Under the pieces are notes generated by a model. It worked only from the letters and a program-made list of their open reading frames with translations. It was not told where the DNA came from and ran no database searches. From the IMG/VR virus record IMGVR_UViG_3300046003_007892, positions 62,001 through 126,000 of that record: 64,000 nucleotides of DNA. One strand, given 5' to 3'. Every line of letters starts with the position of its first letter. Within the stretch, counting starts at the first letter, position 1. Made by a program: the position numbers and the translations under genes. Positions 1-64,000 of this stretch are shown in pieces.

Positions 1-126
1 CTTGACGATCTGCGCGTCCAGTTGGGCGGCGAACCAGGGGCTGAGGGTGTGGAGGTTATTTTGGCGGCTGAGATCGAGGATGTCAGCGCGGAGGGCGGCG
101 TCAGCCACCGGTATTCTGAAGGTCAT
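1..126 (-). CDS. hypothetical protein, runs off window edge
   Basis: ATG at 126, MTFRIPVADAALRADILDL..., open to position 1. Confidence 0.55.
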   Translation of the reverse strand, partial: MTFRIPVADAALRADILDLSRQNNLHTLSPWFAAQLDAQIVK

Positions 127-196
127 AACAAATCCTGCCATGTATGGCGGCGGTCGGGTCTATCCCAGTTGCCGTGCAAGCACTCTACGCCCGCCG

Positions 197-454
197 TCAC
201 GGCTTGACAATATCTTTGTTCAGTTTCAGCCGAAGTTTTGCTTCCTCGACCTCGCTGTCCAGCGTGAGGATGAGGAGGTGCTCGCAATCCGATTGGTACT
301 CCTTTGCCCGCCTATAGGGTTTATTCATCCCCGAGGATGGTTTTGCTTCAATGGTGTAGTCGAACAGCACGCCGTCCAGCATGGTGAAGACCTCGGTGAC
401 CTCTTTTAGGTCGTCGCACCAGAACCGATGAATGAAACGCTGTGAGTGCTGCAT
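197..454 (-). CDS. hypothetical protein
   Basis: 85 aa ORF in minus-strand gene run. Confidence 0.65.
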   Translation of the reverse strand: MQHSQRFIHRFWCDDLKEVTEVFTMLDGVLFDYTIEAKPSSGMNKPYRRAKEYQSDCEHLLILTLDSEVEEAKLRLKLNKDIVKP

Positions 455-455
455 C

Positions 456-791
456 TCAGATACCCAGCAAGGCGTTGACCTCGACGAGAATGTCTTCGCG
501 AGGACGGCCCAGTATGGTGCGAGCCAGGGCGGCTACTTTGCCGCCCATGTAGATCGAGCCCAGCATCTGAGCCGAAATGTCATGACAGATGATAGGAGAC
601 CATTGCCCCGAGGTTCCAATCCAGAACACACTGGAGTTCTCTCCGGGGACGTTGTGCTCGACCCAGAGACCGTCTTCGCGCTCAACCCGGTGGAGGCTCG
701 TCCGCTTCCACAGGTTTGGAGTTTCGCGGAACGATTTCTCCAGAGCCGCACAGATTGGCAGGCTCTGTTGGTTGAGTTCTTGGTTGGTCAT
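456..791 (-). CDS. hypothetical protein
   Basis: 111 aa ORF abutting next gene. Confidence 0.65.
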   Translation of the reverse strand: MTNQELNQQSLPICAALEKSFRETPNLWKRTSLHRVEREDGLWVEHNVPGENSSVFWIGTSGQWSPIICHDISAQMLGSIYMGGKVAALARTILGRPREDILVEVNALLGI

Positions 792-888
792 TTGGTGCCC
801 CGAAAGAGAACCCCTTTTAGAGGAACCATCCGGGTACTGTCAAAATGCTTTTATAGCAGTCGCCAACCAAATCCTTTATAGTTTCCCC

Positions 889-1179
889 ATGTTTCAAACC
901 CAACGCATGGCCACACCGGCTGAACTTGAAATCGCCACCCTCCTGTTCGAGCGGGCCCTTGAGGAGCATCGCATCGAACATAAACTGGCGCAGAAACGGC
1001 GCACGCCGTTCTGGGAATATCGAATGATCGTGTCTGGTATCGACCTCACCATCTCGCAGATGGGGCGGCGTGGAAACATCACCTGCGAGGACTGGAGATT
1101 CGTTGGCAACATGGTCGAGTTCGACACCGAGAGCCAGTTCTCCAAAGACCTCACGAAGGTGATGTTCCTCCTCACCTAG
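889..1179 (+). CDS. hypothetical protein
   Basis: MFQTQRMATP...VEFDTESQFSKDLTKVMFLLT; start moved to ATG 889 in the track ORF frame. Confidence 0.55.
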   Translation: MFQTQRMATPAELEIATLLFERALEEHRIEHKLAQKRRTPFWEYRMIVSGIDLTISQMGRRGNITCEDWRFVGNMVEFDTESQFSKDLTKVMFLLT

Positions 1180-1604
1180 GCATTTTTCACCAGATATTCG
1201 ATGCGGTGCTGGACAGCGATCTGGGCCTTGCGGATGCCAAGCACGGCGGCCTGCTGATAGGCCTCGTCCTGTGCATACAGCCACGGGTCAAACAGGCAGC
1301 CCCGGACAAACGGAAGAGCGGTGAACCCATCGGTGCGCTTCAGCGGAGCGTTCGAAACGCCGCCGATGAGAGTGCCGAACCCAGTGATGCTCTGAAGGAA
1401 GTTGTGGATGTCGATCAGGGTGTTGATCATCTGGTCGTTGATGGCCACGAGGCGGCCGGTGCCGTCGAGACCCCGGAACATGACGCGCTGGGCCCGCTCG
1501 ATGATCTCGTAGTCATCCAGCAGGGCGACCAGCGTGGCCCCCATGCCGTTCACGGTGTAGAACTCGATGCGGCCATTGGCGGGGTCGATGTTGATCGGGG
1601 TCAT
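1176..1604 (-). CDS. hypothetical protein
   Basis: 142 aa; ATGA coupling with upstream gene. Confidence 0.7.
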   Translation of the reverse strand: MTPINIDPANGRIEFYTVNGMGATLVALLDDYEIIERAQRVMFRGLDGTGRLVAINDQMINTLIDIHNFLQSITGFGTLIGGVSNAPLKRTDGFTALPFVRGCLFDPWLYAQDEAYQQAAVLGIRKAQIAVQHRIEYLVKNA

Positions 1605-1795
1605 GCGGCTTCCTCCCGGATGTCGAGCCAGTGGTCTGCGTCGAGAGCACCGTCCGAATAGATGATGAGTTCACGCCCGTTCGACAGGGTGATGCGAATG
1701 CCGTGCGAGACCATCGGGTTTCCCTCGACCTCCACGGCGGTGATGGTCTGGCCGACGATGGACTGGCCAGCGGCGGTGTCTGCTGCGTTGGCCAT
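1601..1795 (-). CDS. hypothetical protein
   Basis: 64 aa, coupled operon. Confidence 0.65.
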   Translation of the reverse strand: MANAADTAAGQSIVGQTITAVEVEGNPMVSHGIRITLSNGRELIIYSDGALDADHWLDIREEAA

Positions 1796-1798
1796 TCC

Positions 1799-2017
1799 TT
1801 AGCCCTCCCAAATGGTGCGGCCGATCACGGCGCCTTCGGGGGCGACGCGGACGCCCTGTTCGTCCAGATAGACGCACTTCCCGTCGATCTTGACGACGAT
1901 GTCCTGAATCATTTCTCCAGGCTCGTCGGTGCGGAAGGCGAAGGGACCGGTGACGATCTCGGTCTGACCCTTGTCGTTGTAGCGTTCACCTTCGACGAGT
2001 TGGCCAACGGTATACAT
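1799..2017 (-). CDS. hypothetical protein
   Basis: 72 aa, downstream of early promoter. Confidence 0.7.
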   Translation of the reverse strand: MYTVGQLVEGERYNDKGQTEIVTGPFAFRTDEPGEMIQDIVVKIDGKCVYLDEQGVRVAPEGAVIGRTIWEG

Positions 2018-2044
2018 GAAAAATCTCCTGCCGGTGTTGAACCC

Positions 2045-2079
2045 AACATAGACGGCTCTGGAAACTTGTCAAGTAAATA
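2045..2079 (-). promoter_or_regulatory. early (host sigma70-type) promoter
   Basis: TATTTAC-TTGACA-N16-TATGTT; same design at 7372-7406 and 8117-8151. Confidence 0.75.
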
Positions 2080-2083
2080 AAAA

Positions 2084-2175
2084 TGGTAGCAGACCAGGGA
2101 ATCGAGCCCTGCACGAACCGAGTATCTCTCGGCTGCTAAAGGTGTATAAATCCTTCGTGGTGCCTCACGCCTGCT
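2084..2175 (-). tRNA. atypical tRNA-like RNA, anticodon UAU (Ile), reduced D-arm, long variable arm
   Basis: acceptor AGCAGGC/GUCUGCU, A73, CCA; T-arm CAGGG-CUCGAUU-CCCUG; AC arm AAGG-A-UUUAUAC-A-CCUU; V-arm AGCCGAG/CUCGGUU. Confidence 0.6.
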
Positions 2176-2184
2176 AAATATTGG

Positions 2185-2715
2185 GTGTTTTATACTGTAT
2201 ACCGGATAACAAATCTGACGAACGGTAAGTTTTATGTGGGTGCTCACCAGACTGAGAACCTACGAGACTCATATATGGGAAGTGGTAGAGCCATCAAAGA
2301 AGCTATTCGTAAGCACGGTATAGATAGTTTCTCCAAAGAAATACTCCATGTGTTTGAAACTTCTGAAGAAATGTTCGCCATGGAGCGGTCCATTATTCAA
2401 GAGTGTCTGGGAGATCGAAACAACTACAATATGGGCGTCGGAGGAGCGGGAGGTTTCACATCTGAGATCGCTCGGCGAGGTGCACTAGCGCAAGCTGAGA
2501 AATACGACCTCGCCTCTAAGTCCGAATGGGGGCGAAAAGGAATTGCCGCGTTCCACGCAAACCCAGAGAATATCTCCAAACTTTCCGAGAATGGAAGGAA
2601 GGGTGGCCGGATGAACAAGGGAAAGAAAAAATCCCCCGAGCACATCCGCGCAATCCAGGAAGCCAAGCTTCGGAAAAAGAATGGTGCGCCCGGCCAGACT
2701 CGAACTGACAACTGA
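2185..2715 (+). CDS. GIY-YIG homing endonuclease (Seg-like)
   Basis: VYRITN..NGKFYVG, YMGSG, E and YN..GG motifs; TAAATA-N4-GTG; antisense inside tRNA operon. Confidence 0.9.
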   Translation: MFYTVYRITNLTNGKFYVGAHQTENLRDSYMGSGRAIKEAIRKHGIDSFSKEILHVFETSEEMFAMERSIIQECLGDRNNYNMGVGGAGGFTSEIARRGALAQAEKYDLASKSEWGRKGIAAFHANPENISKLSENGRKGGRMNKGKKKSPEHIRAIQEAKLRKKNGAPGQTRTDN

Positions 2716-2756
2716 TCACTTATGAGGTGATGGTTCTACCATTGAACTACAGGCGC
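2682..2756 (-). tRNA. tRNA CAU, probably Ile2 (lysidine)
   Basis: cloverleaf, loop CUCAUAA, CCA; G1-C72 (not initiator); C4-G69 and C5-G68 as in TilS substrates. Confidence 0.85.
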
Positions 2757-2757
2757 A

Positions 2758-2833
2758 TGGCATATCCGGCAGGGCTCGAACCTGCAACCGACGACTTAGA
2801 AGGTCGTTGCTCTTCCAATTGAGCTACGGATAC
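2758..2833 (-). tRNA. tRNA-Arg(UCU)
   Basis: canonical cloverleaf, loop CUUCUAA, CCA. Confidence 0.92.
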
Positions 2834-2885
2834 ACGGGAGGGTTCGGGGAGCGGCAGACGCGCGCGGACGAACTCCGGGAAGGAG

Positions 2886-2921
2886 TTATATTCGTCTCAG
2901 CCTGTTGGAGCGCGTCTTCAT
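2886..2921 (-). CDS. candidate leader peptide MKTRSNRLRRI of tRNA operon 1
   Basis: ATG 5 nt after TATAAATA; ends AGG CTG AGA CGA ATA TAA. Confidence 0.55.
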   Translation of the reverse strand: MKTRSNRLRRI

Positions 2922-2926
2922 AGGAG

Positions 2927-2957
2927 TATTTATACGTCAGGTCACCAGATAGGTCAA
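2927..2957 (-). promoter_or_regulatory. tRNA operon 1 promoter (sigma70-type plus late TATAAATA)
   Basis: TTGACC-N17-TATAAATA. Confidence 0.75.
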
Positions 2958-3409
2958 TAACCGCTTTTGATCATATCTTCCGAATCCGCATCAAGCTGGA
3001 TGAGGACGACGAACTTTTCGAAGGCGGCATGGTTGCCCACCAGTGTGATTTCGAGGGGACGGCTGGGACCGGCTACGTCAACGCCGAAGCAGAACTCTTC
3101 GTGCACGATCATGTATCGGTAGTTGCCGCCGCTGACGACCTCGTTGAACCGACGCGGCAGAGGCATGTAGTTTTTATGGTCGGGGTCGGTGATGATCTGT
3201 TGATCGATTCGATAGTAGGTATGGTCGGCTACATGCCCGACGTTAACTATCACTGAGCTTCGAATGCTTGGGCACTGCCCTGGCTCGAAAACCACGGGGG
3301 TTACCGCGTAGAACATCTTCGCCCACGCTCGACTGTCCAAGAGGGCGTTGTGCCAGCAATCCTCGTAGGCCTTGTCGATCAAGGCGATGAAGGGCATGGG
3401 GTCGATCAT
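2954..3409 (-). CDS. hypothetical protein
   Basis: 151 aa; C-terminus resembles next gene. Confidence 0.7.
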   Translation of the reverse strand: MIDPMPFIALIDKAYEDCWHNALLDSRAWAKMFYAVTPVVFEPGQCPSIRSSVIVNVGHVADHTYYRIDQQIITDPDHKNYMPLPRRFNEVVSGGNYRYMIVHEEFCFGVDVAGPSRPLEITLVGNHAAFEKFVVLIQLDADSEDMIKSGY

Positions 3410-3735
3410 TGCACGAGTCGCAAGTAGGCGATGAACTTCAGGTAGGCGTCGTAGTCGCCCTTCACGACCAAGCCATAGGAGGGCTCGGGTTTTGGGGGAA
3501 CGCTCGGCATATCGTTCGGCTCAAACAGGACGCGGAACTCAGGATGGACGATGTTCCATTTCATCCGCCCAGCGCGTCCAGCCAGACCACGGTCGCGCTC
3601 AAAGCCGAGTTGCATCCGCACGCCGCTGAACTCGAACGCCCACGGAGAACTGTTGAACTGGGTTCCGCGATAGCCTGAGATGTCGAGGAGAGTCGAGAAA
3701 TCCTCCTCCAGCATGTAGTGAAAGGTCTGCTTCAT
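3406..3735 (-). CDS. hypothetical protein
   Basis: start at MKQTFHY via ATGA coupling. Confidence 0.7.
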   Translation of the reverse strand: MKQTFHYMLEEDFSTLLDISGYRGTQFNSSPWAFEFSGVRMQLGFERDRGLAGRAGRMKWNIVHPEFRVLFEPNDMPSVPPKPEPSYGLVVKGDYDAYLKFIAYLRLVQ

Positions 3736-4442
3736 GCCGCCTCGGAAACCGCCGAGACTTCCAGCATGCGGAGCATGATCTCCAGCGTGTAGCGGGCGTC
3801 GTTGCCTCCGCAGTGCGGGCGCGGGCACTCGACGCCGAAATGCTCGGCCAGGGTCGAGAGCTTGGACACCTTGCCGGTCAGGGTTCGACCCCACCACAGG
3901 GTATCGAAGACGGGCCGGACGGGCAACTCGACGCCATGGCTGCGCAGGTGATCGAAGTCGTTCTTCAACGCCTGACCGCCGTAGAACTCGACCTGTTCGC
4001 AGACGCGGACGAACCTCGCATAGGCTTCGTCGCGGGGAAGGAACTCGGTGCGGCCGAAATCGAACACGCCGTGGGCGCGCGGCGAGAGGCGCAAGTTGTA
4101 GGACTGCGTGACGCCGTTGCCGTAGAGGGTGTACCCGATCTCGTGCGTGACCTGAGTGTCGCGGTGCCATTCACAGTCGAAGACCAGGATGGATTTCCCC
4201 GCCGCCAACGCGTCGCGGAGTTCGCTCATCTCGGTGATGCTGCGCTGGTTCTGATTTCGGGCACCGCGTGCATTTCCCTTGCGGCTCTGGTGGCGGTTGA
4301 CCCGCCGCATCAGATTGTTGAGCCGCTCGACCCTTTCGTGGAAGTCATCGACATGCACCATGACGCCGGGCGCAGGGAAGCGTTCAGCGAACAGGTCCGC
4401 CGTTTTCTTCCGCAGGCTTTCTCTCAGAAGTCTCAGGTCCAT
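3732..4442 (-). CDS. DEDDh 3'-5' exonuclease
   Basis: ILVFDCEW (ExoI), NDFD (ExoII), HCGGNDA (ExoIII). Confidence 0.8.
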   Translation of the reverse strand: MDLRLLRESLRKKTADLFAERFPAPGVMVHVDDFHERVERLNNLMRRVNRHQSRKGNARGARNQNQRSITEMSELRDALAAGKSILVFDCEWHRDTQVTHEIGYTLYGNGVTQSYNLRLSPRAHGVFDFGRTEFLPRDEAYARFVRVCEQVEFYGGQALKNDFDHLRSHGVELPVRPVFDTLWWGRTLTGKVSKLSTLAEHFGVECPRPHCGGNDARYTLEIMLRMLEVSAVSEAA

Positions 4443-4478
4443 TGGCTACCCATAACCCCGAGGGGTTTTTTGGTCAAC

Positions 4479-5162
4479 CTAATGTTCCTCGAACGGCCCG
4501 ACGTGCGTTCGAACCGCTTGTGCATCGTAGACGTAGGCGAGATCGTCGTAGTGGGTCAGGTGCAGGACCATCATGTCAGCCGCCGAGGTGACGGCGATGA
4601 TGGCCTCGTCGCGCCGGGGTTCTCCCCCACCATGATACATGTGCGACAGGCGAATCTCGGACACCATCTTGGTCATCGTATGCGGTATGGCGGCCAGGAG
4701 GTCTTCGATGTTCTCGGGACGGAGCACCACCAAATGCGTGAAGGGAAAGCCGCGCAGGATGAGCTTCTTGGCCGTCTGGCAGACGTGGAAGGGCGCCGCC
4801 TCGGCTGCGAAGTTCAAGAAAGGCGAGGGGTCCACCGGGGTGACATCGACTTCCCCTTTGAGGGTCGTCGTGACCTCGAACTCCTCCATGACCAACGTGG
4901 GCACGGGGGTCGTGCTCTGGAGGAGATGGGCGAGGATGAATTCCGCCCAGACCTGTTCGGTAGCCGCCCTCGTGCTCCAGCGGCGGCCACTGGCGTTGAA
5001 CTCAGGCACGATGTCGCGAGTTTCGTTGCAACGACTCAGGTAAAGTCCGGTCGCGGTGTCGCGGAGACGGAACTCCGACCGCTTGCCCACGGGGTGGGAC
5101 TTGAGCGAGGGCCGCCTCTTGCGGGGTTTGTAGTCGCAATCATCGATGGAGATGGCCTTCAT
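4479..5162 (-). CDS. hypothetical protein
   Basis: 227 aa. Confidence 0.7.
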   Translation of the reverse strand: MKAISIDDCDYKPRKRRPSLKSHPVGKRSEFRLRDTATGLYLSRCNETRDIVPEFNASGRRWSTRAATEQVWAEFILAHLLQSTTPVPTLVMEEFEVTTTLKGEVDVTPVDPSPFLNFAAEAAPFHVCQTAKKLILRGFPFTHLVVLRPENIEDLLAAIPHTMTKMVSEIRLSHMYHGGGEPRRDEAIIAVTSAADMMVLHLTHYDDLAYVYDAQAVRTHVGPFEEH

Positions 5163-5470
5163 GCGGCTTTGGCGAAGCCCTCGGCTTCAATTTTCAGAAC
5201 GGCGGCGAGGACTCCACCTTCGCAGGCGGTCCAGTTCTTCCGGTCAGGACAGGCCGCGAGATTGGAGCGACGGACTTTTTGGAGAAGCCGGTTGGCGATC
5301 TCCTGGCGGACCCAGAGATCGTCGGGCTCGAACCCAGCCCGGCCGATGGCCGACGCGACCGTCATGTTATCGAAGGTGCCGTTCATGACGGCTAGACCGG
5401 CCCGTATCGCATCTTTCCCGCACGTCTTTCCATCGACGGTGATCGCGGTGATGAAGATGCGTTGCGACAT
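5159..5470 (-). CDS. hypothetical protein
   Basis: start MSQRIF with GGGAG SD. Confidence 0.6.
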   Translation of the reverse strand: MSQRIFITAITVDGKTCGKDAIRAGLAVMNGTFDNMTVASAIGRAGFEPDDLWVRQEIANRLLQKVRRSNLAACPDRKNWTACEGGVLAAVLKIEAEGFAKAA

Positions 5471-5520
5471 TGTTGGTGCTCCCAAAGAAAGGATTTGTTC
5501 TACTACGTTGGGTGGCGGTG

Positions 5521-5880
5521 TCAACCAGGATTGAGCATCATCCACAGCATCACGTCACGACAGAACGCGGTATCGGTGGTGCCCAAATCGAAATCAAAGA
5601 TGTGGGCTTCGGTGAAAGTCCGGCGCCCATTCACGAAGGTGGTCTCGAAGGTGATCTTCCAAATGCTGTCGTCGAACCTGTCGCGGCTGACTTCTTTCGG
5701 CATCCCCGTGAGTCTAAAGGACGATCTTCCGTCCGCATGCCAGAGACGCACTAGAGCTATCTTGCGGTCCACGAAGATGATGCTGTCTTGGGCGAAGAGA
5801 GCCCCTTTGGTCAGGAGACCTTTGGTGCCGAGCCACAAGGTCACCACGGACTTTTCGGTATCGGTCAACTCCCTGATCAT
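5521..5880 (-). CDS. hypothetical protein
   Basis: 119 aa. Confidence 0.65.
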   Translation of the reverse strand: MIRELTDTEKSVVTLWLGTKGLLTKGALFAQDSIIFVDRKIALVRLWHADGRSSFRLTGMPKEVSRDRFDDSIWKITFETTFVNGRRTFTEAHIFDFDLGTTDTAFCRDVMLWMMLNPG

Positions 5881-5889
5881 TGATCTATT

Positions 5890-6543
5890 CTAGTCAGTAT
5901 CGTCGTCGTTGTCAAAGGAACTGCTATTGTAGAAGTGCATGTCGAGTATGCGCGCGCCCCTGGTCGCGTCGATCATAATCTCGTCGTCGCTCGCGTAGCC
6001 ATCCCATTGATCATGAATGCTATGATGGAGGGCATCCTTGGCCGGAGAGTCCGGGATAGTCTTCATGAAGGCACTCAGGCCTTGCATGGACCACAGAACG
6101 GAATCGGCGGGGACCTCGACCTCATAGACGACCATCAGGGACTGGAGGCCCTCAATGGCGTCTCCGGGGAGATGGCGACGATGGACTTGATCGAGACTGA
6201 AGTTGTTTCGGTTGATGAAGCCATGGGCTTTTTTCAGCGAAGACGTGAACGCCTGCGGGCCCTTCTGTAGATCGAACCGGCAGTGGGTCGCCATTTCGGC
6301 CTTGAGACCACTGAACATGTCTCCGGCAACTTCGAACCGGTGAATGTCCTCTTCGGTGACGTCGTGATAGATGGCCCGGAAATATTTTCCACCGCCGAAC
6401 ACTTCCGTGTAGCCGTGGTCACGCAAGACCTGGGCGGCGTGACGCTGGTCGAACCACTGATTATGTTGGATGTAGCTAGCCAGCGCGCTCAGCGTCTCGT
6501 CGAGGACGTTCAGGCTTTCGGCGAGTGTGAGGAAGCGTCTCAT
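5890..6543 (-). CDS. late protein with capsid-targeting-like N-terminus, possibly ART-like
   Basis: TATAAATA-N5-ATG; MRRFLTLAES; AFTSSLKKAHGF. Confidence 0.7.
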   Translation of the reverse strand: MRRFLTLAESLNVLDETLSALASYIQHNQWFDQRHAAQVLRDHGYTEVFGGGKYFRAIYHDVTEEDIHRFEVAGDMFSGLKAEMATHCRFDLQKGPQAFTSSLKKAHGFINRNNFSLDQVHRRHLPGDAIEGLQSLMVVYEVEVPADSVLWSMQGLSAFMKTIPDSPAKDALHHSIHDQWDGYASDDEIMIDATRGARILDMHFYNSSSFDNDDDTD

Positions 6544-6558
6544 CCTCGTATTTATAGG

Positions 6559-7350
6559 TCAGCCGACCTTGGTGGGGTCGCTGTCGTGAAGCATCAGGTT
6601 GGCGGCGTCCTTCTGGCTCTCCAGATAGGCGTAGCCACCAGCGAACATGACACGACCTTCGCATTTGTCTTCGACCCACGCGGCGAACTCGGGCAGGATT
6701 TCGTTCCACTGCTTCATCGGCGACGCGGCGAGGCGAACGCGGTGCTCGGGAAGATCGGACCCCGTCAGATGCTTGCCCGTCTCCTTGGTCAGGTGGGTGA
6801 GTTTTTTCTCAAGGGGGCGCCGGTATTGGGGGCGAGTGCTGCCGTGCTGAATCCCGTAGCCGACGCTGATGTTGAGCGCGCCCCACCAGCCGTTCAGAGT
6901 GGGAACCGGGCCCTTCTGGCGTTCGCTCTTGAAGTCGGCCTTGGTGATGCGCTTCGCCTTCGTGAAGGTGAAGCCGGAAATCTGCGTGCCGCAGAACCAG
7001 ACGAACAGGTCGGCAGTCTGAGCTTCAGTCAGAACTCCACCCTCGGGGCCGATGTCACCGACGAAGTGTTTGTCGAAGCCCGCGTAGCGACGCAGCACTT
7101 CACATTGGAATGCAGTGAGGCGGTTGTCCTGGTAATCGTTCACGATGGCGGAGCCGTCATCGTGGCCACCCGACCTGTCGCTGTCGTCGAAGCAGAGACC
7201 GATTTCCTTGACGGCTTCCGCGTAGGCGGCCTGCACGTCGGCGATGGGGTGAGACATCTGAACTTCGAAGACGACCCAGTGGTTATGGCCATCTTCGGAC
7301 CAATCACCAACGGTGACGATAGCGCGGTGCGGGGTGTCGGTCGCAGTCAT
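6559..7350 (-). CDS. hypothetical protein
   Basis: MTATDTPH start with GGAGAG SD after early promoter. Confidence 0.75.
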   Translation of the reverse strand: MTATDTPHRAIVTVGDWSEDGHNHWVVFEVQMSHPIADVQAAYAEAVKEIGLCFDDSDRSGGHDDGSAIVNDYQDNRLTAFQCEVLRRYAGFDKHFVGDIGPEGGVLTEAQTADLFVWFCGTQISGFTFTKAKRITKADFKSERQKGPVPTLNGWWGALNISVGYGIQHGSTRPQYRRPLEKKLTHLTKETGKHLTGSDLPEHRVRLAASPMKQWNEILPEFAAWVEDKCEGRVMFAGGYAYLESQKDAANLMLHDSDPTKVG

Positions 7351-7371
7351 GTGTCTCTCCTCTGAGAGGAC

Positions 7372-7406
7372 AGAATAGACGACCGTGCACACTTGTCAAG
7401 TAAATA
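7372..7406 (-). promoter_or_regulatory. early promoter
   Basis: TATTTAC-TTGACA-N16-TATTCT. Confidence 0.75.
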
Positions 7407-7408
7407 AA

Positions 7409-8092
7409 TCAGTTCACGGCCAGGATGTCGCGGCACTCCTCGAACGCCTTGTCGGCGTCGGCGATTTCGAGGGCTTGCTTGAGGCGATTGCGCAGAACTT
7501 CCTTGGCCATCTTGATCGCCTCCGCGTCGCTGATCTCCGGCAGGGTGAGGTCGATGGGCTCACGCAGCGAGGGGTGACGGGTGTCCGGGTCCTGCGGGGT
7601 AGTGCGGTATCCCCGCGCCTCAATCATGTTGGTGTAGTTGGGCTGCATGGGGACGCGCGTGATGATCTTGCGGGCGTGGTAGGGGTAGTGGGTTTCCCCC
7701 GTGGGGTAGCGGCGGGGCAGATCGGACTTTGCCCATTTGCCCACGAGAGCGATGGGCATCATCTCGCGTCGGGTGTCGCCGACCGCGACGATCTCGCCGC
7801 GCACGAAGGCACCGAAACCGTTGTCGTAGTGGACGATGGAGCCGAGTTCCTGGCTGTTCCACCATGCGTCGCCTTCGTCGATGATGGCGGCGATATGGTT
7901 CTCCATCTGAATGTGGCTCTGGATGTCAGTCGTCTCGTAGGCGCGGCGACCGCCCTCATAGCCCTCGGTGATGACCTCGCACGACCAGACGTTGGGGCCG
8001 AGAGCCTCGATGACCTTGAACTCAACGCGGGTGTCCGCGTAGGAGTCGTGGAAGGTGGTTCCGATTTTTACGACAGGCTTGCGGCTCGACAT
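7409..8092 (-). CDS. hypothetical protein
   Basis: 227 aa. Confidence 0.75.
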   Translation of the reverse strand: MSSRKPVVKIGTTFHDSYADTRVEFKVIEALGPNVWSCEVITEGYEGGRRAYETTDIQSHIQMENHIAAIIDEGDAWWNSQELGSIVHYDNGFGAFVRGEIVAVGDTRREMMPIALVGKWAKSDLPRRYPTGETHYPYHARKIITRVPMQPNYTNMIEARGYRTTPQDPDTRHPSLREPIDLTLPEISDAEAIKMAKEVLRNRLKQALEIADADKAFEECRDILAVN

Positions 8093-8116
8093 CTCAAATC
8101 TCCGTTGCTGGATGCG

Positions 8117-8163
8117 AAGATAGACGAACTGTGTTCTTTGTCAAGTAAATATCTAGATAAATA
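8117..8163. promoter_or_regulatory. back-to-back early (minus) and late (plus) promoters
   Basis: minus TTGACA-N16-TATCTT; plus TAAATA at 8146 and 8158. Confidence 0.7.
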
Positions 8164-8167
8164 TCGG

Positions 8168-8965
8168 ATGGACGGGATACGAAAATTTCTTTGCATCGTC
8201 GAATCTGCTCAGGCCCAAGCTCAGGCCCAGCCCGAGTTCCGATGCAGTTGCTGCCAGCCTCTGACCGAGTGGGCCGAAACGCTTACCAATTTGGGTCAGA
8301 CGTTTAGCGTCGGCGGCACTCAAATATCAATCGTCGGTAACGGTACGATAACCATTAACGGTCAAACCTATGGCGGGACCTCGTCTCAAGTCGGTGCACA
8401 GGAGCCATACGTCGCCAAGCCAGAAGAACGACGCGATGTAGCCGAACCAGATAAACCAGAAGAACGGCGAGATGTCGGCAATACCGAACTCATCTACTAC
8501 GAACATGTAAGCCCCCAGGTCAGAGATCAACTTGAACTCGCCGTATCCTACGCTCGCCGATGGATGGCCGCCAAAAAACTCACGTGGATTATGGACACCC
8601 AAATCATAATCAAGACAGACCCAACTTGGGGCGGCTTCTACGACGCCGATAACGATTCTCTTCGGATAACCCCCGGCTACTCAGTCAATGATCTCGTTCC
8701 TCTGATCATCCATGAGTTCGGCCATCGTTTCCATAACCGAGGCTGTCCTCGCGGCGTCTTCACCGGCATCGACACCGAAATCGCAGACAAGTACGCATAC
8801 TGTATGTCGCACGATACCTCAGTGTTCGTCAGTAACTATTCCAGAACGAACAGGAATGAGTTCTGGGCCGAGCATTTTGCCGGATGGGTCATGGGCACCA
8901 TGCCCGGAAATCGTGTGGGACCATGGATTGGCGAAATGGTAGCCAAATACAATAGAACCAACTAG
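8168..8965 (+). CDS. zinc metallopeptidase (lethal-factor-like), late
   Basis: HEFGH and YSRTNRNEFWAE; TAAATA-N4-ATG; MDGIRKFLCIVES. Confidence 0.75.
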   Translation: MDGIRKFLCIVESAQAQAQAQPEFRCSCCQPLTEWAETLTNLGQTFSVGGTQISIVGNGTITINGQTYGGTSSQVGAQEPYVAKPEERRDVAEPDKPEERRDVGNTELIYYEHVSPQVRDQLELAVSYARRWMAAKKLTWIMDTQIIIKTDPTWGGFYDADNDSLRITPGYSVNDLVPLIIHEFGHRFHNRGCPRGVFTGIDTEIADKYAYCMSHDTSVFVSNYSRTNRNEFWAEHFAGWVMGTMPGNRVGPWIGEMVAKYNRTN

Positions 8966-8970
8966 ATCGC

Positions 8971-9270
8971 ATGGCACAAATCAGATACGGCATCCCCAAC
9001 AACATCTCGGCCGACTGTCGTGTTGCCCTGCCGGTCAAGCGTCATGGTTTCGATTGGGGCCCATTCAACCTGTTTTTCATCCAGCCGATTTCGTCAGACA
9101 GGATAGCCTCGAAGGAACTCCAATCTGAGATTTTCGAATGGGTGAGGAAGTCGGTCTCGAAGACGGTCTACCACGTCCAGTATGAGAATCGTCTACGCGA
9201 CGACGAGACCTGGGAGTTCTTTTTCGCTAGTCCAGGAGACGCGTTGGCTTTCAGGATGAGATTTTCCTAG
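8971..9270 (+). CDS. hypothetical protein
   Basis: ends FFFASPGDALAFRMRFS. Confidence 0.7.
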   Translation: MAQIRYGIPNNISADCRVALPVKRHGFDWGPFNLFFIQPISSDRIASKELQSEIFEWVRKSVSKTVYHVQYENRLRDDETWEFFFASPGDALAFRMRFS

Positions 9271-9539
9271 TCGGCCCGGCCGATATAATCGGCATTCCAG
9301 CGCAACAACACCTTGGTGACCTCGGCGTCAGTAGCGACGCGAATCATTCCATAGATCGGTTTCTGATTTAGGACGGTGGGGGAATACGCAAACGCATTTC
9401 GGAGTTTGACCACGTTGTCATGCCTTTGGCTCGGGTGTTCCCAGGCGGGGTTCGTGATTCGACCTCCGCCCGAGACATTATACTGCCAGTCCGGGCAGTT
9501 CTCGTCCAGCCAGTCGTGAATATCCCGCCATTCCCACAT
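9267..9539 (-). CDS. hypothetical protein (start uncertain)
   Basis: MWEWRDIHDWLDENCPDW... Confidence 0.55.
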   Translation of the reverse strand: MWEWRDIHDWLDENCPDWQYNVSGGGRITNPAWEHPSQRHDNVVKLRNAFAYSPTVLNQKPIYGMIRVATDAEVTKVLLRWNADYIGRAD

Positions 9540-9570
9540 GGGGTGGGGGCCTACCCGAACTACAAATGGT

Positions 9571-9771
9571 CTATCGGACGGTGGCTGCGACACGCAATGC
9601 CTCAAGAGCGGTCTGGAGTTTGGCGGTCTCCTGGTCGTGCACAAGAAGGGCCCGCTGATCTTTCCAGAAGCGCGACGCCGTCTTGGCCATCTGCGCGTGC
9701 TCGACTTTACGCAGGGCGATCTTGTCCATCAGGACCCGCATCGAATCCCCAAGTATGATCGCCTCTGGCAT
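9571..9771 (-). CDS. hypothetical protein
   Basis: 66 aa, coupled. Confidence 0.6.
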   Translation of the reverse strand: MPEAIILGDSMRVLMDKIALRKVEHAQMAKTASRFWKDQRALLVHDQETAKLQTALEALRVAATVR

Positions 9772-10493
9772 CAGATGCCCCGTAGCGCGTTGGCGATCAT
9801 TTGGGCGACCTCTCGGGCGCGGGCGTCGGACCTCGCTTTATCCTCCGGCGACAAGGCGTCGTAGCGGGCCTTGTATTCGGCCATTTTCTTCTGAGAGTGG
9901 CGGCGATGCTCGTCATGAAAGAGTTCGAGGGCGTCGTCGTAGCGACCCTGCGCGACCAGAGCGGTATACTGGACGCCGACCTCCGGGAGTTCGGTGAGGA
10001 AATCGTCAGTCAAATATTTTTCGACCTGGGGAGGGACGATCTTGATCAGTTCCTCCATGGAGGTGATGAGATCAGCAATGTGCTTGGCGGCGACATTGAT
10101 CTTCGTCGGGTAGTAGAAACCCTGCTCTCCGACCGCGATGGCTTCGTTGTTGTCGTCCAACGCGATGCCCAGACCACCCGTCTCGGCGGCGGCGAAATCA
10201 TAGCTGCCGTTGGGACGAGCGGTGACGATAAGGAAGCCTCGCGCCGGGATGTTGAGCTTGCGGGCGAACGCCGTCTGCTCTTCCTGGAAACGGCTTCCTC
10301 CCTTGGATTTCAGGGTCGCGATCAGCCGTTTGGCGGTCACCATCGAGAAACCAACTCGGGCATGGTTGGTGGCCGAGCGGACCAGGATGGTGAAGTCGCC
10401 CGCCGCATCGCCGACCGTACAGACCAGCCAGCGGTCTCGGCCGAGATCGATGGAGAAGGAGACGCGGCTGTCGAAGCGTTCGAACTCAGCCAT
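9771..10493 (-). CDS. hypothetical protein
   Basis: start MAEFERF. Confidence 0.7.
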   Translation of the reverse strand: MAEFERFDSRVSFSIDLGRDRWLVCTVGDAAGDFTILVRSATNHARVGFSMVTAKRLIATLKSKGGSRFQEEQTAFARKLNIPARGFLIVTARPNGSYDFAAAETGGLGIALDDNNEAIAVGEQGFYYPTKINVAAKHIADLITSMEELIKIVPPQVEKYLTDDFLTELPEVGVQYTALVAQGRYDDALELFHDEHRRHSQKKMAEYKARYDALSPEDKARSDARAREVAQMIANALRGI

Positions 10494-10665
10494 TTTGTCC
10501 CGCCAGATATGCGCCCATTCCACGGATGGCGGCCCGCGCCTTGCGGCGATACCCATCAGAGTCATTGCAGGACTTGAGGTCGGTCAGCGGGCCCGCGAGG
10601 GTGTTGTGGCGAATGTCCTCGTTCACGAGGGCCAATGCGACGGCATCGACTAGGTTCTTGTCCAT
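10486..10665 (-). CDS. hypothetical protein
   Basis: MDKNLVDAVA..., 59 aa. Confidence 0.6.
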   Translation of the reverse strand: MDKNLVDAVALALVNEDIRHNTLAGPLTDLKSCNDSDGYRRKARAAIRGMGAYLAGQNG

Positions 10666-10666
10666 G

Positions 10667-11899
10667 TCAGTAGTCCCCCGAGGCGCCGCCGCCACCACTG
10701 CTGCCACCACCACCGTCGTAGGAAGGCGGGGAAGGCGAATAGGAGGGACCGCTGTCATAGGTGGAGCGACGGTTGTCATCGTCGCGACGGCGACGGTCGT
10801 CATCTTCCTGCTGGCGAGCACGACGGCGACGGCTTTCATCTTCGTCTCGCGCGGCCTGCTCACGACGACGCACGGCGGCTTCGGCATCGGCGACCCGCTG
10901 GGCTGCGGCGCGCTCGCGTTCCCGCTCCTGCGCGGCCTGCCGGGCTTCAGCTTCACGGCGGGCTTGATCGCGGGCCTTCTGGCGTTCGTTGGCCTCATAC
11001 TGGGCACGGGCCAGGGGCGTCATCGCGGCCAGCATGGCGGCATGGGCGGCAGCGGCCTGACGGGCTTCCTCCGCCTGCCGCTTCTCTTCGTCCTTTCGCC
11101 GTTGTTCGGCCAGCCGGGCGGTTCGAACCCGTTCGGCGGCGATGCGGACCTCTTCCTGAGCCCGCAGATCGTCTTCCTTGGCTTTCTTGATCACCAGTCG
11201 GATGATGTCCCCCATGGCGTTCACGCCCCGCTTGATGGCAGCCTTGCGGGCAGCGCGTCGGCGCGGGATGTTGGCGACCCAGAGGAGACCTTTGCCGGAG
11301 AAGAAAGTCGCGATGGCGGCCAGGACCCAGACCAGCACCGTGCCGATGAAGTCCCAGAACGCGGCGAAGGCTTGCTCATCTGCGGCCTTCTTCCTCGCCT
11401 CCATGGCGGCCAGTTCCTCCATGGTCATGCTGGTTTCGGCGATGATATCGGTGACGCCGCCGTCGATGCCCTCGGCGAAGTTCCCAGCCTTGAAGGCCGG
11501 GGTGATGGTGTTCTGAATGATCAGGGCGGAGTCGGCGTCGGTCAGCACGCCTTCCAGTCCGTAGCCGACTTCGATGCGGACCTTGCGCTCGGTCGGGGCA
11601 TGGAGGAGGAGAACGCCATCGTCGAGGTCTTTGTCCCCGAGGCCGAGTTCGCGGAAATATTCGTTCGCGTAGGTTTCGATGTCGCGACCTTCGAGCGAAG
11701 GAACGGTGGCGACGACGAGTTGGTGCCCGGTGGTTCGCTCGTATTCGAACAGGCGGGCGTTGAGTTGGGCCTCCGCCTCCGCGTCCAGAACGTTGGCCGC
11801 GTCGATCACAGGACGACCCTGGAGCGGGGGATAGCTCTGCGCTGCGGCGGCAGTGGAGAGCGTGAGAACGGCGGATGCCAGAATGAGAGCGATTTTCAT
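10667..11899 (-). CDS. TPM-domain membrane protein
   Basis: signal peptide; VIDAANVL, QLVVATVPSLEG, IEVGYGLEG; TM; coiled coil; Gly-rich tail. Confidence 0.85.
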   Translation of the reverse strand: MKIALILASAVLTLSTAAAAQSYPPLQGRPVIDAANVLDAEAEAQLNARLFEYERTTGHQLVVATVPSLEGRDIETYANEYFRELGLGDKDLDDGVLLLHAPTERKVRIEVGYGLEGVLTDADSALIIQNTITPAFKAGNFAEGIDGGVTDIIAETSMTMEELAAMEARKKAADEQAFAAFWDFIGTVLVWVLAAIATFFSGKGLLWVANIPRRRAARKAAIKRGVNAMGDIIRLVIKKAKEDDLRAQEEVRIAAERVRTARLAEQRRKDEEKRQAEEARQAAAAHAAMLAAMTPLARAQYEANERQKARDQARREAEARQAAQERERERAAAQRVADAEAAVRRREQAARDEDESRRRRARQQEDDDRRRRDDDNRRSTYDSGPSYSPSPPSYDGGGGSSGGGGASGDY

Positions 11900-11960
11900 A
11901 TCCTGCCATCTACATTAATTTGACGATCTCGTCTACCAAAATATTCGGTCTAAATACGGC

Positions 11961-12326
11961 ATGCGCACATATATCGACATCCTCATGGAATCCGCAGGCG
12001 AGCGGGAATACTTCATCCGCTTCGGGGACGTCCCTGAGTCGGGCTTCTCAACCATCCACAGCATGGGAAAATCCACGGGCAAGCAAGAAGTCGGTGTGTC
12101 GGCGTATTCAGCCTTCGAGGAGAACGGTCGCTGGTTCGTCGATGACGAAGAACTCAATCACACCTTCACCCTCGGCCACCTGATGAAAGAGGGTCGGGAT
12201 ATCTATCTGCTGACTGGCCGCCGCCTCCCCGAGAAGGGAAGCGACGGCGAGCCCCTGATAGCAGACGTAGAAATCGTCAAGAAACTACCGAAGGTATTTC
12301 AGGGGACGATGATCGACTTCCTCTAG
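11961..12326 (+). CDS. late protein with capsid-targeting-like N-terminus
   Basis: TAAATA-N4-ATG; MRTYIDILMES. Confidence 0.75.
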   Translation: MRTYIDILMESAGEREYFIRFGDVPESGFSTIHSMGKSTGKQEVGVSAYSAFEENGRWFVDDEELNHTFTLGHLMKEGRDIYLLTGRRLPEKGSDGEPLIADVEIVKKLPKVFQGTMIDFL

Positions 12327-12478
12327 TTCCCGGTCAGGGGTAGGACCAGGGTCAGGGTGTAGATCAGAGCCGCGACGAATTCGAGAATGAAACCCGTGCG
12401 GGAGAAATTTGGGCGGCTCGAAAATGCAACGAGACCGGCACCGACAGTGAAGAGAATAGCGCAGAGAAGGAGAATCAT
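12323..12478 (-). CDS. 51 aa two-TM membrane protein (not in ORF track)
   Basis: GAAAGG SD; MILLLCAILFTVGAGLVAF...FILEFVAALIYTLTLVLPLTGN. Confidence 0.6.
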   Translation of the reverse strand: MILLLCAILFTVGAGLVAFSSRPNFSRTGFILEFVAALIYTLTLVLPLTGN

Positions 12479-12535
12479 AATTGGCCTTTCAAAATGAAAG
12501 ACCAGTATGGACTTCTAGTTCAGCAATAGCGAAAT

Positions 12536-12838
12536 CTAAAGGCCTTGACCGGCCTTGAGCTTTCGGATGAGCGTGCTGAACTTTGCACAACCTCCCTTCG
12601 GCCCCGCCCGATTGAAAGCCATGAGGGATTCCAGACTATCGTAGCCCAGCATGCAACTCGTGCCCGTGCGCTCGGCTCGTTCCATCCGCTCTGGAAGCTC
12701 GTGCATTCTGGACCGGCCGTATTCCTCGGCATAGTAGGTCTCGAACGCCTCGCGGTTCATCCCGTAGGTGACCGGGGCATCCACGACGGTGGACCATTCG
12801 AAGAACATGCCTTCGTGGTGGCAGATGTAGCGAGGCAT
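12536..12838 (-). CDS. hypothetical protein
   Basis: MPRYICHHEG... Confidence 0.65.
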   Translation of the reverse strand: MPRYICHHEGMFFEWSTVVDAPVTYGMNREAFETYYAEEYGRSRMHELPERMERAERTGTSCMLGYDSLESLMAFNRAGPKGGCAKFSTLIRKLKAGQGL

Positions 12839-12866
12839 TCTGGGCTCCATTTGGTAGCCCGGAATA

Positions 12867-13418
12867 TCAGTCCTCCGTTGGCTCTGCAATGGCCAACAGA
12901 TGGGGTGTCGGGTCCATGAGGCCCTCGGGGGTCTCGGGCTCGAATTGCCAGTCAGCGGGCTCCCTAACGCCATGGCGGTAGAGTTCCAAATGCAGCATGG
13001 ACATCGGTCGCCCGCGATCTTCGAGCAAGACGGGGGTGACGTGGCCGACCACCGCGCCCTGTTCGATGGGGGCACCGACCTGGAGGCCATCGGGGATGAT
13101 CTCCCCATAGCAGACCACGCCGCTCTGGCCCTCAACCATGACCGACCACGTATTGCCCCACCACGGCGTCGGTGGCTCGGCGTGCTCGCCCGTGAACTTG
13201 TGAATGGCGACGATCACCCCATCCTCAACGCAGGTGATCGCTGTCCCCTCGGGAACGTAGAGGTCCACGCCCTGGTGGGTGTGGAAGCGTCTCCGATGCG
13301 CGAAGCAGCCGGGGTGACCAGTCAGGGGCAAGCCGGTCGCATCGTCGGGCATCTCACGGAATGATTCGCTCACCACCGTGGGGATGAGACGGTGCGGGAC
13401 AGGCGATTTCCACATCAC
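12867..13418 (-). CDS. M23 family peptidase
   Basis: HQGVDL and HLEL zinc motifs. Confidence 0.85.
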   Translation of the reverse strand: MMWKSPVPHRLIPTVVSESFREMPDDATGLPLTGHPGCFAHRRRFHTHQGVDLYVPEGTAITCVEDGVIVAIHKFTGEHAEPPTPWWGNTWSVMVEGQSGVVCYGEIIPDGLQVGAPIEQGAVVGHVTPVLLEDRGRPMSMLHLELYRHGVREPADWQFEPETPEGLMDPTPHLLAIAEPTED

Positions 13419-13654
13419 AGACCCAAAAGTGCTCGTGTTTCGTCGCCCATGTCTTCGATTTCACAACCACCATTGAAGTGATTGCACAGACCTTGATAGA
13501 CCCCGGCCAAGAAATCCTTATCGCTCATTTCGGCGACGCTGGCATAGCGGCTCTTGGTGGCAATAAGTCCACGAAGACCTTTCGACGAAAGGTGCGCGGC
13601 TCCGGCGAGTTGGCTTTGGGCCCAACTTGCTGCCGCGTCTACGGGACTGCTCAT
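13415..13654 (-). CDS. hypothetical protein
   Basis: 79 aa, coupled. Confidence 0.6.
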   Translation of the reverse strand: MSSPVDAAASWAQSQLAGAAHLSSKGLRGLIATKSRYASVAEMSDKDFLAGVYQGLCNHFNGGCEIEDMGDETRALLGL

Positions 13655-14481
13655 CAGGCGGCTTTCCTCATCGAGACGGCGAGGTCGTATTTTTGCTTGT
13701 TGGCCCAGTAGTGACCAGCGAACACCTCGGCCTCCTGACGGAAGGGGATGTTGTCCACCGTGTCCTTGGCGGCTTCACCCTCAAGCCACTCGGCGTGATC
13801 GCGGATAGCGGCGGCGGCGTCGCGGGCGGCGGCGAAGCGGAAGTCCGACATCCGCTGTTCGATCTCGCAGTAGCGGTCGGCCCACGTGATCGCGAAGACG
13901 GCGTTCTGGTCGGCGAACCGGCGAATCCACGTCTCGGTCAGGTCCATCTGCTCGACCGGCTTCGAGACCATGACGTCGCGCCGGATGGTCCGAATGGTCT
14001 CGATGGCGGCGGTGGGGTTCTTGCGCCACAGGGCCTGCATCCTGGGGTCGGTCAGGAAACGGTCGGCGTAGATGGGATGCTGGAACGAGCGCACGCGCAG
14101 TTCGGGCATTTGGAAATAGACCTGAATCTCCGACAGGACGCTGGCTTCGAGTTCGTTGCGCTGCATCTTCTCGTCGAAGGCCGCCTTGCCGATGCCGGGG
14201 ACGTAGGGCATCCGGGTGGCGTGATACATCTCGTGCAGGAGATAGAGATCGTGCACGTAGGGGTTCTCGTAGGTGCGCCGCATGACGACGTTCCACCACG
14301 TGGAGAAATGAGCGTTCTCCAAGCGGTGGTTGGTCATGTCGGCGAAAATGCGGGGGAATTGCGAGAACTCATCCACCAGAGCCTCAACGAAGGGCGAGTT
14401 CCTGAAGAGGTCCGTCTTCCACTGCGAGGCAACGTACTGCCTGACGTGCACGGGGAGGACCAGGATGGTGAGATTTTTCAT
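13654..14481 (-). CDS. hypothetical protein with HExxH-like motif
   Basis: HDLYLLHEMYH. Confidence 0.7.
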   Translation of the reverse strand: MKNLTILVLPVHVRQYVASQWKTDLFRNSPFVEALVDEFSQFPRIFADMTNHRLENAHFSTWWNVVMRRTYENPYVHDLYLLHEMYHATRMPYVPGIGKAAFDEKMQRNELEASVLSEIQVYFQMPELRVRSFQHPIYADRFLTDPRMQALWRKNPTAAIETIRTIRRDVMVSKPVEQMDLTETWIRRFADQNAVFAITWADRYCEIEQRMSDFRFAAARDAAAAIRDHAEWLEGEAAKDTVDNIPFRQEAEVFAGHYWANKQKYDLAVSMRKAA

Positions 14482-14491
14482 GCCTGAACTC

Positions 14492-14959
14492 CTAACCGGG
14501 TTTCGCTATTTTGTCAAGAAAATGATTTTGTGGCGATATTTGAACCCCATATGTTTTGGCTAAAGCCAGACAGGCGGTTTCATTTTGGTTCGCATATTTG
14601 ACCCAAAGATCAAGCAACAGCCGCGCGAAATTGGGGCCGTGCCCGTCAAATCCTTCGTCGATGAAATGATAGCCGGTATCATCTATCGAAAGAGAATGAG
14701 CAAGCTCGTGAAGGAGTAGATATTTGAGCCGGGTGCCTTTGGGTAAATGAATAGTTCGACGGCTTGCGCGAGCCGATGAACTACCTCGGCCGTCTTTAAC
14801 TACAGGGGGGTTTCCTGGTCGCGAATTAGCCCAAACTCTATCTACCAGTTGTTGACTTTCGCCCAATGAAACCGCCACTGGATTCAAAAACAACTCGTTG
14901 CTCCAAGCGTATACGGCTTGCGATTGGCCGCGATACTGCAATCTAAGAAGAGAAGCCAT
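14492..14959 (-). CDS. SprT-like metallopeptidase
   Basis: LLHELAH and DGHGPNF; start MASLL. Confidence 0.65.
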   Translation of the reverse strand: MASLLRLQYRGQSQAVYAWSNELFLNPVAVSLGESQQLVDRVWANSRPGNPPVVKDGRGSSSARASRRTIHLPKGTRLKYLLLHELAHSLSIDDTGYHFIDEGFDGHGPNFARLLLDLWVKYANQNETACLALAKTYGVQISPQNHFLDKIAKPG

Positions 14960-14961
14960 GG

Positions 14962-16470
14962 TCAAGCAAATGCTGGTTGGCTCTCCACGATCTTCTCCAG
15001 CGTGTTGAAATCGTAGAGGGTGATGTCGAGGCTGTGGTAATCGACGGTCATCTTGGCCGCCATGGCGTCCGCCATCGAGCACGCGACGGCGACGCTCGAC
15101 TGGAGCTTCACGCGGTCGAACTTGCTCCCCATGGCGTCGGTGGCTTCCTTGATGGCCGCCAAGGCTGCCTTGCCGCCGTCCGGGCTGTCTTCGAAAGTCT
15201 CGGCCTCCTCGTAGGGCTTGCCCCGGTAATCCAGACCCCGGTCGCGATTCTGGAAGAGAACGATGGCCCCATGGCCCTTGCCCTCGCCCTTCTTGTAGGC
15301 GGCGCGCACTGCCGGGCCGCAACCCTGCGTCAGCGTGCGGAGGCGCAGAAGGTCTCGATACCAGTTCTGGACGTCGAGGATTTCCTTCTCGATACCGGTG
15401 ACCTTGTCCACGACGACCATCTCCCAGGTCGCCGGAAGGTCCATTTTCTTCTTCCCGTCTGCGAAGATGTAGTTGATCTCCTCGCCCTCGTCGTTGATGC
15501 CGGAGTTGTAGCCGGTGAAGTCCCGGATGCTCGCCTTCACGGCGGAGGCATTCTTATATTTTTTCGCCGACGAGAACTTCGTCACCATCTTGGGCACGTC
15601 ACTCGTGTAGAGTTCGCCGTTGTTGGCCCACCGGGGGTCACGATGCGGCAGCATTTTCCAGCCGCCGAAATACTCGCCGGTCGCTGTATCGCGGAGAACG
15701 TAGACGAGCGTTTCCGGGATGGCCTCGGCAGTGATCGCGTCGGCGATTTGCTTGAAGGGAAGTTCGTGACCGTTGACCTTGTAGACCAACTGAGAGCCTG
15801 AGAAATCGGCACCCGACCGGTGCTCGGTGAGACCCACGGCGCACCGGTCGTAACGCTGGAACGGCACGGTGGATTTGATGGTGCTCTCGTCGTCGAACTT
15901 GACGCGCGCCACCAGCCCATCGGACAGATCGTCCGCGACCGAATAGCTGGTCCCGAACTTGTCCAGCACCGTGAACTTGGTCCCGGCCAGAAGGGTCTGG
16001 ACGACGACTTGGTGGTAATCCTTGGCGTGGTGCGACCGGCTTCCGGGGGCTTTCGGCATCCACAGCTTGATGTCCACGGTGCGATGGAAGACCCAGCGCG
16101 AGCCCGGAACCATCGTGTTGCGCTCGGCCTTGACGGTCGGCGCAGGGGCCAAGATTGAATCGGTGTCGCCGATCTCGACGACCTCCTCAACGGCCTCGAC
16201 CAGCTTCGAGAGTTCGGCCTGCCCGGTGGCCGTCACGGCGGCGGCCAGAGCGGGGTCATAGAGCCGTATGGCGGGGTTCTTGCCCCCGATTGTGATCTGC
16301 CCATCCTTGGCTTCCAGCGTGCAGACGATTTGCTTCGTCTTGGTGTTCTCGAACTCGCGCTCGATGTGCCCTGACGGTAGTGGTTTCTTGCCGCGACGCT
16401 TCCACTGCGCAGCAGTCGTGCCAGGGAAGGCGGCGATCAGGGCGTCTTTGATATTGTCGCTGCTGCTCAC
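14962..16470 (-). CDS. hypothetical protein (about 500 aa)
   Basis: GTG start by GTGA coupling. Confidence 0.75.
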   Translation of the reverse strand: MSSSDNIKDALIAAFPGTTAAQWKRRGKKPLPSGHIEREFENTKTKQIVCTLEAKDGQITIGGKNPAIRLYDPALAAAVTATGQAELSKLVEAVEEVVEIGDTDSILAPAPTVKAERNTMVPGSRWVFHRTVDIKLWMPKAPGSRSHHAKDYHQVVVQTLLAGTKFTVLDKFGTSYSVADDLSDGLVARVKFDDESTIKSTVPFQRYDRCAVGLTEHRSGADFSGSQLVYKVNGHELPFKQIADAITAEAIPETLVYVLRDTATGEYFGGWKMLPHRDPRWANNGELYTSDVPKMVTKFSSAKKYKNASAVKASIRDFTGYNSGINDEGEEINYIFADGKKKMDLPATWEMVVVDKVTGIEKEILDVQNWYRDLLRLRTLTQGCGPAVRAAYKKGEGKGHGAIVLFQNRDRGLDYRGKPYEEAETFEDSPDGGKAALAAIKEATDAMGSKFDRVKLQSSVAVACSMADAMAAKMTVDYHSLDITLYDFNTLEKIVESQPAFA

Positions 16471-16886
16471 AACGGGTCTCCGATGATCTGGGTTGGGAAT
16501 GAATCGGGTTCGTAATAGGTCCGCAGGCCGTCCTCGACGGTTTGGTATCCGGCCGCCTTGAGTTTCTCGACGGCCTCTTCGGTCGATTTGGCCACGACGA
16601 TGCCCTCGCGCTGCCGAGTCCAGTGCCCGCCGTCTTCTTCGTTGTCGTCCCACGCCCAGCAGGTTACCTCGAAGGCGAAATCGGGCTTCACCGGCTTGGA
16701 GGCGGCCTTGAGAGCCGCGAGGCGGTCTGTCATCCCGAAAGGAAACGGACCCTTGGGGAACAGGCGCCTATACACGACAGCGATGGTGGACGCGAACGCA
16801 TCTCCCTCTCTGTCGAGATAGAACCCGAACAGTGTGCAGAGGTCTATGCGGATTTGTTTTTCGGAAAGAGGCTGGCGGTCGGTCAC
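16467..16886 (-). CDS. hypothetical protein
   Basis: 139 aa, coupled. Confidence 0.65.
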   Translation of the reverse strand: MTDRQPLSEKQIRIDLCTLFGFYLDREGDAFASTIAVVYRRLFPKGPFPFGMTDRLAALKAASKPVKPDFAFEVTCWAWDDNEEDGGHWTRQREGIVVAKSTEEAVEKLKAAGYQTVEDGLRTYYEPDSFPTQIIGDPL

Positions 16887-17110
16887 ACGAACCTCACTTT
16901 GTCGGCGTCGGATTCCCGCATCGAACTCAGCACAGCGGTGCGGAATCGGAAGCGGGCAAGGTTGCAGATCAGGAACTCGGCGTTGGCGGTCATGAAGAGA
17001 ACGGCGTAGATGAGATCACGCGTCGCATACGCGGCGGCGAAAGCATAGATGAGCACACACAGAGCGGCGGTGTGGCAGAACCGGAGCCACAACGGGTACT
17101 TGACGATCAT
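16883..17110 (-). CDS. small membrane protein
   Basis: hydrophobic 75 aa. Confidence 0.6.
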   Translation of the reverse strand: MIVKYPLWLRFCHTAALCVLIYAFAAAYATRDLIYAVLFMTANAEFLICNLARFRFRTAVLSSMRESDADKVRFV

Positions 17111-17313
17111 CGGCGCCGAACCGGGCGGCTGAATGTACCGTCGTCTTCGGCGGGCGAGAAATCCCCCTCACGAGCCCGACGCCATGTCGTATCGTCGCCA
17201 TCCTGAATTTCGATCTGAAGCACCTCACGCCCGAGGCCAAACCACGTCACTCTATACCGCAGCCGCCCGGTGGCGCCCGGTGCATAGATGGTCGTTTCGT
17301 GGGTGATTTTCAT
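17107..17313 (-). CDS. hypothetical protein
   Basis: MKITHETT, ATGA coupling. Confidence 0.6.
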   Translation of the reverse strand: MKITHETTIYAPGATGRLRYRVTWFGLGREVLQIEIQDGDDTTWRRAREGDFSPAEDDGTFSRPVRRR

Positions 17314-18383
17314 TTTGTCATGCCGATCATTTTGGCCATTCCGGGCGTCAGGCAAATGCGAACCTTCCCGGCACGCGTCAGATACTCGCTCATGTAAGGC
17401 CCCCCGGTGATCTCGGCGTCCGTCTGGACCCCGGTGGCCAGGATGAAGACGTCGGCGGGCTTCAGGTCGAGGCCGAGTGCGGTAGAGGCGTCTTCAGCCA
17501 TCTTCGCCTGATGTTCCGCATAGACGGTCGGGAAGTGGAAGACTTTGTGCGCCTTCATCATCGCGGAGCCGATGGCGATACCGGACAGGCCCTTGAACCA
17601 TTTGTTGCCGAACAGGCCCATGTCTTCGTCGCGACAGAACACGCCGCCGACCCGATCATAATAGAGACCGAAGGGCTTCGACAGGCTGAAGACGATGTTC
17701 CGCACGGATGGGGCGTTGAGGTTGAAGCGTTCCTTGATCGACGCCTCCGGCACGGCGCCCACATAGGTGACATCGACCACCACGCTGTTCTCGGGCATCG
17801 CGGCCAGGAAGGCATTGAAGTCCGACCAGACCATGCCGTCGATGGCGGACGGTGCCGAGATGAAGAACAGGTCGAGACCGCCATCACGAACCCCGCGCCA
17901 CTCACTAGGGAAACCGCTGGCGGGCATATCGTAGTCACACAGCGTGTCCCAGTTCGCTCTCGGATGTTCGACCCAACCGATGCCAGCAGCCTCGGCCATG
18001 GCTTTGTAGCCCTCGTATTCACCCTCAAAGAAATGAATGCGGGGGGCTCCGGTTTTCCGCTTGGCGGCGAGATCGAAGATGATCTGTCGCAGGGGTTCGC
18101 TCGCGCCCGCCGTGGGATAGTAGAAGGGGAACAGGCTGCGGTCGAGATCGACAACCGGCTTCGACCACTCGGCCCAGGTGTCGAAGAACTCGACGTGGGT
18201 CTGGTCCTGTTTGCCCGTCCACGCCTCGCGAAACCCGTCGTAGTAGTCGGGCGCGTCGAACACACCCCGCTTGGCTGCTTCGGTCTCCGGCGTGACCAGC
18301 GCGTAGACGGTCTTGGACAAGCCAGCGCATTGCAGGGCAATGTTGAGGACCGGGACGGGGTTGTATTGAGTCGAGGTGGCCAC
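17310..18383 (-). CDS. PLP-dependent fold-type I (aminotransferase-like) enzyme
   Basis: VVVDVTY; SLSKPFGL..DRVG Schiff-base Lys motif. Confidence 0.75.
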   Translation of the reverse strand: MATSTQYNPVPVLNIALQCAGLSKTVYALVTPETEAAKRGVFDAPDYYDGFREAWTGKQDQTHVEFFDTWAEWSKPVVDLDRSLFPFYYPTAGASEPLRQIIFDLAAKRKTGAPRIHFFEGEYEGYKAMAEAAGIGWVEHPRANWDTLCDYDMPASGFPSEWRGVRDGGLDLFFISAPSAIDGMVWSDFNAFLAAMPENSVVVDVTYVGAVPEASIKERFNLNAPSVRNIVFSLSKPFGLYYDRVGGVFCRDEDMGLFGNKWFKGLSGIAIGSAMMKAHKVFHFPTVYAEHQAKMAEDASTALGLDLKPADVFILATGVQTDAEITGGPYMSEYLTRAGKVRICLTPGMAKMIGMTK

Positions 18384-18386
18384 GGG

Positions 18387-18767
18387 TCAGCCTTTCGGGT
18401 GTTTGGTTTTGCCCTCGGGCATGAAGACGCCGAACTCGCGGTCGAACAGCCGCGCTGTCCGAGCATCCGGGAACTCCACCATCGCGATGCTGGTCCCATC
18501 TTCGAACCCGAAGTCGGCGTCCGTGTCGTGCTCGCTCAACCACGCATCCATCTTGGGAGTGGGGCGCAGTTCGATGCTGCATTCGAGCGAGAACGGTTCA
18601 CCCGCTTCGACTACATCCTCCGGGATGGACGGTACGATGACGTCATGATCGAAGAGATCGGCGTGGGGCTTTCCGAGATAGCGGCAGACCGACGTGTTCC
18701 GCTTGCCCATCACGACCATGACGGCCAGGATGGCGAGGACTGCGGCACCCCCGAAGAAACGTCTCAT
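18387..18767 (-). CDS. hypothetical protein
   Basis: ATGA-coupled start MRRFFGG. Confidence 0.6.
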   Translation of the reverse strand: MRRFFGGAAVLAILAVMVVMGKRNTSVCRYLGKPHADLFDHDVIVPSIPEDVVEAGEPFSLECSIELRPTPKMDAWLSEHDTDADFGFEDGTSIAMVEFPDARTARLFDREFGVFMPEGKTKHPKG

Positions 18768-19255
18768 GCCGTCATCCCGCGAAGTTGCAGCATGGCGGCC
18801 CGGTAGGACGGCATCTTGCTGGTATTGAAGTCGAGTTCGGACAGACCCGCCAACTGGAGGGCCGTGTAGACCATCTCGGGGTGGAGTTCCTTCGCGAGCA
18901 CGGCGACGAAATGATCGGCGATCTTGTAGTAGTCGTTGTGCTGGCCGAGGGGTGTGCGCAGCCTCTTCAGGCGCGCGATCACCACGCTGATGAGCGAGTA
19001 TTGGAGCGGCAGCGACATGCCCTTCAGGCTCACGGCGCGCTGTTCCAGGATGTCTTCGACGGCGTCGCCGAGTTCGATGTAGCCGAACTTGCGGGGCAGG
19101 GCGGTGATCTTCGTGACGATCATGCGCCCCTCGGCGAGGCGGCATTCCACGGTGTCGCCTTCATTGAGTTCCAGCGCGGCGGCGATCTGGTGCGGAACCG
19201 CGACGAGCGTGTCGCCCGTGCATTCGTCGTCGTAAATCTTGACTTGTTCGCGCAT
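18764..19255 (-). CDS. AbrB/MazE-like DNA-binding domain protein
   Basis: VAVPHQIAAALELNEGDTVECRLAEGRMIV. Confidence 0.65.
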   Translation of the reverse strand: MREQVKIYDDECTGDTLVAVPHQIAAALELNEGDTVECRLAEGRMIVTKITALPRKFGYIELGDAVEDILEQRAVSLKGMSLPLQYSLISVVIARLKRLRTPLGQHNDYYKIADHFVAVLAKELHPEMVYTALQLAGLSELDFNTSKMPSYRAAMLQLRGMTA

Positions 19256-19335
19256 CAGTTCCTCCGGTGTAGAGATCGAACTAAGCCCGATGCGAAATCT
19301 TGTCAAGCAAAAAGGGTTGACTGCGATAGCGATAA

Positions 19336-19617
19336 ATGGAAAATGATGAGATGAAAATCAGCCCCCGCACCTGCACCCACGTCTTCAGCGTCGCGAAGAA
19401 AACCCGGTTCTATGTTGACACGCTCGACCCCGTTTGGCCGGACGTTGAGAAGATGCTGAAGAAATGGCGCATCGGCAATGTGAACGGGCATTTCAACCTC
19501 GAACGCACTGCCGACATCATAGAGATGAACCTCGTGTTGGGAATCACCGGTAGCTATGAGCCCCTAGACGAGGAAGACCAGGAACTCGTCCGTGAAGCGT
19601 TCGCGCGTCTTACCTGA
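19336..19617 (+). CDS. hypothetical protein
   Basis: 93 aa. Confidence 0.55.
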   Translation: MENDEMKISPRTCTHVFSVAKKTRFYVDTLDPVWPDVEKMLKKWRIGNVNGHFNLERTADIIEMNLVLGITGSYEPLDEEDQELVREAFARLT

Positions 19618-19741
19618 CCAGCCTCACATGACAGTTGAGCCACATCCCGGCTTCCATGAGGCGTTTGGCCTCAATGGCGTTGCGGGCATCGACACGACCG
19701 CACTCGCGGCCATCAGCGGCCAGGATTTGATAGGTCTTCAT
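19610..19741 (-). CDS. 43 aa hypothetical protein (not in ORF track)
   Basis: GGAGA SD; MKTYQILAADGRECGRVDARNA... Confidence 0.5.
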   Translation of the reverse strand: MKTYQILAADGRECGRVDARNAIEAKRLMEAGMWLNCHVRLVR

Positions 19742-19790
19742 GACATTTCTCCGATTCTGGTTTAACCAGTAAAGGGTATGGGAGAAAGTG

Positions 19791-20324
19791 TCAATGGGAG
19801 GACAGTATCGGCCAGACGATTGGCCACAATGCGATAAGAGACGGGATGGCCACAGCGAAAACAGAAATATACACGGCTCGTTTGGCTGTTCGGTGTGCCC
19901 GCCTCGCTTCCAGATTTGCTGATCGAGCCTCTCTGTTAGCCTCTTCGGCTATGCGGTTCGCTTCATCCGCAAGGTGGATATTTTTTTCTTCCCGCGCCAC
20001 ACGCTCTTTTTCGGCAACCACCTCTGGTGCGTTCGCTGCCATGTTCTCAGCGGTTTGGATTCCGAGATCAGTGAGATAAAATCGGTTGCAAGACCCGTAT
20101 GTCCCGTGGGTCCAAAACCTAGGCTCGTCATTCAACAGACGAGCCTCGTCTCTCAGGCGCACCAGTCCAGCATTTTTGTGTTTGTCGAGAATGAAATCGT
20201 TTGTCTCGTTGTCGGTCGCCCCGCTCTCTAACGAGACCGCGTTCTTTCCGTGCAAGTAAACGATTATCGATTCATCAATTTTGTCCATAAACCCTTCGTA
20301 TCGCAGGAGGAGCATGATAGTCAA
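19791..20324 (-). CDS. membrane-anchored coiled-coil protein
   Basis: EANR repeats then C-terminal TM. Confidence 0.6.
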   Translation of the reverse strand: MTIMLLLRYEGFMDKIDESIIVYLHGKNAVSLESGATDNETNDFILDKHKNAGLVRLRDEARLLNDEPRFWTHGTYGSCNRFYLTDLGIQTAENMAANAPEVVAEKERVAREEKNIHLADEANRIAEEANREARSANLEARRAHRTAKRAVYISVFAVAIPSLIALWPIVWPILSSH

Positions 20325-20331
20325 AATAAAA

Positions 20332-20419
20332 TGGAGACTGCCGGAGGGCTCGAACCTCTGGACTTCCTGCCCGCTCTTTAGTGTCGCCAGTTTAGGAAAC
20401 TGGTGCGGGGACGGCAGTC
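20332..20419 (-). tRNA. atypical D-armless tRNA-like RNA, anticodon CCU (Arg)
   Basis: acceptor GACUGCC/GGCAGUC, U73, CCA; T-loop UUCGAGC; AC arm CCAGU-UUCCUAA-ACUGG; 9 nt in place of D-arm; 27 nt variable region. Confidence 0.55.
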
Positions 20420-20443
20420 GTAGCTCAACGATAAATAGGGAGT

Positions 20444-20977
20444 ATGAATATTGAACTACTCCAAGAATATATCGAGCAGGGTCTGTCCAGCTATCAGATC
20501 GCGGCCAAGACCAATAAGGCGGCGACGACCGTCCGATACTGGATAAAGAAGCACGGCCTCAGCATTTCAAAGCCTGATAAGCCGGATAACCATTGCGCCC
20601 GGTGCGACACCGTCAAGACCAGAGACGACTTCTACCAATACGACACCAAGCGGAGGACGACCTACTGTAAGCCCTGCATGGCGTCGTGGATGAAAGATCG
20701 CTGTCGGAAGCTCAAGGCCCTGGCGGTGGAATATGCGGGAGGCTGCTGCAAGGGCTGCGGCTACGACAAATATCAGGGTGCTCTAGACTTCCATCACCGG
20801 GACCCGGCGCAGAAGGATTTCTCCATTGCTGCCAACATGCGGCGCGGAGACCTCAGCGAGACCATGAAGGCCGAGATCGATAAGTGTGTTCTCCTTTGTG
20901 CTAACTGCCACCGCGAGGCTCACGGCGGACTACGGGATTGGAAGATGGAGGGCCCTGAGAGAATCGAACTCTCGTGA
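20444..20977 (+). CDS. HNH homing endonuclease with HTH and Zn-finger
   Basis: ALDFHHRDP, LLCANCHREAH; TAAATA-N6-ATG; antisense inside tRNA operon. Confidence 0.9.
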   Translation: MNIELLQEYIEQGLSSYQIAAKTNKAATTVRYWIKKHGLSISKPDKPDNHCARCDTVKTRDDFYQYDTKRRTTYCKPCMASWMKDRCRKLKALAVEYAGGCCKGCGYDKYQGALDFHHRDPAQKDFSIAANMRRGDLSETMKAEIDKCVLLCANCHREAHGGLRDWKMEGPERIELS

Positions 20978-21019
20978 AGTGATTAAAAGTCACCTATTCT
21001 GCCATTGAATTAAGGGCCC
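20946..21019 (-). tRNA. tRNA-Lys(UUU), canonical length
   Basis: loop CUUUUAA, U73, CCA. Confidence 0.9.
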
Positions 21020-21022
21020 ATC

Positions 21023-21116
21023 TGGAGAACGCGGTGGGACTCGAACCCACGGGGTCAGGCTTGCACCTGTTACGGGCTTAAAAGGCCCGGCCTCTCGCCA
21101 CTGAGGTGACGCGTCC
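21023..21116 (-). tRNA. tRNA-Lys(UUU) with long variable arm
   Basis: 94 nt; CGGGC-CUUUUAA-GCCCG; V-arm CAGGU-GCAA-GCCUG; U73, CCA. Confidence 0.8.
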
Positions 21117-21130
21117 GTTCAGAAGAAACT

Positions 21131-21217
21131 TGGAGGATTGGATGGGACTCGAACCCATGATGAGCTTACGCTAGCGGGGTAAGAACCCGCGCCTCTCGCC
21201 GCTGAGGTGACCAATCC
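21131..21217 (-). tRNA. tRNA-Lys(CUU) with long variable arm
   Basis: 87 nt; GCGGG-UUCUUAC-CCCGC; V-arm AGC-GUAA-GCU; U73, CCA. Confidence 0.8.
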
Positions 21218-21235
21218 GAGAAGTGGTGTGGGTGG

Positions 21236-21311
21236 TGGTGAACGCGCTCGGGTTCGAACCGAGGACCAACAGATTAAGAGTCTGTCGCTCTACCAACTGA
21301 GCTACGCGTCC
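21236..21311 (-). tRNA. tRNA-Lys(CUU), canonical
   Basis: loop CUCUUAA, A73, CCA. Confidence 0.93.
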
Positions 21312-21386
21312 GTTACCACGGAAGGATTTGTTGGGAGCGTCATGGCTTCAAGCACACGAACGAAACCCGGCCACAGCTTTTGGCTG

Positions 21387-21428
21387 TTACCTGGATTTCC
21401 GTTTCGAGAAGGTGCGAAGCGAGGTCAT
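21387..21428 (-). CDS. candidate leader peptide MTSLRTFSKRKSR of tRNA operon 2
   Basis: ATG 8 nt after TAAATA; ends AAA CGG AAA TCC AGG TAA. Confidence 0.55.
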   Translation of the reverse strand: MTSLRTFSKRKSR

Positions 21429-21436
21429 GATGTTTG

Positions 21437-21466
21437 TATTTAGCCTGAGGGCTGCGTTTCTGTCAA
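21437..21466 (-). promoter_or_regulatory. tRNA operon 2 promoter
   Basis: TTGACA-N16-GCTAAATA. Confidence 0.75.
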
Positions 21467-21483
21467 TAAGTTTTTTCGACTGG

Positions 21484-21981
21484 TTAGACGATTGCGGTTC
21501 CGCCGTTCGTCAGTCTGATCTCAGACCCGGCGATGAGGCAGAGTTCGTCCTCCCGGTGGAAGTCCCAGAAGATGCCCCGCACCACGCTGCCCAGCCAGTC
21601 GATGGTGGAGTGGTCAATGTAAGCTTCCAAGATGGGACCGCCGTTGGCGAACTGCTCGGCCATGTCTGGGTTGACGGTCCAGTGCACGCCCAAGGGTTCT
21701 CGGGGTTTTTCAGTCTCGCGGAAGCCCCGATACATAATCTCCTGGCGGGCGTATGCAGCCACGTGGGCCTTGGCGTCACCGGTCATACTCACGAGCCACT
21801 GGTCTAGGGCATCTCGATTTCCGCCGAACATGTGCTCGATGCCGCCTTCGGTCCACCCGATCTGTTCTTTGTAACAGTCATGGACGTCGCCGTTCGCGGG
21901 GTCCCGCGAGTAGGCGATCACTTTCTCGGCGGTGACGTTAGCCAGTCCGGCCGTTTCCATGAGATCGATGTAGGCGCGCAT
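21484..21981 (-). CDS. late protein with capsid-targeting-like N-terminus, possibly ART-like
   Basis: TAAATA-N5-ATG; MRAYIDLMET; MYRGF..LGVHWT..A..FA. Confidence 0.7.
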   Translation of the reverse strand: MRAYIDLMETAGLANVTAEKVIAYSRDPANGDVHDCYKEQIGWTEGGIEHMFGGNRDALDQWLVSMTGDAKAHVAAYARQEIMYRGFRETEKPREPLGVHWTVNPDMAEQFANGGPILEAYIDHSTIDWLGSVVRGIFWDFHREDELCLIAGSEIRLTNGGTAIV

Positions 21982-21994
21982 GCACCTATTTAGA

Positions 21995-22399
21995 TCAGGC
22001 GGAGACGATTTCTTTTTCGAGATAACGCTTGGCCATCTCGGCGTAGATGCGCTTCATGACGCCGACCATCTCGATAGCGTTCTGCATCTCGCGGTGAGCG
22101 ATCAGGATGTCGGCGTACAGGAGGGCTTCCTCGCGGGTCTCGAAGGCGCGGTCGCGCTGCATGTAGACGTCGTGGCCGTAGCCGTCGTGGAAGACGTAGA
22201 CGCTCGCCTCACCGTAGCCGTTGCACATGCTCTCGCTGCCGTCCGGGATGATCTCGCCTTCGAACGTGGTGTGCTCGGCCACATAGCCGGTCTCGGGCTC
22301 CTTGACTTCCCAGAAACGAATCGGGACGAAGAAGAGGCGCGTGCCCACGGCCCAGCCAGTGGTGTTGATGGGCGAGACAGTGGTGCGCGGCGTTTCCAT
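21995..22399 (-). CDS. hypothetical protein
   Basis: ATG 5 nt after TTGACA-N16-TAAACA. Confidence 0.7.
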   Translation of the reverse strand: METPRTTVSPINTTGWAVGTRLFFVPIRFWEVKEPETGYVAEHTTFEGEIIPDGSESMCNGYGEASVYVFHDGYGHDVYMQRDRAFETREEALLYADILIAHREMQNAIEMVGVMKRIYAEMAKRYLEKEIVSA

Positions 22400-22442
22400 A
22401 AGGGTGTTTTAGACCATTGGGGAAACTTGTCAAGTAAATAAA

Positions 22443-22751
22443 TCAGCACATTTGGACTGGGCGGTCCTTGCCGAACGAACCGCCGATTGGTTCGAGGACG
22501 TCGCGGATATCGCGCAGATTGACCCCGACTTTGAGGCGAACCATCATGAAGGGGTCGAAGCCCGTGGTTGTCATCTGACGAGCAATATAGGGGCGGAGCT
22601 TCATCATCGCCTCGTGATTGGCCCCGGTGATAATCCAGTTCCACTCCGCGTCTTCTTCGGTCACGAAGTAAGACATGAAATCGTTGGGCCTCGGGCTGGG
22701 GCCGCGAGGATTGTCGGTGAAATCGGCATCATGGCCTTCGTAAGGTCTCAT
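22443..22751 (-). CDS. hypothetical protein
   Basis: 102 aa, coupled. Confidence 0.6.
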   Translation of the reverse strand: MRPYEGHDADFTDNPRGPSPRPNDFMSYFVTEEDAEWNWIITGANHEAMMKLRPYIARQMTTTGFDPFMMVRLKVGVNLRDIRDVLEPIGGSFGKDRPVQMC

Positions 22752-23014
22752 GCATTATCCTCGAACTTGACTACAATCCCGGTGTCGAACGTGAGGCGAT
22801 GTTCGACCATGTCACTGTCTGACAACTGGGCAAACAGGACGACGACGTCCAGCGTCACATCGCCATTGAGAACTTCTATCTGACCGGTGCCGATAACATA
22901 CTTCAACCCTCGTTCGACCACGAAGGCTTTGTGCTCAGTCTCGGCGACCGAGACCAACATGTTGGCGGGCAGGTTGGGACTATTGACGTCTTCACCCTTC
23001 GCACGAAGACCCAT
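22748..23014 (-). CDS. hypothetical protein (start uncertain)
   Basis: MGLRAKGED... Confidence 0.55.
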   Translation of the reverse strand: MGLRAKGEDVNSPNLPANMLVSVAETEHKAFVVERGLKYVIGTGQIEVLNGDVTLDVVVLFAQLSDSDMVEHRLTFDTGIVVKFEDNA

Positions 23015-23075
23015 GACCGTAGTATAGGTCACAGGGACCCAGTGGGTCCCGTCGCCTTGCGAAAAACTCTCGGTC

Positions 23076-23321
23076 TCAGTCTCCGCCGCCACCACCGCCG
23101 TCACCTCCACCGTCGCCTCCACCACCGAAGTCACCGAAATCCCATCCGCCGTCGCCGCCAGCACCGTGGCCGCGCCCAGCCGAACCGGCCTTGATCACGA
23201 CGGCCAGGATGAAGAGGATGGCGCAGATGATGCAGGCGATGCCCCACGGGTTGAAGTCGCCCGTGATCAAGGCCGTGACGAAGGTCGCCACCGTTGCAGC
23301 GAAAAGAAGAATCCGAATCAT
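23076..23321 (-). CDS. two-TM membrane protein with Gly/Asp-rich tail
   Basis: MIRILLFAA...GGGGDGGGDGGGGGGD. Confidence 0.65.
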   Translation of the reverse strand: MIRILLFAATVATFVTALITGDFNPWGIACIICAILFILAVVIKAGSAGRGHGAGGDGGWDFGDFGGGGDGGGDGGGGGGD

Positions 23322-23370
23322 TCGTGTCCCCAAAAAACTCGGGAGCATTTAACCAGCCGAAATCGACCTG

Positions 23371-24195
23371 TCAAATCTCTTCTTCGCTCAGGTCGGCAGA
23401 GTCGGCGCGGAATTCTTTTGCGAAGATGGACTTGATGTTCTTGGGGTCGAACACGAGCCACCAGTGACTGCTCTCGTAATCCCGAGAGCCATGATCGGCC
23501 AGCGTGTCGGAGATGTAGATACCGTCATAACCCTCGGCCATGATGGCGGCTTTGAACTCGTCTACTTCCTGGTCGTTCGACTTCACGCCACGGGGCAGAT
23601 GGGCCAGCAGGCGATGCCAGCCGTCCGTGCGCTGATAGCTGGCTTCCAACGCTCTGACTTCCCTGCCCAGCAATTCGTAGCGGGCCCGGTCAAAGGGCTG
23701 CCCGTCAGATTTGGCCATGAAGGTCGAACCGCCGTCTTCAGTTTTGAGGCCACGTTCGTTTTCCCGACCGCTGGCGTTGTATCGTTTGTGGAGGGCGTAA
23801 TACTCACGCATCTTGTCGGCGTCATCGCCCCACAGTCCCTCGGAATCCATATAGAGGGGCTTGGTGACCCGGAGGAAGCAGGGCATCACGTTTCCTCCGC
23901 CACCCGCACCAGCGGGCAGAGAATCGGTTCGATCACTGGCGACGCCCGCGAAATAGCTGGGAGTTCTCGGGTCCACGTCGAACCAGAACCCGAGACGGTT
24001 GAAGCCGTAGGACTTTCGGTTCTCCGATGCGTGCTTGAACTCCGTCACGTCTTCGAAGGTGCCGTGATAGCAGACGACTGGATGGCCATCGCCGTCTACG
24101 ACCTTGCTGCCCTGAAACCACCGCTGGAATCCTGGATGCTGGAGAACCCGCTCAACGGGGTTGGCAGCTTCGACGAGGTCGATCAGATCACGCAT
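23371..24195 (-). CDS. ART-PolyVal-like ADP-ribosyltransferase, late
   Basis: WFQGSKVVD..P..YHGT, GFWF, GYDGIYI, VFDPKNIKS; TAAATA-N4-ATG; MRDLIDLVEA. Confidence 0.75.
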   Translation of the reverse strand: MRDLIDLVEAANPVERVLQHPGFQRWFQGSKVVDGDGHPVVCYHGTFEDVTEFKHASENRKSYGFNRLGFWFDVDPRTPSYFAGVASDRTDSLPAGAGGGGNVMPCFLRVTKPLYMDSEGLWGDDADKMREYYALHKRYNASGRENERGLKTEDGGSTFMAKSDGQPFDRARYELLGREVRALEASYQRTDGWHRLLAHLPRGVKSNDQEVDEFKAAIMAEGYDGIYISDTLADHGSRDYESSHWWLVFDPKNIKSIFAKEFRADSADLSEEEI

Positions 24196-24202
24196 GGCGT
24201 AT

Positions 24203-24706
24203 TTATTCGGAGCGGAAGACGATGTCGGACGCATTCACACGCAAGACCGGTGGCATCTTGACGATCACCTCATCTTGGGCTCGCATCTTCGTGAACGGTT
24301 GGGCCTCTTCGTCAAAACGGACGAGGTCGCAGAACTCGTCCAGACCTTCCTTCTTGATCACGACATAGGCGGAGTCGAAGCCGAACATGAAATCGGTTGC
24401 GCTGTCTTGTTCACTCGACCAACTAGCAAGCGGTCTCCCCGCCGAGATAATGTCGAAGAAACCATTTTGGCGCAGGCTTTCTTTCTGGGCCCGGTCGGGC
24501 ATGTAGCCTCGATAGAGGGCGGCATGACCAGAGGTGAAGTGGTTGGCAGTCGCTTCCAGAGCCAGGAGATCGTTCTGGACCTCGTCCATGTCACCGCAGA
24601 CCCAGGTCGAAAGCGCACGACATAGGAGCTTCACCTGCGGGTCAGGATGCTGGCAGGATTGCCAGTGCGGTTTGGCAGTCTCCATGAGGACGTCGATGTA
24701 TCGCAT
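24203..24706 (-). CDS. late protein with capsid-targeting-like N-terminus, possibly ART-like
   Basis: TAAATA-N4-ATG; MRYIDVLMET; LYRG..ASWS..A.DF..QDEV. Confidence 0.7.
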   Translation of the reverse strand: MRYIDVLMETAKPHWQSCQHPDPQVKLLCRALSTWVCGDMDEVQNDLLALEATANHFTSGHAALYRGYMPDRAQKESLRQNGFFDIISAGRPLASWSSEQDSATDFMFGFDSAYVVIKKEGLDEFCDLVRFDEEAQPFTKMRAQDEVIVKMPPVLRVNASDIVFRSE

Positions 24707-24710
24707 CCGA

Positions 24711-24724
24711 TATTTACCTAAATA
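24711..24724. promoter_or_regulatory. divergent late promoters
   Basis: TATTTA-CC-TAAATA with ATG 4 nt away on each side. Confidence 0.8.
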
Positions 24725-24728
24725 CGCC

Positions 24729-25898
24729 ATGCGCGATCTCATCAATCTCATCACCGAAAGCCAGCAGACCGTCACGCTGTATCGGGGAGATGCATCAGAG
24801 ATCGAACGCCTCACGATGGACAAGGCGGACTCGGAGGCCTTGTTCGGGCGAGGCATCTACCTCACCGACAGTCCCGAGGTTGCCGCCGACTACACCCTGA
24901 AGGGGAACGGCGGGGACATCGTTTTTCAATCGGGCGCGTACAACAGTTCGTTCCAATCCAAGGAACAGCTAATCCAGGCCTATCTGGAAAAAATCTGCAT
25001 GGAGCTTGGCTACGAAGAAGAGGCCAAGAGGCTCAAAGAGCAATGGCATCAGATTGCTCTGGAACGCCAAAACAAGGCGGTGATTCCAGATGGTCTCTAC
25101 TGGGATGGGATGTCCTCTGAGGAACAGAACAAAGCCCACGTCGTCTACCGGGAAATCAGAAACAAGCCCGCGCTAGAGGCCAGGGCCGAGTATGAAGTCG
25201 AACGTCGCGCCCTGTCCCAGAAATTCGTGGCCAAGGCCAAAAAGGTCTATCGGGAGCGCATCAAGGATATGCGGATTATCCGCCAGAGCACGGGCGCATG
25301 GGTGTTCGTCAAATCGGAGCGCGGGGGCACGATCTCAACGTTTGAGGTGCCGCGCGCCTACTGCGAGATGACCCTCGACACCGAGGCGCCATTGGCAGAC
25401 GATGTCTTGCCGATTCTTCGGGATGCTTTCTATGCGGCATATGACAAAATCCCATACGGGACTGGCCGGATGGACCTCCGGGTCTGGGACGCCAAAGGTG
25501 ATGAGAAATTCCCGCTGTCGTTCGACGATTACGTCGAGGGCTATAAGACGATGGGGTCCAGGTATGCTTGGGCCGACCACAACATTGGCGGCAAGGGGAA
25601 GAACCCCACAGTGGACGAACTCCTAAATGGAACCCACGCTGGCTACCACGTCTTGAAAAATGCGCAGGACAAACTCATCGCTGATCTGAAGGGCAAGGGC
25701 TACGTGGGCTTCCGCTACCAGGGCGGCGTTCGCGTGGGAGGAACCGGCAATCGAGGTGGTGGTGGCGTCCTACACAACGCCTATTCGTTCTGGGACGAGA
25801 AGGTCATCAACGGCTTCCGTGGCGATCACCACGCCTACGAGGACCCCAAGGTTGACCCGTCCTCGGCCAAGGGCATGCGCTCGACGAGCGTTCTCTAG
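24729..25898 (+). CDS. ART-PolyVal-like protein with helical insert, late
   Basis: LYRG..FGRGIYLTDSPEVAADY..GYVGF; MRDLINLITES. Confidence 0.7.
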   Translation: MRDLINLITESQQTVTLYRGDASEIERLTMDKADSEALFGRGIYLTDSPEVAADYTLKGNGGDIVFQSGAYNSSFQSKEQLIQAYLEKICMELGYEEEAKRLKEQWHQIALERQNKAVIPDGLYWDGMSSEEQNKAHVVYREIRNKPALEARAEYEVERRALSQKFVAKAKKVYRERIKDMRIIRQSTGAWVFVKSERGGTISTFEVPRAYCEMTLDTEAPLADDVLPILRDAFYAAYDKIPYGTGRMDLRVWDAKGDEKFPLSFDDYVEGYKTMGSRYAWADHNIGGKGKNPTVDELLNGTHAGYHVLKNAQDKLIADLKGKGYVGFRYQGGVRVGGTGNRGGGGVLHNAYSFWDEKVINGFRGDHHAYEDPKVDPSSAKGMRSTSVL

Positions 25899-26221
25899 AA
25901 ATCGCGGTGACTGAGGCCGTTCGTCCTGAACGGTTCGAACTGCGACAGGTAGAGCTTCATCTTCACAAAGTCCCGATCTTCATCGAAATGAATCGTCATG
26001 ATCGTGAGTTGATTGTTGACCGGTGACGCCGTGTAGGCGACGAGGTTCTCATCAATCCACTCTATGAACGTCGCGCGTTCCTCCTTGTCGGCGAAGATCA
26101 CACAGACGATGTATTTGTTGATCAGGAACAGCTTATCCACTCCGGCGTTGCTGCCTTCCGGGTCGATGGTCGCACAGGCTTCGAGCCATTTCCTGCCCTC
26201 GTGTTCGAGAACTACTTGCAC
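25895..26221 (-). CDS. hypothetical protein
   Basis: 108 aa. Confidence 0.6.
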   Translation of the reverse strand: MQVVLEHEGRKWLEACATIDPEGSNAGVDKLFLINKYIVCVIFADKEERATFIEWIDENLVAYTASPVNNQLTIMTIHFDEDRDFVKMKLYLSQFEPFRTNGLSHRDF

Positions 26222-26757
26222 GCCGCCACCATCACCGCGATGTCACCCGAGATGGTGTGGACATCCCGCATCGCGTCGATATCGACAACCCTGGCGGTCT
26301 TGTAGAGATGCTCCAGCACGGGGTCAGTCATGGCGTAATACTCGGCCAACCGCACTGCGAACGCAGCGGCGTTGTCGTCGCTTCGGCCCTGCTCGGAGAA
26401 ACGGATGGCGACACGGTCGATCAGAGTTTCGGGCACGGCCACGAAGTTGAGGACCAGATCGATTGAGGTGAGTTCTTCGAGGCGGCGCGCTTGTTCGAGC
26501 GTGCGCGGAAAGCCGTCGAGGAGGTAATCTCCCGGCACGACCATGCGCTGCCGGATGAGTGAGACCGCGATGTCGTCGGTGACCAGATGCCCCTCGGCGA
26601 TGATGTCGGCGATCTGAAGGCCCAGGTCAGTCTTGGCGGCCACTTCGCTGCGAAGCATGTCGCCAGTCGAGAGATGGGTGAAGCCACAGGAGTCCACGAG
26701 GAACCGCGCTTGCGTTCCCTTGCCAGCGGCGGGGGGTCCGAAGAGGATGATGTTCAT
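26212..26757 (-). CDS. adk: adenylate kinase (short LID type)
   Basis: GPPAAGKGTQ, HLSTGDMLR, LLDGFPRT, RSDD. Confidence 0.92.
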   Translation of the reverse strand: MNIILFGPPAAGKGTQARFLVDSCGFTHLSTGDMLRSEVAAKTDLGLQIADIIAEGHLVTDDIAVSLIRQRMVVPGDYLLDGFPRTLEQARRLEELTSIDLVLNFVAVPETLIDRVAIRFSEQGRSDDNAAAFAVRLAEYYAMTDPVLEHLYKTARVVDIDAMRDVHTISGDIAVMVAACK

Positions 26758-26788
26758 GGGTGCTCCTTAAGCTGGACCATTAAACGGC

Positions 26789-26824
26789 AAACGGGCCGGG
26801 GAAGCAAATTATCCCGGCCCGTTT
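26789..26824. terminator. intrinsic terminator hairpin
   Basis: AAACGGGCCGGG...CCCGGCCCGTTT. Confidence 0.75.
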
Positions 26825-26890
26825 AGGTCGCGCACCCGGCGCAGACCGAATTTTGAGTGTTCTCTTGAATCATTGCGGTGATGATCATGG

Positions 26891-27006
26891 CTACTTCATT
26901 ATATTCTCCTTTCCTCGCCGTCAGCGAAACCTTCCGAGGGCCGTCGCCAAACCCGCAACCTAAGTCGCGGCGTCCTGCGCATCAGGGCCTTCCCAGAAGC
27001 TGAGAC
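26891..27006 (-). ncRNA. unassigned structured leader RNA ending in SD-AUG-AAG-UAG
   Basis: after TTGACA-N16-TAGGTT; several hairpins; no family recognised. Confidence 0.4.
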
Positions 27007-27079
27007 CAACCTACTCGTTATTTGACAAGTGTCAAGCCATTTTTATCGCATCACGCATGCGTGAATAGTATTATGGATC

Positions 27080-27280
27080 ATGACTGTATTTTGGGACGAC
27101 GTGCCGGGTAGCATCCTGGTTGAGAACTGCTACGTGGCGAACTGCCAAACTCGGACGTCTGGGGGCGGGAGTCGCGACGGCTCGGCGGTATCGCTGTGCG
27201 CCCAGCACCGCACCGAGGCTGATCTGGAGGCTGCCCTGACTCGTCTCAAGGGCTGGCGTGAAGACGGGGGCGGGGACTAA
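27080..27280 (+). CDS. hypothetical protein
   Basis: 66 aa followed by G/C hairpin. Confidence 0.55.
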   Translation: MTVFWDDVPGSILVENCYVANCQTRTSGGGSRDGSAVSLCAQHRTEADLEAALTRLKGWREDGGGD

Positions 27281-27418
27281 ACCCCACCCCCTTACTTCTC
27301 ATTTTCCACATTTGTAATCCGGGCGCCAAGCGGAATGCCTCCGAGTATCGAGGCACGAGCGCGAAAAAAGGACAGTGGGGTTTATCTACGGAGACATCGT
27401 TCCCTCCTGCCTTGGGGG

Positions 27419-27826
27419 TTACTCGGCGGTAAGCTTGCCGACCGAGAGTGCGAGGACGGCCCATACGACTTTGCAGCCGATGTGCAACCATTGATCGATG
27501 TGGAACGAGTTCTTTCCAAAACGACCAGCGGACTTGTTGTAATCGATCACGGCGTGAGCGATTGCTTCAAGCATCCCAATCCAGACGTATCCGGTCGCAT
27601 AAGCGACGAAGCCGCCATGAATCATGGAGTGGTAGAAGAGGCCCCACGGCCAAACCTTTTCACCCAGCCCAAGAGACGCGGACTTCAGGTGATTTTTGAG
27701 GGTGGCCAGGAATGCGCTCTGGGCTGGAAAATCGGCGACAGCGTGCCCGACGATCAGCCAGAAGAAGAGATCGATGAACGAGGTAGCGAACATGTGGGAA
27801 GCCAGGGAACTAGAGGGCGAATTCAA
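27419..27826 (-). CDS. DUF3307-like membrane protein
   Basis: GHAVADF, HSMIH, HAVID..K, DQWLH. Confidence 0.75.
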   Translation of the reverse strand: MNSPSSSLASHMFATSFIDLFFWLIVGHAVADFPAQSAFLATLKNHLKSASLGLGEKVWPWGLFYHSMIHGGFVAYATGYVWIGMLEAIAHAVIDYNKSAGRFGKNSFHIDQWLHIGCKVVWAVLALSVGKLTAE

Positions 27827-27866
27827 CCTAGCATCAGTCCTGCACTCTGGCTATATAAAAGTTGAC

Positions 27867-27895
27867 AAAAAAAGAGCCCCATGAAGGGGCTCTTT
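27867..27895. terminator. intrinsic terminator hairpin
   Basis: AAAGAGCCCC-ATGAA-GGGGCTCTTT. Confidence 0.75.
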
Positions 27896-27916
27896 CCTGT
27901 ATATCGCGGAACAGTA

Positions 27917-28159
27917 TTAGCTGTTCTTGCCCGCACCCATCTCCGTTGCAGCCGGAGCAGCTTTTTTCTTGTCGGAAGTAAAGACCAGGACGAGACCGGC
28001 AATGCCGGACCCGGTGGCTGCGATCATCTCAACAGCGTCGGGAGAGATGGTCAAACCGGCTGCTGAAAGAATGGCGATAAAGCCGAGCCAAGTCGAACGT
28101 TCTTTTAAGCGGGCGAGGGCGAACTCTTGAAATTTCGCCAGATCGAAGGTCAGGGTCAT
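27917..28159 (-). CDS. holin-like small membrane protein
   Basis: ERSTWLG, two TM segments, basic tail. Confidence 0.5.
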   Translation of the reverse strand: MTLTFDLAKFQEFALARLKERSTWLGFIAILSAAGLTISPDAVEMIAATGSGIAGLVLVFTSDKKKAAPAATEMGAGKNS

Positions 28160-28161
28160 GA

Positions 28162-28524
28162 TTAGTCCTCAGAATCTGTGATTTTGCGCTTCGGGGCAGC
28201 AGGTTTCGGGGGCGCGAAAGATGCGGCGGCGGCTTCGGCCGGGCTCAGGAAAGTCTGTTCGTCCGATGCCGGGGCTGCCTTGCGGGGGGCAGGGGCGAAA
28301 ACGTCTTCTGCGAGATCGCGCAGAGGAACTTGTTTGACCGGGCCAGCCGACGTGCGGTGATATTCAGCCGCAACTTCCTCACGGGATTTCACGATCTGAC
28401 CACGAGGTCCGATGACGTCGCCGCGCGCATTCATCGACGCGCCGCCGATAGCGATCACGTTTTCATTCTTAGCGATCAGACGGGCCATATCCACGGTGTG
28501 GCCCTTCATGGTCTTGATACTCAT
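28162..28524 (-). CDS. late hypothetical protein
   Basis: TAAATA 27 nt upstream. Confidence 0.7.
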   Translation of the reverse strand: MSIKTMKGHTVDMARLIAKNENVIAIGGASMNARGDVIGPRGQIVKSREEVAAEYHRTSAGPVKQVPLRDLAEDVFAPAPRKAAPASDEQTFLSPAEAAAASFAPPKPAAPKRKITDSED

Positions 28525-28600
28525 TTCGACTCCAATTGTTGTCCGTGAACCTATTTATGCAAGTAAAATCCACCCATAAGTGAGTACCCATAAATAGCCA

Positions 28601-29014
28601 ATGCGATATAGTGAGATCAACGAAGGTCAGGTTAGGAAGGTGGAAGTTCACTTCCGGCAGCCCGAAGTTATCGTTTACATCAACCCATCTGCTGCTCAAA
28701 TCGATACTGCTCTGTCGCGGACACAGTATGCTTGCCTGCGAGCCCACCTGGGAGATAAACTATTGGTTTGGGATGCCGAGTTTGCCACGCACGATCACGT
28801 CGATGACTGCGGAGAGTTCGGCAAGCTCAAGTATATCCGCCTCCTGATCGAGGACCACAAAATCCGCTGCATGCGCTACGGCTATGACGGCGCCGATTTC
28901 CCCACGGACCCAAACACCCTGGAAGACCTCATCTCGCACGAGCAACTCGTCGAGGCCGTGCAGTCCCATCCGCTGATCATGCAGGCGTTCCCCGGCTACC
29001 CGGTCTGGGCCTAA
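28601..29014 (+). CDS. late protein with capsid-targeting-like N-terminus
   Basis: TAAATA-N4-ATG; MRYSEINEG. Confidence 0.75.
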   Translation: MRYSEINEGQVRKVEVHFRQPEVIVYINPSAAQIDTALSRTQYACLRAHLGDKLLVWDAEFATHDHVDDCGEFGKLKYIRLLIEDHKIRCMRYGYDGADFPTDPNTLEDLISHEQLVEAVQSHPLIMQAFPGYPVWA

Positions 29015-29021
29015 ATACAGC

Positions 29022-29777
29022 ATGCGCCTTCTTGCCCTCTGCGAATCCGAGCAAAGCGATAGAGATGATCGCTTGAGGGCCAAACTGGCTTTCAAGCAGA
29101 TCAAGTATTGGCTCGACGCCAACGCGGATGATGGCTTCCGGCGTTTGAAGAAACTCCCCGAGGGAACCCGCTACGCGGGCTCGTTCGCACTCTTGTCTGA
29201 AATGTGCGATCTTGATGCCGACTATCCAGATTTGGCATTCATCTTTATCGACCGGCTCGATATCACTGGCGGGAGAGTCACGGCCAGCTTTGGGCAGTCT
29301 GCGGACAAGTCCAAATCTTTCATCTTCATTGGATGCCTGAAGGGACCTGGGGATTCCACGTATCTGAACACGCGTTTCTCCGGGACGGAGAAATATTTCG
29401 TCCACGAGTTCATGCACTACCTGATGCGCAAACGGGCACCGGATACGAAGCCGTCAACGTCCAAGCTGAATGGCAACGATTGGACGGACTACCACAACGA
29501 CGCTGACGAGACGAACGCCTACTATCAGGAGGCCGCTCACGGTGCTGTGGATTTCTTCCGCGTGGTTGCCTCGCACGCGCCAGTGCGCGTCGATGAGTTT
29601 GCCGACATGACGGTTCAGGAACTCGTCGCCTTCATCGTTCCACGGTTCGTCAACCAGGATTTCCTCGGCGACCTCACGGCGGACAATCGCAGGGCTCTCT
29701 TCAAGAGACTGGCTCGATGCGTGAACGAGACCATCAAGCCCATGCTAGAGCGCGCACGAGTAGCAGCCGTCGTCTAG
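29022..29777 (+). CDS. late HExxH metallopeptidase-like protein with capsid-targeting-like N-terminus
   Basis: TAAATA-N4-ATG; MRLLALCES; FVHEFMHY..DETNAYYQE. Confidence 0.7.
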   Translation: MRLLALCESEQSDRDDRLRAKLAFKQIKYWLDANADDGFRRLKKLPEGTRYAGSFALLSEMCDLDADYPDLAFIFIDRLDITGGRVTASFGQSADKSKSFIFIGCLKGPGDSTYLNTRFSGTEKYFVHEFMHYLMRKRAPDTKPSTSKLNGNDWTDYHNDADETNAYYQEAAHGAVDFFRVVASHAPVRVDEFADMTVQELVAFIVPRFVNQDFLGDLTADNRRALFKRLARCVNETIKPMLERARVAAVV

Positions 29778-30206
29778 CGGCGGCACCAGGGCCAAGGGTT
29801 TGACCATCGGGGTCACTTTCGCGAACAGGCGGCGCAGAACAAGTTCCGAAACATTTTTCCTCAGCACGAAGACGCCCTGCGGCCGATCAGCCTCCGGGGG
29901 CTTCGGCCGTTTCTTCATCTTGGGACGGGTTGATTTCTTGACGCTGACGATCTCGCAGACGGGCTCAACCGAATGACACTTGGTCGCCTTGACCGTGTAG
30001 GAATAGATGTCTTCGTATTCGCCGGACCAGATTTCGTAGTCACTATCGTCGATGATGTCATTGATCTCATCTTCGAACAGTGAATTGTAAGTGCTGGGTT
30101 CTGGCTTCGACGACGATTTATGATAGTCTTCCACCAAGTCGTATTCCCAGTGGTCTTCGTCGTCCTCGTCGTCCATCGTGATGATTTTGAGATTCATCGC
30201 CATCAT
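29745..30206 (-). CDS. hypothetical protein, paralog 3
   Basis: PEADRPQGVFVLRK motif. Confidence 0.7.
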   Translation of the reverse strand: MMAMNLKIITMDDEDDEDHWEYDLVEDYHKSSSKPEPSTYNSLFEDEINDIIDDSDYEIWSGEYEDIYSYTVKATKCHSVEPVCEIVSVKKSTRPKMKKRPKPPEADRPQGVFVLRKNVSELVLRRLFAKVTPMVKPLALVPPLDDGCYSCAL

Positions 30207-30637
30207 TTCACCGCCGCGAGCGCGTGGTTGAGTTGGAAATCCGAGACCCCCTTGGCCAGGATGAAGACGCCAGGGAGCTTGGGTGGGTGGATGTCCCGCT
30301 CTGGGTGGCCCATGCGGTCGAGTTCGTAGATGACCTCGTCGATGGCGAGTGATCGGGCCTCTTCTTCAATCCGAATCATTTCCAACAGACGGTACGAGCT
30401 AGGGCTCGGTATATAGCTGTGCCCTAGCTTATCCTTGAGACGGTACGCTTTCACGAAGCGGAGGTTATTTTCGCCACGAATGTCGAGCCATTGAATGAGA
30501 CCGTTGTGTGGGTTTCTCCCCATGATCTGAATGGTCTGGCTCCGGGGGTTGAAGCGCAGTTCTCCGATGGGTCCCTGGCCGCCCCGTTGTCCAATGCCCA
30601 TGTTGGTGATTTGGTGACCTACCGTTGAGACACTCAT
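30203..30637 (-). CDS. hypothetical protein, paralog 2
   Basis: PGVFILAKGV motif. Confidence 0.7.
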   Translation of the reverse strand: MSVSTVGHQITNMGIGQRGGQGPIGELRFNPRSQTIQIMGRNPHNGLIQWLDIRGENNLRFVKAYRLKDKLGHSYIPSPSSYRLLEMIRIEEEARSLAIDEVIYELDRMGHPERDIHPPKLPGVFILAKGVSDFQLNHALAAVK

Positions 30638-31083
30638 GCGGCCAGAGCCCCATAGAGACGCCGCAGGGTGATCTCCGGCACGCCCTTGCGAAGCACGAAC
30701 ACCCCGTCTGGGCGGTCTGCTTCAGGCAGCGCGTCCTGCTTCAGGATACGCTGCTTGAAGTAGTTGTTCTTGATCGTGGTCGCATTGGAATACGTGTTCA
30801 GGTAATAGTTCGAGACGTTGTAGGTATAGGGGTTCTTGGGAGGAGGCGGTTTCGCCTCTCCTGTGTGGAAATCGTACTCGGCACCGTTTGAGAACGTCAT
30901 CTTACGGTTCCGTTTTTCCGACTTCTTGATCTTTTTCTTGCTCGGTTTGTCGGGCTCGACATAGGGGGCACGCGGGTCATCCGCACCATAGAAGGTGTCA
31001 GTGGTGCCGTCGTATATGTTGCCGTTTGAGAACCTGACAGCCACAGTGGCTCCGAAGGTAAGGGATGCCCGCATTCGTAGCAT
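30634..31083 (-). CDS. hypothetical protein, paralog 1
   Basis: PEADRPDGVFVLRK motif. Confidence 0.7.
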   Translation of the reverse strand: MLRMRASLTFGATVAVRFSNGNIYDGTTDTFYGADDPRAPYVEPDKPSKKKIKKSEKRNRKMTFSNGAEYDFHTGEAKPPPPKNPYTYNVSNYYLNTYSNATTIKNNYFKQRILKQDALPEADRPDGVFVLRKGVPEITLRRLYGALAA

Positions 31084-31103
31084 CGAACGCGGGCCCCTGT
31101 CGA

Positions 31104-31784
31104 TTAGATTTTCGCTGGCCAGAGTTTGTCGATTGCCCCGCGCATGAACTCCTTGCAGGTGCAGGATTTGCCCGTGACGTGGTCTTCAATCGAGTTGTCG
31201 CGGAAACGGTAGGTGCGGATTTTGTCACCCCGCATCCCGCTGCCGACCTGGGCCGCACGAATCACATTGGTGGCCTCTCGCCCCGCCGTGCTCCGACCGG
31301 CGTCCAGTTTCGCCACAAGGCCTTCCATGGCCTCGCGCTCGTTGGAGGCACGGCTCCGTCCTTGAGACTTCACCGACAGCCCGGTGGGGACATGGGTGAG
31401 GTCTAGGGAGTTGTGGTGCTTGTTGGCGTGCTGGCCGCCCGCGCCGGTTGCCCCGAACCACCGGTAGGAAAAATCACTATTGTCCCTGCGGTCGTAGGCG
31501 GCATCTACAGCGTCTGCGTCCGACAGCACACTGACCGTGACCGTGCTGGTGTGCACGCGGCCCTTGCGTTCGGTTGGTGGTACTCTCTGGATTCGGTGGC
31601 CACCGGCTTCGTGCTTCAGGCCTTTCGCGGCATCACTCGCGACAATGGTCACCATCGAGTCGGTGACGTCGATGCTGGTCAGTCAACCCTTTTGGGTCAG
31701 GTATTTTGCGTAGGTTTCGCCCAAGTCTGCCATAAACAGCTTGGCGTCAGAACCGCCCTCGCCGGGGCGAATCTCGATAATCAT
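31104..31784 (-). CDS. RF1-like peptide chain release factor lacking domain 1, in-frame TGA at codon 34
   Basis: GAGGAG SD; MIIEIRPGEGGSDAKLF; QRVPPTE (PxT); GGQ; TGA at 31683-31685. Confidence 0.85.
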
Positions 31785-31850
31785 GAGACACTCCTCTGGG
31801 GCGCCAATCGCCCCAAGGTATTTACCTTACAGGAATGGTCTACCAGATGT

Positions 31851-32159
31851 CTAGTTCTTCGGGAACTTCGGCCCGGCGATCAGGTAGACGGACTTGTCTT
31901 CCACGGAGCCACGGCCGATCACGACGATCTGTTTGGCGATCAGGCGTTTGACAGCGGACCATTCGCGCGGCGTGGTGATGATGCCGACGTGGGTCTCCGG
32001 GCCGCCAGTGGGATTGACGAGTTTCTGGCTCGCATAGCCGGTTTCCCACTCGCCATTGCGCTTGAGGCGATTGATGAGGTCTTCACCCGCCCGCATGTCG
32101 GAGATGATGCTGGCTTCGCAGTCAGCGATGGTGCGGGGCGGCTTGGGGGAAAAGGTCAT
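31851..32159 (-). CDS. hypothetical protein
   Basis: ATG 6 nt after TTGACA-N16-TAAGTT. Confidence 0.65.
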   Translation of the reverse strand: MTFSPKPPRTIADCEASIISDMRAGEDLINRLKRNGEWETGYASQKLVNPTGGPETHVGIITTPREWSAVKRLIAKQIVVIGRGSVEDKSVYLIAGPKFPKN

Positions 32160-32197
32160 GAGGGCAACTTACACCATGGTGGATGCTTGTCAAGTAA

Positions 32198-32413
32198 TTA
32201 GTCTTCGACGAACATGCTCCACGGCCACGCTCGCTTCATCGTGTGATCGACGCCAAGATCGTCGCTGCTGTTGGGCGGGAGGCAGGCTTGTTCGAGCCTG
32301 CGATAGCGGATGTAGCCGGGTTGGTTCTGGTCCACTCGGGCTACGCCGATGCCGCCGAAACCATTGACGACCAGATCGCCAGGATGGACGTCGAAATGAG
32401 GGGAGTGAGGCAT
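32198..32413 (-). CDS. hypothetical protein
   Basis: TGATG-coupled start. Confidence 0.55.
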   Translation of the reverse strand: MPHSPHFDVHPGDLVVNGFGGIGVARVDQNQPGYIRYRRLEQACLPPNSSDDLGVDHTMKRAWPWSMFVED

Positions 32414-32616
32414 CAGATTGCCGCTGCCCACCAGTCGAACGCCCGGCTGCCCGGATAATCGCCATGCTTGTGGACGCCTTCGGCTTTCGCTGCCTTGATT
32501 GCGGCTTTCTCCGACAGGGCCATGACGGACACCGTTACGCCCCCGTCGAAGCGGGCATCGTAGCGGGGGTTCTGGGTCTTGGGCTTGAAGTTGACGAGGA
32601 ACTTACGAAGCATCAC
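32413..32616 (-). CDS. hypothetical protein
   Basis: 67 aa, coupled. Confidence 0.6.
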   Translation of the reverse strand: MMLRKFLVNFKPKTQNPRYDARFDGGVTVSVMALSEKAAIKAAKAEGVHKHGDYPGSRAFDWWAAAI

Positions 32617-32845
32617 CGTTCTCCGAATAGACCAGGATGATGTCCCGCGCCGTCTTCAGTGCGCCCGCCTTGGCGACGTGGGTATTGTGTCGCCCGGATT
32701 TCTGATCGACGGGGTTCTCCCATTGCTCACGCGTCCACGTTCTGCTCTGATTGGCGACGAGGAAGCCTGCCCGGTTCAACCCTTCGAGGTCTAGCCCCTT
32801 GGGGTCCACCGAGAAAATTTCTGCGAGGGTGAGTTGCTCAGGCAT
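32603..32845 (-). CDS. hypothetical protein
   Basis: MPEQLTLAEIF. Confidence 0.6.
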   Translation of the reverse strand: MPEQLTLAEIFSVDPKGLDLEGLNRAGFLVANQSRTWTREQWENPVDQKSGRHNTHVAKAGALKTARDIILVYSENGDAS

Positions 32846-33101
32846 AGGGCTTTCCGGTGACATAGACGGAGTTCTCGGCCGCGATGGGGAAGTCGGGGAA
32901 GTCCTGGAACCCCAGCGGGTTGATGACGTCGCCGCCGTCCGCCCACACCCAACGGGAGTGACGGCCATCGGGATTTCCCCACATAGCTTCGCCGACCTTC
33001 GGTTGAAGACCGTTCTCGCGGTAATAGCCCGCGATGATGACGCGGCGCAAGAAATCCGTTTCGGTCTGGGCTTCCCAGAGGGGTTTCCATTCAGGTTGCA
33101 T
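32838..33101 (-). CDS. hypothetical protein
   Basis: MQPEWKPLW. Confidence 0.6.
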   Translation of the reverse strand: MQPEWKPLWEAQTETDFLRRVIIAGYYRENGLQPKVGEAMWGNPDGRHSRWVWADGGDVINPLGFQDFPDFPIAAENSVYVTGKPYA

Positions 33102-33447
33102 TTCCGGCCTCTTCAATGGTCTTGCGAATATCGCGCAGGAGTTTGGCAAAAGTTTTTTCGTGGATGACCGTGCCGCCCGTTTGATCGGGTAGGCTGTAGA
33201 TCGCGCACCACGCGGGACCCAGCGTTGTCCGCTTTGACTTATAGTCGTATTCGATGGTCCCGATTTGGGTTCCATCCAGTTTTATCACATACCGCTGGAG
33301 TTTCGAGGACAGATGCTCGTTGCCGGGTACGCGACTATAGGTGAGGTTGAGGCCGTGCTGCCGCTCAACAGGGAAGCGACCGCAAGAGCGGCATTGCCCG
33401 TGGCGGTTCTTCTTGAAAACTCCACACCATTGGCAGCGAGGGTCCAT
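33091..33447 (-). CDS. hypothetical protein with N-terminal Zn ribbon
   Basis: CQWC..CRSC. Confidence 0.65.
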   Translation of the reverse strand: MDPRCQWCGVFKKNRHGQCRSCGRFPVERQHGLNLTYSRVPGNEHLSSKLQRYVIKLDGTQIGTIEYDYKSKRTTLGPAWCAIYSLPDQTGGTVIHEKTFAKLLRDIRKTIEEAGNAT

Positions 33448-33449
33448 GG

Positions 33450-33731
33450 CTAGATCGGTGCCGAATAGGCGAGCAGAAGGGCGGTTTCTCGCTCGTTGAG
33501 TTCGACGGCCTGAACGCCCCAGCCCTGCGAGAGCATCGACAGGTTGCAGAGAAGATCATGTTTCTCCTTGAGGATTGCTTCCGCTTCTTTCCGAGTCGGC
33601 ATCCCGCCGCGCCCCAGAATATCGACCGGCCAGTTCGTCCTTTCGATTTGGCGACGAGATGTCTCCACGTCGTCGCGAAGCCCCTTCATGATGGGCCCTC
33701 TGGTAAAATCTCCGGTGACGATCAGTTTCAC
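33450..33731 (-). CDS. hypothetical protein
   Basis: 93 aa. Confidence 0.6.
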   Translation of the reverse strand: MKLIVTGDFTRGPIMKGLRDDVETSRRQIERTNWPVDILGRGGMPTRKEAEAILKEKHDLLCNLSMLSQGWGVQAVELNERETALLLAYSAPI

Positions 33732-33797
33732 GGCCTGCCCTCTATGTGATCAGAACCCCTATCCCGTTGATCTATTCTTGTCAACTAAATAAGTACG

Positions 33798-34364
33798 ATG
33801 AGAACTCTCCGAACCTGCCTTGAATACGAGGCCACATGCAAACCTGAGATCGCCGACCTGATGGCACGGGCTGAATACCTCACCGATCATGAACTCCAGA
33901 CCGTCCAGGTTCCGCTACCGTGGTTTCGTGATGCCCTGCGGGAACTCCGCGACGAACTGAAGGGCCAGACGATCATGAAGATCACCGGGGCGGTCCTGAA
34001 TGACTACGTCACGATCTCGACCAACCCCGACCCCGAAGGCGTCACCTATCAATGGATGGGGATGGACACCTACGTCAAGGTCGGCAACACGCAACTGCTC
34101 CTCAAATATGGGGAGTATTTCTGGTTCGACCCCGAGGGCGGCGTCTGGCTCGACACCATCTACTGTCGGGTGCCCGACCCGATCTTGCGCGCCAGCCAGC
34201 CCGGTCGAATCGCGGTCATGACCCGCAGCCGCTATCAAGAAACCCTGCGGGCGGCCAGGAACAAGAACTGCCCCGCAAACGCACAGGTGATGGAGATCAG
34301 CGACGGTCGTCCCTCTGCTCTCGGTGGAGTCCTTGGACAGTTCGGCGTCCGTATCCAGCGATAA
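33798..34364 (+). CDS. late protein with capsid-targeting-like N-terminus
   Basis: TAAATA-N6-ATG; MRTLRTCLE. Confidence 0.7.
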   Translation: MRTLRTCLEYEATCKPEIADLMARAEYLTDHELQTVQVPLPWFRDALRELRDELKGQTIMKITGAVLNDYVTISTNPDPEGVTYQWMGMDTYVKVGNTQLLLKYGEYFWFDPEGGVWLDTIYCRVPDPILRASQPGRIAVMTRSRYQETLRAARNKNCPANAQVMEISDGRPSALGGVLGQFGVRIQR

Positions 34365-34371
34365 ATACGCC

Positions 34372-34974
34372 ATGCGCTGGATAGAGATCAACGAGGCCCG
34401 AGAGGCACCCCTCTACCATTTCATGGACGTCAAGAAGGCCATCGACGTCTTGTTGCACGACGCCATGCCCGCGAACTGGACCCACTACATCAATGATCAG
34501 CCGGTCAAGGGGAACAGTTTCACACGAAATCCCAGGTTTGAGATCGGCGGTCGCCCTGTCCGATTGATCATGAACCAGCACGCCCTGGCGGCGCGGCACA
34601 AGATCATCCCTCTCGACGGTGAGATCACCTTCCGGCATCCCAAGAACGACGAGGTCGGCTATGTCTCTGCCGACCCTTGGCCGCCCAAGAAACTGCACGG
34701 TTTCAAAGACCGCGTCATCAACTCCCGAAAACCTGGAGAAGATCGGGCCCTTCAGGAGGAGTTCGTCGTCGGCGACATCGCGCCTCTGGCCCGGATGATT
34801 GTCGAGATCGAGATTCTGAAGCCCAACTTCTATCACATGTCCGGCCAGCAGGCTTCCGACCTTCTCGACCTCGTTCGCAACTACGGTACAGAGCACAACG
34901 TCGCGACTAAAATCCATCCCGATTTCATTGAGCAAGTCAACGACATCAGGGAAATGTGGAGAGAAGAGGACTAG
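34372..34974 (+). CDS. late protein with capsid-targeting-like N-terminus, possibly ART-like
   Basis: TAAATA-N4-ATG; MRWIEINEA; LYHF..NSFTRN..QEE. Confidence 0.7.
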   Translation: MRWIEINEAREAPLYHFMDVKKAIDVLLHDAMPANWTHYINDQPVKGNSFTRNPRFEIGGRPVRLIMNQHALAARHKIIPLDGEITFRHPKNDEVGYVSADPWPPKKLHGFKDRVINSRKPGEDRALQEEFVVGDIAPLARMIVEIEILKPNFYHMSGQQASDLLDLVRNYGTEHNVATKIHPDFIEQVNDIREMWREED

Positions 34975-35561
34975 GCGAATGCCTTCCCGAGCAACATCCG
35001 CTTGGCGATGTATTTCTCGATGACGGGCTCAATCTCTGCATAGAAAGAGCCGAGGAGGTTTTTCTCCTCTTCATCCTCAATCGCCAGACTGGCGAACACA
35101 GACAGGACGGTGAAGAACTCCATGTAGTCGCCCGCGCTATCGGTCCCGACGATGGTGGGTGCCAACTCAACGGGCTTCGCCGCCGTCATGTTGGTCATGA
35201 CCGCGCGATGCATCATCTCGGTGCGATACATGAGATTGTAGTAGTTGGCCGCATGGTCGGCCTCAGCGAACGTGCTGTAGATTTCGACGTGATATTCGGC
35301 ATGGACCCTGATCGAAGTTCTCTCGACGGTTTTTGTCCAGCTTTGGTCCACCATGCCGCGCACGCGGTTCGCGTCGAAGATCACCGTCAGGTTGGCGTCG
35401 TGCTCGACCCGCTCGCCGATCTCATAGAAGGTCCAGACGGTGGGTTGCTTGCCGCCAAACTTTTTCTGCCGGACCATGATGTATCGACCGGGAACGAAAA
35501 GCTTCACCCGCTCGGCAAGCTCATCTTTGGTCAACGCTGGCTTACGTTCGTTCTCGAACAT
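34971..35561 (-). CDS. hypothetical protein
   Basis: 196 aa, coupled. Confidence 0.65.
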   Translation of the reverse strand: MFENERKPALTKDELAERVKLFVPGRYIMVRQKKFGGKQPTVWTFYEIGERVEHDANLTVIFDANRVRGMVDQSWTKTVERTSIRVHAEYHVEIYSTFAEADHAANYYNLMYRTEMMHRAVMTNMTAAKPVELAPTIVGTDSAGDYMEFFTVLSVFASLAIEDEEEKNLLGSFYAEIEPVIEKYIAKRMLLGKAFA

Positions 35562-36157
35562 CAGACTTCAATCTTACCTTCGAGGGCCATCCGCATGTGA
35601 AGCTGCGGGAAATCAATCGGCCGCAGGGCGACCGTGGTGGTGAAGAAATAGTCACGCCCCTCCTGTCTGAGGAAGGTGAACTCAATGACGTGCAGGCCGA
35701 GCAGAGTCAGGGCTTCCACGTAGGCGACGATGCGCGGAGTGTGGATGACGATGTTGGCCCGCACCTTCCAGCCGTTGCCTTCCATGTAGGGGAGACCGTT
35801 AAGAACCAGGGGTGCGCAATTCAAAGCCTTGCACCACTGGGGTTTTTTGGTCCCGTCTATGGATAGCTCAGCGGGCGGGTGACCAACCTTGGTGTACCGC
35901 TCCAGATATGGGGCATCAACGGCGGCAGTCAGGGCGGCGGAGGCAGCCTCGAAAATTTCGACGAAGTCGTGGCCCCGTTGTACTCGCTCGCGGGCCTCCA
36001 CGTAGGCCTTACGGCGCCGTCTTCCCTCGGCAGCGGTCAGAAGACCACCCTCGCGGCGAAGTTCCCAATTCCGAACCGCCACCTCCTTGAGGTGGTCACG
36101 ATAGCCGGGGAGCGTGTCGAACACGTAATGGTTCGCGGGGCTGCGCAAGAGGGTCAT
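35561..36157 (-). CDS. hypothetical protein
   Basis: 198 aa. Confidence 0.65.
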   Translation of the reverse strand: MTLLRSPANHYVFDTLPGYRDHLKEVAVRNWELRREGGLLTAAEGRRRRKAYVEARERVQRGHDFVEIFEAASAALTAAVDAPYLERYTKVGHPPAELSIDGTKKPQWCKALNCAPLVLNGLPYMEGNGWKVRANIVIHTPRIVAYVEALTLLGLHVIEFTFLRQEGRDYFFTTTVALRPIDFPQLHMRMALEGKIEV

Positions 36158-36188
36158 CGGTCTCTAATATTCGGTAAACCGAAAATGG

Positions 36189-36722
36189 TCAATCTTTTAG
36201 GAAGTCGTGAACCGACAGACCATACGCGAGAGAATTGATGCGGTGGACACCGATCAAGTAGAGGCAATAGGACGCCACAGACGAGCCGCGCCCCACACCC
36301 CACACGATTTTGTTCTGACGAAAATGATCTACCAGATACATCATCAGTTGAAGGAGAGACGTGAGGTCTCTGGCCTCGAACAGGTCCATCTCTTCATTGA
36401 CGCGGTCTCGTTCATCGTCCGTTTTGCACAGGCTGATGAGAAAGGGGCGAACTTCAATGTTGCGAATATCATCGCTGATCATCCACGTGTGTGAACGGCG
36501 ACTGTGCTCTTCTTCTGGAGAATGATCTGGCGTATCCGGCAGCGCGATGACGACCTCTCGCTTGTCGAACTCAGCGCACACGGCGTTGAACTGTTCGATC
36601 AGCGGGCTGTCGTCCATCGGCAGACTGAACACATCATAGCCCGAGTAGGCGATCTCGAAAGCCGCCTCCGGGTTCAGAATGACGCGCCCCCAATCGTCGG
36701 TGCGCTTGATCTTCGCCGTCAT
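36189..36722 (-). CDS. stand-alone DnaE (Pol III alpha) palm-entry fragment
   Basis: VWGVGRGSSVASYCLYLIGVH.I. Confidence 0.75.
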   Translation of the reverse strand: MTAKIKRTDDWGRVILNPEAAFEIAYSGYDVFSLPMDDSPLIEQFNAVCAEFDKREVVIALPDTPDHSPEEEHSRRSHTWMISDDIRNIEVRPFLISLCKTDDERDRVNEEMDLFEARDLTSLLQLMMYLVDHFRQNKIVWGVGRGSSVASYCLYLIGVHRINSLAYGLSVHDFLKD

Positions 36723-36865
36723 GTCTTCCCTCGTTGCTTGGACCTTTCGAGCACGTCTTCGAGATTTTCAAAGGCGGCCCGAACATCTGGGTCCCGGCTC
36801 ATGAGAGCCGCGAGGACACTATACAGGCGACGGGTGTCTCTTTCCGAAATTATTGTTTCATTCAT
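36719..36865 (-). CDS. 48 aa hypothetical protein (not in ORF track)
   Basis: fills gap, ATGA coupling. Confidence 0.5.
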   Translation of the reverse strand: MNETIISERDTRRLYSVLAALMSRDPDVRAAFENLEDVLERSKQRGKT

Positions 36866-37571
36866 CCGGTTTCGGCGGCTTCTTCCCGCCTTCAATGACC
36901 GTGGGCTTGAACTCGCGGACGGTTGAATCGCGGGCCCCGGTTACCTTGGTGCGTGAGGGACGGTCGATGAAGTCCAGCGAATATGCCCAGCCGGGCTTCT
37001 CGCTTAGGTCGGCTCCTTCTGGCGCGGTGACGTCAAGGGTCGAGGCGTCGGAGCGGGTCCACCACGGCGAGTTGAAGTGCGTCGGGCCATTGACCCAGTT
37101 CTCCATCTCTTTCGGAAGCGTTGACGAGTGGTCACCAGCGAGGGTGAATGACAGGCCGATCAGGTTGTCGGACTTGACCTCAATAGAGCCGACATTGATC
37201 GCGCCCTGGCCGAGCGAGTTCATCTTGGCCTGGAACAGGGTCCCCATGAGTTCGTCGCTGGGGTCGCCGGGCGTCAGCAGGAAGAGGTTGTTGGTCCGGT
37301 TGACGCCATTTTGATCAATGAGCATCGTGAACGCGTTTTCGTTGTCGCGGTCGAACGCGATGCATTTCGAAACCACGTTGTCGAACCAGTATTTGCATCG
37401 ATTCAGGGCGGCCTCGATCAGGCCTTCGTCGATGTCTTCTGCGCCCCGCTCAATAGCGGTCGCGATGGAGAAAGTCGTGGGGAGGAATACGTTTCCAATC
37501 AGCCTGACGATGCTTACATCGAAGGAGTAGGTGACGTAAATTTCGAGTTCGTCTTCGTCATCGTCAATCAT
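36858..37571 (-). CDS. hypothetical protein
   Basis: MIDDDEDEL. Confidence 0.7.
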   Translation of the reverse strand: MIDDDEDELEIYVTYSFDVSIVRLIGNVFLPTTFSIATAIERGAEDIDEGLIEAALNRCKYWFDNVVSKCIAFDRDNENAFTMLIDQNGVNRTNNLFLLTPGDPSDELMGTLFQAKMNSLGQGAINVGSIEVKSDNLIGLSFTLAGDHSSTLPKEMENWVNGPTHFNSPWWTRSDASTLDVTAPEGADLSEKPGWAYSLDFIDRPSRTKVTGARDSTVREFKPTVIEGGKKPPKPDE

Positions 37572-37581
37572 AATGTTCCAG

Positions 37582-37950
37582 TCAATCGTTTTGGGGTTTG
37601 GCGGATGGCCGCAGCCGTTCTTTGGCGGTCGGCACAATAGGGACTCGCCGAGATGTGGTCTTGGGTTGCGCGGCGACCTGGGCTGCCTCGACTTTCTGTT
37701 TTTCGATGAGGGCGAGATCGGGGTCGGTCTCGATGACGACATTTCGCGTCGCCATGGCGCGCTGACGACTGCCAATCATGCGGTCTCGCTGTTCGAACTC
37801 AATGGCGACCTTCATGCGTTGCAGGCCGGTCAGCATGTCTGCACTCCCAAATCGGGCGGCCCACACCATCTTGCCTGTGACTTGGTTCCATTTTTCAAGT
37901 AGTTCATCGTCCGAAAAATCGGTTGGCGTGAACCCAAATAGGTCAAACAT
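37582..37950 (-). CDS. late hypothetical protein
   Basis: MFDLFGF; TAAATA upstream. Confidence 0.65.
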   Translation of the reverse strand: MFDLFGFTPTDFSDDELLEKWNQVTGKMVWAARFGSADMLTGLQRMKVAIEFEQRDRMIGSRQRAMATRNVVIETDPDLALIEKQKVEAAQVAAQPKTTSRRVPIVPTAKERLRPSAKPQND

Positions 37951-38008
37951 CAAATACTCCAGAGACCAAAATACGAGTTTACTCGATGGTCTGCAATATT
38001 TAGTCCGC

Positions 38009-38254
38009 CTATTTCTTCTTAGGTTTCGAAGGTTGGGCCGGAGGAGCGAATGCGGGATTGACGATCTTGTATGGGTTGCCACATTCCTCGCAATAAAACT
38101 CGATCACTCTGAAGATCATTTTTGAGAAAGTGAGTTCCGAAGAGGTGGAGCAGCAAGGACACGTGAACCGGACGGGTCCAAGATGCATCTTCCGTAGATG
38201 CTCGGGAGCGGATGCCTTAACAGACCCTGTTATCGGAAAAGGGATGATATCCAT
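38009..38254 (-). CDS. Zn-ribbon protein
   Basis: CPCC..CEEC; TAAATA upstream. Confidence 0.65.
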   Translation of the reverse strand: MDIIPFPITGSVKASAPEHLRKMHLGPVRFTCPCCSTSSELTFSKMIFRVIEFYCEECGNPYKIVNPAFAPPAQPSKPKKK

Positions 38255-38319
38255 CTCAAAACACTACTCTCACTCCGTGTGTGAAAGTATTTAGATGGAG
38301 GTCATGAACAGTTTTATCC

Positions 38320-40269
38320 CTACTGATCAGCATCGAAGGAGATTATTCCGAAGCCTCCGGCATCGAACGTTGTTTCTCCGCCATCGAACATGGTCTCGTT
38401 GATTATCTCCTGCTCGAAAATGACGTAGCGAACGAACTTAAGAACATAGCCGACAGGGTAAAGACCCTGCGCTGCATTGAGACTCTCAGCCAGCGCGGCT
38501 CCCTTACCCGGCGCAACGAAACAGACCACCATGGCTGGCGTGTATCCCATGACGCTGTTTGGGTCGTTGGCTATCTGACGCGAGCGCATCCATTCCGGTA
38601 GGCCCTCTACGCCGTTCGGGCCGGTCACGTATCGGAGAGACGACGACGCGGTCGAGAACCCGATGTCCTTGACCATGTCATAACGGATATTCCTCAGGCT
38701 GCGGGGGAAGATGAACTTGGTCTGTCCTGGCTTACTCTGAGGCCAAGCCACGCGGTCCTCCACGACGGTATCTCCTGGACGGAAGCCGCCAGCGTTCTTC
38801 AAGGGGTCCAGGATTTCCCGATATACGACCTCATATTTGACCCGTTGGTTGGCATCGCGACATACCGCTACCACGTGACGACCCAGCGTGAGCTTAACCT
38901 CGCCATGGTAGTCGTTGTCCACGACGCCATTGACGCCGTTGCCTGACGTGGCGACATCAAGGCTCGATACGCTTAGCCCTTTGATCAGGTATATGGTTGG
39001 CGTTCTCTGGATGCCGAAGTTGATGTCTCCAATACGATAGACGTCGTTCTCGGGAATAAGGCCATTGTATTGGCTCGTCCAGGCGGTTGCTTGCGCATTG
39101 GACGCCCGGAAACGGATATCCATGACGTCATCACCAGAATAGATGTTCTTCACCCGGATTTCGAATTCTCGTTCCTGATAGACGTCGCCAGAGAACGCCC
39201 TAACGCGGAACGGATAGGCGGTGTCTCGTGGAACATGCTTGGTCGTGCCCCTGATCTGACCATTGGCCGACAGAGACAGGCCCGCTGGAAGCGGGAGACT
39301 GGATGGCGACAGGCTGTATTGGACGGGCAACGTATTGGTGGCTTCGACCCGAAGATCGGACGCCATGCCTTCGCGAAGCTCACCAAGAAATCCCTCCGGG
39401 GTCACCCAATCAATCGAGGACGGTTGCGTAACTAGGCTTGAGAGCACGGGGGAGACTCTGATTTCGCAATACTCGCGGTCGGCCGTTTGGCCAACGAACC
39501 CGAGGCGGAAGACGTATCTGCCGGGCGCGTTGTCGGGATGGATTACGCCTTGCAGGGTGGTGCCCTTCAGTACGATGCCCCTCGGGAGGCCATCATTGAC
39601 AATGGACGTGCCAAGACCATTGGAGAGCACTTCAATGGCCAGGGGTTCCCCGTCAGGGTCGGTGCCGCTGAAGGAGGATGAGAAACCTACGGCGCGGTCG
39701 AGGGTCCCTAGAGGCCTGTAGGAGACGCCCAAAAGAGGGTCGAAGACCGAGTCGGGGAAGGTGCCGGGAACCCAGGTGGACGGGCTGTCCAGCGGCGTAG
39801 CGTTGATGAAGAATGCTCGGTCGCGGATTTCGGCGGCAACCTTGGCCCTTAGGGTGAAGCGGAACGTGATCTGTTCGGTGCCCGACATGTTTCCAGTCAT
39901 GCCCTGGAGACGACCCCCAGACGAGATCGTCAATCCCGGTGGTAGTGTACCCCGCAGAAGCACGACATCTGGGCGGTTGCCGCTCGCCTCAATTGTGATG
40001 CGGTCGGGCAATCCAAGACCGGCTAGATTCAACGAGAGCTTTTTGCCGTTCCGAGTGATTCTCCCCCCATCTAGGGCGACCGAATTGACGGTGACGGATT
40101 GAACCTCCGTAGCCTGCACGTTCAAAATGATGTCGATGGTATCGGCATAATTGAGAACGGTGTGGCCGACCGAGATGGTTTCGACCAAACGATTCACGTT
40201 TTCACCCTCCGAGATGGTGGGTCCAACGGGGACGTCAGAGGAAGCTATCCATCGGGGTTCAAGTTTCAT
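38320..40269 (-). CDS. virion structural protein with Ig-like repeats (baseplate-like)
   Basis: LPPGLTISSGG and LPAGLSLSANG repeats; late promoter at 40418. Confidence 0.7.
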   Translation of the reverse strand: MKLEPRWIASSDVPVGPTISEGENVNRLVETISVGHTVLNYADTIDIILNVQATEVQSVTVNSVALDGGRITRNGKKLSLNLAGLGLPDRITIEASGNRPDVVLLRGTLPPGLTISSGGRLQGMTGNMSGTEQITFRFTLRAKVAAEIRDRAFFINATPLDSPSTWVPGTFPDSVFDPLLGVSYRPLGTLDRAVGFSSSFSGTDPDGEPLAIEVLSNGLGTSIVNDGLPRGIVLKGTTLQGVIHPDNAPGRYVFRLGFVGQTADREYCEIRVSPVLSSLVTQPSSIDWVTPEGFLGELREGMASDLRVEATNTLPVQYSLSPSSLPLPAGLSLSANGQIRGTTKHVPRDTAYPFRVRAFSGDVYQEREFEIRVKNIYSGDDVMDIRFRASNAQATAWTSQYNGLIPENDVYRIGDINFGIQRTPTIYLIKGLSVSSLDVATSGNGVNGVVDNDYHGEVKLTLGRHVVAVCRDANQRVKYEVVYREILDPLKNAGGFRPGDTVVEDRVAWPQSKPGQTKFIFPRSLRNIRYDMVKDIGFSTASSSLRYVTGPNGVEGLPEWMRSRQIANDPNSVMGYTPAMVVCFVAPGKGAALAESLNAAQGLYPVGYVLKFVRYVIFEQEIINETMFDGGETTFDAGGFGIISFDADQ

Positions 40270-40707
40270 CGGGTCTTTCTGCCTTTAGGCGCGTGACTTA
40301 GGGGAAACATTCTCCCCCGAACTGGGTAATTTTCGATCAGAACTCGCGTTTCCGGCGTCCTATACGCTCACTGGCTAACGATTATTGAAAGAAAGTTAAC
40401 GCTCTCCGGTCTCAGAATATTTATGCCGAATCAAAGAGTTAGGTTTTGGTTTACCAAGCTGTGGTTGTAGCTAACCCGAAATGGTAGAACAAAAAAATGC
40501 CGAGGCTGGTTGTCAGGCCACTGAAATCCCAGTAAGTTCGTCTCAATCAGCAGCGTCGATCACGGCTTGTTTCGGGGATTAAAACCTCCGAGGTGAACCA
40601 AATCGACAACGCTGGGGGAACTTTCGGCCATGGTGGCTGTTAGACGATGACGTGGTGGTCTTGGTGGTGGCCGCCCCACACATCGAGAAGTCAGGTCTAG
40701 AATACCA

Positions 40708-41427
40708 ATGAGCCAGATGAGCCCATTCAAGCTAACCTTCAACAAGCCCGCCGTTCAATCCTTCTTCGAAGGCGAAGACGCAGATGGCCTGAAGGTTGGA
40801 ATCGAGCAGAACGCCGTGGTCTTCACTCCGGTAAACGGGTCCAAGGACTCGGACGTCATTCCTCTACTTGAGCGAACGCGAGGCGGCGTCGAAGCCGTTG
40901 TCGAGGGCAGGATGGCCGCTCAACTCGCCATGGCTCTGGAGAACCCTCACGGGTCATTCTTCACCCTCAAACGCATGAAGGGCGGCGCCGTTCAGGCAGT
41001 TCCTTACGCCTCCGCTGACGCCCCGTCGAAGTTCACCCCGCATATGCGGGCTTGGCTTCCGAAAACGATGGACACCGAAGGTGCCCCGGCTGTGATGCCA
41101 AACATCGACGAGTTCCCCCGATTCCTCGAAGGTGTGCGGGCCGCCAAGCGGTTGGTCGATGAACACTCCACGGTCAAGCGCGCCGGTCGCCCCTCTCGGG
41201 AAGTCAGCGAGGCCCGTCGTCTCCTGGCCCAGTTCAGCGAACTCTCGCAGGAGATCATCCCCACCGTCTCGAACGACGAAGGTTTGCTCCGGCAGGCTCA
41301 CGAGCTTCTCGGCTCGATAGTTGCGGGGACCGTGACTCCGAAGGCCCACGTGGGTCGCCGACACAAGGCTCCGATCAGGAAGCCGAGCGCGCGGCGTACC
41401 ACGACGGAAGCGCACGCAACGGCGTAG
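40708..41427 (+). CDS. hypothetical protein
   Basis: 239 aa. Confidence 0.7.
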   Translation: MSQMSPFKLTFNKPAVQSFFEGEDADGLKVGIEQNAVVFTPVNGSKDSDVIPLLERTRGGVEAVVEGRMAAQLAMALENPHGSFFTLKRMKGGAVQAVPYASADAPSKFTPHMRAWLPKTMDTEGAPAVMPNIDEFPRFLEGVRAAKRLVDEHSTVKRAGRPSREVSEARRLLAQFSELSQEIIPTVSNDEGLLRQAHELLGSIVAGTVTPKAHVGRRHKAPIRKPSARRTTTEAHATA

Positions 41428-41499
41428 GCGAATCAAACCTTGACGAGTATTCGTGTCGGGAGTAAAGCTCTCGGCACGAATATTTGTTTGGGGGACCCG

Positions 41500-41877
41500 A
41501 TGCGCATTCAGTTGAACGAAGACGGCACTCTGGCGTCGCCGACTGATTGCGAAGAAGCGTCCAATGACGAGCGCGTCTTCTACGGAGCGCAGAGCTTTCG
41601 CAACGGCATCATCTACCCGACCTCGTTCGATGACGGCGAGATATGCGTCATTTTCGATTGCGATGTCGCTCCTACCAGCCACTCGGCCACGTTCCTCCGC
41701 AAGCTCCTCGACCTCAAGGTCGTCTGGCGCGGAGAAGAGTTCAACTACATCGACCTCGAACAAAAAACCTGGAAGGCTCCGAACGGAGACGTCCCATACC
41801 TGAGCAGCATCGATGTCTTCAGGGAACACACCTATACGACCGTTTGTCTGTGGTTCGCGAGACCTCGTGTAGATTAA
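41500..41877 (+). CDS. hypothetical protein
   Basis: MRIQLNED with GGGGA SD. Confidence 0.65.
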   Translation: MRIQLNEDGTLASPTDCEEASNDERVFYGAQSFRNGIIYPTSFDDGEICVIFDCDVAPTSHSATFLRKLLDLKVVWRGEEFNYIDLEQKTWKAPNGDVPYLSSIDVFREHTYTTVCLWFARPRVD

Positions 41878-41930
41878 ACTCGGACTACGAAAATATTGAC
41901 CCAGAAGGGCACCATGACCGATAGTAAGTC

Positions 41931-42737
41931 ATGGCAATACCTCCTCGCGGACGCGGTTCTCACGTAACGAAACTCGGGACCGGGTCCTCTCTCGGCACGA
42001 CCACTCCCTCGGCTCCGTTGAAGGTGGTCAACAAACGCGTCATGCCGACCAAGATTGCGTCGAACATCGTCGGCGTGTCTCCGATGATGCCGCCGTCTAA
42101 GGGCATCCAAAAACTCAGACAAGCCTTCAAGAAACGCCCGCACGTTCGCAAGCGCGCTCCGATCAACAGCGACGCCGCCGACAATCCTACGCTCCGGCCA
42201 ATAAGAGCGGTCGGGCAGATCAGCAAACCGGCCGCGAACAAAGCGATCTCGATCAAGGATTCGGCCAAGGCCAATCAGGAATATTATGCCTTCATCGTCC
42301 AGAACGCCTACGGGTCCTGGCGATTTGCTCGGGTCAACAACGGCAGCATGGACTGCTACAACTGCCCCTACCTTTTCCCGAAATCATCCCTTCCTGAGAT
42401 GATCGAAATCTGGAAGAGGGTCGTAATCGACAATGCGGTGCCGTGGGACGAGACAGTGGTCTCCACGACCCTCCGCATCATCAGCTACAGCATTGGCTGT
42501 CAGGACTCGACTGACGAGCTTCTGGAGGGCAGCGAGGACGCACAGGCTCTGAAGAAGAGATCAGCAATGGCTCGTCTCACCGATGCCGAGGCCAAAATGC
42601 TCGGTTTGGAGACCGAGAAAGCCACCCAGGTTCTTTTCTCGGAGCCCGATCTGTCCCAGCACGATATGCAAATCCTGCGCAGCCTCGCAGACGACCAGCT
42701 TGAGTTCAACCTCGAAGAGGTCATCAAGGTAGGTTAG
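41931..42737 (+). CDS. hypothetical protein
   Basis: 268 aa. Confidence 0.65.
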   Translation: MAIPPRGRGSHVTKLGTGSSLGTTTPSAPLKVVNKRVMPTKIASNIVGVSPMMPPSKGIQKLRQAFKKRPHVRKRAPINSDAADNPTLRPIRAVGQISKPAANKAISIKDSAKANQEYYAFIVQNAYGSWRFARVNNGSMDCYNCPYLFPKSSLPEMIEIWKRVVIDNAVPWDETVVSTTLRIISYSIGCQDSTDELLEGSEDAQALKKRSAMARLTDAEAKMLGLETEKATQVLFSEPDLSQHDMQILRSLADDQLEFNLEEVIKVG

Positions 42738-42756
42738 TCGCGGTCATAAATAGGTC

Positions 42757-43299
42757 ATGGCCGATCTCGATCTCGAACAGATTCACGACTCTCCGCACCT
42801 CTTGGACATCCTTCTCCAGATGGAAGACGTCCTCGACAGCATGGACCTTTATGTTTTCCGCAACTGGCTGAAGGGCGAAGTTGCCGAAGGACCGAATGTC
42901 CGTCGCTACTGGCTCGATTTTACCCTTCGATATGCCCACAAGGATATGCCTGACCCCCGTGGTGCCTTGCGGTTGCTCAAGCACGGTATCCGGGTCGATT
43001 ACCAAAAGGGACGCCAGGAAAACACCGAGAGTGACGAAGAGTTCGAGGGCGACGAGCCCCGCGAAGAAGACCTGATGTGGCTGGTAAAAATCAGCATCCC
43101 GCGTCGTCTGGTGGTCCAGATGGATGCGGCCGAGCACGATTTCTACGACGACGAGATCGACATCGATCAGGTCGAAGACGCCAAGGACGACGGCATGGAC
43201 GACGAGTCCGGCTTCGATGGCGAGGAGCAAACCGAAGAAGGCGGGGCGCCGCCGCCTCCTGGACCGGATGGCGAACCCGCAGAGGAGCCCGCACGATGA
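42757..43299 (+). CDS. late acidic hypothetical protein
   Basis: TAAATA-N4-ATG; MPDPRGALRL. Confidence 0.75.
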   Translation: MADLDLEQIHDSPHLLDILLQMEDVLDSMDLYVFRNWLKGEVAEGPNVRRYWLDFTLRYAHKDMPDPRGALRLLKHGIRVDYQKGRQENTESDEEFEGDEPREEDLMWLVKISIPRRLVVQMDAAEHDFYDDEIDIDQVEDAKDDGMDDESGFDGEEQTEEGGAPPPPGPDGEPAEEPAR

Positions 43300-44033
43300 C
43301 CCGCCAAATCAATGAAGGAATGCGCACCGGAGACCTGGAAGACCTCGTCCTCCCGATGGTTTCTGCCGATGAATTCGTCAGCAAGCTGGACGATAACGCA
43401 ATCGTGTTCGGCCTCTATGTGAACGACCAGCAGGCCGCGTCCGATCTGAATCGTTTTATCCAGAAATCGCCTGCGCCGCTCCTCGATACCGAGGTGTCTC
43501 CGGCCCCGGACCAGCGTGGCTACTTCATTGTTTTCTTTGAGGTTATGAACGACGACAAGATCGCCGAAACGCTGGGCAGCATTCTCGATGAGGTTTCGCC
43601 CCTGTGCAAGATCGAGAAATGGGACATGAAAATCCGTCTGGTAAAAGACCTAGAGCCGTTTGACAAAGACAAAATCTCTAAGCATTTCAAGACTATCCGG
43701 GATGAAGTTAAGAGGAAGGAAACGAATGAAAGCCTCCTGAACTTCCTTCAACCATCGACGCTGTCCAATGCCGAAATTCGTGGAAATCAACTCATGATTG
43801 AGGGCATGGGTCAAAATGGTGTCTATGATGTGGTTGCCTTCGGGCCCCGCTCTGAGGTAGTCTCCAATCAGTCCTGGGGAGTCGGCCCGCTCGATCTAGA
43901 GATAGCCGACGTCCTTCAGGAACTTCGCATGGACAGGATGCTCGGAGAGGGCTGGACCGCGACCCGTATGGGTGGCGTCACCGTCGTTCAGCGTCATGAT
44001 AGCGATCAAGCTATCGTGCTAAAAAAACGCTAA
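43296..44033 (+). CDS. late hypothetical protein
   Basis: MTRQINEG, ATGA coupling. Confidence 0.7.
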   Translation: MTRQINEGMRTGDLEDLVLPMVSADEFVSKLDDNAIVFGLYVNDQQAASDLNRFIQKSPAPLLDTEVSPAPDQRGYFIVFFEVMNDDKIAETLGSILDEVSPLCKIEKWDMKIRLVKDLEPFDKDKISKHFKTIRDEVKRKETNESLLNFLQPSTLSNAEIRGNQLMIEGMGQNGVYDVVAFGPRSEVVSNQSWGVGPLDLEIADVLQELRMDRMLGEGWTATRMGGVTVVQRHDSDQAIVLKKR

Positions 44034-44154
44034 AAACCCCTGATATTATTTCTTTTTCTGCTTTCCAAACCGCGAAGCTTGTTGCAAGCTCGACGTCTGG
44101 GGTGATGGGAGGAGTCGCTTAGTCGTGCGTCTATCGGTTGAGGTGGGTTTGCGG

Positions 44155-44496
44155 GTGAGCCGTAAAAAAATCATTGTGCCGCCCTCTATCGACGTGCTCG
44201 AACAGAGGGGCCGTAAGATCGGCTCACGGGGTGGTCTGGTCACGATTGTGCCGTGCTGCATCGAGACGGCCTGCCACCTGAAAGTGTGGGCGAACGAATC
44301 GCTCATCAAATCTCCCGCGATCTTCGGGTGCTGGTCATACGAGCTTCATGATTTCCGATGCGACCGGGAGTTCCTCGGCGTGACCGTCTACCTCAAATCT
44401 CTGGCCGACGTGGTGCACTTCAGGCTGGCCGTCAGCACCGAGCACACCAAGAGTGAAGACGATTTCCTGAAAGAGGCTACCGTTATCCTGGGCTAA
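44155..44496 (+). CDS. hypothetical protein
   Basis: GTG start MSRKKII. Confidence 0.55.
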   Translation: MSRKKIIVPPSIDVLEQRGRKIGSRGGLVTIVPCCIETACHLKVWANESLIKSPAIFGCWSYELHDFRCDREFLGVTVYLKSLADVVHFRLAVSTEHTKSEDDFLKEATVILG

Positions 44497-44560
44497 GGTG
44501 GGTTCTAAAACTTTGGGGTATGAGCCTAAATAAGGGTGTTCCTTTGTTTAGTGAGACCCC

Positions 44561-44827
44561 GTGGAAGAATTGTTCGTCAGCCTTGTGACAAACCTGGTAT
44601 CAGGTGGTCCGCAATCCATCATTGCTGGCTTGGTCCTGTTCATCGTTCTGCTCCTCTTCGAGCGGAAGCGATTGATGGCGACTATCACAAAGAAAGATGA
44701 AGACCTTCTCAAGAAAGACGATAAAATCGACAAGATCATCGAAGACTACTACAAGGGGAACATGACCCTAGCCGATGCTCTCAACGGTCTGAAGGTCGTC
44801 CTCTTCGATATCAAATCTCGTCTCTAA
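44561..44827 (+). CDS. small membrane plus coiled-coil protein (holin-like?)
   Basis: one TM, charged helical tail; TAAATA upstream. Confidence 0.6.
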   Translation: MEELFVSLVTNLVSGGPQSIIAGLVLFIVLLLFERKRLMATITKKDEDLLKKDDKIDKIIEDYYKGNMTLADALNGLKVVLFDIKSRL

Positions 44828-44907
44828 CCTGTTAACTCCTCGCACTACTTTCGCGCGTGGGGATAAATACGCCTGTCTATATCCATGCTGGATATCTTGG
44901 GTCTTCG

Positions 44908-46167
44908 ATGTTTTTTGGAAAAAAGAAGCGAGCGGCAGCCGCGAAGGCTGCTCACGATAGCATGGTCCGCGACCTGGACCGTGACCGCAAGCTTGCCGAA
45001 AGCCAACGGGCTCTCCTAAACGCTGCCCTCACGACCGCCGATACCGCCCAGGAAGTCACCGCCAAACTTCGTAGTCGCCTCGACGATATCGTCAACCAGT
45101 TCGATGCCACCTCTCGCCTTCTCAAGGACGCCCTCGTCATCTGCAACATCCTCGGAGAGATCACGGCTTTCAACCCTGCCGCAGAACTCCTGTTCGGTAT
45201 TCCACATGATGACGCAATTGGATTGCCGGTCATGGACCTCTTCCGCAAAGCGCAGGGCAACGAGGAGATCGCCGATCTTGCCAGCCTGTGGATTCTGCTC
45301 AAAAACGAAGACCAGACCGACGTCATTGGCGCCAACGGTGACAAGCGTTTCCCGGTTCAGACAAGCCTATCCATGCTGGACCGCCACGATGGCTCCTCGG
45401 TCATCCTCCTGCTCGTTCAGGACCAGAGCACTGCCGTCATGGCCAGTCGCAGCGAGCGCAAATACGATTCCCTGTTCGCTTCCAGCTTCGACGGCGTCCT
45501 GGTCGTCTACAAGGGTCGTATCGTGGCCGCCAACCCGGCAACGACGCGCCTGTTCGGATATCCCACGGAGCAGCTTTTGAACGAGCCACTGTTCATGCTC
45601 GTCCACGCCAGACACGCTAACCGGCTTCTCACCTCCAGGCTCCTCCCAGACGGTATGAAATCACCTTCGCAGAACTTCATCATCGAAGGGGTGCACAGCA
45701 GCACCCGGACCTTGAGTCTGATGTTCGCCACCACCCCCATTGAATGGGACAACGCGACGGCACTCCTCATCACAATCAAGGACGTGACGGAACTCCAGCG
45801 TCTGGAAACAGTGTTGGGCGTGAAGAGTTCCAACGGCGAAATGATCGTTTGTTTCGGAACCGATTATATCGTCACCTTTGCAAACAAGATGTTCATGGAT
45901 GTCCACGGGCCCGTGGCAATAGGCTGCGATATTCGCGTCATCCTGGCGCCGGACCAAATGGAGGTCTTTGAAGCCAACACGAAAAAACTCTCATCCGAGA
46001 ACTCGTCAGTGCGATCTCATACCCGCCATGTCCGGGATGATGGGACGGTATACTTCCAGGACTGGATTGATAATGCCGTGTTTGACCAATGCGGTAGTCC
46101 AATCGAATATCAACGAATTGGACGAACGATCAGCGATGCCCTTTCGAGCGCGATCAGAGACGATTGA
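44908..46167 (+). CDS. multi-PAS domain protein without output domain
   Basis: PAS-type FNPAAELLFG, ANPATTRLFGY, ANKMFMDVHG. Confidence 0.8.
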   Translation: MFFGKKKRAAAAKAAHDSMVRDLDRDRKLAESQRALLNAALTTADTAQEVTAKLRSRLDDIVNQFDATSRLLKDALVICNILGEITAFNPAAELLFGIPHDDAIGLPVMDLFRKAQGNEEIADLASLWILLKNEDQTDVIGANGDKRFPVQTSLSMLDRHDGSSVILLLVQDQSTAVMASRSERKYDSLFASSFDGVLVVYKGRIVAANPATTRLFGYPTEQLLNEPLFMLVHARHANRLLTSRLLPDGMKSPSQNFIIEGVHSSTRTLSLMFATTPIEWDNATALLITIKDVTELQRLETVLGVKSSNGEMIVCFGTDYIVTFANKMFMDVHGPVAIGCDIRVILAPDQMEVFEANTKKLSSENSSVRSHTRHVRDDGTVYFQDWIDNAVFDQCGSPIEYQRIGRTISDALSSAIRDD

Positions 46168-46501
46168 TTCGTGGCCCGTCGTCTCCGAGGACCCTAAGGC
46201 GAGCATATTCTGGCTCGGCGAAACAGAGCTTGTATTCGATCAGGTCTGCCTCTTCTAGGAGGATTTCCATGACGACGTCCCCGCTCGGAAACGCCCAAAC
46301 CTTGTGATCGAAATGGCGTTCGAACAAGAAAGAGATCGCCTCCTGGTCACCAATGTAGTGTTCAACGGTGCGGTTGAAGCTATATTCGAGAACGTGGAAA
46401 GCACTTCTGACTGTTGCCCCGCGCGCCGATTGCACCACCCTCATCGGGTCTGTGCCCGAGACCCGGTAGCTCGAAATCGGCACCCAGTAGCAGGGTTTCA
46501 C
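46154..46501 (-). CDS. hypothetical protein
   Basis: 115 aa, coupled. Confidence 0.6.
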   Translation of the reverse strand: MKPCYWVPISSYRVSGTDPMRVVQSARGATVRSAFHVLEYSFNRTVEHYIGDQEAISFLFERHFDHKVWAFPSGDVVMEILLEEADLIEYKLCFAEPEYARLRVLGDDGPRINRL

Positions 46502-46785
46502 GACTGTTTCTTCTGGATGGTGATCTCCAGCGTCTTGACGTCGAACCCGTGCCGCTCCAGTTCCTCCAAGAGGCTCTCGCGCGGGCTCTTGTCGTCACTG
46601 AGGATGAAGGGCTCTCGCTTGCGGCCCAGGACGTCCAAGACCTCCACCATCACCCACGCGTCGCCGCGATTACAGCCGTCGCCATGAGCGATCACGTGGC
46701 CGCGTTCGCCGTCATAGTCGAGACCGTATTTCATCCGAATACTGTTCGGCTTGGCTCGCACCCGGCTGAGACGTTTGCGCTTCAT
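46498..46785 (-). CDS. hypothetical protein
   Basis: MKRKRLS, ATGA coupling. Confidence 0.6.
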   Translation of the reverse strand: MKRKRLSRVRAKPNSIRMKYGLDYDGERGHVIAHGDGCNRGDAWVMVEVLDVLGRKREPFILSDDKSPRESLLEELERHGFDVKTLEITIQKKQS

Positions 46786-47138
46786 TCCAATATCCCTTCG
46801 AGCTTGAGGGCGGTGATGTCCCGGCGCATCGCAATCGCGTCGCCACTGAATTTCAGTTCGGTCATAAACACTTCGGTGAAACTGGTGTTGATTTCCATTT
46901 CCACCTTCCACTCCTGGGCTTCAAGAGAAAGGCGACGACCGTCGAGATTCCCGTCTATGAGGAACCTTTCGTCTGTCATCTCCATGGATGGGACCGAAAC
47001 AAACGATGCCCGGTAGACGACTAACCAAGTCGTGGAACTAAGCGGCGGTATATTGCGGCTCGCCCAAACCAAGAGGTCCACGAAACACTGAAGCGAAACG
47101 CCTCGAACAGAATGGAAGAGGGTCGAGTATTCGCTCAC
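46782..47138 (-). CDS. hypothetical protein
   Basis: GTGA coupling. Confidence 0.55.
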   Translation of the reverse strand: MSEYSTLFHSVRGVSLQCFVDLLVWASRNIPPLSSTTWLVVYRASFVSVPSMEMTDERFLIDGNLDGRRLSLEAQEWKVEMEINTSFTEVFMTELKFSGDAIAMRRDITALKLEGILE

Positions 47139-47308
47139 GTCGCCCTCTCGGTTTGCTGGACCTCCCACGGCCCATAGCGGGAATGTTCCGGTGAAGCGTT
47201 GACCTCGCGCTCAGCCCGATCATAGGGCTGCTCGTTCGTGTCGTTGCCGACGTGCACAGTCAGGCGCCATCCCTGCGGGTTGGTAAGCGTGCACCGATAG
47301 GTCTTCAC
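47135..47308 (-). CDS. hypothetical protein
   Basis: GTG start MKTYRC. Confidence 0.55.
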   Translation of the reverse strand: MKTYRCTLTNPQGWRLTVHVGNDTNEQPYDRAEREVNASPEHSRYGPWEVQQTERAT

Positions 47309-47526
47309 TTCCGACGTTTGCCGAAGCTGGTGTTGAACATGAAGCCGGAGAAAAACATCCAGCCAAAGGCCGCGATCACCACCACATAGAAGAGGGCGAT
47401 GATGCCGCCGATGAGCAGGATGACGCGCATGATGCCGGGGGCGATCTCGAACAGTTCGGTGACGAGCCAGCCGATACCGAACACGCACGCGCCGATGATG
47501 GCGAGGACAACCAGGAGGGCTCTCAT
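47305..47526 (-). CDS. two-TM membrane protein
   Basis: MRALLVVL... Confidence 0.65.
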   Translation of the reverse strand: MRALLVVLAIIGACVFGIGWLVTELFEIAPGIMRVILLIGGIIALFYVVVIAAFGWMFFSGFMFNTSFGKRRK

Positions 47527-47756
47527 CGGGCGGCCCGGTGTTCTTTCCACAGGTCCGTCTGGAGGAGCCAGTGGAGGAAACGGAGCCCGCGCGAAGACAT
47601 GATGCGCTCGCGATCAGCAATCCGCTCGGCTGCCCGTTCCGCCCGAAAGGCCGCAATGTCTTCTTCCGAAGGCACGTAGCGGGTCCAGGTTCCCCGAGAG
47701 AGAGCTTGTTCGAGTTCGACGGCGTTCAGGCCGCCTCCGATGGTTTCAGTGCTCAC
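47523..47756 (-). CDS. hypothetical protein
   Basis: 77 aa. Confidence 0.6.
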   Translation of the reverse strand: MSTETIGGGLNAVELEQALSRGTWTRYVPSEEDIAAFRAERAAERIADRERIMSSRGLRFLHWLLQTDLWKEHRAAR

Positions 47757-47964
47757 TGGGTCCTCCGATGCGAAGGCGACCGGCAGGGCCGCCCTGGCGT
47801 GCGACGGCGTACTCGACCGCCTGTTTCACGAACGACTTCAGGCTCACGCCGTGCTCGGCCGCCATGGTCTGATACCGCTCGTAGTCCTCGGGCGAAAGCT
47901 CGATCTTGACGTTGCGGAGAAGCTTGCGCGGGGGCCGCTTCTGGGGGACGAACTCGTCGCTCAT
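47746..47964 (-). CDS. ribbon-helix-helix-like DNA-binding protein
   Basis: VKIELSPEDYERY..AAEHGVSLKSFVKQAV. Confidence 0.6.
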   Translation of the reverse strand: MSDEFVPQKRPPRKLLRNVKIELSPEDYERYQTMAAEHGVSLKSFVKQAVEYAVARQGGPAGRLRIGGPSEH

Positions 47965-48308
47965 CGTGTCACCCGGTAGTCGTTGACCTCGTAGCCGCCG
48001 TGCAGCCATGTTGCGCAGACAACGCCGCGAACCGAACGCCCGTCGATGTTCTTCGCCGTGTAGCCCCGGAAAACGTCCTTGCCCTTGCTGCACCGCGCGT
48101 TGTCGCCTGTGCGGAACAGTTGCGCGCCGACGTCCTCCATGAGGACGACTTCCGTGTAGCCGCGATTGGCGAGTTCGGTCTTGGCCTGATCATCGGATAT
48201 TCGGGCGGTAAGCTGAAGATAGCAGATGACGCAGACGGCAACGAACACGGCGACTGTGAGGACGCCCATGGCATAGGCTGCGGCGATGGGGACTGGTCTG
48301 CTGGCCAT
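47961..48308 (-). CDS. membrane-anchored protein
   Basis: N-terminal TM. Confidence 0.6.
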   Translation of the reverse strand: MASRPVPIAAAYAMGVLTVAVFVAVCVICYLQLTARISDDQAKTELANRGYTEVVLMEDVGAQLFRTGDNARCSKGKDVFRGYTAKNIDGRSVRGVVCATWLHGGYEVNDYRVTR

Positions 48309-48817
48309 CAGTCGTTGCTCACCAGCGGAAAGCGGCCGATCAGGACGTCGAGTTCGGGCTTGAGGCCGAACACGTAGGCGGTCGTGGTCTCCTCGGTGAA
48401 ACATACGTGCTGCTCACGACCGGCCGGACGCGGTGGCATGGTGTGCAGGCTGGCATCCAGACGGGGGACCAGTTCATTGGGAACCAGATAGGGATAGGTG
48501 GGGTCCACGACCGGGTCGGCGATGTAGCCCAGACCCTGAGCGGCTTCGACGACCGCCTTCATGGTGTCGAGACCGGGAACGGCCAGCGTCAAGGTGGTGC
48601 CGAAGCGTCCCGCCTGCGCGCGCCATTCCATGACGGCCTTGTTGGGCTTGTCGCCGCGCAGCAGCGGCGCGATGATCATGTCGTCGGTCAGGGCGTTGCA
48701 GGCATGGCCGATTTGGGCACCGCCCTTGCCATACTTCATGCTCGCCATGTCGGTGCGGACCAGGACGTACAGAATCCAGTCCTTCGGGGCGGCGACGATC
48801 TTGGGCTTCTTGGCCAT
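48308..48817 (-). CDS. PTH2-family peptidyl-tRNA hydrolase-like protein
   Basis: YVLVRTDM..GKGGAQIGHA..TTTAYVFG. Confidence 0.7.
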   Translation of the reverse strand: MAKKPKIVAAPKDWILYVLVRTDMASMKYGKGGAQIGHACNALTDDMIIAPLLRGDKPNKAVMEWRAQAGRFGTTLTLAVPGLDTMKAVVEAAQGLGYIADPVVDPTYPYLVPNELVPRLDASLHTMPPRPAGREQHVCFTEETTTAYVFGLKPELDVLIGRFPLVSND

Positions 48818-49009
48818 TTATGCTTCCTGCGGCACCAAGTAGGAATCGACAGCGACCCCGCCCCGGACCAGTTCGATCAGGACGGCATCGGTGGCGACGC
48901 CTACCGAGTAGTTGAACAACTGACGAATCTTCTTCGCCGGGGCGTTCAGAACCTGAACCCGGTTAGACACCTGATGGGTGAAGCGGATGAAGGGCAGAGA
49001 AACGTCCAT
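48818..49009 (-). CDS. hypothetical protein
   Basis: ATG 6 nt after TTGACA-N16-TAGAAA. Confidence 0.55.
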   Translation of the reverse strand: MDVSLPFIRFTHQVSNRVQVLNAPAKKIRQLFNYSVGVATDAVLIELVRGGVAVDSYLVPQEA

Positions 49010-49044
49010 ACGGCATTTCTACACCGCCCATCATTTTTGTCAAA

Positions 49045-49875
49045 CTATTCGTCGTCCAAATATTCCGAACTGCTGTCCTCGAACTCGTCTTCCGATGAAT
49101 CCACAACTGGTTGCTCGGTACGGACGAGCGGCTCGACTTTCGAAAGGTCGTAGAGGGGGCCGGGTTGGACGGGTGAGTAGAGGTGCACCGCCTGAGCGAT
49201 GGCGTCGGTCATGCCGGAGTCATCATCCCAGGACAGGCTGGAGAAATCTGGCGTCGTGTTGAACTCGGCAATGACCTTGTATTCCGAGCAGACGCCCTTG
49301 GGGGCCTCGGGCTCATAGGCGACGATGTCCATGGGGTCGATCTCGACCATGACATACGGGCGATCATCGGACGAGCAGTGATCATAGGTGCCGAAGAAAA
49401 CCCGACCTTCGCCCGGTGTCGAGTGAGAGTAGGCGGTGAGGGCGCCATCAGGAGTGATCGTGAACAGTCCGGTGGCGATAGCATGCGAGATGGACGCGAT
49501 GACATCTTGATCGGCGGCGAAGAACGAACGTTTGATGAAGTTCAGACTGGGCTCGAACGGCAGCTTGACCAAATTCGAGATTGAGATTGTGCTTCGCAGG
49601 GGCGTCGCATACGGGGCGCCATTGACCATCACGGTGCTGTTGACCTCGTCATACAGGACGTCGATTGAGTTGCTTCTGGCCAGTTCGGTAATGGAATTCC
49701 ACAGGCTCATCGCCAATCTGTCATCGTGCGGCGTGTTGAGGAGTTCTCTCAGCCCGTCGTAGATGGCGTCGTGGTGGCGATGGGTCGGCAGAATAACATG
49801 CTGGTGACCGTCCACATCCGTGAAGGTGAGACGCTTGTAGGATATCGTGTAGGAGAAATTCTTTGGACTGATCAT
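49045..49875 (-). CDS. RIIB-like protein
   Basis: ITPDGALTAY..VEIDPMDIV..K..CSEYKV. Confidence 0.65.
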   Translation of the reverse strand: MISPKNFSYTISYKRLTFTDVDGHQHVILPTHRHHDAIYDGLRELLNTPHDDRLAMSLWNSITELARSNSIDVLYDEVNSTVMVNGAPYATPLRSTISISNLVKLPFEPSLNFIKRSFFAADQDVIASISHAIATGLFTITPDGALTAYSHSTPGEGRVFFGTYDHCSSDDRPYVMVEIDPMDIVAYEPEAPKGVCSEYKVIAEFNTTPDFSSLSWDDDSGMTDAIAQAVHLYSPVQPGPLYDLSKVEPLVRTEQPVVDSSEDEFEDSSSEYLDDE

Positions 49876-49914
49876 GGGTGGAGATTACCAGATCGGGTCG
49901 GTGAGAAACAAAAT

Positions 49915-50223
49915 CTATCTGCACACCGTCATGTCGTCTGAGTACCGAATGACGGCGTGCTTGACCTCCAGGATGGCGTCGGCGGTGGAGAGATTGAACC
50001 ACTCGCCGGAAACCTTGAGATGACGAACCAATCCGTGCAGGGCTTTCTCCAAAGCCTTAACCTTCTCGGCCGGAACAGGCTCCTTGTGGAACAGGCGCAA
50101 CTTGGTGGCCGCGCCAGTCTGGAGTTGACGAACGCGTTTCTCCGGGGTGGCGGAAAAACCGAGCTTACACGGACCCTGGTCGGTCTCAGAGATCACATAT
50201 AGGTAGACGGTCTTTTCTTCCAT
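49915..50223 (-). CDS. GIY-YIG T5orf172-family protein
   Basis: LYVI..CKLGFS..KRVRQLQTG..E..LH..GEWF; TAAATA-N4-ATG. Confidence 0.8.
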   Translation of the reverse strand: MEEKTVYLYVISETDQGPCKLGFSATPEKRVRQLQTGAATKLRLFHKEPVPAEKVKALEKALHGLVRHLKVSGEWFNLSTADAILEVKHAVIRYSDDMTVCR

Positions 50224-50241
50224 CTCCTATTTAGTCTAGAG

Positions 50242-50643
50242 TTAATAGACCGGATGGCCGAGCAGTTGCTTGATCTGGCTGTAGAGACGGACGGCTCGAT
50301 AGAAGGCGTTGCGTTCTATGAGGCTGAAGCCCAGCACGCCGAGAGCTTCACGGAAGATTCGATCTGCTTTCTTGGGCGGCATGCCATGCGAGAGCATGAA
50401 GTCGTGCACGATGGCAGCCTTGGCTCCGCGACCAGTATCGATGAAGGCCCGCAGCGGCGCCGGGATGGACATGAAATCCGTTCGGAAGCCTACCGGAATT
50501 GAGATGATCTCGGTTGGGTTTTCAAAATCACCAACGCGGTATTCAAAGCCAGCCCAGAGGACGAATACGGTGCGGTTATGCACCATATCGTTGGTTACAC
50601 GCACGATCAAGTCTTCGGTGAAAGATGACATATGGTCCCCCAT
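50242..50643 (-). CDS. DUF1353-family protein
   Basis: IPVGFRTDFMSIP..AAIVHD..ADRIF. Confidence 0.8.
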   Translation of the reverse strand: MGDHMSSFTEDLIVRVTNDMVHNRTVFVLWAGFEYRVGDFENPTEIISIPVGFRTDFMSIPAPLRAFIDTGRGAKAAIVHDFMLSHGMPPKKADRIFREALGVLGFSLIERNAFYRAVRLYSQIKQLLGHPVY

Positions 50644-50665
50644 AAGATACTGGGAGTATTTATCG

Positions 50666-51040
50666 TCAGCTAGAAATTTTGATTTCTACTTCTTTCGGAA
50701 AGTTGATCTCGTCTTCGTCGAAAGCCAGTCTGATTTTCGCAGCTTGTTTGTCTGAGAACGTTGCCACCGAGCCGTCAGCGTTGTAGCCGAAGTTGATCGG
50801 GAAGCACTGAATAGCCCGCAAGCGGGCTTTGACCTCTTTGAACTCAGAAGCGTTGAAAACGCCGGGGAACTCAACGATGGTGATGCCAGGACGAACGCGA
50901 GGGGAGAACTCATTCCACCCCGTCAGAACCTGGAAGGAACTCCGTGTGCGACGACGAACAGGCGCGTTCGACCGAGCGATCACGCGCTCGTGCATGCGCC
51001 GGTCAAAGCTGGCCTGCTTGCTGCTCCACGTCGATTTCAT
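50666..51040 (-). CDS. hypothetical protein
   Basis: MKSTWSS, ATGA coupling. Confidence 0.6.
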   Translation of the reverse strand: MKSTWSSKQASFDRRMHERVIARSNAPVRRRTRSSFQVLTGWNEFSPRVRPGITIVEFPGVFNASEFKEVKARLRAIQCFPINFGYNADGSVATFSDKQAAKIRLAFDEDEINFPKEVEIKISS

Positions 51041-52233
51041 TCCGTGACCTCGTTCCAACCCCAGCGGACGCCGCCCCAAAGGTGGCGCACGAGATCAACG
51101 CGAGTAGCCGAACCCAGATGCTTGGCCACGACCCGGTGTCCAACCTCGACCGGGTCTTGCCCGTCGAAGATCGAGAACATCATCGTCCTGTCGAGTCCGT
51201 CCACGTCCTTGATCGCCAGCGCGAGGTCCCGCTTGGAATATCCGGCATACTGCTCGGCGACGCGTTTGGCCAGAGCCTCCATGTAGGTCGAGATGCCTTT
51301 CTGGACCGCGTCCGCGTAATCGACCACGCGCTGACGGTCGTCTGCCGCCAGCAGGGGCAGGGTGTCGTCGATCTTGTCCTCAAGGATGAGGGCCAAGACG
51401 TTCTTCTCGCTTGAGAGGTTGTCCTTGGCGGCATGCATGATGCAATATTCGTCGGCCTTGACCTTCAGCTTGTGGCCGTTCTGGAACGCGATCACCCAGC
51501 CCTCGGTCTCGACGAGGTCGCGGGTTTCGGTGACGAAATCGTTTACGTCGTGCAGGCTCCCAGGACGTCGCTGGACAAGCTCAACGCGGTGGAAGTCGCA
51601 CAGGTCGCCAAGATACCCGAAGTCGCTGTAGACCCCCGTATCGTTGTCGCGGATGGCCAGCAAGACCAGACGGTCTACCGGGTGGTCGATGACGATGCGC
51701 TGTTGGCGCGAACACCATTCGAAGATCGGGGTTTTGTTTTCGCTCACGCATTCTCGCGCAAGCCCCTCGTAGCGGAGATTGCGTTCAACGAACCGATCAA
51801 CCTGGAGGGCAATATCGGTGAGACCCATTTTGGTCGCCCACCGCATTCCACCAGACGTCGGCAATGGAGTGATCATGCTACCGTCCATCTTTTCTAGGAT
51901 GTCACAGTTTTCGCTCCAGTCAACATTTTGTGTAAGGACTTCCGGGCGTTCGTTGAGGTTGAAGAACTTGTGGAACTTCCGGTTCACTACTTTGCCAGTC
52001 GCCTTTGAGAAAGTCAGGCCACGGCACTCGCGCAGAATCGCATACTCGCGATCTTCCTCGCGGTCGCCAGAGAACGCCGGGAAAGTTCCAGAGAAACTGA
52101 TCAGGTAGTTGAAGAGGACAAAGTCGCCACGGTCGGCTTCAATGAAGACCTGGGTGCCCAGCCGGGCGTTGTGGCGCGCAACTACTCCGCTGACCTCAGC
52201 CAGGGACATGTCATGGGGAAATTCGTAAAACAT
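51037..52233 (-). CDS. T4 Rnl1-type RNA ligase
   Basis: ECRGL, HKFFN, EKMDGS, EGWV, KVK. Confidence 0.9.
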   Translation of the reverse strand: MFYEFPHDMSLAEVSGVVARHNARLGTQVFIEADRGDFVLFNYLISFSGTFPAFSGDREEDREYAILRECRGLTFSKATGKVVNRKFHKFFNLNERPEVLTQNVDWSENCDILEKMDGSMITPLPTSGGMRWATKMGLTDIALQVDRFVERNLRYEGLARECVSENKTPIFEWCSRQQRIVIDHPVDRLVLLAIRDNDTGVYSDFGYLGDLCDFHRVELVQRRPGSLHDVNDFVTETRDLVETEGWVIAFQNGHKLKVKADEYCIMHAAKDNLSSEKNVLALILEDKIDDTLPLLAADDRQRVVDYADAVQKGISTYMEALAKRVAEQYAGYSKRDLALAIKDVDGLDRTMMFSIFDGQDPVEVGHRVVAKHLGSATRVDLVRHLWGGVRWGWNEVTE

Positions 52234-52277
52234 TATACGTCTCAGATGATTGAGACGTATTTAGTCCTCAGATAACC

Positions 52278-52574
52278 CTAGTTGGGCAGAAGGGTGTCTG
52301 CGTGACGGTTGAAGAAATCGTATTCCTCGGTGAGTTGGAATATCAGGGCGTCACCTGGGTCATCGAACCGCATTGAGATGACGCGATCTTCGAGGTTCTC
52401 CACCTCCCACCCGTGGCGGCAGTTTCGGCCGCACCAGTTCTGGAGCAAGGCTTGGAAGAGGAGGGCGGTTACGATGTCGATTTTGGAGCGACGGATATCC
52501 AGCCCGAACTCGTAGCCGGGGCCCGACTCTCTTGCAGGGATGCCCGCCGTAGACGGGAAGCACGCCATGTCCAT
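52278..52574 (-). CDS. late hypothetical protein
   Basis: TAAATA-N4-ATG; ends MRFDDPGDALIFQLT. Confidence 0.65.
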   Translation of the reverse strand: MDMACFPSTAGIPARESGPGYEFGLDIRRSKIDIVTALLFQALLQNWCGRNCRHGWEVENLEDRVISMRFDDPGDALIFQLTEEYDFFNRHADTLLPN

Positions 52575-52589
52575 GCGGTATTTAGGCGC

Positions 52590-52628
52590 AAAACAACAGG
52601 TTGGTTCCCGATGTGGGAGCCAACCTGT
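52590..52628 (-). terminator. intrinsic terminator
   Basis: CAGGTTGGCTCCC/GGGAACCAACCTG then TTGTTTT. Confidence 0.75.
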
Positions 52629-52681
52629 GCTTTATCTCGCCATGGTCGTCGGAAAGACAGAAAACGCCCGCGTTGGTTGGA

Positions 52682-53203
52682 TTAAGCCGGGCGGACCCAG
52701 ACCTCGGTTCCGAGACGGTGCGGGATTTCGTTGATGACCCGGCAGTTCGGCAGGGTGATCTTGTTGTTGAACGAGGGCGAGGCGTCGAGGGCGGCGATCA
52801 GGTCGCCCAGATAGACGACTTCCTTGGAGTCGAGATACCTGCGCTCGGCCGGAGTGATGATCGGGAAGGCATCCTCGATCTTGCGCGACATCGAAACCTG
52901 GAACTCGCTCGGGCTGTCATCAACCGGCAGGGGAGGCAGACCGCAGGCGGCGCGGACGGCATCCTCATAGGCCTCGGCGGCACGATTGTAGTCCTCCTGA
53001 GCCCCGGCGTAGTAGTCGATGTCTTCCCACTGGCCGGTGTAGCTGGGAATGCTGTCCTTGGCTTTTTCGAGACGACGTTCGGCGTCGTTGAGGACCGAGA
53101 CGGCGTTGGCGATCAGCATAGCGGTGGCGCGAGCCGGGCGCGGGCGACGTTCCTTCAGAATCGATTGGTACGAATCCTCGGCGACGTAAAGTCTACCAGT
53201 CAT
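52682..53203 (-). CDS. hypothetical protein with possible RNAP alpha-CTD-like C-terminus
   Basis: RYLDSKEVVYLGDL...RLGTEVWVRPA. Confidence 0.6.
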   Translation of the reverse strand: MTGRLYVAEDSYQSILKERRPRPARATAMLIANAVSVLNDAERRLEKAKDSIPSYTGQWEDIDYYAGAQEDYNRAAEAYEDAVRAACGLPPLPVDDSPSEFQVSMSRKIEDAFPIITPAERRYLDSKEVVYLGDLIAALDASPSFNNKITLPNCRVINEIPHRLGTEVWVRPA

Positions 53204-53268
53204 GACGGCTCTCCCTTGAAGCAATAACGGCTTATCGCCCCAAGGAAGAGATTTGTCAAGTAATCGAT

Positions 53269-53877
53269 TTACAGGCTCTTGAGGGCAGCCCGGTCGGTGA
53301 TGACGTGATCGACGATGCCCCAGGCCTGCGCCTCGGTGGCGGACATGAAGTTGTCGCGGTCCATGGCGGGCTCGACGACTTCCAAGGGTTGGCCGGTGTC
53401 TTCGACGACCATCTGGTTGAGCATCGCCTTCAGCTTCTGGATTTCCTTGAACTGGATTTCGATATCCGAAGCCATGCCGCGCGCGCCGCCGCTGGGCTGG
53501 TGAATCATGACGCGAGCGTTCGGCAGGCAGTAACGCTTGCCCTTGGTTCCCGACATGAGAAGCATGGCACCCATGCTGCACGCCTGCCCGGTGCAGATCG
53601 TCTGCACGTCGTTGGAGATGAAGCGGAGGGTATCGCGGATAGCGAGGCCCGCAGTGACGACACCACCCGGCGAGTTGATGTAGAGGGCGATATCCTTCTT
53701 GGAATCTTCGCTTTCCAGGAAGAGGAGTTGGGCGACGATCAGGTTGGCCATGTGGTCTTCGACTGGGCCATTCAGGAAGATGATGCGCTCGCGCAGGAGG
53801 CGAGAGAAGATATCGAAGGACCGTTCGCCACGGCTCGATTGCTCGACGACCATGGGGACGAGGGTGTTGGATGTCAT
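53269..53877 (-). CDS. clpP: ClpP protease subunit
   Basis: [25 protein letters not shown]. Confidence 0.95.
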
Positions 53878-53894
53878 GTGGGAGGGTTCCGAAC

Positions 53895-54185
53895 TCAAAA
53901 ACTAAGGTTATCTTTCCACTGGATTTCCCCGTCGAGCATGCGAAACAGCATGAGATCGGCGACGTCTTCGAAGTAGACTACGGCTTTTCTGGAGAGTTGA
54001 ATGATTCCGAACCGTCCTGGAATATTTTTTGCCACCCATGCAACTAGCGGCCGGACATTATGATTCGAGTAATCGATTTCGAGTCGCTCCCATGAAGGCG
54101 GGAAAGGCCCGGACACCCACCGTTCCGCCAACATTTCGCGGGGGTAGACATCGAGTTCAGTAAAGTAGACCGGTTCAGGGGTCAT
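53895..54185 (-). CDS. hypothetical protein
   Basis: ends [15 protein letters not shown]. Confidence 0.65.
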
Positions 54186-54349
54186 TCGTGCTCCGTCCAT
54201 TCAACATGCCCCAACCCATTTCGGAATGCAATTTCGTTAACCCAGATTGGGTGAAAAAAATCATATTGACCCCGATCTGCCGTGAAGCTATATATGGTGC
54301 ATAGGTCTGAATTCACAGCCCTATTTGAATACACGGGTGTAAAGCACAT

Positions 54350-55909
54350 GTGGGACGTAATCCGCTAACGAAGACCTTCGACCACCAAACCGAAGAGACT
54401 TCCATCTATCAGGCCTGGGAAACCAGTGGCGCCTTCAAGCCATCAGGCAAAGGGGAACCCTATTTCCTCCCCATGCCCCCGCCGAACATCACCGGCATTC
54501 TGCATATGGGCCACGCCCTGTTTGCAACCCTTCAGGACATCAGCACGCGATTCAACCGGATGCGGGGGCGCAATACCCTCTGGCTGCCGGGGACCGATCA
54601 CGCCGGGTTGGCCACGCAAGCCAAGCTGGACGAACTCATGATCGCTCAGGGGCTCGACCCGCAGGGACCGGAGTTCGACGCGTTCGCTGCCGACTACAAG
54701 GCCAACCTGAAGAGCACCATCACGGGTCAGCTTCGCCGTTGTGGCGCGTCTGCTGACTGGTCCAGAGAGACCTTCACGCTCGACGACGATTACAGCGCAG
54801 CCGTCATCGCCGCCATGGAGAAATGCCATGAGGCCGGGATGCTCTACCAGCGGGACGGCCAGTGGTGGCTCGACATGGAACCATTGGCGGCTGAACTCCT
54901 GTCCGAGATGGACGCGGGGAGCCTGGAGATCATTCCCTCGGGCGGTGAAGGCACGCTGCGCAACTTCCTGACCAAGATCGAGCCGTGGTGCATCAGCCGT
55001 CAAATCCGCTGGGGTCATCGTTTGCCGATCTGGAAACGGAACGGCATTCGCTCCGGCATCCAGCGCATCAACGAGTTCACGATCAGCGCGACCTGTCCGG
55101 GAGACCCCCAGGATTGGACGCAGGAAGAAGGATGTCTGGATACGTGGTTCTCTTCGGCCCTCTGGCCGTTCGCCACGCTGGGTTGGCCCAAAGACACTCC
55201 CGACATGCGGACCTTCTACCCGGCCGCCATGATCGAGACCGCCGACGACATCCTGTTCTTCTGGTGCGCCCGCATGCTCATGATGGGGCTCCTCCTGACT
55301 GACCAGATGGCCTTCAAGACAATCTTCCTGCACGGTCTCATCCGGGACAAGGACGGGCGCAAGATGGCCAAGTCCATCGGCAACGGCATCGACCCCCTAG
55401 ATATCATCGAGAAGTTCGGCTGCGACGCCATGCGGTTCGCTCTGGCCGAAGATGCCACGCCGGGCCAGGACATGCGGATGTGGGATGAAAAGTTCCAAGC
55501 CGCGAAGGGACTGCGGACCAAAATCTGGAACGCATCCCGGTATGCGATCTCGCACTGGGACCGCATCGGCCACGGTCGTCTCGCATTCCCGTCCCAGCAT
55601 CCCGATGACATCGCCATCCGGGCCCGGCTAGACGAAACCATCCAGGAAATGACTGCCATGCTAGAGGGGCTTCGCTACCACGAGGCCGCCTTCACCATTC
55701 GGCAGTTCATCTTCAATGACCTGTGCGGGACCTACATCGAGCAGACCAAGTCTCGGCTCTACGATGAGAATGACATGGCGGCCAACGCGACCCTCATGGA
55801 AACCCTCCATCAGACCCTACGTCTCCTCCACCCGTTCATGCCTTACGTCACGGAGAGGATTCGGGCAGCCTACTCGCCAGACCCCTTGATCACGACCGAC
55901 TGGGTGTAG
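54350..55909 (+). CDS. valS: valyl-tRNA synthetase, minimal (no CP1 editing domain)
   Basis: PPPNITGILHMGH, WCISRQ, LDTWFSS, KMAKS; 519 aa. Confidence 0.85.
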   Translation: MGRNPLTKTFDHQTEETSIYQAWETSGAFKPSGKGEPYFLPMPPPNITGILHMGHALFATLQDISTRFNRMRGRNTLWLPGTDHAGLATQAKLDELMIAQGLDPQGPEFDAFAADYKANLKSTITGQLRRCGASADWSRETFTLDDDYSAAVIAAMEKCHEAGMLYQRDGQWWLDMEPLAAELLSEMDAGSLEIIPSGGEGTLRNFLTKIEPWCISRQIRWGHRLPIWKRNGIRSGIQRINEFTISATCPGDPQDWTQEEGCLDTWFSSALWPFATLGWPKDTPDMRTFYPAAMIETADDILFFWCARMLMMGLLLTDQMAFKTIFLHGLIRDKDGRKMAKSIGNGIDPLDIIEKFGCDAMRFALAEDATPGQDMRMWDEKFQAAKGLRTKIWNASRYAISHWDRIGHGRLAFPSQHPDDIAIRARLDETIQEMTAMLEGLRYHEAAFTIRQFIFNDLCGTYIEQTKSRLYDENDMAANATLMETLHQTLRLLHPFMPYVTERIRAAYSPDPLITTDWV

Positions 55910-56172
55910 GGCGTTTTCCGATAGGCGGCGTTCGCGGCCCGCATGGCGTCGCGGATGCCGTTCATGCGATTTTTCGCGTAGCTGATTATGGTTCCGGTGC
56001 GGGGGCTCCACACCGCGATCTTGCCGTTGGCGAATTCGAGCACGTCGAAGCGGAAATCGTCTGAGGTTCGACGCATGATGTCGGCATCCGTTTCGACCTC
56101 GCCACTAATCCTGGCGGGGCCGAAATGGTCGTGCCAGATCGGGTTGCCGTTGCCGTCGTATCTGTCTGTCAT
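55870..56172 (-). CDS. hypothetical protein
   Basis: 100 aa, coupled. Confidence 0.6.
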   Translation of the reverse strand: MTDRYDGNGNPIWHDHFGPARISGEVETDADIMRRTSDDFRFDVLEFANGKIAVWSPRTGTIISYAKNRMNGIRDAMRAANAAYRKTPYTQSVVIKGSGE

Positions 56173-56432
56173 GCAGGAATCTCGACTTCGATGAAGTGAT
56201 CTTCGGCCTGATAGGTCCCGATTTCTACATTGCCGATCACCTTGGAGCCGCAGAAATCACCGATGGTGTAGTCGGCGCCCGATACATCGTAGATCGAGAA
56301 ACACGGATACTGCCCGCCGCTGACATCGATCTTGGCAGACTTCCACGGCCCGGTGGGCTCTCGGCCGATGGCAGATCGGGCCCGGACAGTGCTGCCGTCA
56401 ACGAGTTTGGCGAAAAACACCTTATGTTTCAT
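56169..56432 (-). CDS. hypothetical protein
   Basis: 87 aa, coupled. Confidence 0.6.
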   Translation of the reverse strand: MKHKVFFAKLVDGSTVRARSAIGREPTGPWKSAKIDVSGGQYPCFSIYDVSGADYTIGDFCGSKVIGNVEIGTYQAEDHFIEVEIPA

Positions 56433-56719
56433 CGGAGATGCTCCATCACGGTCGCGAGTTCAGGGAGGATGCGGGCCTCGGCGGCATCGTTTTCGGCCCA
56501 GGTCGTCGGATAGGAAACGTATTCAGATAGGCGAATCCGCCATCCGTTTCCTGAAACATTTTTCGGTTCCACGGTGAGGCGCGGTGCGAACAGGTTTGTG
56601 AGACGAGCGGGCGGGCCGTAGCCGGACCATATGTCGTGTGCGCCCTCAAAGCGGGGGGCGTAGTGGGAACAGATGGCCTCTACAGCGGCCACCTCCTCGG
56701 GTGTGGACGGGCGTATCAT
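56429..56719 (-). CDS. hypothetical protein
   Basis: 96 aa, coupled. Confidence 0.6.
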   Translation of the reverse strand: MIRPSTPEEVAAVEAICSHYAPRFEGAHDIWSGYGPPARLTNLFAPRLTVEPKNVSGNGWRIRLSEYVSYPTTWAENDAAEARILPELATVMEHLR

Positions 56720-58068
56720 GCGCTCCTCCAGACCGTTCCCTCGGGCTTGTCTTCTAGTACGACACCCATGCTTTCGATCTTGGCCCTCAAGCGGTCAGCC
56801 TCGGCCCAGTCCTTATTGGCCCGCGCCGAGTTGCGTTCTTGAATGAGTTCCCAAATGTCGAACATCGGCCGGGTGTCGGTCTTGCGTTGACGCCAGCGGG
56901 TCGGGTCGGACTCCAACAAGCCCATCATGTTGGCCGACCGGAGAAGCTTATCGACGCTCTCTTCGCCGCGCGAAACCCGACTGGCCAGATCGTGCAGGGC
57001 CGCCAGTGCACCGGGGGTGTTGAGATCGTCCTGAAGGGCCCCCAGAACGGATTCATCGACGTCCGGGGGTCCGGCGACCTTTCCGTTCAGAACAGCCGTG
57101 TAGAGGCCGTTCAGAGCCTTCTCCGCCTCTTCCATGCGGGCTTCGGTATAGTCGATGGCCGCTCTATAGTGGGTGGAGAGCAGGAAGTAGCGCACGACCT
57201 CGCCGTCGAGATCGCTTTTCATGAGTTCAGCCAAGGTGACGAAGTTGCCCTGGCTCTTCGACATCTTCTTGCCGTCTACGGTCAGCATGCCGTTGTGGAG
57301 CCAGTAGTTGGCCAGCGGCTCACCGTGCGCGCATTCCGACTGCGCGATCTCGTTCTCGTGGTGGGGGAATATGAGATCGGAGCCGCCGCCGTGAATGTCG
57401 ATGGTCGGGCCGAATATGCGGGCGATCATGGCCGAGCATTCGATATGCCAGCCCGGACGTCCCATTCCCCACGGCGAGGTCCAGACAGGCTCACCCGGTT
57501 CCTTGCCGGGTTTCCACAAGACGAAGTCGGCGGGGTCGCGCTTGTATGAGCCGGGCTCGACGCGGGCCCCGGCTTGGAGGCCGAGAAGGTTTTGTTTGGA
57601 GAGCTTGCCGTGTTGGGCGTGGCTCTTCACCGAGAAGAGAACGTGCCCATCCGCCACGTAGGCGTGACCCTTGTCGATCAGCGTGGTGATCATCTCGATC
57701 ATGACGCCGATATGCGTGGTCGCTCGGGGGTTCAAAGTTGGGTCGAGGTTCCCCAGCATCCGCATCACCGAATGGTAGACCTGGATGGTCTCATTGGTGA
57801 GTTCACTGATGCTGATGTTGCGCTCTTTTGCGCGCTCGATGATCTTGTCGTCGATGTCCGTGTAGTTGCGCGCGAAGAAGACGCTGTCCTCCCCATAGGT
57901 GTGGCGAAGGAGACGGAACAGGATATCGAACGCGGCGGCGGGGCGACCATTTCCCAGGTGGGGGTGGTCATAAACCGTGGGGCCGCACTGGTACACGGTC
58001 ACCCGGTTGGGGTGCAGGGGAGTGAACTCGCGTTTCTCTCCCGTCATCGTGTCGTGCAGCTTGATCAT
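56716..58068 (-). CDS. cysS: cysteinyl-tRNA synthetase
   Basis: YQCGPTVY, HLGN, GRPGWHIECS, FPHHENE, KMSKS, anticodon-binding helix. Confidence 0.95.
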   Translation of the reverse strand: MIKLHDTMTGEKREFTPLHPNRVTVYQCGPTVYDHPHLGNGRPAAAFDILFRLLRHTYGEDSVFFARNYTDIDDKIIERAKERNISISELTNETIQVYHSVMRMLGNLDPTLNPRATTHIGVMIEMITTLIDKGHAYVADGHVLFSVKSHAQHGKLSKQNLLGLQAGARVEPGSYKRDPADFVLWKPGKEPGEPVWTSPWGMGRPGWHIECSAMIARIFGPTIDIHGGGSDLIFPHHENEIAQSECAHGEPLANYWLHNGMLTVDGKKMSKSQGNFVTLAELMKSDLDGEVVRYFLLSTHYRAAIDYTEARMEEAEKALNGLYTAVLNGKVAGPPDVDESVLGALQDDLNTPGALAALHDLASRVSRGEESVDKLLRSANMMGLLESDPTRWRQRKTDTRPMFDIWELIQERNSARANKDWAEADRLRAKIESMGVVLEDKPEGTVWRSA

Positions 58069-58248
58069 CTGATCTCCAAAATACGGGTGGCCCCGGACAA
58101 CTCGACCACCCGCCGCATACTTTAATACACCCGTTGCCGCGTTGCCGCGCAGCATCCCGACCCAGCATTGAGCCGAAGACCCGGCGACGGGGCTCATTTT
58201 CACGTCCCCGTACCTTCCCACTATCATGGGAACTATTTTTTGCAAAGC

Positions 58249-58283
58249 AAAAGGGCCGGACTGGTTTCCCAATCCGACCCTTT
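58249..58283 (-). terminator. intrinsic terminator
   Basis: GGGTCGGATTGG-GAAA-CCAGTCCGGCCC-TTTT. Confidence 0.8.
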
Positions 58284-58305
58284 CTTTACGAAGAGATCGC
58301 CCCTC

Positions 58306-59589
58306 TTACTTGGTTTTCTCTTCGTAATAGCAGGTGAGGCCGAACGGAGCCTCGATGCCTTGCGTTGCCGCGTGTCCGTGGATGACGAACAGGGTATCGA
58401 CGTAGTTCTCGTCGCCGGGCGGGCACCAGTGACCGCAGGGATAGCCGTCCGTGAAGAAGACCATCCGTTCGGGCTCGATGCCCTCCTTCTTCATGAACTC
58501 CCAGTTGCACTCGAACATGGTGCCGCCGCGACCCTGCATGGGGTACTCGTCGATCTCGTCCAGGTTGGCGCCCGTGAACTCCTTCAGACCGTAGGTCTGG
58601 GTGTCGAAGGTCCAGACGAGCAGCTTGAAGTCCCGGAAGGTCTCCATGATGCCCTTGATCTCCGACAGGATGTCACGGAGCATTTCCTCGCTCATCGACC
58701 CCGAGGTGTCGATCACGCAGGCGATGTCGATGGTGTCCATGTAGTTCTGGCCGGGCAGCATGAACTGCGGGCGGCCAACCTTGCCGGTCTTCTCGTCGAG
58801 AATGCCGGTGGCCCACGTCCGACGCGACGGACGTTCGAAGGTGTAGTCGTCCTTCATGGTCGAGCGGAAGTGCGCGTCCAGAAGGGTGCGCCAGTCCAGC
58901 TTGGGCTCGACCAGTTCGTCGATCATCTGACGAACGGCGGCCGGAACGTTGCCCGCACCGGCACCCTGCGCGGCCTGAATGGTCGCCGCACGGACTTCGT
59001 TGCGGATGTTCTGGAGGTCGCGCTCGGTCAGAGACGGCGGGCCGTTCTTGCCGATCACGTTGACGTCGGTGCCGCCTTGGCCGCCACCTTCGCCGTCGCC
59101 GTCCTCGTCGGCCTCGCCGTCGAAGTCGAGGTGCTCGTCCATCGACATCTTCATCGGCGTGTTGTTCTGCTGGAGCATGTCGTAGATTTCGTAGGCGGAC
59201 AGTTCGTCCGTATACGTTTGCTCGTGCAGAATGTTCTCGGACGGCGGAACGCCAACCTTCTCCTGGATGAGGATGTAGTTGACGCTGTAGTCGATGGCCA
59301 TGCCCCACAGTTGCTTGTCGCGGTGACCGCGACGTCCCAGGTGGTCGAGGACGCAGTGCAGGACTTCGTGACCCAGAACGAACAGGAGTTCGGGCAGGCT
59401 CAGGCTCTTGATGAAATCGCGGTTGTAGTAGAGACGGCGACCATCGGTAGTGATCGAGCGGCACCAGTCGGTGGCGTCAACCAGCGTCAGGCGCGTAGCC
59501 AGATTCCCGAAGAACGGCTTCGAGAACAGGAGCTTCACGCGAGCAGCGGTGATCGCTTGAACTACCGGGTCTGAAAGATCGTATGACAT
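58306..59589 (-). CDS. metallopeptidase plus vWA domain protein (MoxR partner)
   Basis: HEVLH; IDTSGSMS; FTDG. Confidence 0.85.
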   Translation of the reverse strand: MSYDLSDPVVQAITAARVKLLFSKPFFGNLATRLTLVDATDWCRSITTDGRRLYYNRDFIKSLSLPELLFVLGHEVLHCVLDHLGRRGHRDKQLWGMAIDYSVNYILIQEKVGVPPSENILHEQTYTDELSAYEIYDMLQQNNTPMKMSMDEHLDFDGEADEDGDGEGGGQGGTDVNVIGKNGPPSLTERDLQNIRNEVRAATIQAAQGAGAGNVPAAVRQMIDELVEPKLDWRTLLDAHFRSTMKDDYTFERPSRRTWATGILDEKTGKVGRPQFMLPGQNYMDTIDIACVIDTSGSMSEEMLRDILSEIKGIMETFRDFKLLVWTFDTQTYGLKEFTGANLDEIDEYPMQGRGGTMFECNWEFMKKEGIEPERMVFFTDGYPCGHWCPPGDENYVDTLFVIHGHAATQGIEAPFGLTCYYEEKTK

Positions 59590-59648
59590 TGGACCTCGGG
59601 AAAGGGAGAAAATAGTGGGGGCGGATTCTTAGGCCCGCCCCCTGCGGA

Positions 59649-61049
59649 TTACGAGACGATCAGTCCCTTGAACTTGTCGGCGAAGGCGTCGAACGTCTTC
59701 ATCCGGCTCGTGTCGAAGGGCAGGCGGTGGACCGACAGCGCGGCCTTGGCGCCCATGATGGCGATCTCGGCCTGGAAGTTGTCCATGATGAAGGCCAGGA
59801 AGTTGTCGGCCGAGGCCAGCCACTTCGTGTACTCCTCCTTGGCCGACTCCGCCTTCTTGAAGTTCTCGCCGTGGTGACGCTTGATGTCCTCGATCTGGTC
59901 CTTCAGGCGGTAGCAGAGCGTGGTGGTCAGGGCGTAGGCCAGTTGGACCTCGACCTTTTCCATCTTCTTCAGCTTGCCGGAGAGGATTTGATCGGCGTCC
60001 GGCAGCTTGGACGCGATCTTGCGGAACTCGTTGAACTGGACGCCCGAGCCGTCGCCGACGCAGCCGATGACCAGAGCGGTCAGGATGAACTCGCCCGCCG
60101 TGGGGTTGTTCTCCAGGATTTCGGACACGAAGGTCCACGAGCGCGGGGTCTGGAAGCCACGGGCCGCCGAACCGGGGTCGAACTTGTGGAGTTGGTCCTT
60201 GAAGGCCGAGATGTAGCCGACGACTTCCGGGTGCACCATGGCGCCCAGAGCCCAGGTAATCCACTCGTCGGCGTCGGACTGGAGTTCGACGTGAACGAAG
60301 CGGTTGGCGATGGGGGTCGGCATCTTGAAGGTGACGCCCTTGTCGGTGTCCCGGTTGCCCATGGCGAGCATCAGGACGTCCTTCGGCACCTCGTATTCGC
60401 CCTGACGGCGGTCGAGGATAAGCTGGTAGGCGGCGGCCTGCACGGACGGCGGAGCGGAGTTGAACTCCTCGAAGCCCAGAACGGCCTTGGTCAGACCGGT
60501 GACGCGGTAGCGGACCTGACCGGCGACCGGGGCGCCGCTGGCGTCCTTCAGGATGACCGTGAAGCGGTCCTGAGCGACGGCGACCGACGAATCCGAGGCC
60601 TCGCCGCGAACGACGGTGACGATCTCGGCGGTGTGTTCGGGGTTGATCGCATCGACCGTGATCTTCGGGTCGGTGCAGTAGGCGATGCCGTTGATGCCGG
60701 TCGGGTTGTAGAACCGGACGTTGCGCTCACAGGCGTCGATTTCGATGACGTTGTCTTCGTCGAGGTTGCGCGGCAGGACCAGCGGGGCTGACCAGCGGAC
60801 GCCGTTGACTGAGCCTTCGACGACCGGATACGGGATGCCGCGCAGATCGGTCGGGTCCATCTGGGACAGGCGGACGTCGATGAAGGCGCGGCCCATTGAG
60901 GTGGCGACTTGCTGCGAAATCTGGGACTTCGCGATACCGGGGGGACCCCAGATGAAGGTGGAGAGTTGCGTGTTGGACATCGCAGCCAGAGCCAGAACAA
61001 GCTCTGACGGCTTCAGGACCATCACGGTGGGGTTGTCTTTCTTCGCCAT
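59649..61049 (-). CDS. MoxR-family AAA+ ATPase with internal insert
   Basis: GPPGIAKS, DVRLSQ..DLRG, EEFN, GNR, NRF. Confidence 0.85.
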   Translation of the reverse strand: MAKKDNPTVMVLKPSELVLALAAMSNTQLSTFIWGPPGIAKSQISQQVATSMGRAFIDVRLSQMDPTDLRGIPYPVVEGSVNGVRWSAPLVLPRNLDEDNVIEIDACERNVRFYNPTGINGIAYCTDPKITVDAINPEHTAEIVTVVRGEASDSSVAVAQDRFTVILKDASGAPVAGQVRYRVTGLTKAVLGFEEFNSAPPSVQAAAYQLILDRRQGEYEVPKDVLMLAMGNRDTDKGVTFKMPTPIANRFVHVELQSDADEWITWALGAMVHPEVVGYISAFKDQLHKFDPGSAARGFQTPRSWTFVSEILENNPTAGEFILTALVIGCVGDGSGVQFNEFRKIASKLPDADQILSGKLKKMEKVEVQLAYALTTTLCYRLKDQIEDIKRHHGENFKKAESAKEEYTKWLASADNFLAFIMDNFQAEIAIMGAKAALSVHRLPFDTSRMKTFDAFADKFKGLIVS

Positions 61050-61187
61050 TACTCGGTTATCCTCTAGAGGGGCAAAATGCAGGATTAAGACTGCACCTGT
61101 TGGAGGATTTCGTCAAGGCTTTTCGTTCACCTAAATCGAACTATTTTCTCCGCCTTCGCGAAAAATCTGGTTCGGGGGTGTGGCGAA

Positions 61188-61595
61188 CTATCGACCCTCC
61201 GCCTCAATAAGGGCGGAGATGTCTCCATCGACCAGCTTCAACTTCAATCCCAGCTTGGAGTCGAAACAAACGATCTCTCCGCACATGTCCACATGGTAGG
61301 GGAGAGTCGCTTTTTTGTCCAGATAAAGAAGAGCGTCGGCTGTCATTTTTCGGCCCTCTTCCGGGGCCTCGACCGTGATCGATTTGAAAAATGTTTGCAT
61401 GATTCCAAGCCCCTGGCCAGACAGGCGCAGGCCTTTGGCGGTTTTACCCCGGCCTCGAAAGTTGGTGAACATGAGGCGGGTGAGTTCCTCGTCGGTCATC
61501 CCACATAGAAATCGAGCTACCTTCGACGGCATGGAATCAGTATCGTTAACCATTTTACGAATGTGGTTCACGAGATATTGATGAACCTCGTTCAT
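61188..61595 (-). CDS. hypothetical protein
   Basis: 135 aa. Confidence 0.7.
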   Translation of the reverse strand: MNEVHQYLVNHIRKMVNDTDSMPSKVARFLCGMTDEELTRLMFTNFRGRGKTAKGLRLSGQGLGIMQTFFKSITVEAPEEGRKMTADALLYLDKKATLPYHVDMCGEIVCFDSKLGLKLKLVDGDISALIEAEGR

Positions 61596-61599
61596 CGAA

Positions 61600-61890
61600 T
61601 CAGTTCTCTTCTATCCTCTCACCGACCGTGAGGGCGAACACCGCGAACTTGTCTGTCTTGAAGAGCTTGTTGAGCTTCTCAGCCAGATTGAAGGCGTGAC
61701 CCTTGTTCGAGAACGAACTCTTCTTGTATTTCGCACTCGGGTAGTTGATCAGTGAGTTGAGGGAGCGGAGGTTTACCGGCTTTCCTTCGTAGAAAACCGC
61801 ATAGATCGCATCAGCCTTTAGAACCTGCTCAGACTTGTACGTCTTGGGGTCGGTGTAGTCTAGAAGGATACTCGGCTTGGGACGGGACAC
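61600..61890 (-). CDS. late hypothetical protein
   Basis: MSRPKP; TAAATA upstream. Confidence 0.7.
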   Translation of the reverse strand: MSRPKPSILLDYTDPKTYKSEQVLKADAIYAVFYEGKPVNLRSLNSLINYPSAKYKKSSFSNKGHAFNLAEKLNKLFKTDKFAVFALTVGERIEEN

Positions 61891-61919
61891 TGGAAAACCT
61901 CACTGTATTATACTCCTAT

Positions 61920-62252
61920 TTATCTAAGGAGCAGCGAGGCGAGGTGATCGGTCTTCTCTATCGGGACAGATGCCGATTCGACCCGATCAATTTTCAGGAG
62001 GGTCTGGTGGCTGAGATAAAACGAGATGCAGTCCGTGTGGGTCTCGAAGTTGACGGTGAAAATCAGGAAAGCGTCATCGGCCACGGAGATGACGTCAATG
62101 TCCTTGAACTGATACCACAAGGTCTGCCCGCGATACCTAGAGCGTACTTCGCAGAAATCTTTCACGCTGCCGGTCATATAGAACCGGTAGGCAAACGGTT
62201 CTCCGGTCTCGAACTTCACTGGCCGACCATCTTGATGTGGCTGATTCGACAT
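61920..62252 (-). CDS. hypothetical protein
   Basis: 110 aa. Confidence 0.6.
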   Translation of the reverse strand: MSNQPHQDGRPVKFETGEPFAYRFYMTGSVKDFCEVRSRYRGQTLWYQFKDIDVISVADDAFLIFTVNFETHTDCISFYLSHQTLLKIDRVESASVPIEKTDHLASLLLR

Positions 62253-62446
62253 TCGGCGGCGTGACGGAGGAAGAACTCGACGGCGGCAGCCTCGCTCTCG
62301 AACTCTTTGTTCACGACGAAATAAATCGTGCTGTCTTCCTCTACAATGGTTCCCTTGGTGAGACCAGTGGTGACGAGGACATCGACATCCCCGGTGAGAA
62401 ACATGTCCTTCAACGGTCGCAAAAAGAACCGATACCGGTAGGCCAT
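62216..62446 (-). CDS. hypothetical protein
   Basis: MAYRYRFF, TGATG coupling. Confidence 0.6.
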   Translation of the reverse strand: MAYRYRFFLRPLKDMFLTGDVDVLVTTGLTKGTIVEEDSTIYFVVNKEFESEAAAVEFFLRHAAECRISHIKMVGQ

Positions 62447-62931
62447 CAGTCTTCGGTGTTCTCGGTCAGCCCCATGAGCATGACGAGTCGCTCCCATTGG
62501 CCCCGGTAGTCGTCGTTAGCCAGGATGGCGTCGAGCATGATCTGGAAGTCGCAACCCTTCTCGGCCGCGTTCAGGATGTTGGTCACCATGTCGATGTCGG
62601 ACTGGTTGTTCTCCGTCGAGGCAAGCTCGCTGTCGAGTTCCTCTGACCGGGTAAACTGCCAACGCAGAGGGATTCGCCGCTCTAGCCCGCCCATGGAGAG
62701 CATATTGAAGAAATTGCTGACCCGCTCGTTATTGCTACGCAGAAGAGCCACGTGTTCGGCGTGCTGGGACTTCAGTCTCGTGATCTCCGACATCCACCGT
62801 TGCTCGGCGGCCTGCTCGATGGCGAAAGTGTCGGGAGTCTGCGAGGCCATCTGGATGAGGGCGGCGCGGAGATCATCAGAGCCGCCCTGCGAGTTGAGGG
62901 CGTCGTTCATGTCGTCGTTGGTTTGGGTCAT
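62446..62931 (-). CDS. hypothetical protein
   Basis: 161 aa. Confidence 0.65.
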   Translation of the reverse strand: MTQTNDDMNDALNSQGGSDDLRAALIQMASQTPDTFAIEQAAEQRWMSEITRLKSQHAEHVALLRSNNERVSNFFNMLSMGGLERRIPLRWQFTRSEELDSELASTENNQSDIDMVTNILNAAEKGCDFQIMLDAILANDDYRGQWERLVMLMGLTENTED

Positions 62932-62951
62932 TCGTCCTTTCGGCCGACGAC

Positions 62952-63263
62952 TTAAGCGGTCGGCTCGGTGGTGATCTTCACGCTATGCTGGCCGTGTTGG
63001 GCGCAGAAAGCGGTAGCGCGATCAACGCGCTGGTTTGCGACTTCACGGGGGTAGGTCCCCACGGTGGCGCGCTTCTTGTCCTGAATGGTCGCCGCCAGGG
63101 ACTTGGCCTCGGAGGCTTCCTTGTAGAAGATGGCCGCCAGCAGGGCGATCAGGAACTGCGGCGGCGCCGGGGTTCCATCCTCATTGTGAACGATGACGCG
63201 CCACAGCTTCGGCATCGAGAGCCGTTGCTTGGTACGGGATTCGGTCATCGTATCGTCGGACAA
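62952..63263 (-). CDS. clpS: ClpS-like N-degron adaptor
   Basis: PKLWRVIVHNED.TP..F..LL..IF..A..VGTYPREVA. Confidence 0.75.
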   Translation of the reverse strand: MSDDTMTESRTKQRLSMPKLWRVIVHNEDGTPAPPQFLIALLAAIFYKEASEAKSLAATIQDKKRATVGTYPREVANQRVDRATAFCAQHGQHSVKITTEPTA

Positions 63264-63351
63264 GGGACACCTCTGAAAAACTTGAAATCAGAGCATGACC
63301 CCAAAACGCGATTTGGTCAACTAAAAAAGACGGCCCCGAGAGGCCGCCTCC

Positions 63352-63579
63352 TTATGCGTTCTCGGCAGCGAGACGCTTGGCTTTGGCGACCCGGCGCGTG
63401 CCTTCGGCTGCCTTGCGACGACGAACCGTGGACGGTTTCTCGAAGAATTGGCGAGCACGAATTTCCTTGAGAATGCCCTCTTGCTTGACCTTGCGGTTCA
63501 GCAAACGGATGGCCTTCTCAATGTTGTTGTTGCGGACTTCGACCAGAAGGCCCCGCTTTTCAAAAGACTTTACAGCCAC
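63352..63579 (-). CDS. rpsU: ribosomal protein bS21
   Basis: VEVRNNNIEKAIRLL.RK..EGILKEIRARQFFEKPS. Confidence 0.9.
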   Translation of the reverse strand: MAVKSFEKRGLLVEVRNNNIEKAIRLLNRKVKQEGILKEIRARQFFEKPSTVRRRKAAEGTRRVAKAKRLAAENA

Positions 63580-63653
63580 GAAAATAACTCCAAGTATTAC
63601 CCCTGCGGCAATACTATGAAATTATAGGTCTTTACTGTATTGGTTGTCAAATA

Positions 63654-64000
63654 TTATTGATGGCGTTCTTTGTAGATGTCAGCCTTCGACTTGACCGGAG
63701 CCAGGACGGCTTGCATGTCGCGACCACCATCGGCGAGGGGTTTGTCGAGCTTGTGCTCTCCGACCATCCCAAGGAAGGAATCGACTGTCGCTCGACCGAT
63801 ATCCTTGTGGGCCCGTTCGCGGCCACGGAAGCGGACCACGATCTTGACCTTGTTGCCTTCAGCGAGGAACCCTGCGGCCCGCTTCGCCTTGACGAGAAGA
63901 TCGTTGTCGTCGGTGCCCGGCCGTAGCTGAACTTCCTTGACCTCAATCGTTAGCTCCCGCTGGCGGCGGGCAAGCTCTCGCTCCTGTTTCTTTTTCTCGA
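63654..64000 (-). CDS. infC: translation initiation factor IF3, C-terminal part (5' end beyond window)
   Basis: VKEVQLRPGTDDNDL..K..FLAEGNKVKIVVRFRGRE. Confidence 0.9.
   Translation of the reverse strand, partial: EKKKQERELARRQRELTIEVKEVQLRPGTDDNDLLVKAKRAAGFLAEGNKVKIVVRFRGRERAHKDIGRATVDSFLGMVGEHKLDKPLADGGRDMQAVLAPVKSKADIYKERHQ

Follow-up and report, generated by a model that had tools for sequence, protein, structure and literature searches.

The Alt protein of phage T4 is an ADP-ribosyltransferase that is packaged and injected. The internal proteins of T4 are diverse, and the capsid-targeting peptide (CTS) is their only common part (PMC3012670); this peptide, MKTYQEFIAE, is cut once and packages any protein fused onto it (PMC8442874). 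The protease gp21 cuts past Glu, removing the propeptides of Alt and of the internal proteins (PMC5694885). The phiKZ-like giants (phiKZ, 201phi2-1 and SPN3US) also package many internal proteins, among them paralogues with conserved N-termini, and their T4-related prohead protease likewise cuts past Glu, at S/A/G-x-E. In the polyvalent proteins known from phages and from conjugative elements (Iyer et al. 2017), ART-PolyVal, metallopeptidase-like and other effector domains form one giant polypeptide, which is presumed to arrive with the DNA and to act early against host defences.

We analysed a window of 64,000 nt from a 240-kb contig of lake-water origin, which represents ~45% of the genome of an Atu_ph07-like giant phage; coordinates are those of the window unless marked "contig". 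The Atu_ph07 lineage is a distant member of the T4 superfamily. About one tenth of the genes on the contig begin with a common peptide, M-[R/K]-x-x-(I/L)-x-(L/I)-x-E-(S/A/T/G), 8-10 residues in length, which we consider likely (probability roughly 0.7) to be a propeptide of the T4 type that targets proteins to the capsid (prohead core) and that this giant phage deploys on a large scale.

As in T4 (IPI, IPII, IPIII and Alt, with gp21), an N-terminal peptide of about ten residues stands on otherwise unrelated late proteins and has hydrophobic-x-Glu, then a small residue, at its end; an ADP-ribosyltransferase is among the cargo, which is hypervariable between relatives; and the clade possesses a Peptidase_S77 protease, a Gp23 capsid protein and a TAAATA-type late promoter. 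The scale differs, since T4 has a handful of tagged genes and the contig 35-45 in half a genome. The cargo differs as well: here DarT-like and ART-PolyVal enzymes predominate together with HExxH proteins, and their cleavage and injection are predicted steps. The consensus opens with M-R here and with M-K-T-Y in T4. Some contig tags, e.g., MKTYFEIVAE/S (the slash marks the predicted cut), share 7 of 10 positions with the T4 CTS, and cross-recognition is weak: a matrix trained on the contig ranks IPII and IPIII 25-26 among 1070 candidate T4 starts and scores IPI and Alt low. The two motifs thus resemble each other in style without being identical. Compared with the phiKZ-like phages, whose head and ejection proteins have propeptides mostly at least 100 residues long with a small residue at P3, the contig tags have 8-10 residues and, as in T4, L/I at P3; no hallmarks of the Chimalliviridae were found on this contig, and the lineage differs from the phiKZ-like phages. 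The domains and presumed role of the polyvalent proteins recur here, but the domains are spread over distinct small proteins that are tagged individually and often have a promoter to themselves.

A recurrent N-terminal tag on mostly unrelated proteins

The initial annotation had listed eleven tagged genes in the window. All eleven N-termini are real, each heading a complete ORF of 121-389 aa, and (I/L)-x-E lies at residues 6-12 in ten of them, the exception being the weak member at 33798. The count, however, falls short for the genome, as the contig carries 35 tagged genes under a strict rule (M[RK] plus [ILVMF]xE, applied to 369 predicted genes) and ~45 after curation. The genes in the window are as follows (the box is TAAATA):

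5890..6543, minus strand: tagged gene, 217 aa, MRRFLTLAE/S; box 6549-6554, spacer 5; ADP-ribosyltransferase families suggested weakly by the ESM Atlas
8168..8965, plus strand: tagged gene, 265 aa, MDGIRKFLCIVE/S; box 8158-8163, spacer 4; CSCC and HEFGH motifs
11961..12326, plus strand: tagged gene, 121 aa, MRTYIDILME/S; box 11951-11956, spacer 4; weak DUF6098 match
21484..21981, minus strand: tagged gene, 165 aa, MRAYIDLME/T; box 21987-21992, spacer 5
23371..24195, minus strand: tagged gene, ART-PolyVal ADP-ribosyltransferase (PF18760, 1.2e-17), 274 aa, MRDLIDLVE/A; box 24200-24205, spacer 4, holding the upstream gene's TAA stop codon
24203..24706, minus strand: tagged gene, left arm of a divergent pair, 167 aa, MRYIDVLME/T; box 24711-24716, spacer 4
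24729..25898, plus strand: tagged gene, 389 aa, MRDLINLITE/S; box 24719-24724, spacer 4; LYRGD motif immediately past the tag, sub-threshold DUF3990 and ART-PolyVal matches
28601..29014, plus strand: tagged gene, 137 aa, MRYSEINE/G; box 28591-28596, spacer 4
29022..29777, plus strand: tagged gene, 251 aa, MRLLALCE/S; box 29012-29017, holding the TAA stop of the previous gene
33798..34364, plus strand: box-led gene with a weak or doubtful tag, 188 aa, MRTLRTCLEYE; box 33786-33791, spacer 6
34372..34974, plus strand: tagged gene, DarT-like ADP-ribosyltransferase fold, 200 aa, MRWIEINE/A, then APLYH; box 34362-34367, holding the TAA stop of the previous gene

Plus-strand ORFs at 5935-8167 were rejected as shadow ORFs, the minus-strand frames having a higher per-codon score and higher GC3.

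The motif greatly exceeds chance. When M[RK]..[hydrophobic]x[hydrophobic]xE was sought at all ATGs in six frames, the contig gave 29 matches, compared with 0-7 in 20 mononucleotide shuffles. Glu is residue 8-10 in 32 of the 44 curated tags and is directly followed by S, A, T or G in 33; L or I occupies P3 in 42 of the 44, a count that is partly built in because the alignment was anchored on [ILVMF]xE.

The bodies behind the tag had been described as otherwise unrelated, which holds for most of them, their folds differing and their lengths ranging from 93 to 564 aa. Several nevertheless share families or have paralogues: the protein of 23371-24195 is an ART-PolyVal enzyme like that at contig 18922, the product of 34372 belongs to a five-member DarT-like family, and the proteins of 8168, 11961 and 28601 have paralogues elsewhere on the contig (for 8168..8965, at contig 30832-31692 on the minus strand, with 35% identity; for 11961..12326, two close to the right end of the contig). 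Such small paralogue groups would be expected if all tagged genes descended from one old family that kept an N-terminal helix devoid of addressing function while the rest diverged. We regard this origin as very improbable, given that the bodies differ in fold as well as length (ART-PolyVal, DarT-like, HExxH and SleB-type), that the tag lies outside the folded body in models, and that it predicts virion presence in another phage with unrelated cargo. Two AlphaFold models assign low confidence to the first 5-10 residues and place the start of the fold at about residue 10-14; in the model of 29022..29777, the tag is disordered and the body extends from residue 10 on.

The late-promoter-like box and the level of constraint

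TAAATA precedes the ATG in all eleven genes of the list, at a spacing of 4 nt (eight genes), 5 nt (two) or 6 nt (one), and none of them has a Shine-Dalgarno sequence. The contig holds 90 copies of TAAATA, compared with 39 expected from base composition; 44 of these sit 3-6 nt ahead of predicted starts, 33 at exactly 4 nt. The box resembles the T4 late promoter, TATAAATA, which occupies positions -13 to -6 (PMC1524935), and the ATAAATA found upstream of structural genes in phages CBB and GAP32 (PMC5259590). In keeping with a restriction to late genes, the tag is concentrated on this contig behind this box, with 21 of the 44 box-abutted genes strictly tagged versus 14 of the remaining 325 (Fisher p=2e-13). 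That the box marks virion genes is seen in Atu_ph07, where 40 of the 52 products of ATAAATA-led genes are virion proteins (p=1e-20).

Two further features of the window bear on the box:

24707..24728, no strand: divergent control region of 22 bp with two back-to-back boxes, TATTTA-CC-TAAATA, serving 24706 (minus) and 24729 (plus)
42757..43299, plus strand: tag-free TAAATA-N4-ATG gene, a control, homologous to the Atu_ph07 virion protein gp306

In most tagged genes, the box abuts the ATG, a difference from T4 that suggests leaderless mRNA. Under strict T4 promoter geometry, a 4-nt spacer places +1 on the T of the ATG, and leaderless initiation would therefore need a shift of 1 nt.

This arrangement raises the question of whether the N-terminus is a by-product of constraints on DNA or translation (promoter plus initially transcribed sequence, or the codon needs of leaderless mRNAs) and carries no protein signal. 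The 44 genes with a box abutting the ATG, most of which start ATG-CGN, are what such constraints would produce, yet this explanation is already contradicted by several observations and has a very small probability. Codons at conserved tag positions vary synonymously: Glu is encoded by GAA 29 times and by GAG 15 times, and six different codons are used for Arg at position 2. Of the strictly tagged genes, 14 are not abutted by a box, including four consecutive ones at contig 164291-167064, and the tag also occurs on operon-internal genes without a box. Conversely, the strict rule is not satisfied by 23 box-abutted genes; a looser, curated tag is present in some, but the 23 also include clear structural and homing-endonuclease genes that lack any tag. 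Box-led structural genes of this tag-free kind include a tail sheath stabiliser of the T4 gp15 type (contig 168649; PF16724, 2e-14) and the gp306 homologue. In Atu_ph07, the same peptide stands behind ordinary Shine-Dalgarno leaders, and the tag predicts virion presence. The constraint thus acts on the peptide, not on the DNA. Consistent with this, the first 11 residues have a helical hydrophobic moment of 0.443 in tagged and 0.285 in other genes (p=1.6e-8).

Virion proteins of Atu_ph07 and a proposed capsid-targeting model

The published mass-spectrometry proteome of Atu_ph07 (Table S5 of PMC6102473) lists 140 of 714 proteins in whole virions, includes some contaminants (a RecA-like protein and ribonucleotide reductase) and is silent on head location and N-terminal processing. 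Tagged proteins, far from being absent from virions, are strongly enriched there: by a simple rule, 21 of 26 are in the list against the background of 140/714 (p=1e-11), the other 5 not being detected in this proteome. With a matrix trained only on our contig, the nine top-scoring N-termini among the 714 all belong to virion proteins. Many of the tagged virion proteins are represented by numerous peptides, among them gp53, gp33 and gp594 (31, 21 and 15 peptides, respectively), and the tag subtype of 8168..8965 is common to gp33, gp206 and gp594. Since the same tag marks virion proteins in this cultured relative, it probably serves to bring ADP-ribosyltransferases, along with further effectors, into the particle.

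Atu_ph07 also encodes homologues of the T4 gp21-type protease and of gp23, with matches to Peptidase_S77 (gp204, 1.4e-21) and Gp23 (gp215, 1.3e-92). No genes for prohead protease, portal, capsid or gp55 were found on our ~45%-complete contig, and it is through relatives that a gp21-type protease is putatively linked to the tag. The initial annotation's likening of the peptide to the T4 CTS is supported by the virion enrichment, the link to the late box, the protease of the clade, the effector-like cargo and its complete replacement between relatives. Under the T4-type targeting model, each tagged gene would be transcribed late from a gp55-type TAAATA promoter. Some of these promoters would lie ~24-30 nt ahead of the gene, accompanied by a Shine-Dalgarno sequence; others would sit 4-6 nt from the ATG and yield leaderless or near-leaderless transcripts. 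At the N-terminus, M-[R/K]-x-x-(I/L)-x-(L/I)-x-E (8-10 residues) would form a short amphipathic segment that docks the protein onto the assembling prohead core. A gp21-family prohead protease would then cut past the Glu of (L/I)-x-E, creating a new N-terminus of S, A, T or G, and the mature cargo would be kept in the particle, presumably in the head, and enter the next host along with the DNA.

Part of these data could also be accommodated if the tag were a signal for the phage Clp machinery, or a pro-peptide silencing toxic enzymes in the producer cell, with virion presence being secondary. Homologues of ClpX (gp2), ClpP (gp676, 59% identity) and a ClpS-type Clp adaptor (gp708) occur on the contig and in Atu_ph07; translocation of proteins into heads by such chaperones is a possibility raised by Iyer et al.; and many cargo proteins would be toxic if active. 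However, the motif has no evidenced tie to Clp recognition, (L/I)-x-E followed by a small residue at residue 8-10 fits the logic of the T4 protease and CTS, and a role of this kind, which we deem quite improbable as the primary one, is compatible with capsid targeting rather than exclusive of it.

Effector-like cargo and its turnover

Identifiable cargo on the contig comprises two ART-PolyVal proteins, five DarT-like ADP-ribosyltransferases, HExxH proteins, which match no solved fold, and a SleB-type cell-wall hydrolase, alongside many unknowns. In the protein of 29022..29777, H128, E129 and H132 (HEFMH) are invariant, and all 13 of its 13 metagenomic homologues begin M..x.LFE[SD]E.

The tag could address proteins to the virion for another purpose, these being structural or scaffold-core components or decorations of tail and whiskers, not effectors delivered to the host. 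The tail of Atu_ph07 bears whisker-like structures, its virion includes 102 proteins of unknown function, and its tagged genes gp199, gp205 and gp206 lie among the head-morphogenesis genes, between portal gp198 and capsid gp215. In T4, entry into the prohead via the core is also the route of the core proteins gp67 and gp68, which are later degraded, and the tagged cell-wall hydrolase at contig 4727 adjoins baseplate genes. Against this, much of the identifiable cargo consists of enzymes acting on host molecules (ART-PolyVal, DarT-like and HExxH), and T4 Alt offers a precedent for packaging and injection of an ADP-ribosyltransferase. Furthermore, the cargo is fully replaced between our phage and Atu_ph07, unlike structural parts, the shared backbone genes retaining 30-58% identity. 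A purely structural role is thus unlikely, and delivered effectors remain our preferred interpretation of the tagged proteins.

Among the DarT-like proteins, the Glu may be part of the domain, not a cleavage site. Metagenomic relatives carry up to eight fused DarT-like domains with (L/I)-x-E sites between them, and in these polyproteins (L/I/V)-x-E/G or A stands ahead of every DarT-like domain. In other phage contigs, homologues keep the tag together with TAAATA-N5/6-ATG.

The N-terminal tag and the level of its constraint

The initial annotation had drawn attention to eleven window genes that share an N-terminal peptide, and all eleven N-termini (11/11) were found at their positions, each starting an intact ORF of 121-389 aa. 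Across the whole contig, the tag, M-[R/K]-x-x-(I/L)-x-(L/I)-x-E followed by S, A, T or G, is carried by 35 of the 369 predicted genes under a strict rule, which asks for M[RK] and, between residues 5 and 12, [ILVMF]xE, and by ~45 genes after curation. A chance origin was rejected, as the strict-type pattern, sought at every ATG in six frames, gave 29 matches compared with 0-7 in shuffled sequence. When 44 curated tags were aligned with the Glu as anchor, via [ILVMF]xE, 32 had the Glu at residue 8-10, the following residue was S, A, T or G in 33, residue 2 was mostly R or K, and P3 was L or I in 42, a figure partly built in by the anchor. Judged from these sequences, the tag ends in a putative prohead-protease-type site, L/I-x-Glu followed by a small residue; gp21, the T4 prohead protease, reportedly prefers L or I at P3 (a preference attributed to Black et al. 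1994).

The accompanying claim that the bodies behind the tag are unrelated holds for most of them, which lack BLASTP similarity to one another and include several different folds, but not for a family of five small proteins with the motif LYHGT or for the paralogues at window 8168 and contig 30832. The different folds of the tagged bodies also contradict the notion that the tagged genes are one diverged paralogous family. Within window 5935-8167, plus-strand ORFs of 111, 360 and 526 aa were discarded as shadow ORFs, with the minus-strand frames preferred on frame-score comparison; the real plus-strand gene of the stretch 5935-8965 starts at 8168. The real minus-strand genes under the shadow ORFs, as identified by frame scores, are:

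5890-6543, minus strand, gene under the shadow ORFs
6559-7392, minus strand, gene under the shadow ORFs
7409-8092, minus strand, gene under the shadow ORFs

Many tagged genes are abutted by a TAAATA box, 3-6 nt before the start ATG, which raises the possibility that the tag is an artefact of a DNA-level or leaderless-translation constraint. Five lines of evidence agree that the constraint acts on the peptide and not on the DNA. Synonymous codons are used freely, the tag Glu being encoded by GAA in 29 and GAG in 15 curated tags and Arg at position 2 by six different codons; 14 genes with the strict tag lack an abutting box, including four consecutive genes of one operon (contig 164291-167064); and structural and homing-endonuclease genes with an abutting box have no tag. 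In addition, the helical hydrophobic moment of the first 11 residues is 0.443 in tagged and 0.285 in other proteins (p=1.6e-8), and in two AlphaFold2 models (pLDDT 89.7 and 83.6) the first 5-10 residues are of low confidence, with a folded body from about residue 10-14. Besides the synonymous variation and the operon-internal genes, the artefact explanation is contradicted by Atu_ph07, a related cultured giant phage of Agrobacterium, in which genes led by a Shine-Dalgarno sequence carry the tag and the tag is associated with presence in the virion.

The TAAATA box and promoter geometry

The box precedes the ATG of all eleven window genes, with a spacer of 4 nt in eight, 5 nt in two and 6 nt in one, and none of these genes has a Shine-Dalgarno sequence. 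In the contig, TAAATA occurs in 90 copies where 39 are expected from base composition; of these, 44 precede a predicted start by 3-6 nt (33 by exactly 4 nt), and ~22 others are found 13-56 nt ahead of genes with a Shine-Dalgarno sequence. Thus, the box behaves as a promoter element serving two classes of genes, leadered and ATG-abutting. Almost all tagged contig genes have a box before them or nearby, and the strict tag is present in 21 of the 44 box-abutted genes compared with 14 of the 325 others (p=2e-13).

The arrangement is compact. Tandem tagged arrays follow the pattern TAA-ATA-N4-ATG, with an intergenic space of only 7 nt, and in three tandem pairs the TAA stop of the upstream gene doubles as the leading half of the box of the gene that follows (window 29012-29017, 34362-34367 and 24200-24205). 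Divergent tagged pairs are only 22-35 bp apart: window genes 24706 (minus strand) and 24729 (plus strand) diverge from a 22-bp region (24707-24728) with back-to-back boxes forming a near-palindrome (TATTTA-CC-TAAATA), and further such pairs flank contig 18896-18921 and 31693-31727.

In T4, the late promoter TATAAATA occupies positions -13 to -6 (PMC1524935). With the 4-6-nt spacers found here, a leaderless geometry fits within 1 nt: T4 geometry places +1 on the A of the ATG for a 5-nt spacer, and the predominant 4-nt spacer requires a shift of 1 nt, which a purine-start preference would permit. By this analogy, the box-abutted genes may be transcribed without leaders, and if the promoter-ATG fusion does work in this way, late genes of a T4-like system would be expressed in an uncommon manner. 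In Atu_ph07, ATAAATA is found within 60 nt upstream of 52 genes, 40 of which encode virion proteins (p=1e-20), but there the distance from the start of the box to the ATG is typically 26-28 nt, reaching 55 nt in some genes, and a Shine-Dalgarno sequence comes after the box. Hence, it is the high-GC lineage of the contig that is marked by the abutting box. Two other metagenomic relatives share the arrangement: in one (L027), TAAATA-N6-ATG precedes a DarT-like homologue, and in the other (L028), three tagged genes, including one for an ART-PolyVal protein, are preceded by TAAATA-N5-ATG.

Two box-abutted, untagged window genes, 2185-2715 (plus strand) and 49915-50223 (minus strand), have N-termini resembling GIY-YIG or T5orf172-type homing endonucleases (e.g., ..YRITNLTNGKFYVGAHQ), and the product of the latter is 40% identical to Atu_ph07 gp395.

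Tagged proteins in the virion of a relative and in T4

The window spans bases 62001-126000 of an IMG/VR viral contig. This contig is linear, 240,363 bp long, with a GC content of ~58% and a completeness of ~45% (CheckV), and near-identical sequence is present in many lake-water metagenomes. For the large subunit of its type II topoisomerase, identity is 52% with Sinorhizobium phage Phosso (469 kb), 50% with Atu_ph07 (490 kb) and ~43% with the Rak2/GAP32/CBB group, which comes next. Megablast of 12 kb against GenBank phages returned no match. About 45 backbone genes are common to the contig and Atu_ph07 (30-58% identity), including baseplate genes gp180-182, a gp15-type tail sheath stabiliser, virion proteins gp305 and gp306, and ClpX, ClpP and Clp-adaptor homologues. 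Absent from this ~45%-complete sequence are the late sigma factor (gp55) and the genes of the head module, namely portal, protease, scaffold and capsid; PF03420 (Peptidase_S77, the gp21 family) has no match in it and PF07068 (capsid) sub-threshold matches only. These genes are thus presumably encoded in the missing half of the genome. Aminoacyl-tRNA synthetases of class II (Asp/Lys/Asn-type) and of class I (lysyl-type) are encoded at 141650-143596 and 175752-177548 of the contig.

For Atu_ph07, homologues of T4 gp21 (gp204), gp23 (gp215) and gp55 (gp694) as well as a virion ESI-MS/MS protein list have been published (PMC6102473), and we found gp204 to match Peptidase_S77 (PF03420, 1.4e-21) and gp215 to match Gp23 (1.3e-92). 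We scored the N-termini of all 714 annotated CDS, with gp numbers taken as CDS order and checked at >40 anchor genes. The strict rule selected 26 proteins, 21 of which are on the virion list, against a background of 140 of 714 (Fisher p=1.0e-11); the prediction that tagged proteins occur in virions, which their absence would have spoken against, is thereby borne out in this relative. A position matrix trained on the contig tags alone performed likewise: the nine best of the 714 N-termini all belong to virion proteins, and scores of >=6 separated 8 virion from 0 non-virion proteins (p=1.9e-6). The tagged virion proteins include gp43 (MRLIDLLES), gp53-63 (MRWEQLTES and similar), gp206 (MSIRKFLNIINES), gp594, gp482, gp487, gp561 and gp672, with peptide counts reaching 31 for gp53, 21 for gp33 and 15 for gp594. 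A further example is gp381 (MKWQDLSEGIKVYHGS), with an ART-like motif directly behind the tag.

The two phages share none of their cargo, that is, the protein bodies behind the tag. When the ~45 tagged bodies were compared with the 714 Atu_ph07 proteins, no match was significant; the only three obtained were short and marginal (E 0.002-0.008), and no virion-tagged protein was among their targets. At the sequence level, this indicates that the address has been conserved while the cargo has been replaced. The tag predicts virion proteins across phages that share no cargo. A serious alternative is that the tag does address proteins to the virion, but that many of them are structural or core parts and not injected effectors. 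This may hold for some members, such as the tagged gp199, gp205 and gp206, which lie inside the Atu_ph07 head-gene region between the portal (gp198) and the capsid (gp215) genes; as the general case, it is at odds with a cargo that is enzyme-rich and fast-changing. Atu_ph07 virion proteins gp111 and gp257 display a second N-terminal motif, M..x.[RK]L..LAG[LI], which recurs in the metagenomic locus L028 (5119-5433, minus strand); the ..L..LAG[LI] motif has no clear counterpart in the contig.

The principle is known from T4. There, the capsid targeting sequence (CTS) MKTYQEFIAE is removed by the prohead protease in a single cut and leads to the packaging of any protein to which it is fused (PMC8442874); the internal proteins form a diverse anti-defence set with the CTS alone in common (PMC3012670); and gp21, by cutting after Glu, strips gp23, gp24, Alt and the internal proteins of their propeptides (PMC5694885). 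The likening of the window peptides to the T4 CTS in the initial annotation is supported by the short shared peptide, by (L/I)-x-E followed by a small residue, and by virion presence in Atu_ph07, where gp204 is a Peptidase_S77 protein. Some tags match the CTS at 7/10 positions, and MKTYADILVE/S and MKTYFEIVAE/S (slash, putative cleavage point) are strikingly close to it. Transfer of the contig-trained matrix to T4 was moderate: among 1070 candidate starts, IPII and IPIII rank 25-26, Alt 289 and IPI 347, suggesting a logic and style common to both systems and not one motif. Our results carry this principle over to giant phages on a distant branch of the T4 superfamily. Unlike in T4, about a tenth of all genes are tagged, promoter and ATG are fused, and the cargo is rich in DarT-like and ART-PolyVal proteins; these features are new, as is the prediction of virion proteins across phages, and the searchable literature yielded no paper connecting "capsid targeting" with Atu_ph07, Rak2 or GAP32. 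With the same matrix, T4 gp2 (NC_000866, start 76885, minus strand), which begins MAIFQIINES, ranks 13th of 1070, above IPII and IPIII; gp2 is the DNA-end protector and travels with the DNA.

Cargo and a proposed route into the host

The cargo includes members of the ADP-ribosyltransferase superfamily, assigned through PF18760 for ART-PolyVal and through a modelled fold for the DarT-like proteins. ART-PolyVal was matched above the cut-off by window 23371-24195 (1.2e-17, 65 bits) and by the protein at contig 18922 (3.4e-16, 61 bits). The five small tagged proteins with LYHGT directly after the tag, of which 34372-34974 is the window member, have no Pfam match; a profile search with this family returned 1,552 cluster representatives at E <=0.001, and among the best 150 of these 1,552 matches, 81 start with a strict tag, typically MRxxELxEgRdAPLYHGT. 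Where a taxon is recorded for ESM Atlas neighbours of the family, it is viral. DarT structures are the first matches to the model of window 34372-34974 (7omx, E=4.4e-5, probability 1.0), followed by Tpt1, DarTG and PARP, and H16 and E129 are invariant among 48 sequences.

HExxH motifs are found at window 8168 and in its paralogue, at window 29022 and at contig 20738. The window 29022 protein (HEFMH) is a putative metallopeptidase on the strength of its invariant motif (H, E and H), and 13/13 homologues keep the start M..x.LFE[SD]E; Foldseek against the PDB found no significant match (best E=0.35). ESM Atlas leads, below the level trusted alone, point to ADP-ribosyltransferase families for window 5890-6543 and to M78 and SprT-like proteins for 29022. 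The contig 4727 protein is a SleB-type cell-wall hydrolase, and its gene adjoins baseplate genes. Of the first 10 window proteins, 8 had no match in PHROGs or Pfam; no loci related to the 389-aa tagged window protein were found among viral contigs, and a word-based homologue search with the 121-aa one retrieved only itself. Both paralogues at window 8168-8965 and contig 30832-31692 contain a CSCC cluster near residue 23-29 and an HEFGH motif, and the window protein additionally has an AQAQAQAQ linker directly behind the tag.

Some metagenomic proteins (P0002, 2290 aa; P0005, P0008 and P0009) contain 4-8 tandem DarT-like domains, each preceded by (L/I/V)-x-E and then G or A. This pattern fits the Glu as a processing boundary and is also compatible with the Glu belonging to the domain; the proteins could be polyproteins cut by a prohead protease.

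In the most likely account, tagged genes would be transcribed late from the TAAATA box, the amphipathic tag would dock onto the prohead core, a gp21-type protease would remove it after (L/I)-x-E, and the cargo would be retained in the particle, presumably in the head, and then delivered with the DNA. It is also possible that the tag is a Clp recognition signal or keeps toxic enzymes inactive, functions compatible with packaging and delivery. A broader proposal, to which we would assign roughly a one-in-three chance, is that giant phages of the Atu_ph07 lineage took the "polyvalent protein" apart, encoding dozens of effector domains as small proteins with a portable capsid address of 8-10 residues, often in leaderless late-promoter cassettes; the prohead protease would then be a general effector-maturation enzyme, trimming single tags and cutting multi-domain polyproteins at the (L/I)-x-E sites between domains. 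Were this the case, the injected proteome of uncultured T4-superfamily phages could be predicted from sequence alone by means of the tag, which would also offer a ready way of getting foreign proteins into giant capsids.

The genomes of huge phages hold hundreds of genes with unknown function, and, to our knowledge, it is for a few cultured phages only that the proteins carried by the particle and acting earliest in the host are known. Given a short N-terminal address that can be recognised, the packaged, and probably injected, proteome could be read from metagenome sequence, and the tag already predicts virion proteins in a different phage with none of the same cargo. It points to an unusually large set of ADP-ribosyltransferases as candidate first-strike factors, of which the DarT-like ones may act on nucleic acids, and could be of practical use for packaging foreign proteins in large capsids.

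Elsewhere in the contig, an Acb1 anti-CBASS domain (8e-27) lies at the N-terminus of a 740-aa protein (contig 227308-229530; L012:13308-15530, minus strand). A 1390-aa protein (contig 210208-214380; L011:14208-18380, minus strand) has at its start an Mtd_N domain (4e-13), the N-terminal domain of the major tropism determinant, and adjoins a second giant protein of 1370 aa; the two may be receptor-binding proteins.

Follow-up and report, generated by a model that had tools for sequence, protein, structure and literature searches.

Why would a jumbo phage place, between a strong promoter and a set of tRNA genes, a tiny reading frame built from the very codons that those tRNA genes read? This question is raised by a locus on the minus strand of the 64,000-nucleotide stretch of DNA analysed here (the window; positions 62,001 to 126,000 of the IMG/VR record IMGVR_UViG_3300046003_007892), where a first-pass annotation had pointed to a 13-codon ORF ahead of four tRNA-Lys genes and a CCU tRNA-like RNA, and had interpreted it as a modular codon-starvation switch. 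In what follows, we first establish that the arrangement exists as described, then ask whether it could arise by chance, and finally ask whether it recurs elsewhere, which is where the decisive evidence comes from. Our best, moderately confident reading is that the ORF is a ribosome-mediated sensor of cognate tRNA supply that controls transcription of the tRNA genes, although the output step at this particular locus is inferred only.

The anatomy of the locus is confirmed. The -35 hexamer TTGACA lies at 21466-21461 and is followed, after N16, by the -10 element GCTAAATA at 21444-21437. The pattern TTGAC-N15-21-TAAATA occurs only twice in the 64 kb on both strands, against 0.02 expected, and the two sites are exactly the ones upstream of the two tRNA operons of the window. 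The ATG lies at 21428-21426, 8 nt after the -10 element and without a Shine-Dalgarno sequence, so that the mRNA is probably leaderless. The ORF (MTSLRTFSKRKSR, 13 codons plus stop) spans 21428-21387 and ends AAA CGG AAA TCC AGG TAA, with the cognate codons AAA, AAA and AGG at -5, -3 and -1 from the stop. A 5-bp/5-nt hairpin, ACAGC-caaaa-GCTGT, occupies 21387-21373, starting at the last A of the stop codon, and GTTTCG at 21366-21361 pairs with CGAAAC at 21406-21401 in the minimum-energy fold. This pairing is part of a long imperfect hairpin at 21420-21345 (dG -34.5, z -1.9), whose 5' arm is codons 3-13 of the ORF and whose 3' arm is the downstream RNA. The spacer before the first tRNA (21351-21312) is mildly C-rich and G-poor (C 33%, G 17%, 88th percentile), and neither a consensus terminator scan nor refolding with the ribosome-covered segment masked gave an intrinsic terminator or an antiterminator in either window operon.

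Downstream, ARAGORN and Rfam find four tRNAs with Lys anticodons, namely CUU at 21311-21236 (canonical, 71.7 bits), CUU at 21217-21131 (44.8 bits), UUU at 21116-21023 (45.9 bits) and UUU at 21019-20946 (canonical, 64.7 bits). The two middle genes, however, are 87 and 94 nt long, with long variable arms (type II), U73 and an encoded CCA, while a bacterial tRNA-Lys has a type I body with a short variable loop and A73; they are tRNA-Lys by anticodon only, and the amino acid they accept cannot be told from sequence. An HNH homing-endonuclease gene on the plus strand (20444-20977; phrog_2255, E 4e-34) runs antisense to the operon, its 3' end overlapping tRNA-Lys(UUU), and separates the Lys tRNAs from the CCU element at 20419-20332. 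The latter has an 8-bp acceptor, an outer helix CCCGC/GCGGG around the anticodon hairpin, a canonical 7-nt anticodon loop UUCCUAA of the Y-U-NNN-R form, a T arm and an encoded UCCA, but no D arm, and it is called neither by ARAGORN in standard, intron or mitochondrial mode nor by the Rfam tRNA model. A structural scan hits it against 0.16 expected hits per window, and its topology, namely acceptor, short linker, outer helix enclosing the anticodon hairpin, extra segment, T arm and CCA with an Arg anticodon, is shared with conserved ACG-loop, D-arm-less tRNA-like genes of phages Rogue (7105-7187 of sequence L005) and Gurke (15077-15159 of sequence L016). In that pair, the anticodon stem, T stem and outer helix show compensatory changes, but there is no sequence homology to the window element, so common descent is not shown. 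A U-rich tract (TTTTATTTTGAC, 20331-20320) directly follows the CCA of the tRNA-like RNA and may mark the end of the transcription unit.

Operon 1, also on the minus strand, has the same design. Its promoter (TTGACC-N17-TATAAATA, 2957-2927) precedes, by 5-8 nt as in operon 2, the ATG of a leader ORF at 2921-2886 (MKTRSNRLRRI), in which AGG, AGA and ATA again sit at -5, -3 and -1 from the stop. A hairpin, ACTCC-ttccc-GGAGT, at 2886-2872 starts at the last A of the stop and is part of a longer hairpin with the ORF as its 5' arm. The genes at 2833-2682 are tRNA-Arg(UCU) at 2833-2758 and a CAU tRNA at 2756-2682, followed by a U-rich tract. The CAU tRNA may be Met or Ile2: its BLAST neighbours were uninformative, and it has C4:G69 and C5:G68, as does E. 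coli tRNA-Ile2. The C-rich tract is clear here (C 50%, G 25%, 98th percentile), but weak in operon 2.

Could such a match arise by chance? Within the window, the 3 of 10 and 3 of 12 cognate codons are only moderately significant, with p = 0.002-0.03 per leader, whether estimated by shuffles, by all 579 short ATG ORFs of the window or by a binomial on trinucleotide background. Combining the two leaders by Fisher's method (p = 0.016 and 0.013) gives about 0.002. The other two reading frames hold 0-1 cognate triplets. That said, leader 1 also carries AAG and AGG, and therefore matches the codon set of operon 2 almost as well as its own, which makes the claimed own-operon specificity weak inside the window.

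A direct test of conservation led nowhere, no relative of the window's own leaders existing in any collection searched. Namely, searches of IMG/VR, metagenomes and genomes with an exact 33-mer of the CCU element, both flanking proteins and the type II tRNA signature returned only the source contig (240 kb) or distant phages, and homologues of the upstream gene at 53-56% identity sit in contigs without tRNAs, the nearest homologous neighbourhoods lacking the tRNA operon. Among GenBank phages there is no DNA-level relative of the region beyond the tRNAs, and no homologue of the CCU element was found. Sinorhizobium phage Phosso, the nearest cultured relative, has no tRNAs in the 48 kb we guessed to be syntenic.

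The comparison with other phage tRNA clusters is far more informative. In phiCbK-like Caulobacter and Brevundimonas phages (48 GenBank records) and three uncultivated jumbo phages, short, mostly leaderless ORFs sit between a promoter and a tRNA cluster, and are built in frame from codons read by that cluster. Eleven further leaders are enriched for codons read by their own cluster, with binomial p from 1.5e-2 down to 1.4e-11 and runs of 12-14 consecutive cognate codons; together with the two window leaders and CcrSC/BL47, 15 leaders were tabulated. Matched leader/cluster pairs beat mismatched pairs by permutation (p <= 1e-4), and across the 11 leaders tested for frame, cognate triplets make up 50% in frame against 24% and 16% out of frame. 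The layout TTGAC[AC]-N15-17-8mer-N5-9-ATG is shared between the window and the leaders of Rogue, Gurke and L007 (L006, L007 and L008 designate further leader-bearing sequences in our comparison). What is more, Rogue, L006 and L008 have a terminator plus an antiterminator whose 5' strand lies in or just after the regulatory codons. In Rogue, the antiterminator is -29 kcal/mol against -30.5 for the terminator, with a 1:2 hairpin over the regulatory codons, and these elements are invariant across Karma, Rogue and Gurke and present in the 48 GenBank records. In L007, by contrast, the terminator abuts the stop codon and no antiterminator was found, so the sign of regulation may differ between designs. 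The L006 leader has no GenBank homologue, and no matching leaders were found in the other tRNA-rich phages examined, namely Streptomyces phage StarPlatinum, Microbacterium phage Big4, DSS3_MAL1 and Agrobacterium phage Atu_ph07.

A terminator-less miniature like that of the window is found in phage CcrSC, where a leaderless 15-codon ORF with AGA, AGG, CGG and CGG, its cognate codons at -4, -3 and -2, is followed 19 nt later by tRNA-Arg(UCU) and tRNA-Arg(CCG). In BL47 and RB23 the start, stop, length and the Arg codons are invariant, while 7 of the other 9 codons change the amino acid. In all four window-type leaders (five sequences folded), the last regulatory codons form the 5' arm of a hairpin around the stop. 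The CcrSC and BL47 spacers have C of about 50% and G of about 20% by our count from the alignment, but are only 19 nt long. Leader and cluster content also vary together, down to the level of Arg isoacceptors. In particular, Trp appears in the leader where tRNA-Trp has joined the cluster, CGT, CGC and CGA are used where the cluster encodes Arg-ACG, and Asn and Tyr codons rise in the leader of Gurke, whose cluster encodes those tRNAs. Finally, five orphan Arg codons in the Rogue and Gurke leaders are explained by unannotated Arg-like tRNA genes in the same clusters.

Taken together, we think it more likely than not that the 13-codon ORF, and its twin before operon 1, is a translated regulatory leader, which senses how well the cell currently decodes the codons served by the downstream tRNA genes. 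In this view, transcription starts at or next to the ATG, and a 70S ribosome translates the leaderless ORF and must decode AAA, AAA and AGG in its last five codons, which form the 5' arm of a hairpin enclosing the stop codon. If cognate charged tRNA is scarce, the ribosome would dwell there, holding the hairpin open and covering the stop-proximal spacer, and this would favour continued transcription into the tRNA genes; when supply is ample, the ribosome would leave and output would fall. Such a scheme is feasible, since leaderless mRNAs are translated efficiently in Caulobacter (PMC4117421). The analysis itself shows the anatomy, the in-frame codon match, its recurrence and conservation in other phages, and the canonical terminator/antiterminator alternatives in relatives, while the transcription start, translation of the window ORFs, the sign of regulation and the output step, including any dependence on Rho, are inferred. 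Among the mechanisms considered, the output step in the window is most likely Rho-dependent termination on the ribosome-free, C-rich leader, by analogy with tnaC and mgtL, an effect on processing or stability being the alternative.

The observation of the first-pass annotation is thus real, whereas its interpretation is supported only in part. Its claim that the matching of leader codons to the downstream tRNAs is no accident is borne out, as the matching is a designed, recurrent feature that is found in independent phage tRNA clusters. On the other hand, the switch-like output at this locus remains an inference, the reading of AGG by the CCU RNA is a prediction from its anticodon loop, and the suggestion that the device counters anticodon nucleases is pure speculation, on which nothing in the sequence bears.

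Of the alternatives, the best surviving, although unlikely, is that these are chance ORFs inside ordinary 5' leaders of tRNA precursors, the functional elements being the promoter and the long leader hairpins, acting in precursor stability or as RNase III/E/P processing signals, with the ATG, the stop and the rare codons as by-products of an A/G-rich initial transcribed region. Three cognate codons per leader, the long hairpins, the absence of a terminator and the cross-match of leader 1 to operon 2 all speak for it. Against it, both ATGs sit at the predicted transcription start of a promoter type found nowhere else in the window, the cognate codons lie in the ATG frame at the same -5/-3/-1 positions in both leaders, the CcrSC, BL47 and RB23 twin keeps frame, length and cognate codons while the rest diverges, and ten or more other phage leaders show the same matching. 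Slightly less likely still is a translated leader with the opposite, pyrBI-like sign, in which a ribosome that promptly reaches the end of the ORF blocks the stop-adjacent hairpin and permits read-through, while slow translation lets the hairpin form and lowers tRNA output, making this a feed-forward device that produces tRNAs only while translation runs. Indeed, the hairpin starts at the stop codon in both window leaders and in L007, where it is a true intrinsic terminator with no detectable antiterminator, and one can argue that with such short ORFs a ribosome stalled upstream cannot prevent a co-transcriptional hairpin. However, the relatives that do have antiterminators (Rogue, Karma, Gurke, L006 and L008) have trp-type geometry, which gives read-through on stalling, and in the window-type leaders the cognate codons cluster in the last 3-5 codons, exactly where a stalled ribosome would cover the hairpin. 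Moreover, positive feedback on scarcity would arguably make little physiological sense.

It is very doubtful that the ORFs encode functional basic micropeptides, such as RNA-binding or anti-defence peptides, merely co-transcribed with tRNAs. The window, CcrSC, L006 and L008 peptides are Arg/Lys-rich, and some homologues are annotated as hypothetical proteins (Karma gp083, CcrSC gp541), but composition follows the tRNA set and not a peptide motif, the leader of L007 being His/Ser/Ala-rich before His/Ala/Ser tRNAs. In addition, the peptide sequence is not conserved among Bertelyviruses whereas the cognate codons are, and synonymous codon choice matches specific isoacceptors; at 11-13 residues, the peptides are too short for family assignment. 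Least likely is a T-box-like, RNA-only sensor in which leader triplets pair with anticodons without translation, since, although codons complementary to the operon's anticodons do lie in a structured leader, Rfam finds no family other than tRNA in the region at gathering score or at E <= 10, the enrichment is specific to the frame set by a conserved ATG and stop, and up to 25 different triplets per leader cannot each be specifier loops.

A bolder generalization, which we consider about as likely as not, is that phage tRNA gene clusters are autoregulated by such barcode leaders, each a short, usually leaderless reading frame that samples, codon by codon, the tRNA species encoded downstream and converts ribosome dwell time into transcription read-through. 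The class would span the model phage phiCbK and its relatives, which carry classical attenuators, and unrelated jumbo phages, with the window holding a terminator-less miniature form with three sensing codons packed against the stop. Because the sensor would report functional decoding capacity, it would also up-regulate phage tRNA genes when a host anticodon nuclease depletes, for example, tRNA-Lys. Why phages carry tRNA genes, and how these are controlled, has been debated for 50 years, the main ideas being codon compensation, replacement of degraded host tRNA and escape from anticodon nucleases. A codon-matched leader would be the first cis-regulatory logic described for tRNA clusters, would show that the phage measures decoding capacity for exactly the codons it supplements, and would extend leader-peptide attenuation from single-amino-acid biosynthetic operons to multiplexed control of RNA genes, an idea for which Caulobacter crescentus with phiCbK or CcrSC is a tractable model. 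Full-text literature searches and the phiCbK genome paper gave no report of leader-peptide control of tRNA genes or of type II Lys tRNAs in phages, although absence from the literature covered is not proof of absence. The leaders also have annotation value, as their codon content predicts which tRNAs a cluster encodes, and here exposed non-canonical tRNA genes that standard finders miss.

How does this arrangement compare with known systems? T-box riboswitches share the logic of sensing tRNA status to control genes of the aminoacylation and decoding system, but bind uncharged tRNA directly, without translation, and have a conserved T-box sequence; no T-box is detected here. In the pheM leader of the pheST (Phe-tRNA synthetase) operon, a component of the translation apparatus is likewise controlled by hungry codons for its own amino acid, but that leader controls a synthetase rather than tRNA genes, uses a single amino acid and is cellular, not phage-encoded. 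The tnaC (tryptophanase) and mgtL leaders, in which Rho-dependent attenuation is governed by a ribosome near the leader's stop codon, have regulatory codons at the 3' end of a very short ORF, a C-rich, G-poor tract immediately after the stop and no intrinsic terminator, which fits window operon 1, CcrSC and BL47. Here, however, the C bias of operon 2 is weak, the spacers are short (19-75 nt) and lead into structured tRNA, no boxA or rut consensus was demonstrated, and Rho dependence is inferred by analogy alone. With the leader-peptide attenuators of amino-acid operons (trpL, hisL, leuL, pheL, thrL, ilvL), the window shares the promoter-proximal short ORF enriched in regulatory codons, and Rogue, Karma, Gurke, L006 and L008 also share the full 1:2, 2:3 and 3:4 alternative hairpins with a U-tract terminator. 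What differs is that the regulated genes are tRNAs and not biosynthetic enzymes, that the leaders carry a mixed barcode of up to about 8 amino acids and many synonymous codons mirroring the cluster instead of a run of one amino acid, that most are leaderless, and that the two window examples lack the terminator/antiterminator. Also close are the unannotated tRNA-cluster leaders of Dolichocephalovirinae (phiCbK, Karma, Rogue, CcrSC, Gurke and others) found in this study. While they have no sequence homology to the window's leaders, and the window phage belongs to another lineage, its nearest relatives being Phosso, at 47% amino-acid identity on one protein, and PA5oct-like jumbo phages, they share with it a promoter of the form TTGAC[AC]-N15-17-8mer followed by a leaderless ATG, leader codons that match the cluster, the rare type II 'Lys' tRNAs and, in the CcrSC Arg/Arg operon, the same terminator-less miniature layout.

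The feature lies on the minus strand, and in transcription order it begins with a promoter consisting of TTGACA (21466-21461), a 16-nt spacer and GCTAAATA (21444-21437), followed eight bases later by an ATG (21428) that opens the ORF MTSLRTFSKRKSR, whose last codons, AAA CGG AAA TCC AGG, precede a TAA stop ending at 21387. A hairpin of 5 bp with a 5-nt loop (21387-21373) begins with the last A of the stop, and it is followed by GUUUCG (21366-21361), which pairs with CGAAAC (21406-21401). In the minimum-energy fold the whole 3' two-thirds of the ORF is the 5' arm of a long imperfect hairpin, with an energy of -34.5 kcal/mol and a z-score of -1.9 against shuffles. The genes downstream are tRNA-Lys(CUU) (21311-21236), two type II, long-variable-arm tRNAs with anticodons CUU (21217-21131) and UUU (21116-21023), tRNA-Lys(UUU) (21019-20946) and a tRNA-like RNA with anticodon loop UUCCUAA (20419-20332). 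An HNH homing-endonuclease gene (20444-20977; phrog_2255, E 4e-34, with no Pfam or NCBIfam hit) is inserted antisense, on the plus strand, inside the tRNA operon, its last ~32 nt overlapping the 3' end of tRNA-Lys(UUU).

Operon 1, also on the minus strand, repeats this plan, with a promoter at 2957-2927, the ORF MKTRSNRLRRI at 2921-2886 and a hairpin that again starts at the last A of the stop, after which come tRNA-Arg(UCU) and a CAU tRNA (2756-2682). The latter has C4:G69 and C5:G68, the acceptor pairs that mark E. coli tRNA-Ile2 for lysidine formation, and if it is Ile2, it reads the ATA that is the last sense codon of leader 1. Both operons end with a U-rich tract (20331-20320 and 2681-2670, minus strand) directly after the CCA of the last tRNA or tRNA-like gene, and the last acceptor stem may double as a terminator hairpin. 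In this sense, the arrangement described in the first-pass annotation is indeed present in the sequence.

Is the codon match more than chance? The promoter pattern TTGAC-N15-21-TAAATA occurs twice in the 64 kb on both strands, against 0.02 expected, and both sites are those in front of the two leaders. What is more, the codons served by the window's tRNAs are its rarest, namely AAA at 11.5, AGG at 5.5, AGA at 5.2 and ATA at 5.0 per thousand in long ORFs. Leader 2 has 3 of 12 cognate codons and leader 1 has 3 of 10, and when compared with shuffles, with all 579 short ATG ORFs of the window or with a trinucleotide background, each leader gives p = 0.002-0.03, while our Fisher combination of p = 0.016 and 0.013 gives about 0.002. 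The other two frames hold 0-1 cognate triplets. That said, leader 1 also carries AAG and AGG, and the claim of the first-pass annotation that each leader matches its own operon is therefore not clean within the window. In both leaders, the cognate codons sit at positions -5, -3 and -1 from the stop. Alone, this evidence is suggestive rather than decisive.

The window's leaders have no relatives in any collection searched. The source is a 240-kb IMG/VR contig whose nearest cultured relative, judging by one ATPase, is Sinorhizobium phage Phosso (47% amino-acid identity), followed by PA5oct-like jumbo phages. However, the two unusual type II 'Lys' tRNAs do have homologues, which occur in phiCbK-like Caulobacter phages, in Brevundimonas phages and in several uncultivated jumbo phages. 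In the inspected phage sequences, denoted here by L numbers (L005 being phage Rogue, L016 Gurke and L024 CcrSC), such tRNAs are found at L001:3004-3185, at L016:9002-9088, in L006, L008, L013 and L014, and at L024:2101-2187. They have a long variable arm, Lys anticodons CUU or UUU, a U73 discriminator and an encoded CCA, and their assignment to Lys rests on the anticodon alone. In phiCbK-like phages they are the only 'Lys' tRNAs and are annotated as plain tRNA-Lys, while in the window, L006 and L008 each anticodon has one canonical and one long copy. The D-arm 20-mer is absent from 185,579 bacterial and archaeal genomes, the one hit being a chance match and not a tRNA, and no literature report of such tRNAs was found.

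Inspection of the tRNA clusters of those phages revealed short ORFs between a promoter and the first tRNA whose composition mirrors the cluster. In particular, L007:10383 is a 33-codon ORF with 25 codons for His, Ala or Ser, all read by the following His, three Ala and four Ser tRNAs (p = 1.4e-11; a run of 14), whereas L006:3450 has 13 of 20 codons for Leu, Arg, Lys or Trp before a cluster encoding only those four. In phage CcrSC, L024:9007 has 13 consecutive cognate codons before Val, Ile, Val, Gln, Asn, Arg-ACG and Phe, including CGT, CGC and CGA, the three codons that an inosine-34 Arg tRNA reads. Finally, Karma, Rogue, CcrSC and L013 have a Pro/Thr/Lys/Leu/His/Ala/Ser leader before the matching cluster, annotated only as a hypothetical protein, in which a Trp codon is present only in CcrSC, where a tRNA-Trp has joined the cluster. 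Matched leader/cluster pairs score far above mismatched ones (a mean of 2.0 against 0.76; permutation p <= 1e-4), and cognate triplets make up 50% of the leader frame against 24% and 16% of the other frames. That said, ORFs upstream of the Glu/Asp tRNA pair (L016:7022-7195, which is Gurke GURKE_03950; L001:1523-1585; L013:617-682) are only weakly or partly enriched in Glu and Asp codons, the 57-aa ORF of Gurke having an acidic C-terminal half, and these may or may not be leaders of the same kind. Streptomyces, Microbacterium, Ruegeria and Agrobacterium phages with many tRNAs, among those examined, show nothing similar, and the design is therefore lineage-restricted.

How might such leaders act in these relatives? 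In Rogue, the Phe/Val/Ile/Gln/Arg leader is followed by a perfect terminator (-30.5 kcal/mol, with a U tract), and leader nucleotides 50-66 can pair either with the 5' arm of this terminator (-29 kcal/mol) or, alternatively, with the preceding regulatory codons. This is a textbook 1:2 / 2:3 / 3:4 attenuator, in which a ribosome stalled on the regulatory codons favours the antiterminator. These segments are invariant between Karma, Rogue and Gurke while their flanks diverge, and the element is present in 48 GenBank records, almost always unannotated. L006 and L008 have analogous antiterminators that involve the last leader codons, whereas in L007 the terminator stem starts inside the stop codon and no antiterminator was found. 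The promoter layout TTGAC[AC]-N15-17-8mer-N5-9-ATG is shared by the window's two operons, L007, Rogue and Gurke, which implies leaderless mRNAs, and Caulobacter translates leaderless mRNAs as efficiently as leadered ones (PMC4117421).

A twin of the window's miniature form is found in phage CcrSC, where a two-gene operon, tRNA-Arg(UCU)+tRNA-Arg(CCG), is preceded by a promoter and a leaderless 15-codon ORF containing AGA and then AGG CGG CGG CGC TAA, followed by a 19-nt C-rich spacer with no terminator before the tRNAs. In BL47 and RB23 (86% identity) the ATG, the stop, the length and these Arg codons are invariant, while seven of the other nine codons change the amino acid. Selection is therefore on the codons and the frame, not on the peptide. 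The same genome uses CGT, CGC and CGA in the leader of the cluster that encodes Arg-ACG, and it is here that the modular, isoacceptor-level matching proposed in the first-pass annotation is seen cleanly. In all four window-type leaders (five sequences folded), the last regulatory codons form the 5' arm of a hairpin that encloses or abuts the stop codon.

While the anatomy, the in-frame match and its recurrence and conservation elsewhere are established by the analysis, the manner in which the window's element works is inferred. Namely, we infer that the ORF is translated from a leaderless transcript and that ribosome dwell time at AAA, AAA and AGG, or at AGG, AGA and ATA in operon 1, reports the supply of the operon's own products. 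In this view, a dwelling ribosome would keep the stop-enclosing hairpin open, cover the start of the spacer and thereby increase transcription into the tRNA genes. The output step is not visible in the sequence, as there is no intrinsic terminator or antiterminator in the window's leaders, and Rho-dependent termination on the ribosome-free leader is, on present evidence, only the best candidate. It is favoured by the stall site lying next to the stop, by the C-rich and G-poor spacers and by analogy with the tnaC and mgtL leaders, although the spacer bias is strong in operon 1, CcrSC and BL47 but weak in operon 2. A pyrBI-like response of opposite sign, or an effect on precursor processing or stability, cannot be excluded. 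We hold the reading of the window's own instance with moderate confidence, and the interpretation offered in the first-pass annotation, that of a modular codon-starvation switch controlling phage tRNA supply, is supported in part, its suggestion that the switch counters anticodon nucleases being no more than a speculative corollary.

The CCU element is not called by ARAGORN or Rfam. However, a simple structural scan (T loop, T stem, 7-bp acceptor) finds exactly seven sites in the window, the six tRNAs and this element, where 0.16 hits are expected by chance. The same scan uncovers unannotated tRNA-like genes at the ends of the Rogue and Gurke clusters. One pair (L005:7105-7187 and L016:15077-15159) has an ACG anticodon loop and no D arm, with an outer helix enclosing the anticodon hairpin, a T arm and a CCA end, and shows compensatory changes in three helices, this being the topology of the window element, while a second pair carries a CCG loop. 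Altogether, unannotated tRNA-like genes ending in CCA and missed by ARAGORN sit inside phage tRNA clusters at L005:7105-7187 and 7195-7278 and L016:15077-15159 and 15177-15260, and also at L005:5594-5773, L014:1009-1564 and 6293-6745, L007:8247-8321 and L016:9105-9181. They include the conserved D-arm-less Arg(ACG)-like gene and an Arg(CCG)-like gene in Rogue and Gurke, with compensatory base changes between the two phages, as well as Ser-like type II genes in Rogue, a phage reported to lack tRNA-Ser. Counting the Rogue and Gurke genes found by the scan, the five previously unexplained Arg codons in each of the Rogue and Gurke leaders become cognate, Rogue rising from 11 to 16 of 30 and Gurke from 11 to 16 of 29. 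This reciprocal fit makes it plausible, but not proven, that the window's CCU RNA decodes AGG, as the first-pass annotation had it.

Two further genes touch on aminoacylation. The window encodes, at 54350-55909 on the plus strand, a shortened valine--tRNA ligase-like protein of 519 aa, which hits NCBIfam valS at E 1e-163 but below the curated cutoff. Here, the match covers profile positions ~352-686 plus an N-terminal piece, so that a large internal or terminal part of a normal ValRS is missing. Phage CcrSC, in turn, is annotated with a histidyl-tRNA synthetase next to its tRNA clusters (L024:1-199; record 78778-79356). Together, these genes suggest that such phages invest broadly in the aminoacylation system.

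Full-text literature searches and the phiCbK genome paper gave no prior description of the arrangement reported here. The principle of leader-peptide attenuation is classical, and it is known for trp, his, leu, pheA and pheST, with Rho-dependent variants in tnaC and mgtL, while T-boxes sense tRNA without translation and none is detected here. What appears new, in comparison with these systems, is the target, namely tRNA genes, in phages, the multiplexed leader, which mirrors a whole cluster at the codon level, and the terminator-less miniature form in the window and in CcrSC.

Follow-up and report, generated by a model that had tools for sequence, protein, structure and literature searches.

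Can a gene with no D hairpin in the usual place nevertheless encode a tRNA? The question is raised by an 88-nt tRNA-like sequence with anticodon CCU in a giant phage from lake water. The window analysed here is a 64,000-nt stretch (positions 62,001 to 126,000) of the 240-kb IMG/VR virus record IMGVR_UViG_3300046003_007892 (58% G+C, estimated 45% complete), a record found in lake-water metagenomes. A first-pass annotation, made from the sequence alone, had described the RNA as D-armless, with a perfect 7-bp acceptor stem, CCA, T-loop and 5-bp anticodon stem with a 7-nt loop, a 9-nt linker in place of the D-arm, and a 27-nt variable region whose GCGGG can pair with CCCGC of the linker. On inspection of the sequence every item of this description is present, and the observation is confirmed.

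Anatomy of the RNA

The RNA is encoded on the minus strand, and its parts and immediate surroundings are as follows.
20332..20419 (-), the whole 88-nt tRNA-like RNA, 5' end at 20419, 3' CCA at 20334-20332
20412..20419 (-), acceptor 5' strand GACUGCC(G), giving 7 bp, or 8 bp if G8 pairs with C77; it is followed by UC
20405..20409 (-), 5' strand CCCGC of a helix we call helix X, one nucleotide (A16) before the anticodon stem
20387..20403 (-), anticodon arm CCAGU-UUCCUAA-ACUGG, with U33, anticodon CCU at 20396-20394, and A37
20375..20386 (-), 12-nt bulge CGACACUAAAGA
20370..20374 (-), helix X 3' strand GCGGG
20359..20369 (-), D-loop-like segment CAGGAAGUCCA (candidate G18 G19 A20 A21 = GGAA)
20344..20358 (-), T arm GAGG-UUCGAGC-CCUC, 4 bp; A61 and C77 would form a fifth, mismatched pair
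20332..20343 (-), acceptor 3' strand (C)GGCAGUC, discriminator U, encoded CCA
20444..20977 (+), HNH homing endonuclease gene (PHROG 2255, E 4e-34), divergent from the RNA across a 25-nt gap, its 3' end overlapping tRNA-Lys(UUU)
20946..21311 (-), upstream tRNA-Lys cluster (CUU; CUU with long arm; UUU with long arm; UUU)

The acceptor stem is Watson-Crick throughout, the T arm has G53, U54 U55 C56, A58 and C61, and between acceptor and anticodon arm lies only the 9-nt linker GUCCCCGCA, with no D hairpin. The minimum-free-energy fold uses the CCCGC/GCGGG helix (-31.8 kcal/mol, z = -2.1, with 5 of 200 shuffles folding as well), although an alternative, weak local hairpin read from the sequence, GGGC-AGGAA-GUCC, competes with it. 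The description requires one correction, in that the T stem is 4 bp plus an A-C mismatch at 49-65. The same C pairs with G8 in the fold, so the molecule is drawn better with an 8-bp acceptor and a 4-bp T stem, and in this 8/4 drawing all 21-22 base pairs are Watson-Crick, with no G-U pair and no mismatch.

Standard finders miss the RNA: ARAGORN does not call it in bacterial, mitochondrial or lowered-threshold modes, and the Rfam tRNA model RF00005 (threshold 29 bits) reports it neither at the gathering threshold nor at E <= 10. To test whether the resemblance to tRNA could be due to chance, we scanned for a combined signature (7-bp acceptor, T stem of at least 4 bp, TTYRA T-loop, CCA, and an anticodon-like hairpin with U33 and R37). 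This occurs 15 times in the 240-kb record, namely in the 14 ARAGORN tRNAs that encode CCA and in this RNA, and 0 times in 20 shuffled genomes. The 5-bp linker/variable helix is, on its own, only weakly unusual (we estimate about 0.05-0.15 by chance).

The genomic position is also as the first-pass annotation had claimed, that is, last in its operon and just past an endonuclease gene, as for a second odd RNA with anticodon UAU. The CCU RNA lies downstream of, and on the same strand as, the four tRNA-Lys genes, from which the opposite-strand HNH gene separates it, and the next minus-strand gene starts about 40 nt downstream. The UAU RNA (about 2172-2085) likewise follows an opposite-strand GIY-YIG gene (2185-2715).

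A class of phage arginine tRNA-like RNAs with the same layout

Is the layout peculiar to this phage? A search of viral contigs for the exact 17-nt anticodon arm returned 22 loci, nearly all phage tRNA-Arg(CCU) genes; most were ordinary, but several had the same odd layout. A second pattern, a D-loop-like motif placed right before a T arm, returned more than 118 loci, from which we extracted 62 distinct RNAs of 77-82 nt. ARAGORN calls none of them, and all 62 carry arginine anticodons (UCU 47, CCU 10, CCG 3, GCG 1, ACG 1).

The alignment of these sequences shows, in order, a 7-bp acceptor stem, U8 (61 of 62 sequences) and A9 (62 of 62), a 3-4-bp helix whose two strands flank the anticodon arm, with the 5' strand 0-1 nt from the anticodon stem, a bulge of 2-11 nt, and, after the 3' strand of that helix, an invariant U-A..U-G-G-A..A segment followed by a canonical T arm. 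RNAalifold predicts the enclosing helix on its own. The helix is 96% paired, and all three pairs show changes on both sides, whereas controls in which the partners were slid by 1-3 columns pair in at most 46% of cells, counted over the whole structure. The invariant segment reads like a complete D-loop (A14, R15, Y16, Y17, G18, G19, A20, .., A21), and members found without forcing the motif still have UAAU(N)GGA. The R15 position covaries with the last base before the T stem (A:U 54, G:G 6), which is what a Levitt pair would do.

One member matches 268 GenBank phage records, including Felix O1-like, rV5-like, PBECO4-like giant, Klebsiella Vi1-like and T5-like, and Streptomyces phages (e.g. Klebsiella phage KB57, 64093-64174). 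The copies are mostly unannotated, a few being labelled "tRNA-OTHER" or "tRNA-TERM", and they sit inside tRNA arrays; some lie in bacterial assemblies, probably in prophages. The Rfam tRNA model gives class members 27-35 bits, around its 29-bit threshold. In Felix O1 the gene lies at AF320576.1:25951-26032, and the Felix O1 genome paper lists no tRNA-Arg(UCU) while remarking that one would have been expected for the over-used AGA codon (PMC3185647). Literature searches, which did not cover subscription journals and so cannot exclude a prior description, found no account of such phage tRNAs.

Is the CCU RNA a member of the class?

If the CCU RNA belongs to this class, it should share both its topology and its sequence motifs. 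The topology is shared: an arginine anticodon, no D hairpin before the anticodon arm, a helix strand one nucleotide before the anticodon stem, its partner after a bulge, and a GGA-containing segment between that helix and the T stem. A full-length covariance model of the class aligns the RNA end to end, placing CGC/GCG on the class helix (23.7 bits), but this model scores canonical tRNAs as high, because the acceptor and T arms dominate, and does not separate the class from ordinary tRNAs. We therefore built a core-only model, without acceptor and T arm, which also aligns helix X to the class helix and for which the RNA is the top hit in the window, at 16.0 bits with a non-significant E-value of 0.13 and only 3.3 bits above the anticodon arm of a canonical tRNA-Arg (12.7 bits); the D-loop part does not align in this model.

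At the sequence level, a 20-nt core around the anticodon arm, ACCAGUUUCCUAAACUGGCG, is identical to that of a class member (locus L015), the bulge starts with CG and contains UAA as in the 82-nt subclass (consensus CGUUAAYC), and the acceptor resembles that of the GC-rich members L109, L110 and L120 (GCUGCCG) with one extra pair. However, the RNA departs from the class in several respects. Its helix is 5 bp against 3-4, its bulge 12 nt against 2-11, and its linker GUC (UC after an 8-bp acceptor) against the invariant UA(U), so that A9 is C. Its D-loop is CA-GGAA-GUCCA against U-A-R-N-U-GGA-N-N-A-U, the A, the GG and the A being kept while the 3 nt between A14 and G18 are missing, and it can be drawn 8/4 against 7/5.

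No sibling of this subtype was found in the collections searched, which we could scan for the RNA only with exact patterns. The neighbouring protein (19791-20324) led to none in viral contigs, nor in metagenome contigs, where the one weak match (locus L176) was irrelevant; the HNH protein led to none in viral contigs; and the pattern CAGGAAG-N7-GGTTCGARNC gave 44 chance matches and no tRNA. Nothing therefore shows selection on the particular features of this RNA. The nearest relatives of the phage, identified through protein 56716-58272, share 41-47% protein identity. One of these, which we call G001, has a canonical tRNA-Arg(CCU) at 52564-52639 beside its tRNA-Arg(UCU), and no odd CCU copy near its tRNA-Lys cluster. 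This gene shares with the RNA the anticodon loop UUCCUAA, the T-loop UUCGAGC, the encoded CCA and the D-loop letters CAGGAAG, but it has a D hairpin (GCUC-AACAGGAA-GAGC) before the anticodon arm, a 5-nt variable loop and G73, lies at another locus, and has unrelated stem sequences. The first-pass annotation had set lack of processing, together with relatives with an intact D-arm, as grounds for reading the RNA as a simple deletion pseudogene. In that simple form the idea is rejected, since the 27-nt region and the unrelated stems cannot come from the relative's gene by deleting a D-arm.

A permuted tRNA core as a tentative interpretation

Our preferred reading, to which we assign a probability of about 0.5, is that the RNA is a non-cloverleaf, AGG-decoding tRNA-Arg(CCU), a divergent member or derivative of the phage class, which we call the permuted-core tRNA-Arg. 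In this view the D-stem of the class is not a local hairpin: its two strands flank the anticodon arm, and the D-loop follows the 3' strand and runs straight into the T stem, giving the order acceptor, U8 A9, [22-25], 26, anticodon arm, bulge, [10-13], D-loop, T arm, acceptor. Such an order could keep the usual stacked D/anticodon helix, the elbow contacts between D-loop and T-loop, and the ArgRS determinants A20 and C35. The RNA would have this topology in an extreme form, with an 8-bp acceptor and 4-bp T stem, a 5-bp GC helix, a 12-nt bulge and a shortened D-loop (CA-GGAA), and would be transcribed with the tRNA-Lys operon, processed by RNase P and 3' nucleases, charged with arginine by the host ArgRS and used to read AGG. 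What the analysis demonstrates is the sequence anatomy, the existence and covariation of the class, and the common topology, whereas the three-dimensional mimicry, transcription, processing, charging and decoding are inferred.

The interpretation in the first-pass annotation is therefore supported only in part. It was right that this is a tRNA-like gene with anticodon CCU and no D hairpin in the canonical position, that the linker/variable pairing is the key structural feature, and that the gene sits next to a homing endonuclease gene as the UAU RNA does, but in our reading the D-arm is relocated rather than lost. Its further claim, that absence of A20 together with U73 makes ArgRS charging doubtful, is not supported. 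In the class, invariant G18 G19 A20 lies after the anticodon arm and just before the T arm. The RNA has CAGGAAG at that place, the same 7-mer as C16-A17-G18-G19-A20-A21-G22 of the canonical tRNA-Arg(CCU) of G001, so an A20 equivalent is plausibly present, and U73 occurs in 9 of 62 class members.

Several further observations bear on function. AGG is used at 5.1 per 1000 codons in the phage and no other CCU tRNA is among the 24 called, though with the record only about 45% complete a canonical one may exist elsewhere. The phage is present in 22 DNA sequencing runs from lake water, with no RNA run listed, and in these the RNA is identical in samples from 2020 to 2025, which establishes presence and stability but leaves no natural variation to read. 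E. coli EF-Tu, ribosome and HisRS accept an engineered D-armless tRNA without adaptation (PMC11551756).

The main rival, which we consider unlikely though far from excluded, is that the RNA is an inactive relic, a former permuted-core (or other) tRNA-Arg gene that lost its D-loop motifs and U8-A9, perhaps through repeated cleavage and repair or immunity mutations linked to the adjacent homing endonuclease. This would account for its being a singleton, for the missing class invariants, for the A-C mismatch in the 7/5 drawing, for the silence of RF00005 where class members score 27-35 bits, for the proximity of both odd RNAs to homing endonuclease genes, and for the canonical CCU tRNA in the nearest relative. 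Against this, every helix is intact in the 8/4 drawing and the acceptor stem, anticodon loop, T-loop and CCA are perfect, whereas random decay should hit stems as well; the changes are confined to single-stranded parts and to length variation of a kind the class tolerates (bulge 2-11 nt, helix 3-5 bp), and the sequence is stable across samples. We read this as a sign of continued selection on structure, though in the absence of homologues and population variation this remains inference.

Less likely still is a structured RNA with a role other than elongation: a decoy for a host nuclease that targets tRNA-Arg, an RNase P/RNase Z processing signal separating the tRNA operon from the downstream mRNA, or a regulator of, or promoter region for, the divergent HNH gene. 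The anticodon arm is kept exactly like that of many phage tRNA-Arg(CCU) genes while the core differs, the phage carries an Rnl1-type RNA ligase and duplicated, oddly shaped tRNA-Lys genes, which suggests pressure from tRNA-cleaving defences, and the RNA lies close to both flanking genes. However, no direct evidence supports any of these roles, the encoded CCA, perfect acceptor stem and GGAA motif are what a chargeable tRNA needs, and the related class shows arginine anticodons only and fills missing AGA/AGG decoders. Charging by SerRS or another synthetase through the long extra region, as in an (8/4) allo-tRNA-like or type-II-like tRNA, with missense reading of AGG, is very unlikely: an 8/4 drawing is possible, (8/4) tRNAs occur in alpha-proteobacterial phages, (9/3) allo-tRNAs carry AGA/AGG anticodons (PMC5389517), and this phage lineage has several long-arm tRNAs with Lys, Ile, Asn and Cys anticodons, but there is no D-arm and no stable variable-arm hairpin, the extra region is used for helix X in the minimum-free-energy fold, and the topology matches the all-Arg class. 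Least likely is a chance resemblance or part of a coding region; a 57-aa plus-strand ORF (20281-20454) overlaps the RNA, but it is short, overlaps the HNH start and was not supported by anything seen, and the tRNA signature is absent from shuffled genomes and otherwise marks only true tRNAs.

Comparison with other non-canonical tRNAs

D-armless mitochondrial tRNAs (mammalian mt-tRNA-Ser(AGY), nematode mt-tRNA-Ser) also have no D hairpin but a connector plus an extended anticodon helix, and are translationally active (PMC7609411). They are, however, organellar, have lost the G18G19/T-loop elbow motifs and need adapted factors, whereas here the T-loop is canonical, a GG motif is kept, and the setting is a phage of bacteria. 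The (8/4) and (9/3) tRNAs and allo-tRNAs (Mukai et al. 2017, PMC5389517) share a 12-bp acceptor/T branch, split 8/4, but allo-tRNAs keep a D-arm and a long variable-arm hairpin and resemble tRNA-Ser, and the CCU RNA has neither arm. The D-armless 'mini HisT' that works in E. coli (Edelmann et al. 2024, PMC11551756) is artificial and its use was limited by PNPase degradation. In the circularly permuted tRNA genes of red and green algae the whole gene is permuted and the mature tRNA is made canonical through a circular intermediate; in the phage class the ends are normal and only the inner core would be permuted, so the mature RNA itself must be non-cloverleaf.

All known bacterial tRNAs are stated to be cloverleaves (PMC11551756), and a natural, widespread and covarying tRNA-Arg class with a rearranged core would be the first counter-example outside organelles, present in easily grown phages of E. 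coli, Salmonella and Klebsiella. It would explain "missing" AGA/AGG tRNAs in phage genomes, Felix O1 being a case in point, would reveal a blind spot of tRNAscan-SE, ARAGORN and Rfam annotation that has persisted for more than 20 years, would give a ready test bed for how ArgRS, EF-Tu, RNase P, modification enzymes and the ribosome read tRNA shape, and would offer naturally shape-distinct tRNAs for orthogonal translation. It is possible, though we hold this only tentatively, that bacterial ribosomes use this class as natural non-cloverleaf elongator tRNAs, that the CCU RNA is a working member, and that the class may owe its spread to properties conferred by the odd core, such as escape from defences that cut or modify tRNA. 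The CCU RNA marks the outer edge of what this layout tolerates, or else shows how such genes die.

Association with HNH genes

The HNH protein beside the CCU RNA is 44% identical to the Felix O1/warpig HNH that abuts the class member of that phage, which counts in favour of membership of the class, although this HNH family lives in tRNA clusters generally. The idea that the HNH gene and the permuted tRNA travel as one cassette was rejected: homologues occur in the tRNA clusters of 6 of the 62 class loci, but directly beside the class member in only 2, and in different orientations.

Other unusual tRNA genes of the window and its relatives

Two further tRNA genes of the tRNA-Lys cluster depart from the usual form, each sitting beside a canonical isoacceptor:
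window 21023-21116 (-), tRNA-Lys(UUU) of 94 nt
window 21131-21217 (-), tRNA-Lys(CUU) of 87 nt

Both have long variable arms and a type-II-like D-arm, and the long UUU copy shares the acceptor stem GGACGCG with the canonical tRNA-Lys(CUU). These genes are conserved, with compensatory changes, in G001 (the nearest relative of the phage), and they hit phiCbK-like Caulobacter phages, where they are annotated as tRNA-Lys, Leu or Ser. One possibility is that they are a route to escape tRNA-Lys-specific nucleases; alternatively, they may be mischarged. A gene for an Rnl1-type RNA ligase, the T4 tRNA-repair type, is also present (window 51037-52233 (-); PHROG 562, E 8e-64), and this fits a host with anticodon nucleases.

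Further unusual tRNA genes lie outside the window, on contig C1 of genome record G000:
G000:C1:40741-40829 (-), tRNA-Asn(GUU) of 89 nt
G000:C1:141056-141146 (+), tRNA-Cys(GCA) of 91 nt
G000:C1:139419-139487 (+), a 69-nt tRNA-like RNA
G000:C1:139655-139730 (+), a tRNA called CUA/'Pyl' by ARAGORN

The tRNA-Asn and tRNA-Cys genes also have long extra arms. Several isoacceptors are duplicated (Asp, Arg-ACG, Ile-GAU). The 69-nt RNA has a perfect acceptor stem, T arm and CCA but an unclear core, and the anticodon loop of the tRNA beside it can be read as the 9 nt CUUCUAACA.

The RNA with anticodon UAU (window 2085-2172 (-)) is also odd, but it is not of the same architecture as the CCU RNA. It has a 7-bp acceptor stem, T-loop CUCGAUU, a weak 3-bp D region, a long variable-arm hairpin and an A-A pair at the top of the anticodon stem. 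In its place, G001 has an 89-nt tRNA-Ile(UAU) with a normal D-arm.

Homing endonuclease genes in tRNA operons

Two endonuclease genes lie antisense inside tRNA operons of the window:
window 2185-2715 (+), a GIY-YIG gene
window 20444-20977 (+), an HNH homing endonuclease gene

The last 10 or so codons of each overlap the 3' end of a tRNA gene (tRNA-Met and tRNA-Lys, respectively), and the HNH family recurs inside tRNA clusters of unrelated phages. In the classic Salmonella phage Felix O1, an unannotated permuted-core tRNA-Arg(UCU), identified from its sequence, is overlapped by ORF100/HNH (AF320576.1:25951-26032, corresponding to 1499-1580 of L345, our Felix O1 locus). This gene fills the AGA tRNA that the genome paper found missing.

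Related architectures in viral contigs

A third architecture of phage tRNA-Arg(CCU), with the same anticodon arm, is seen in three viral contigs (L006, L012 and L014). Here a D-arm in the normal position, with loop UAAUUGGAU, is combined with a long variable-arm hairpin (UAUCAC-UAA-GUGAUA). The letters of that hairpin resemble the helix strands of L011, a permuted member. This architecture may be an evolutionary intermediate. Phage contigs that carry permuted tRNA-Arg genes also carry, within large tRNA arrays, a GOLLD RNA (176 bits) and a tmRNA (94 bits), at L015:5748-6218 and L178:11456-11815.
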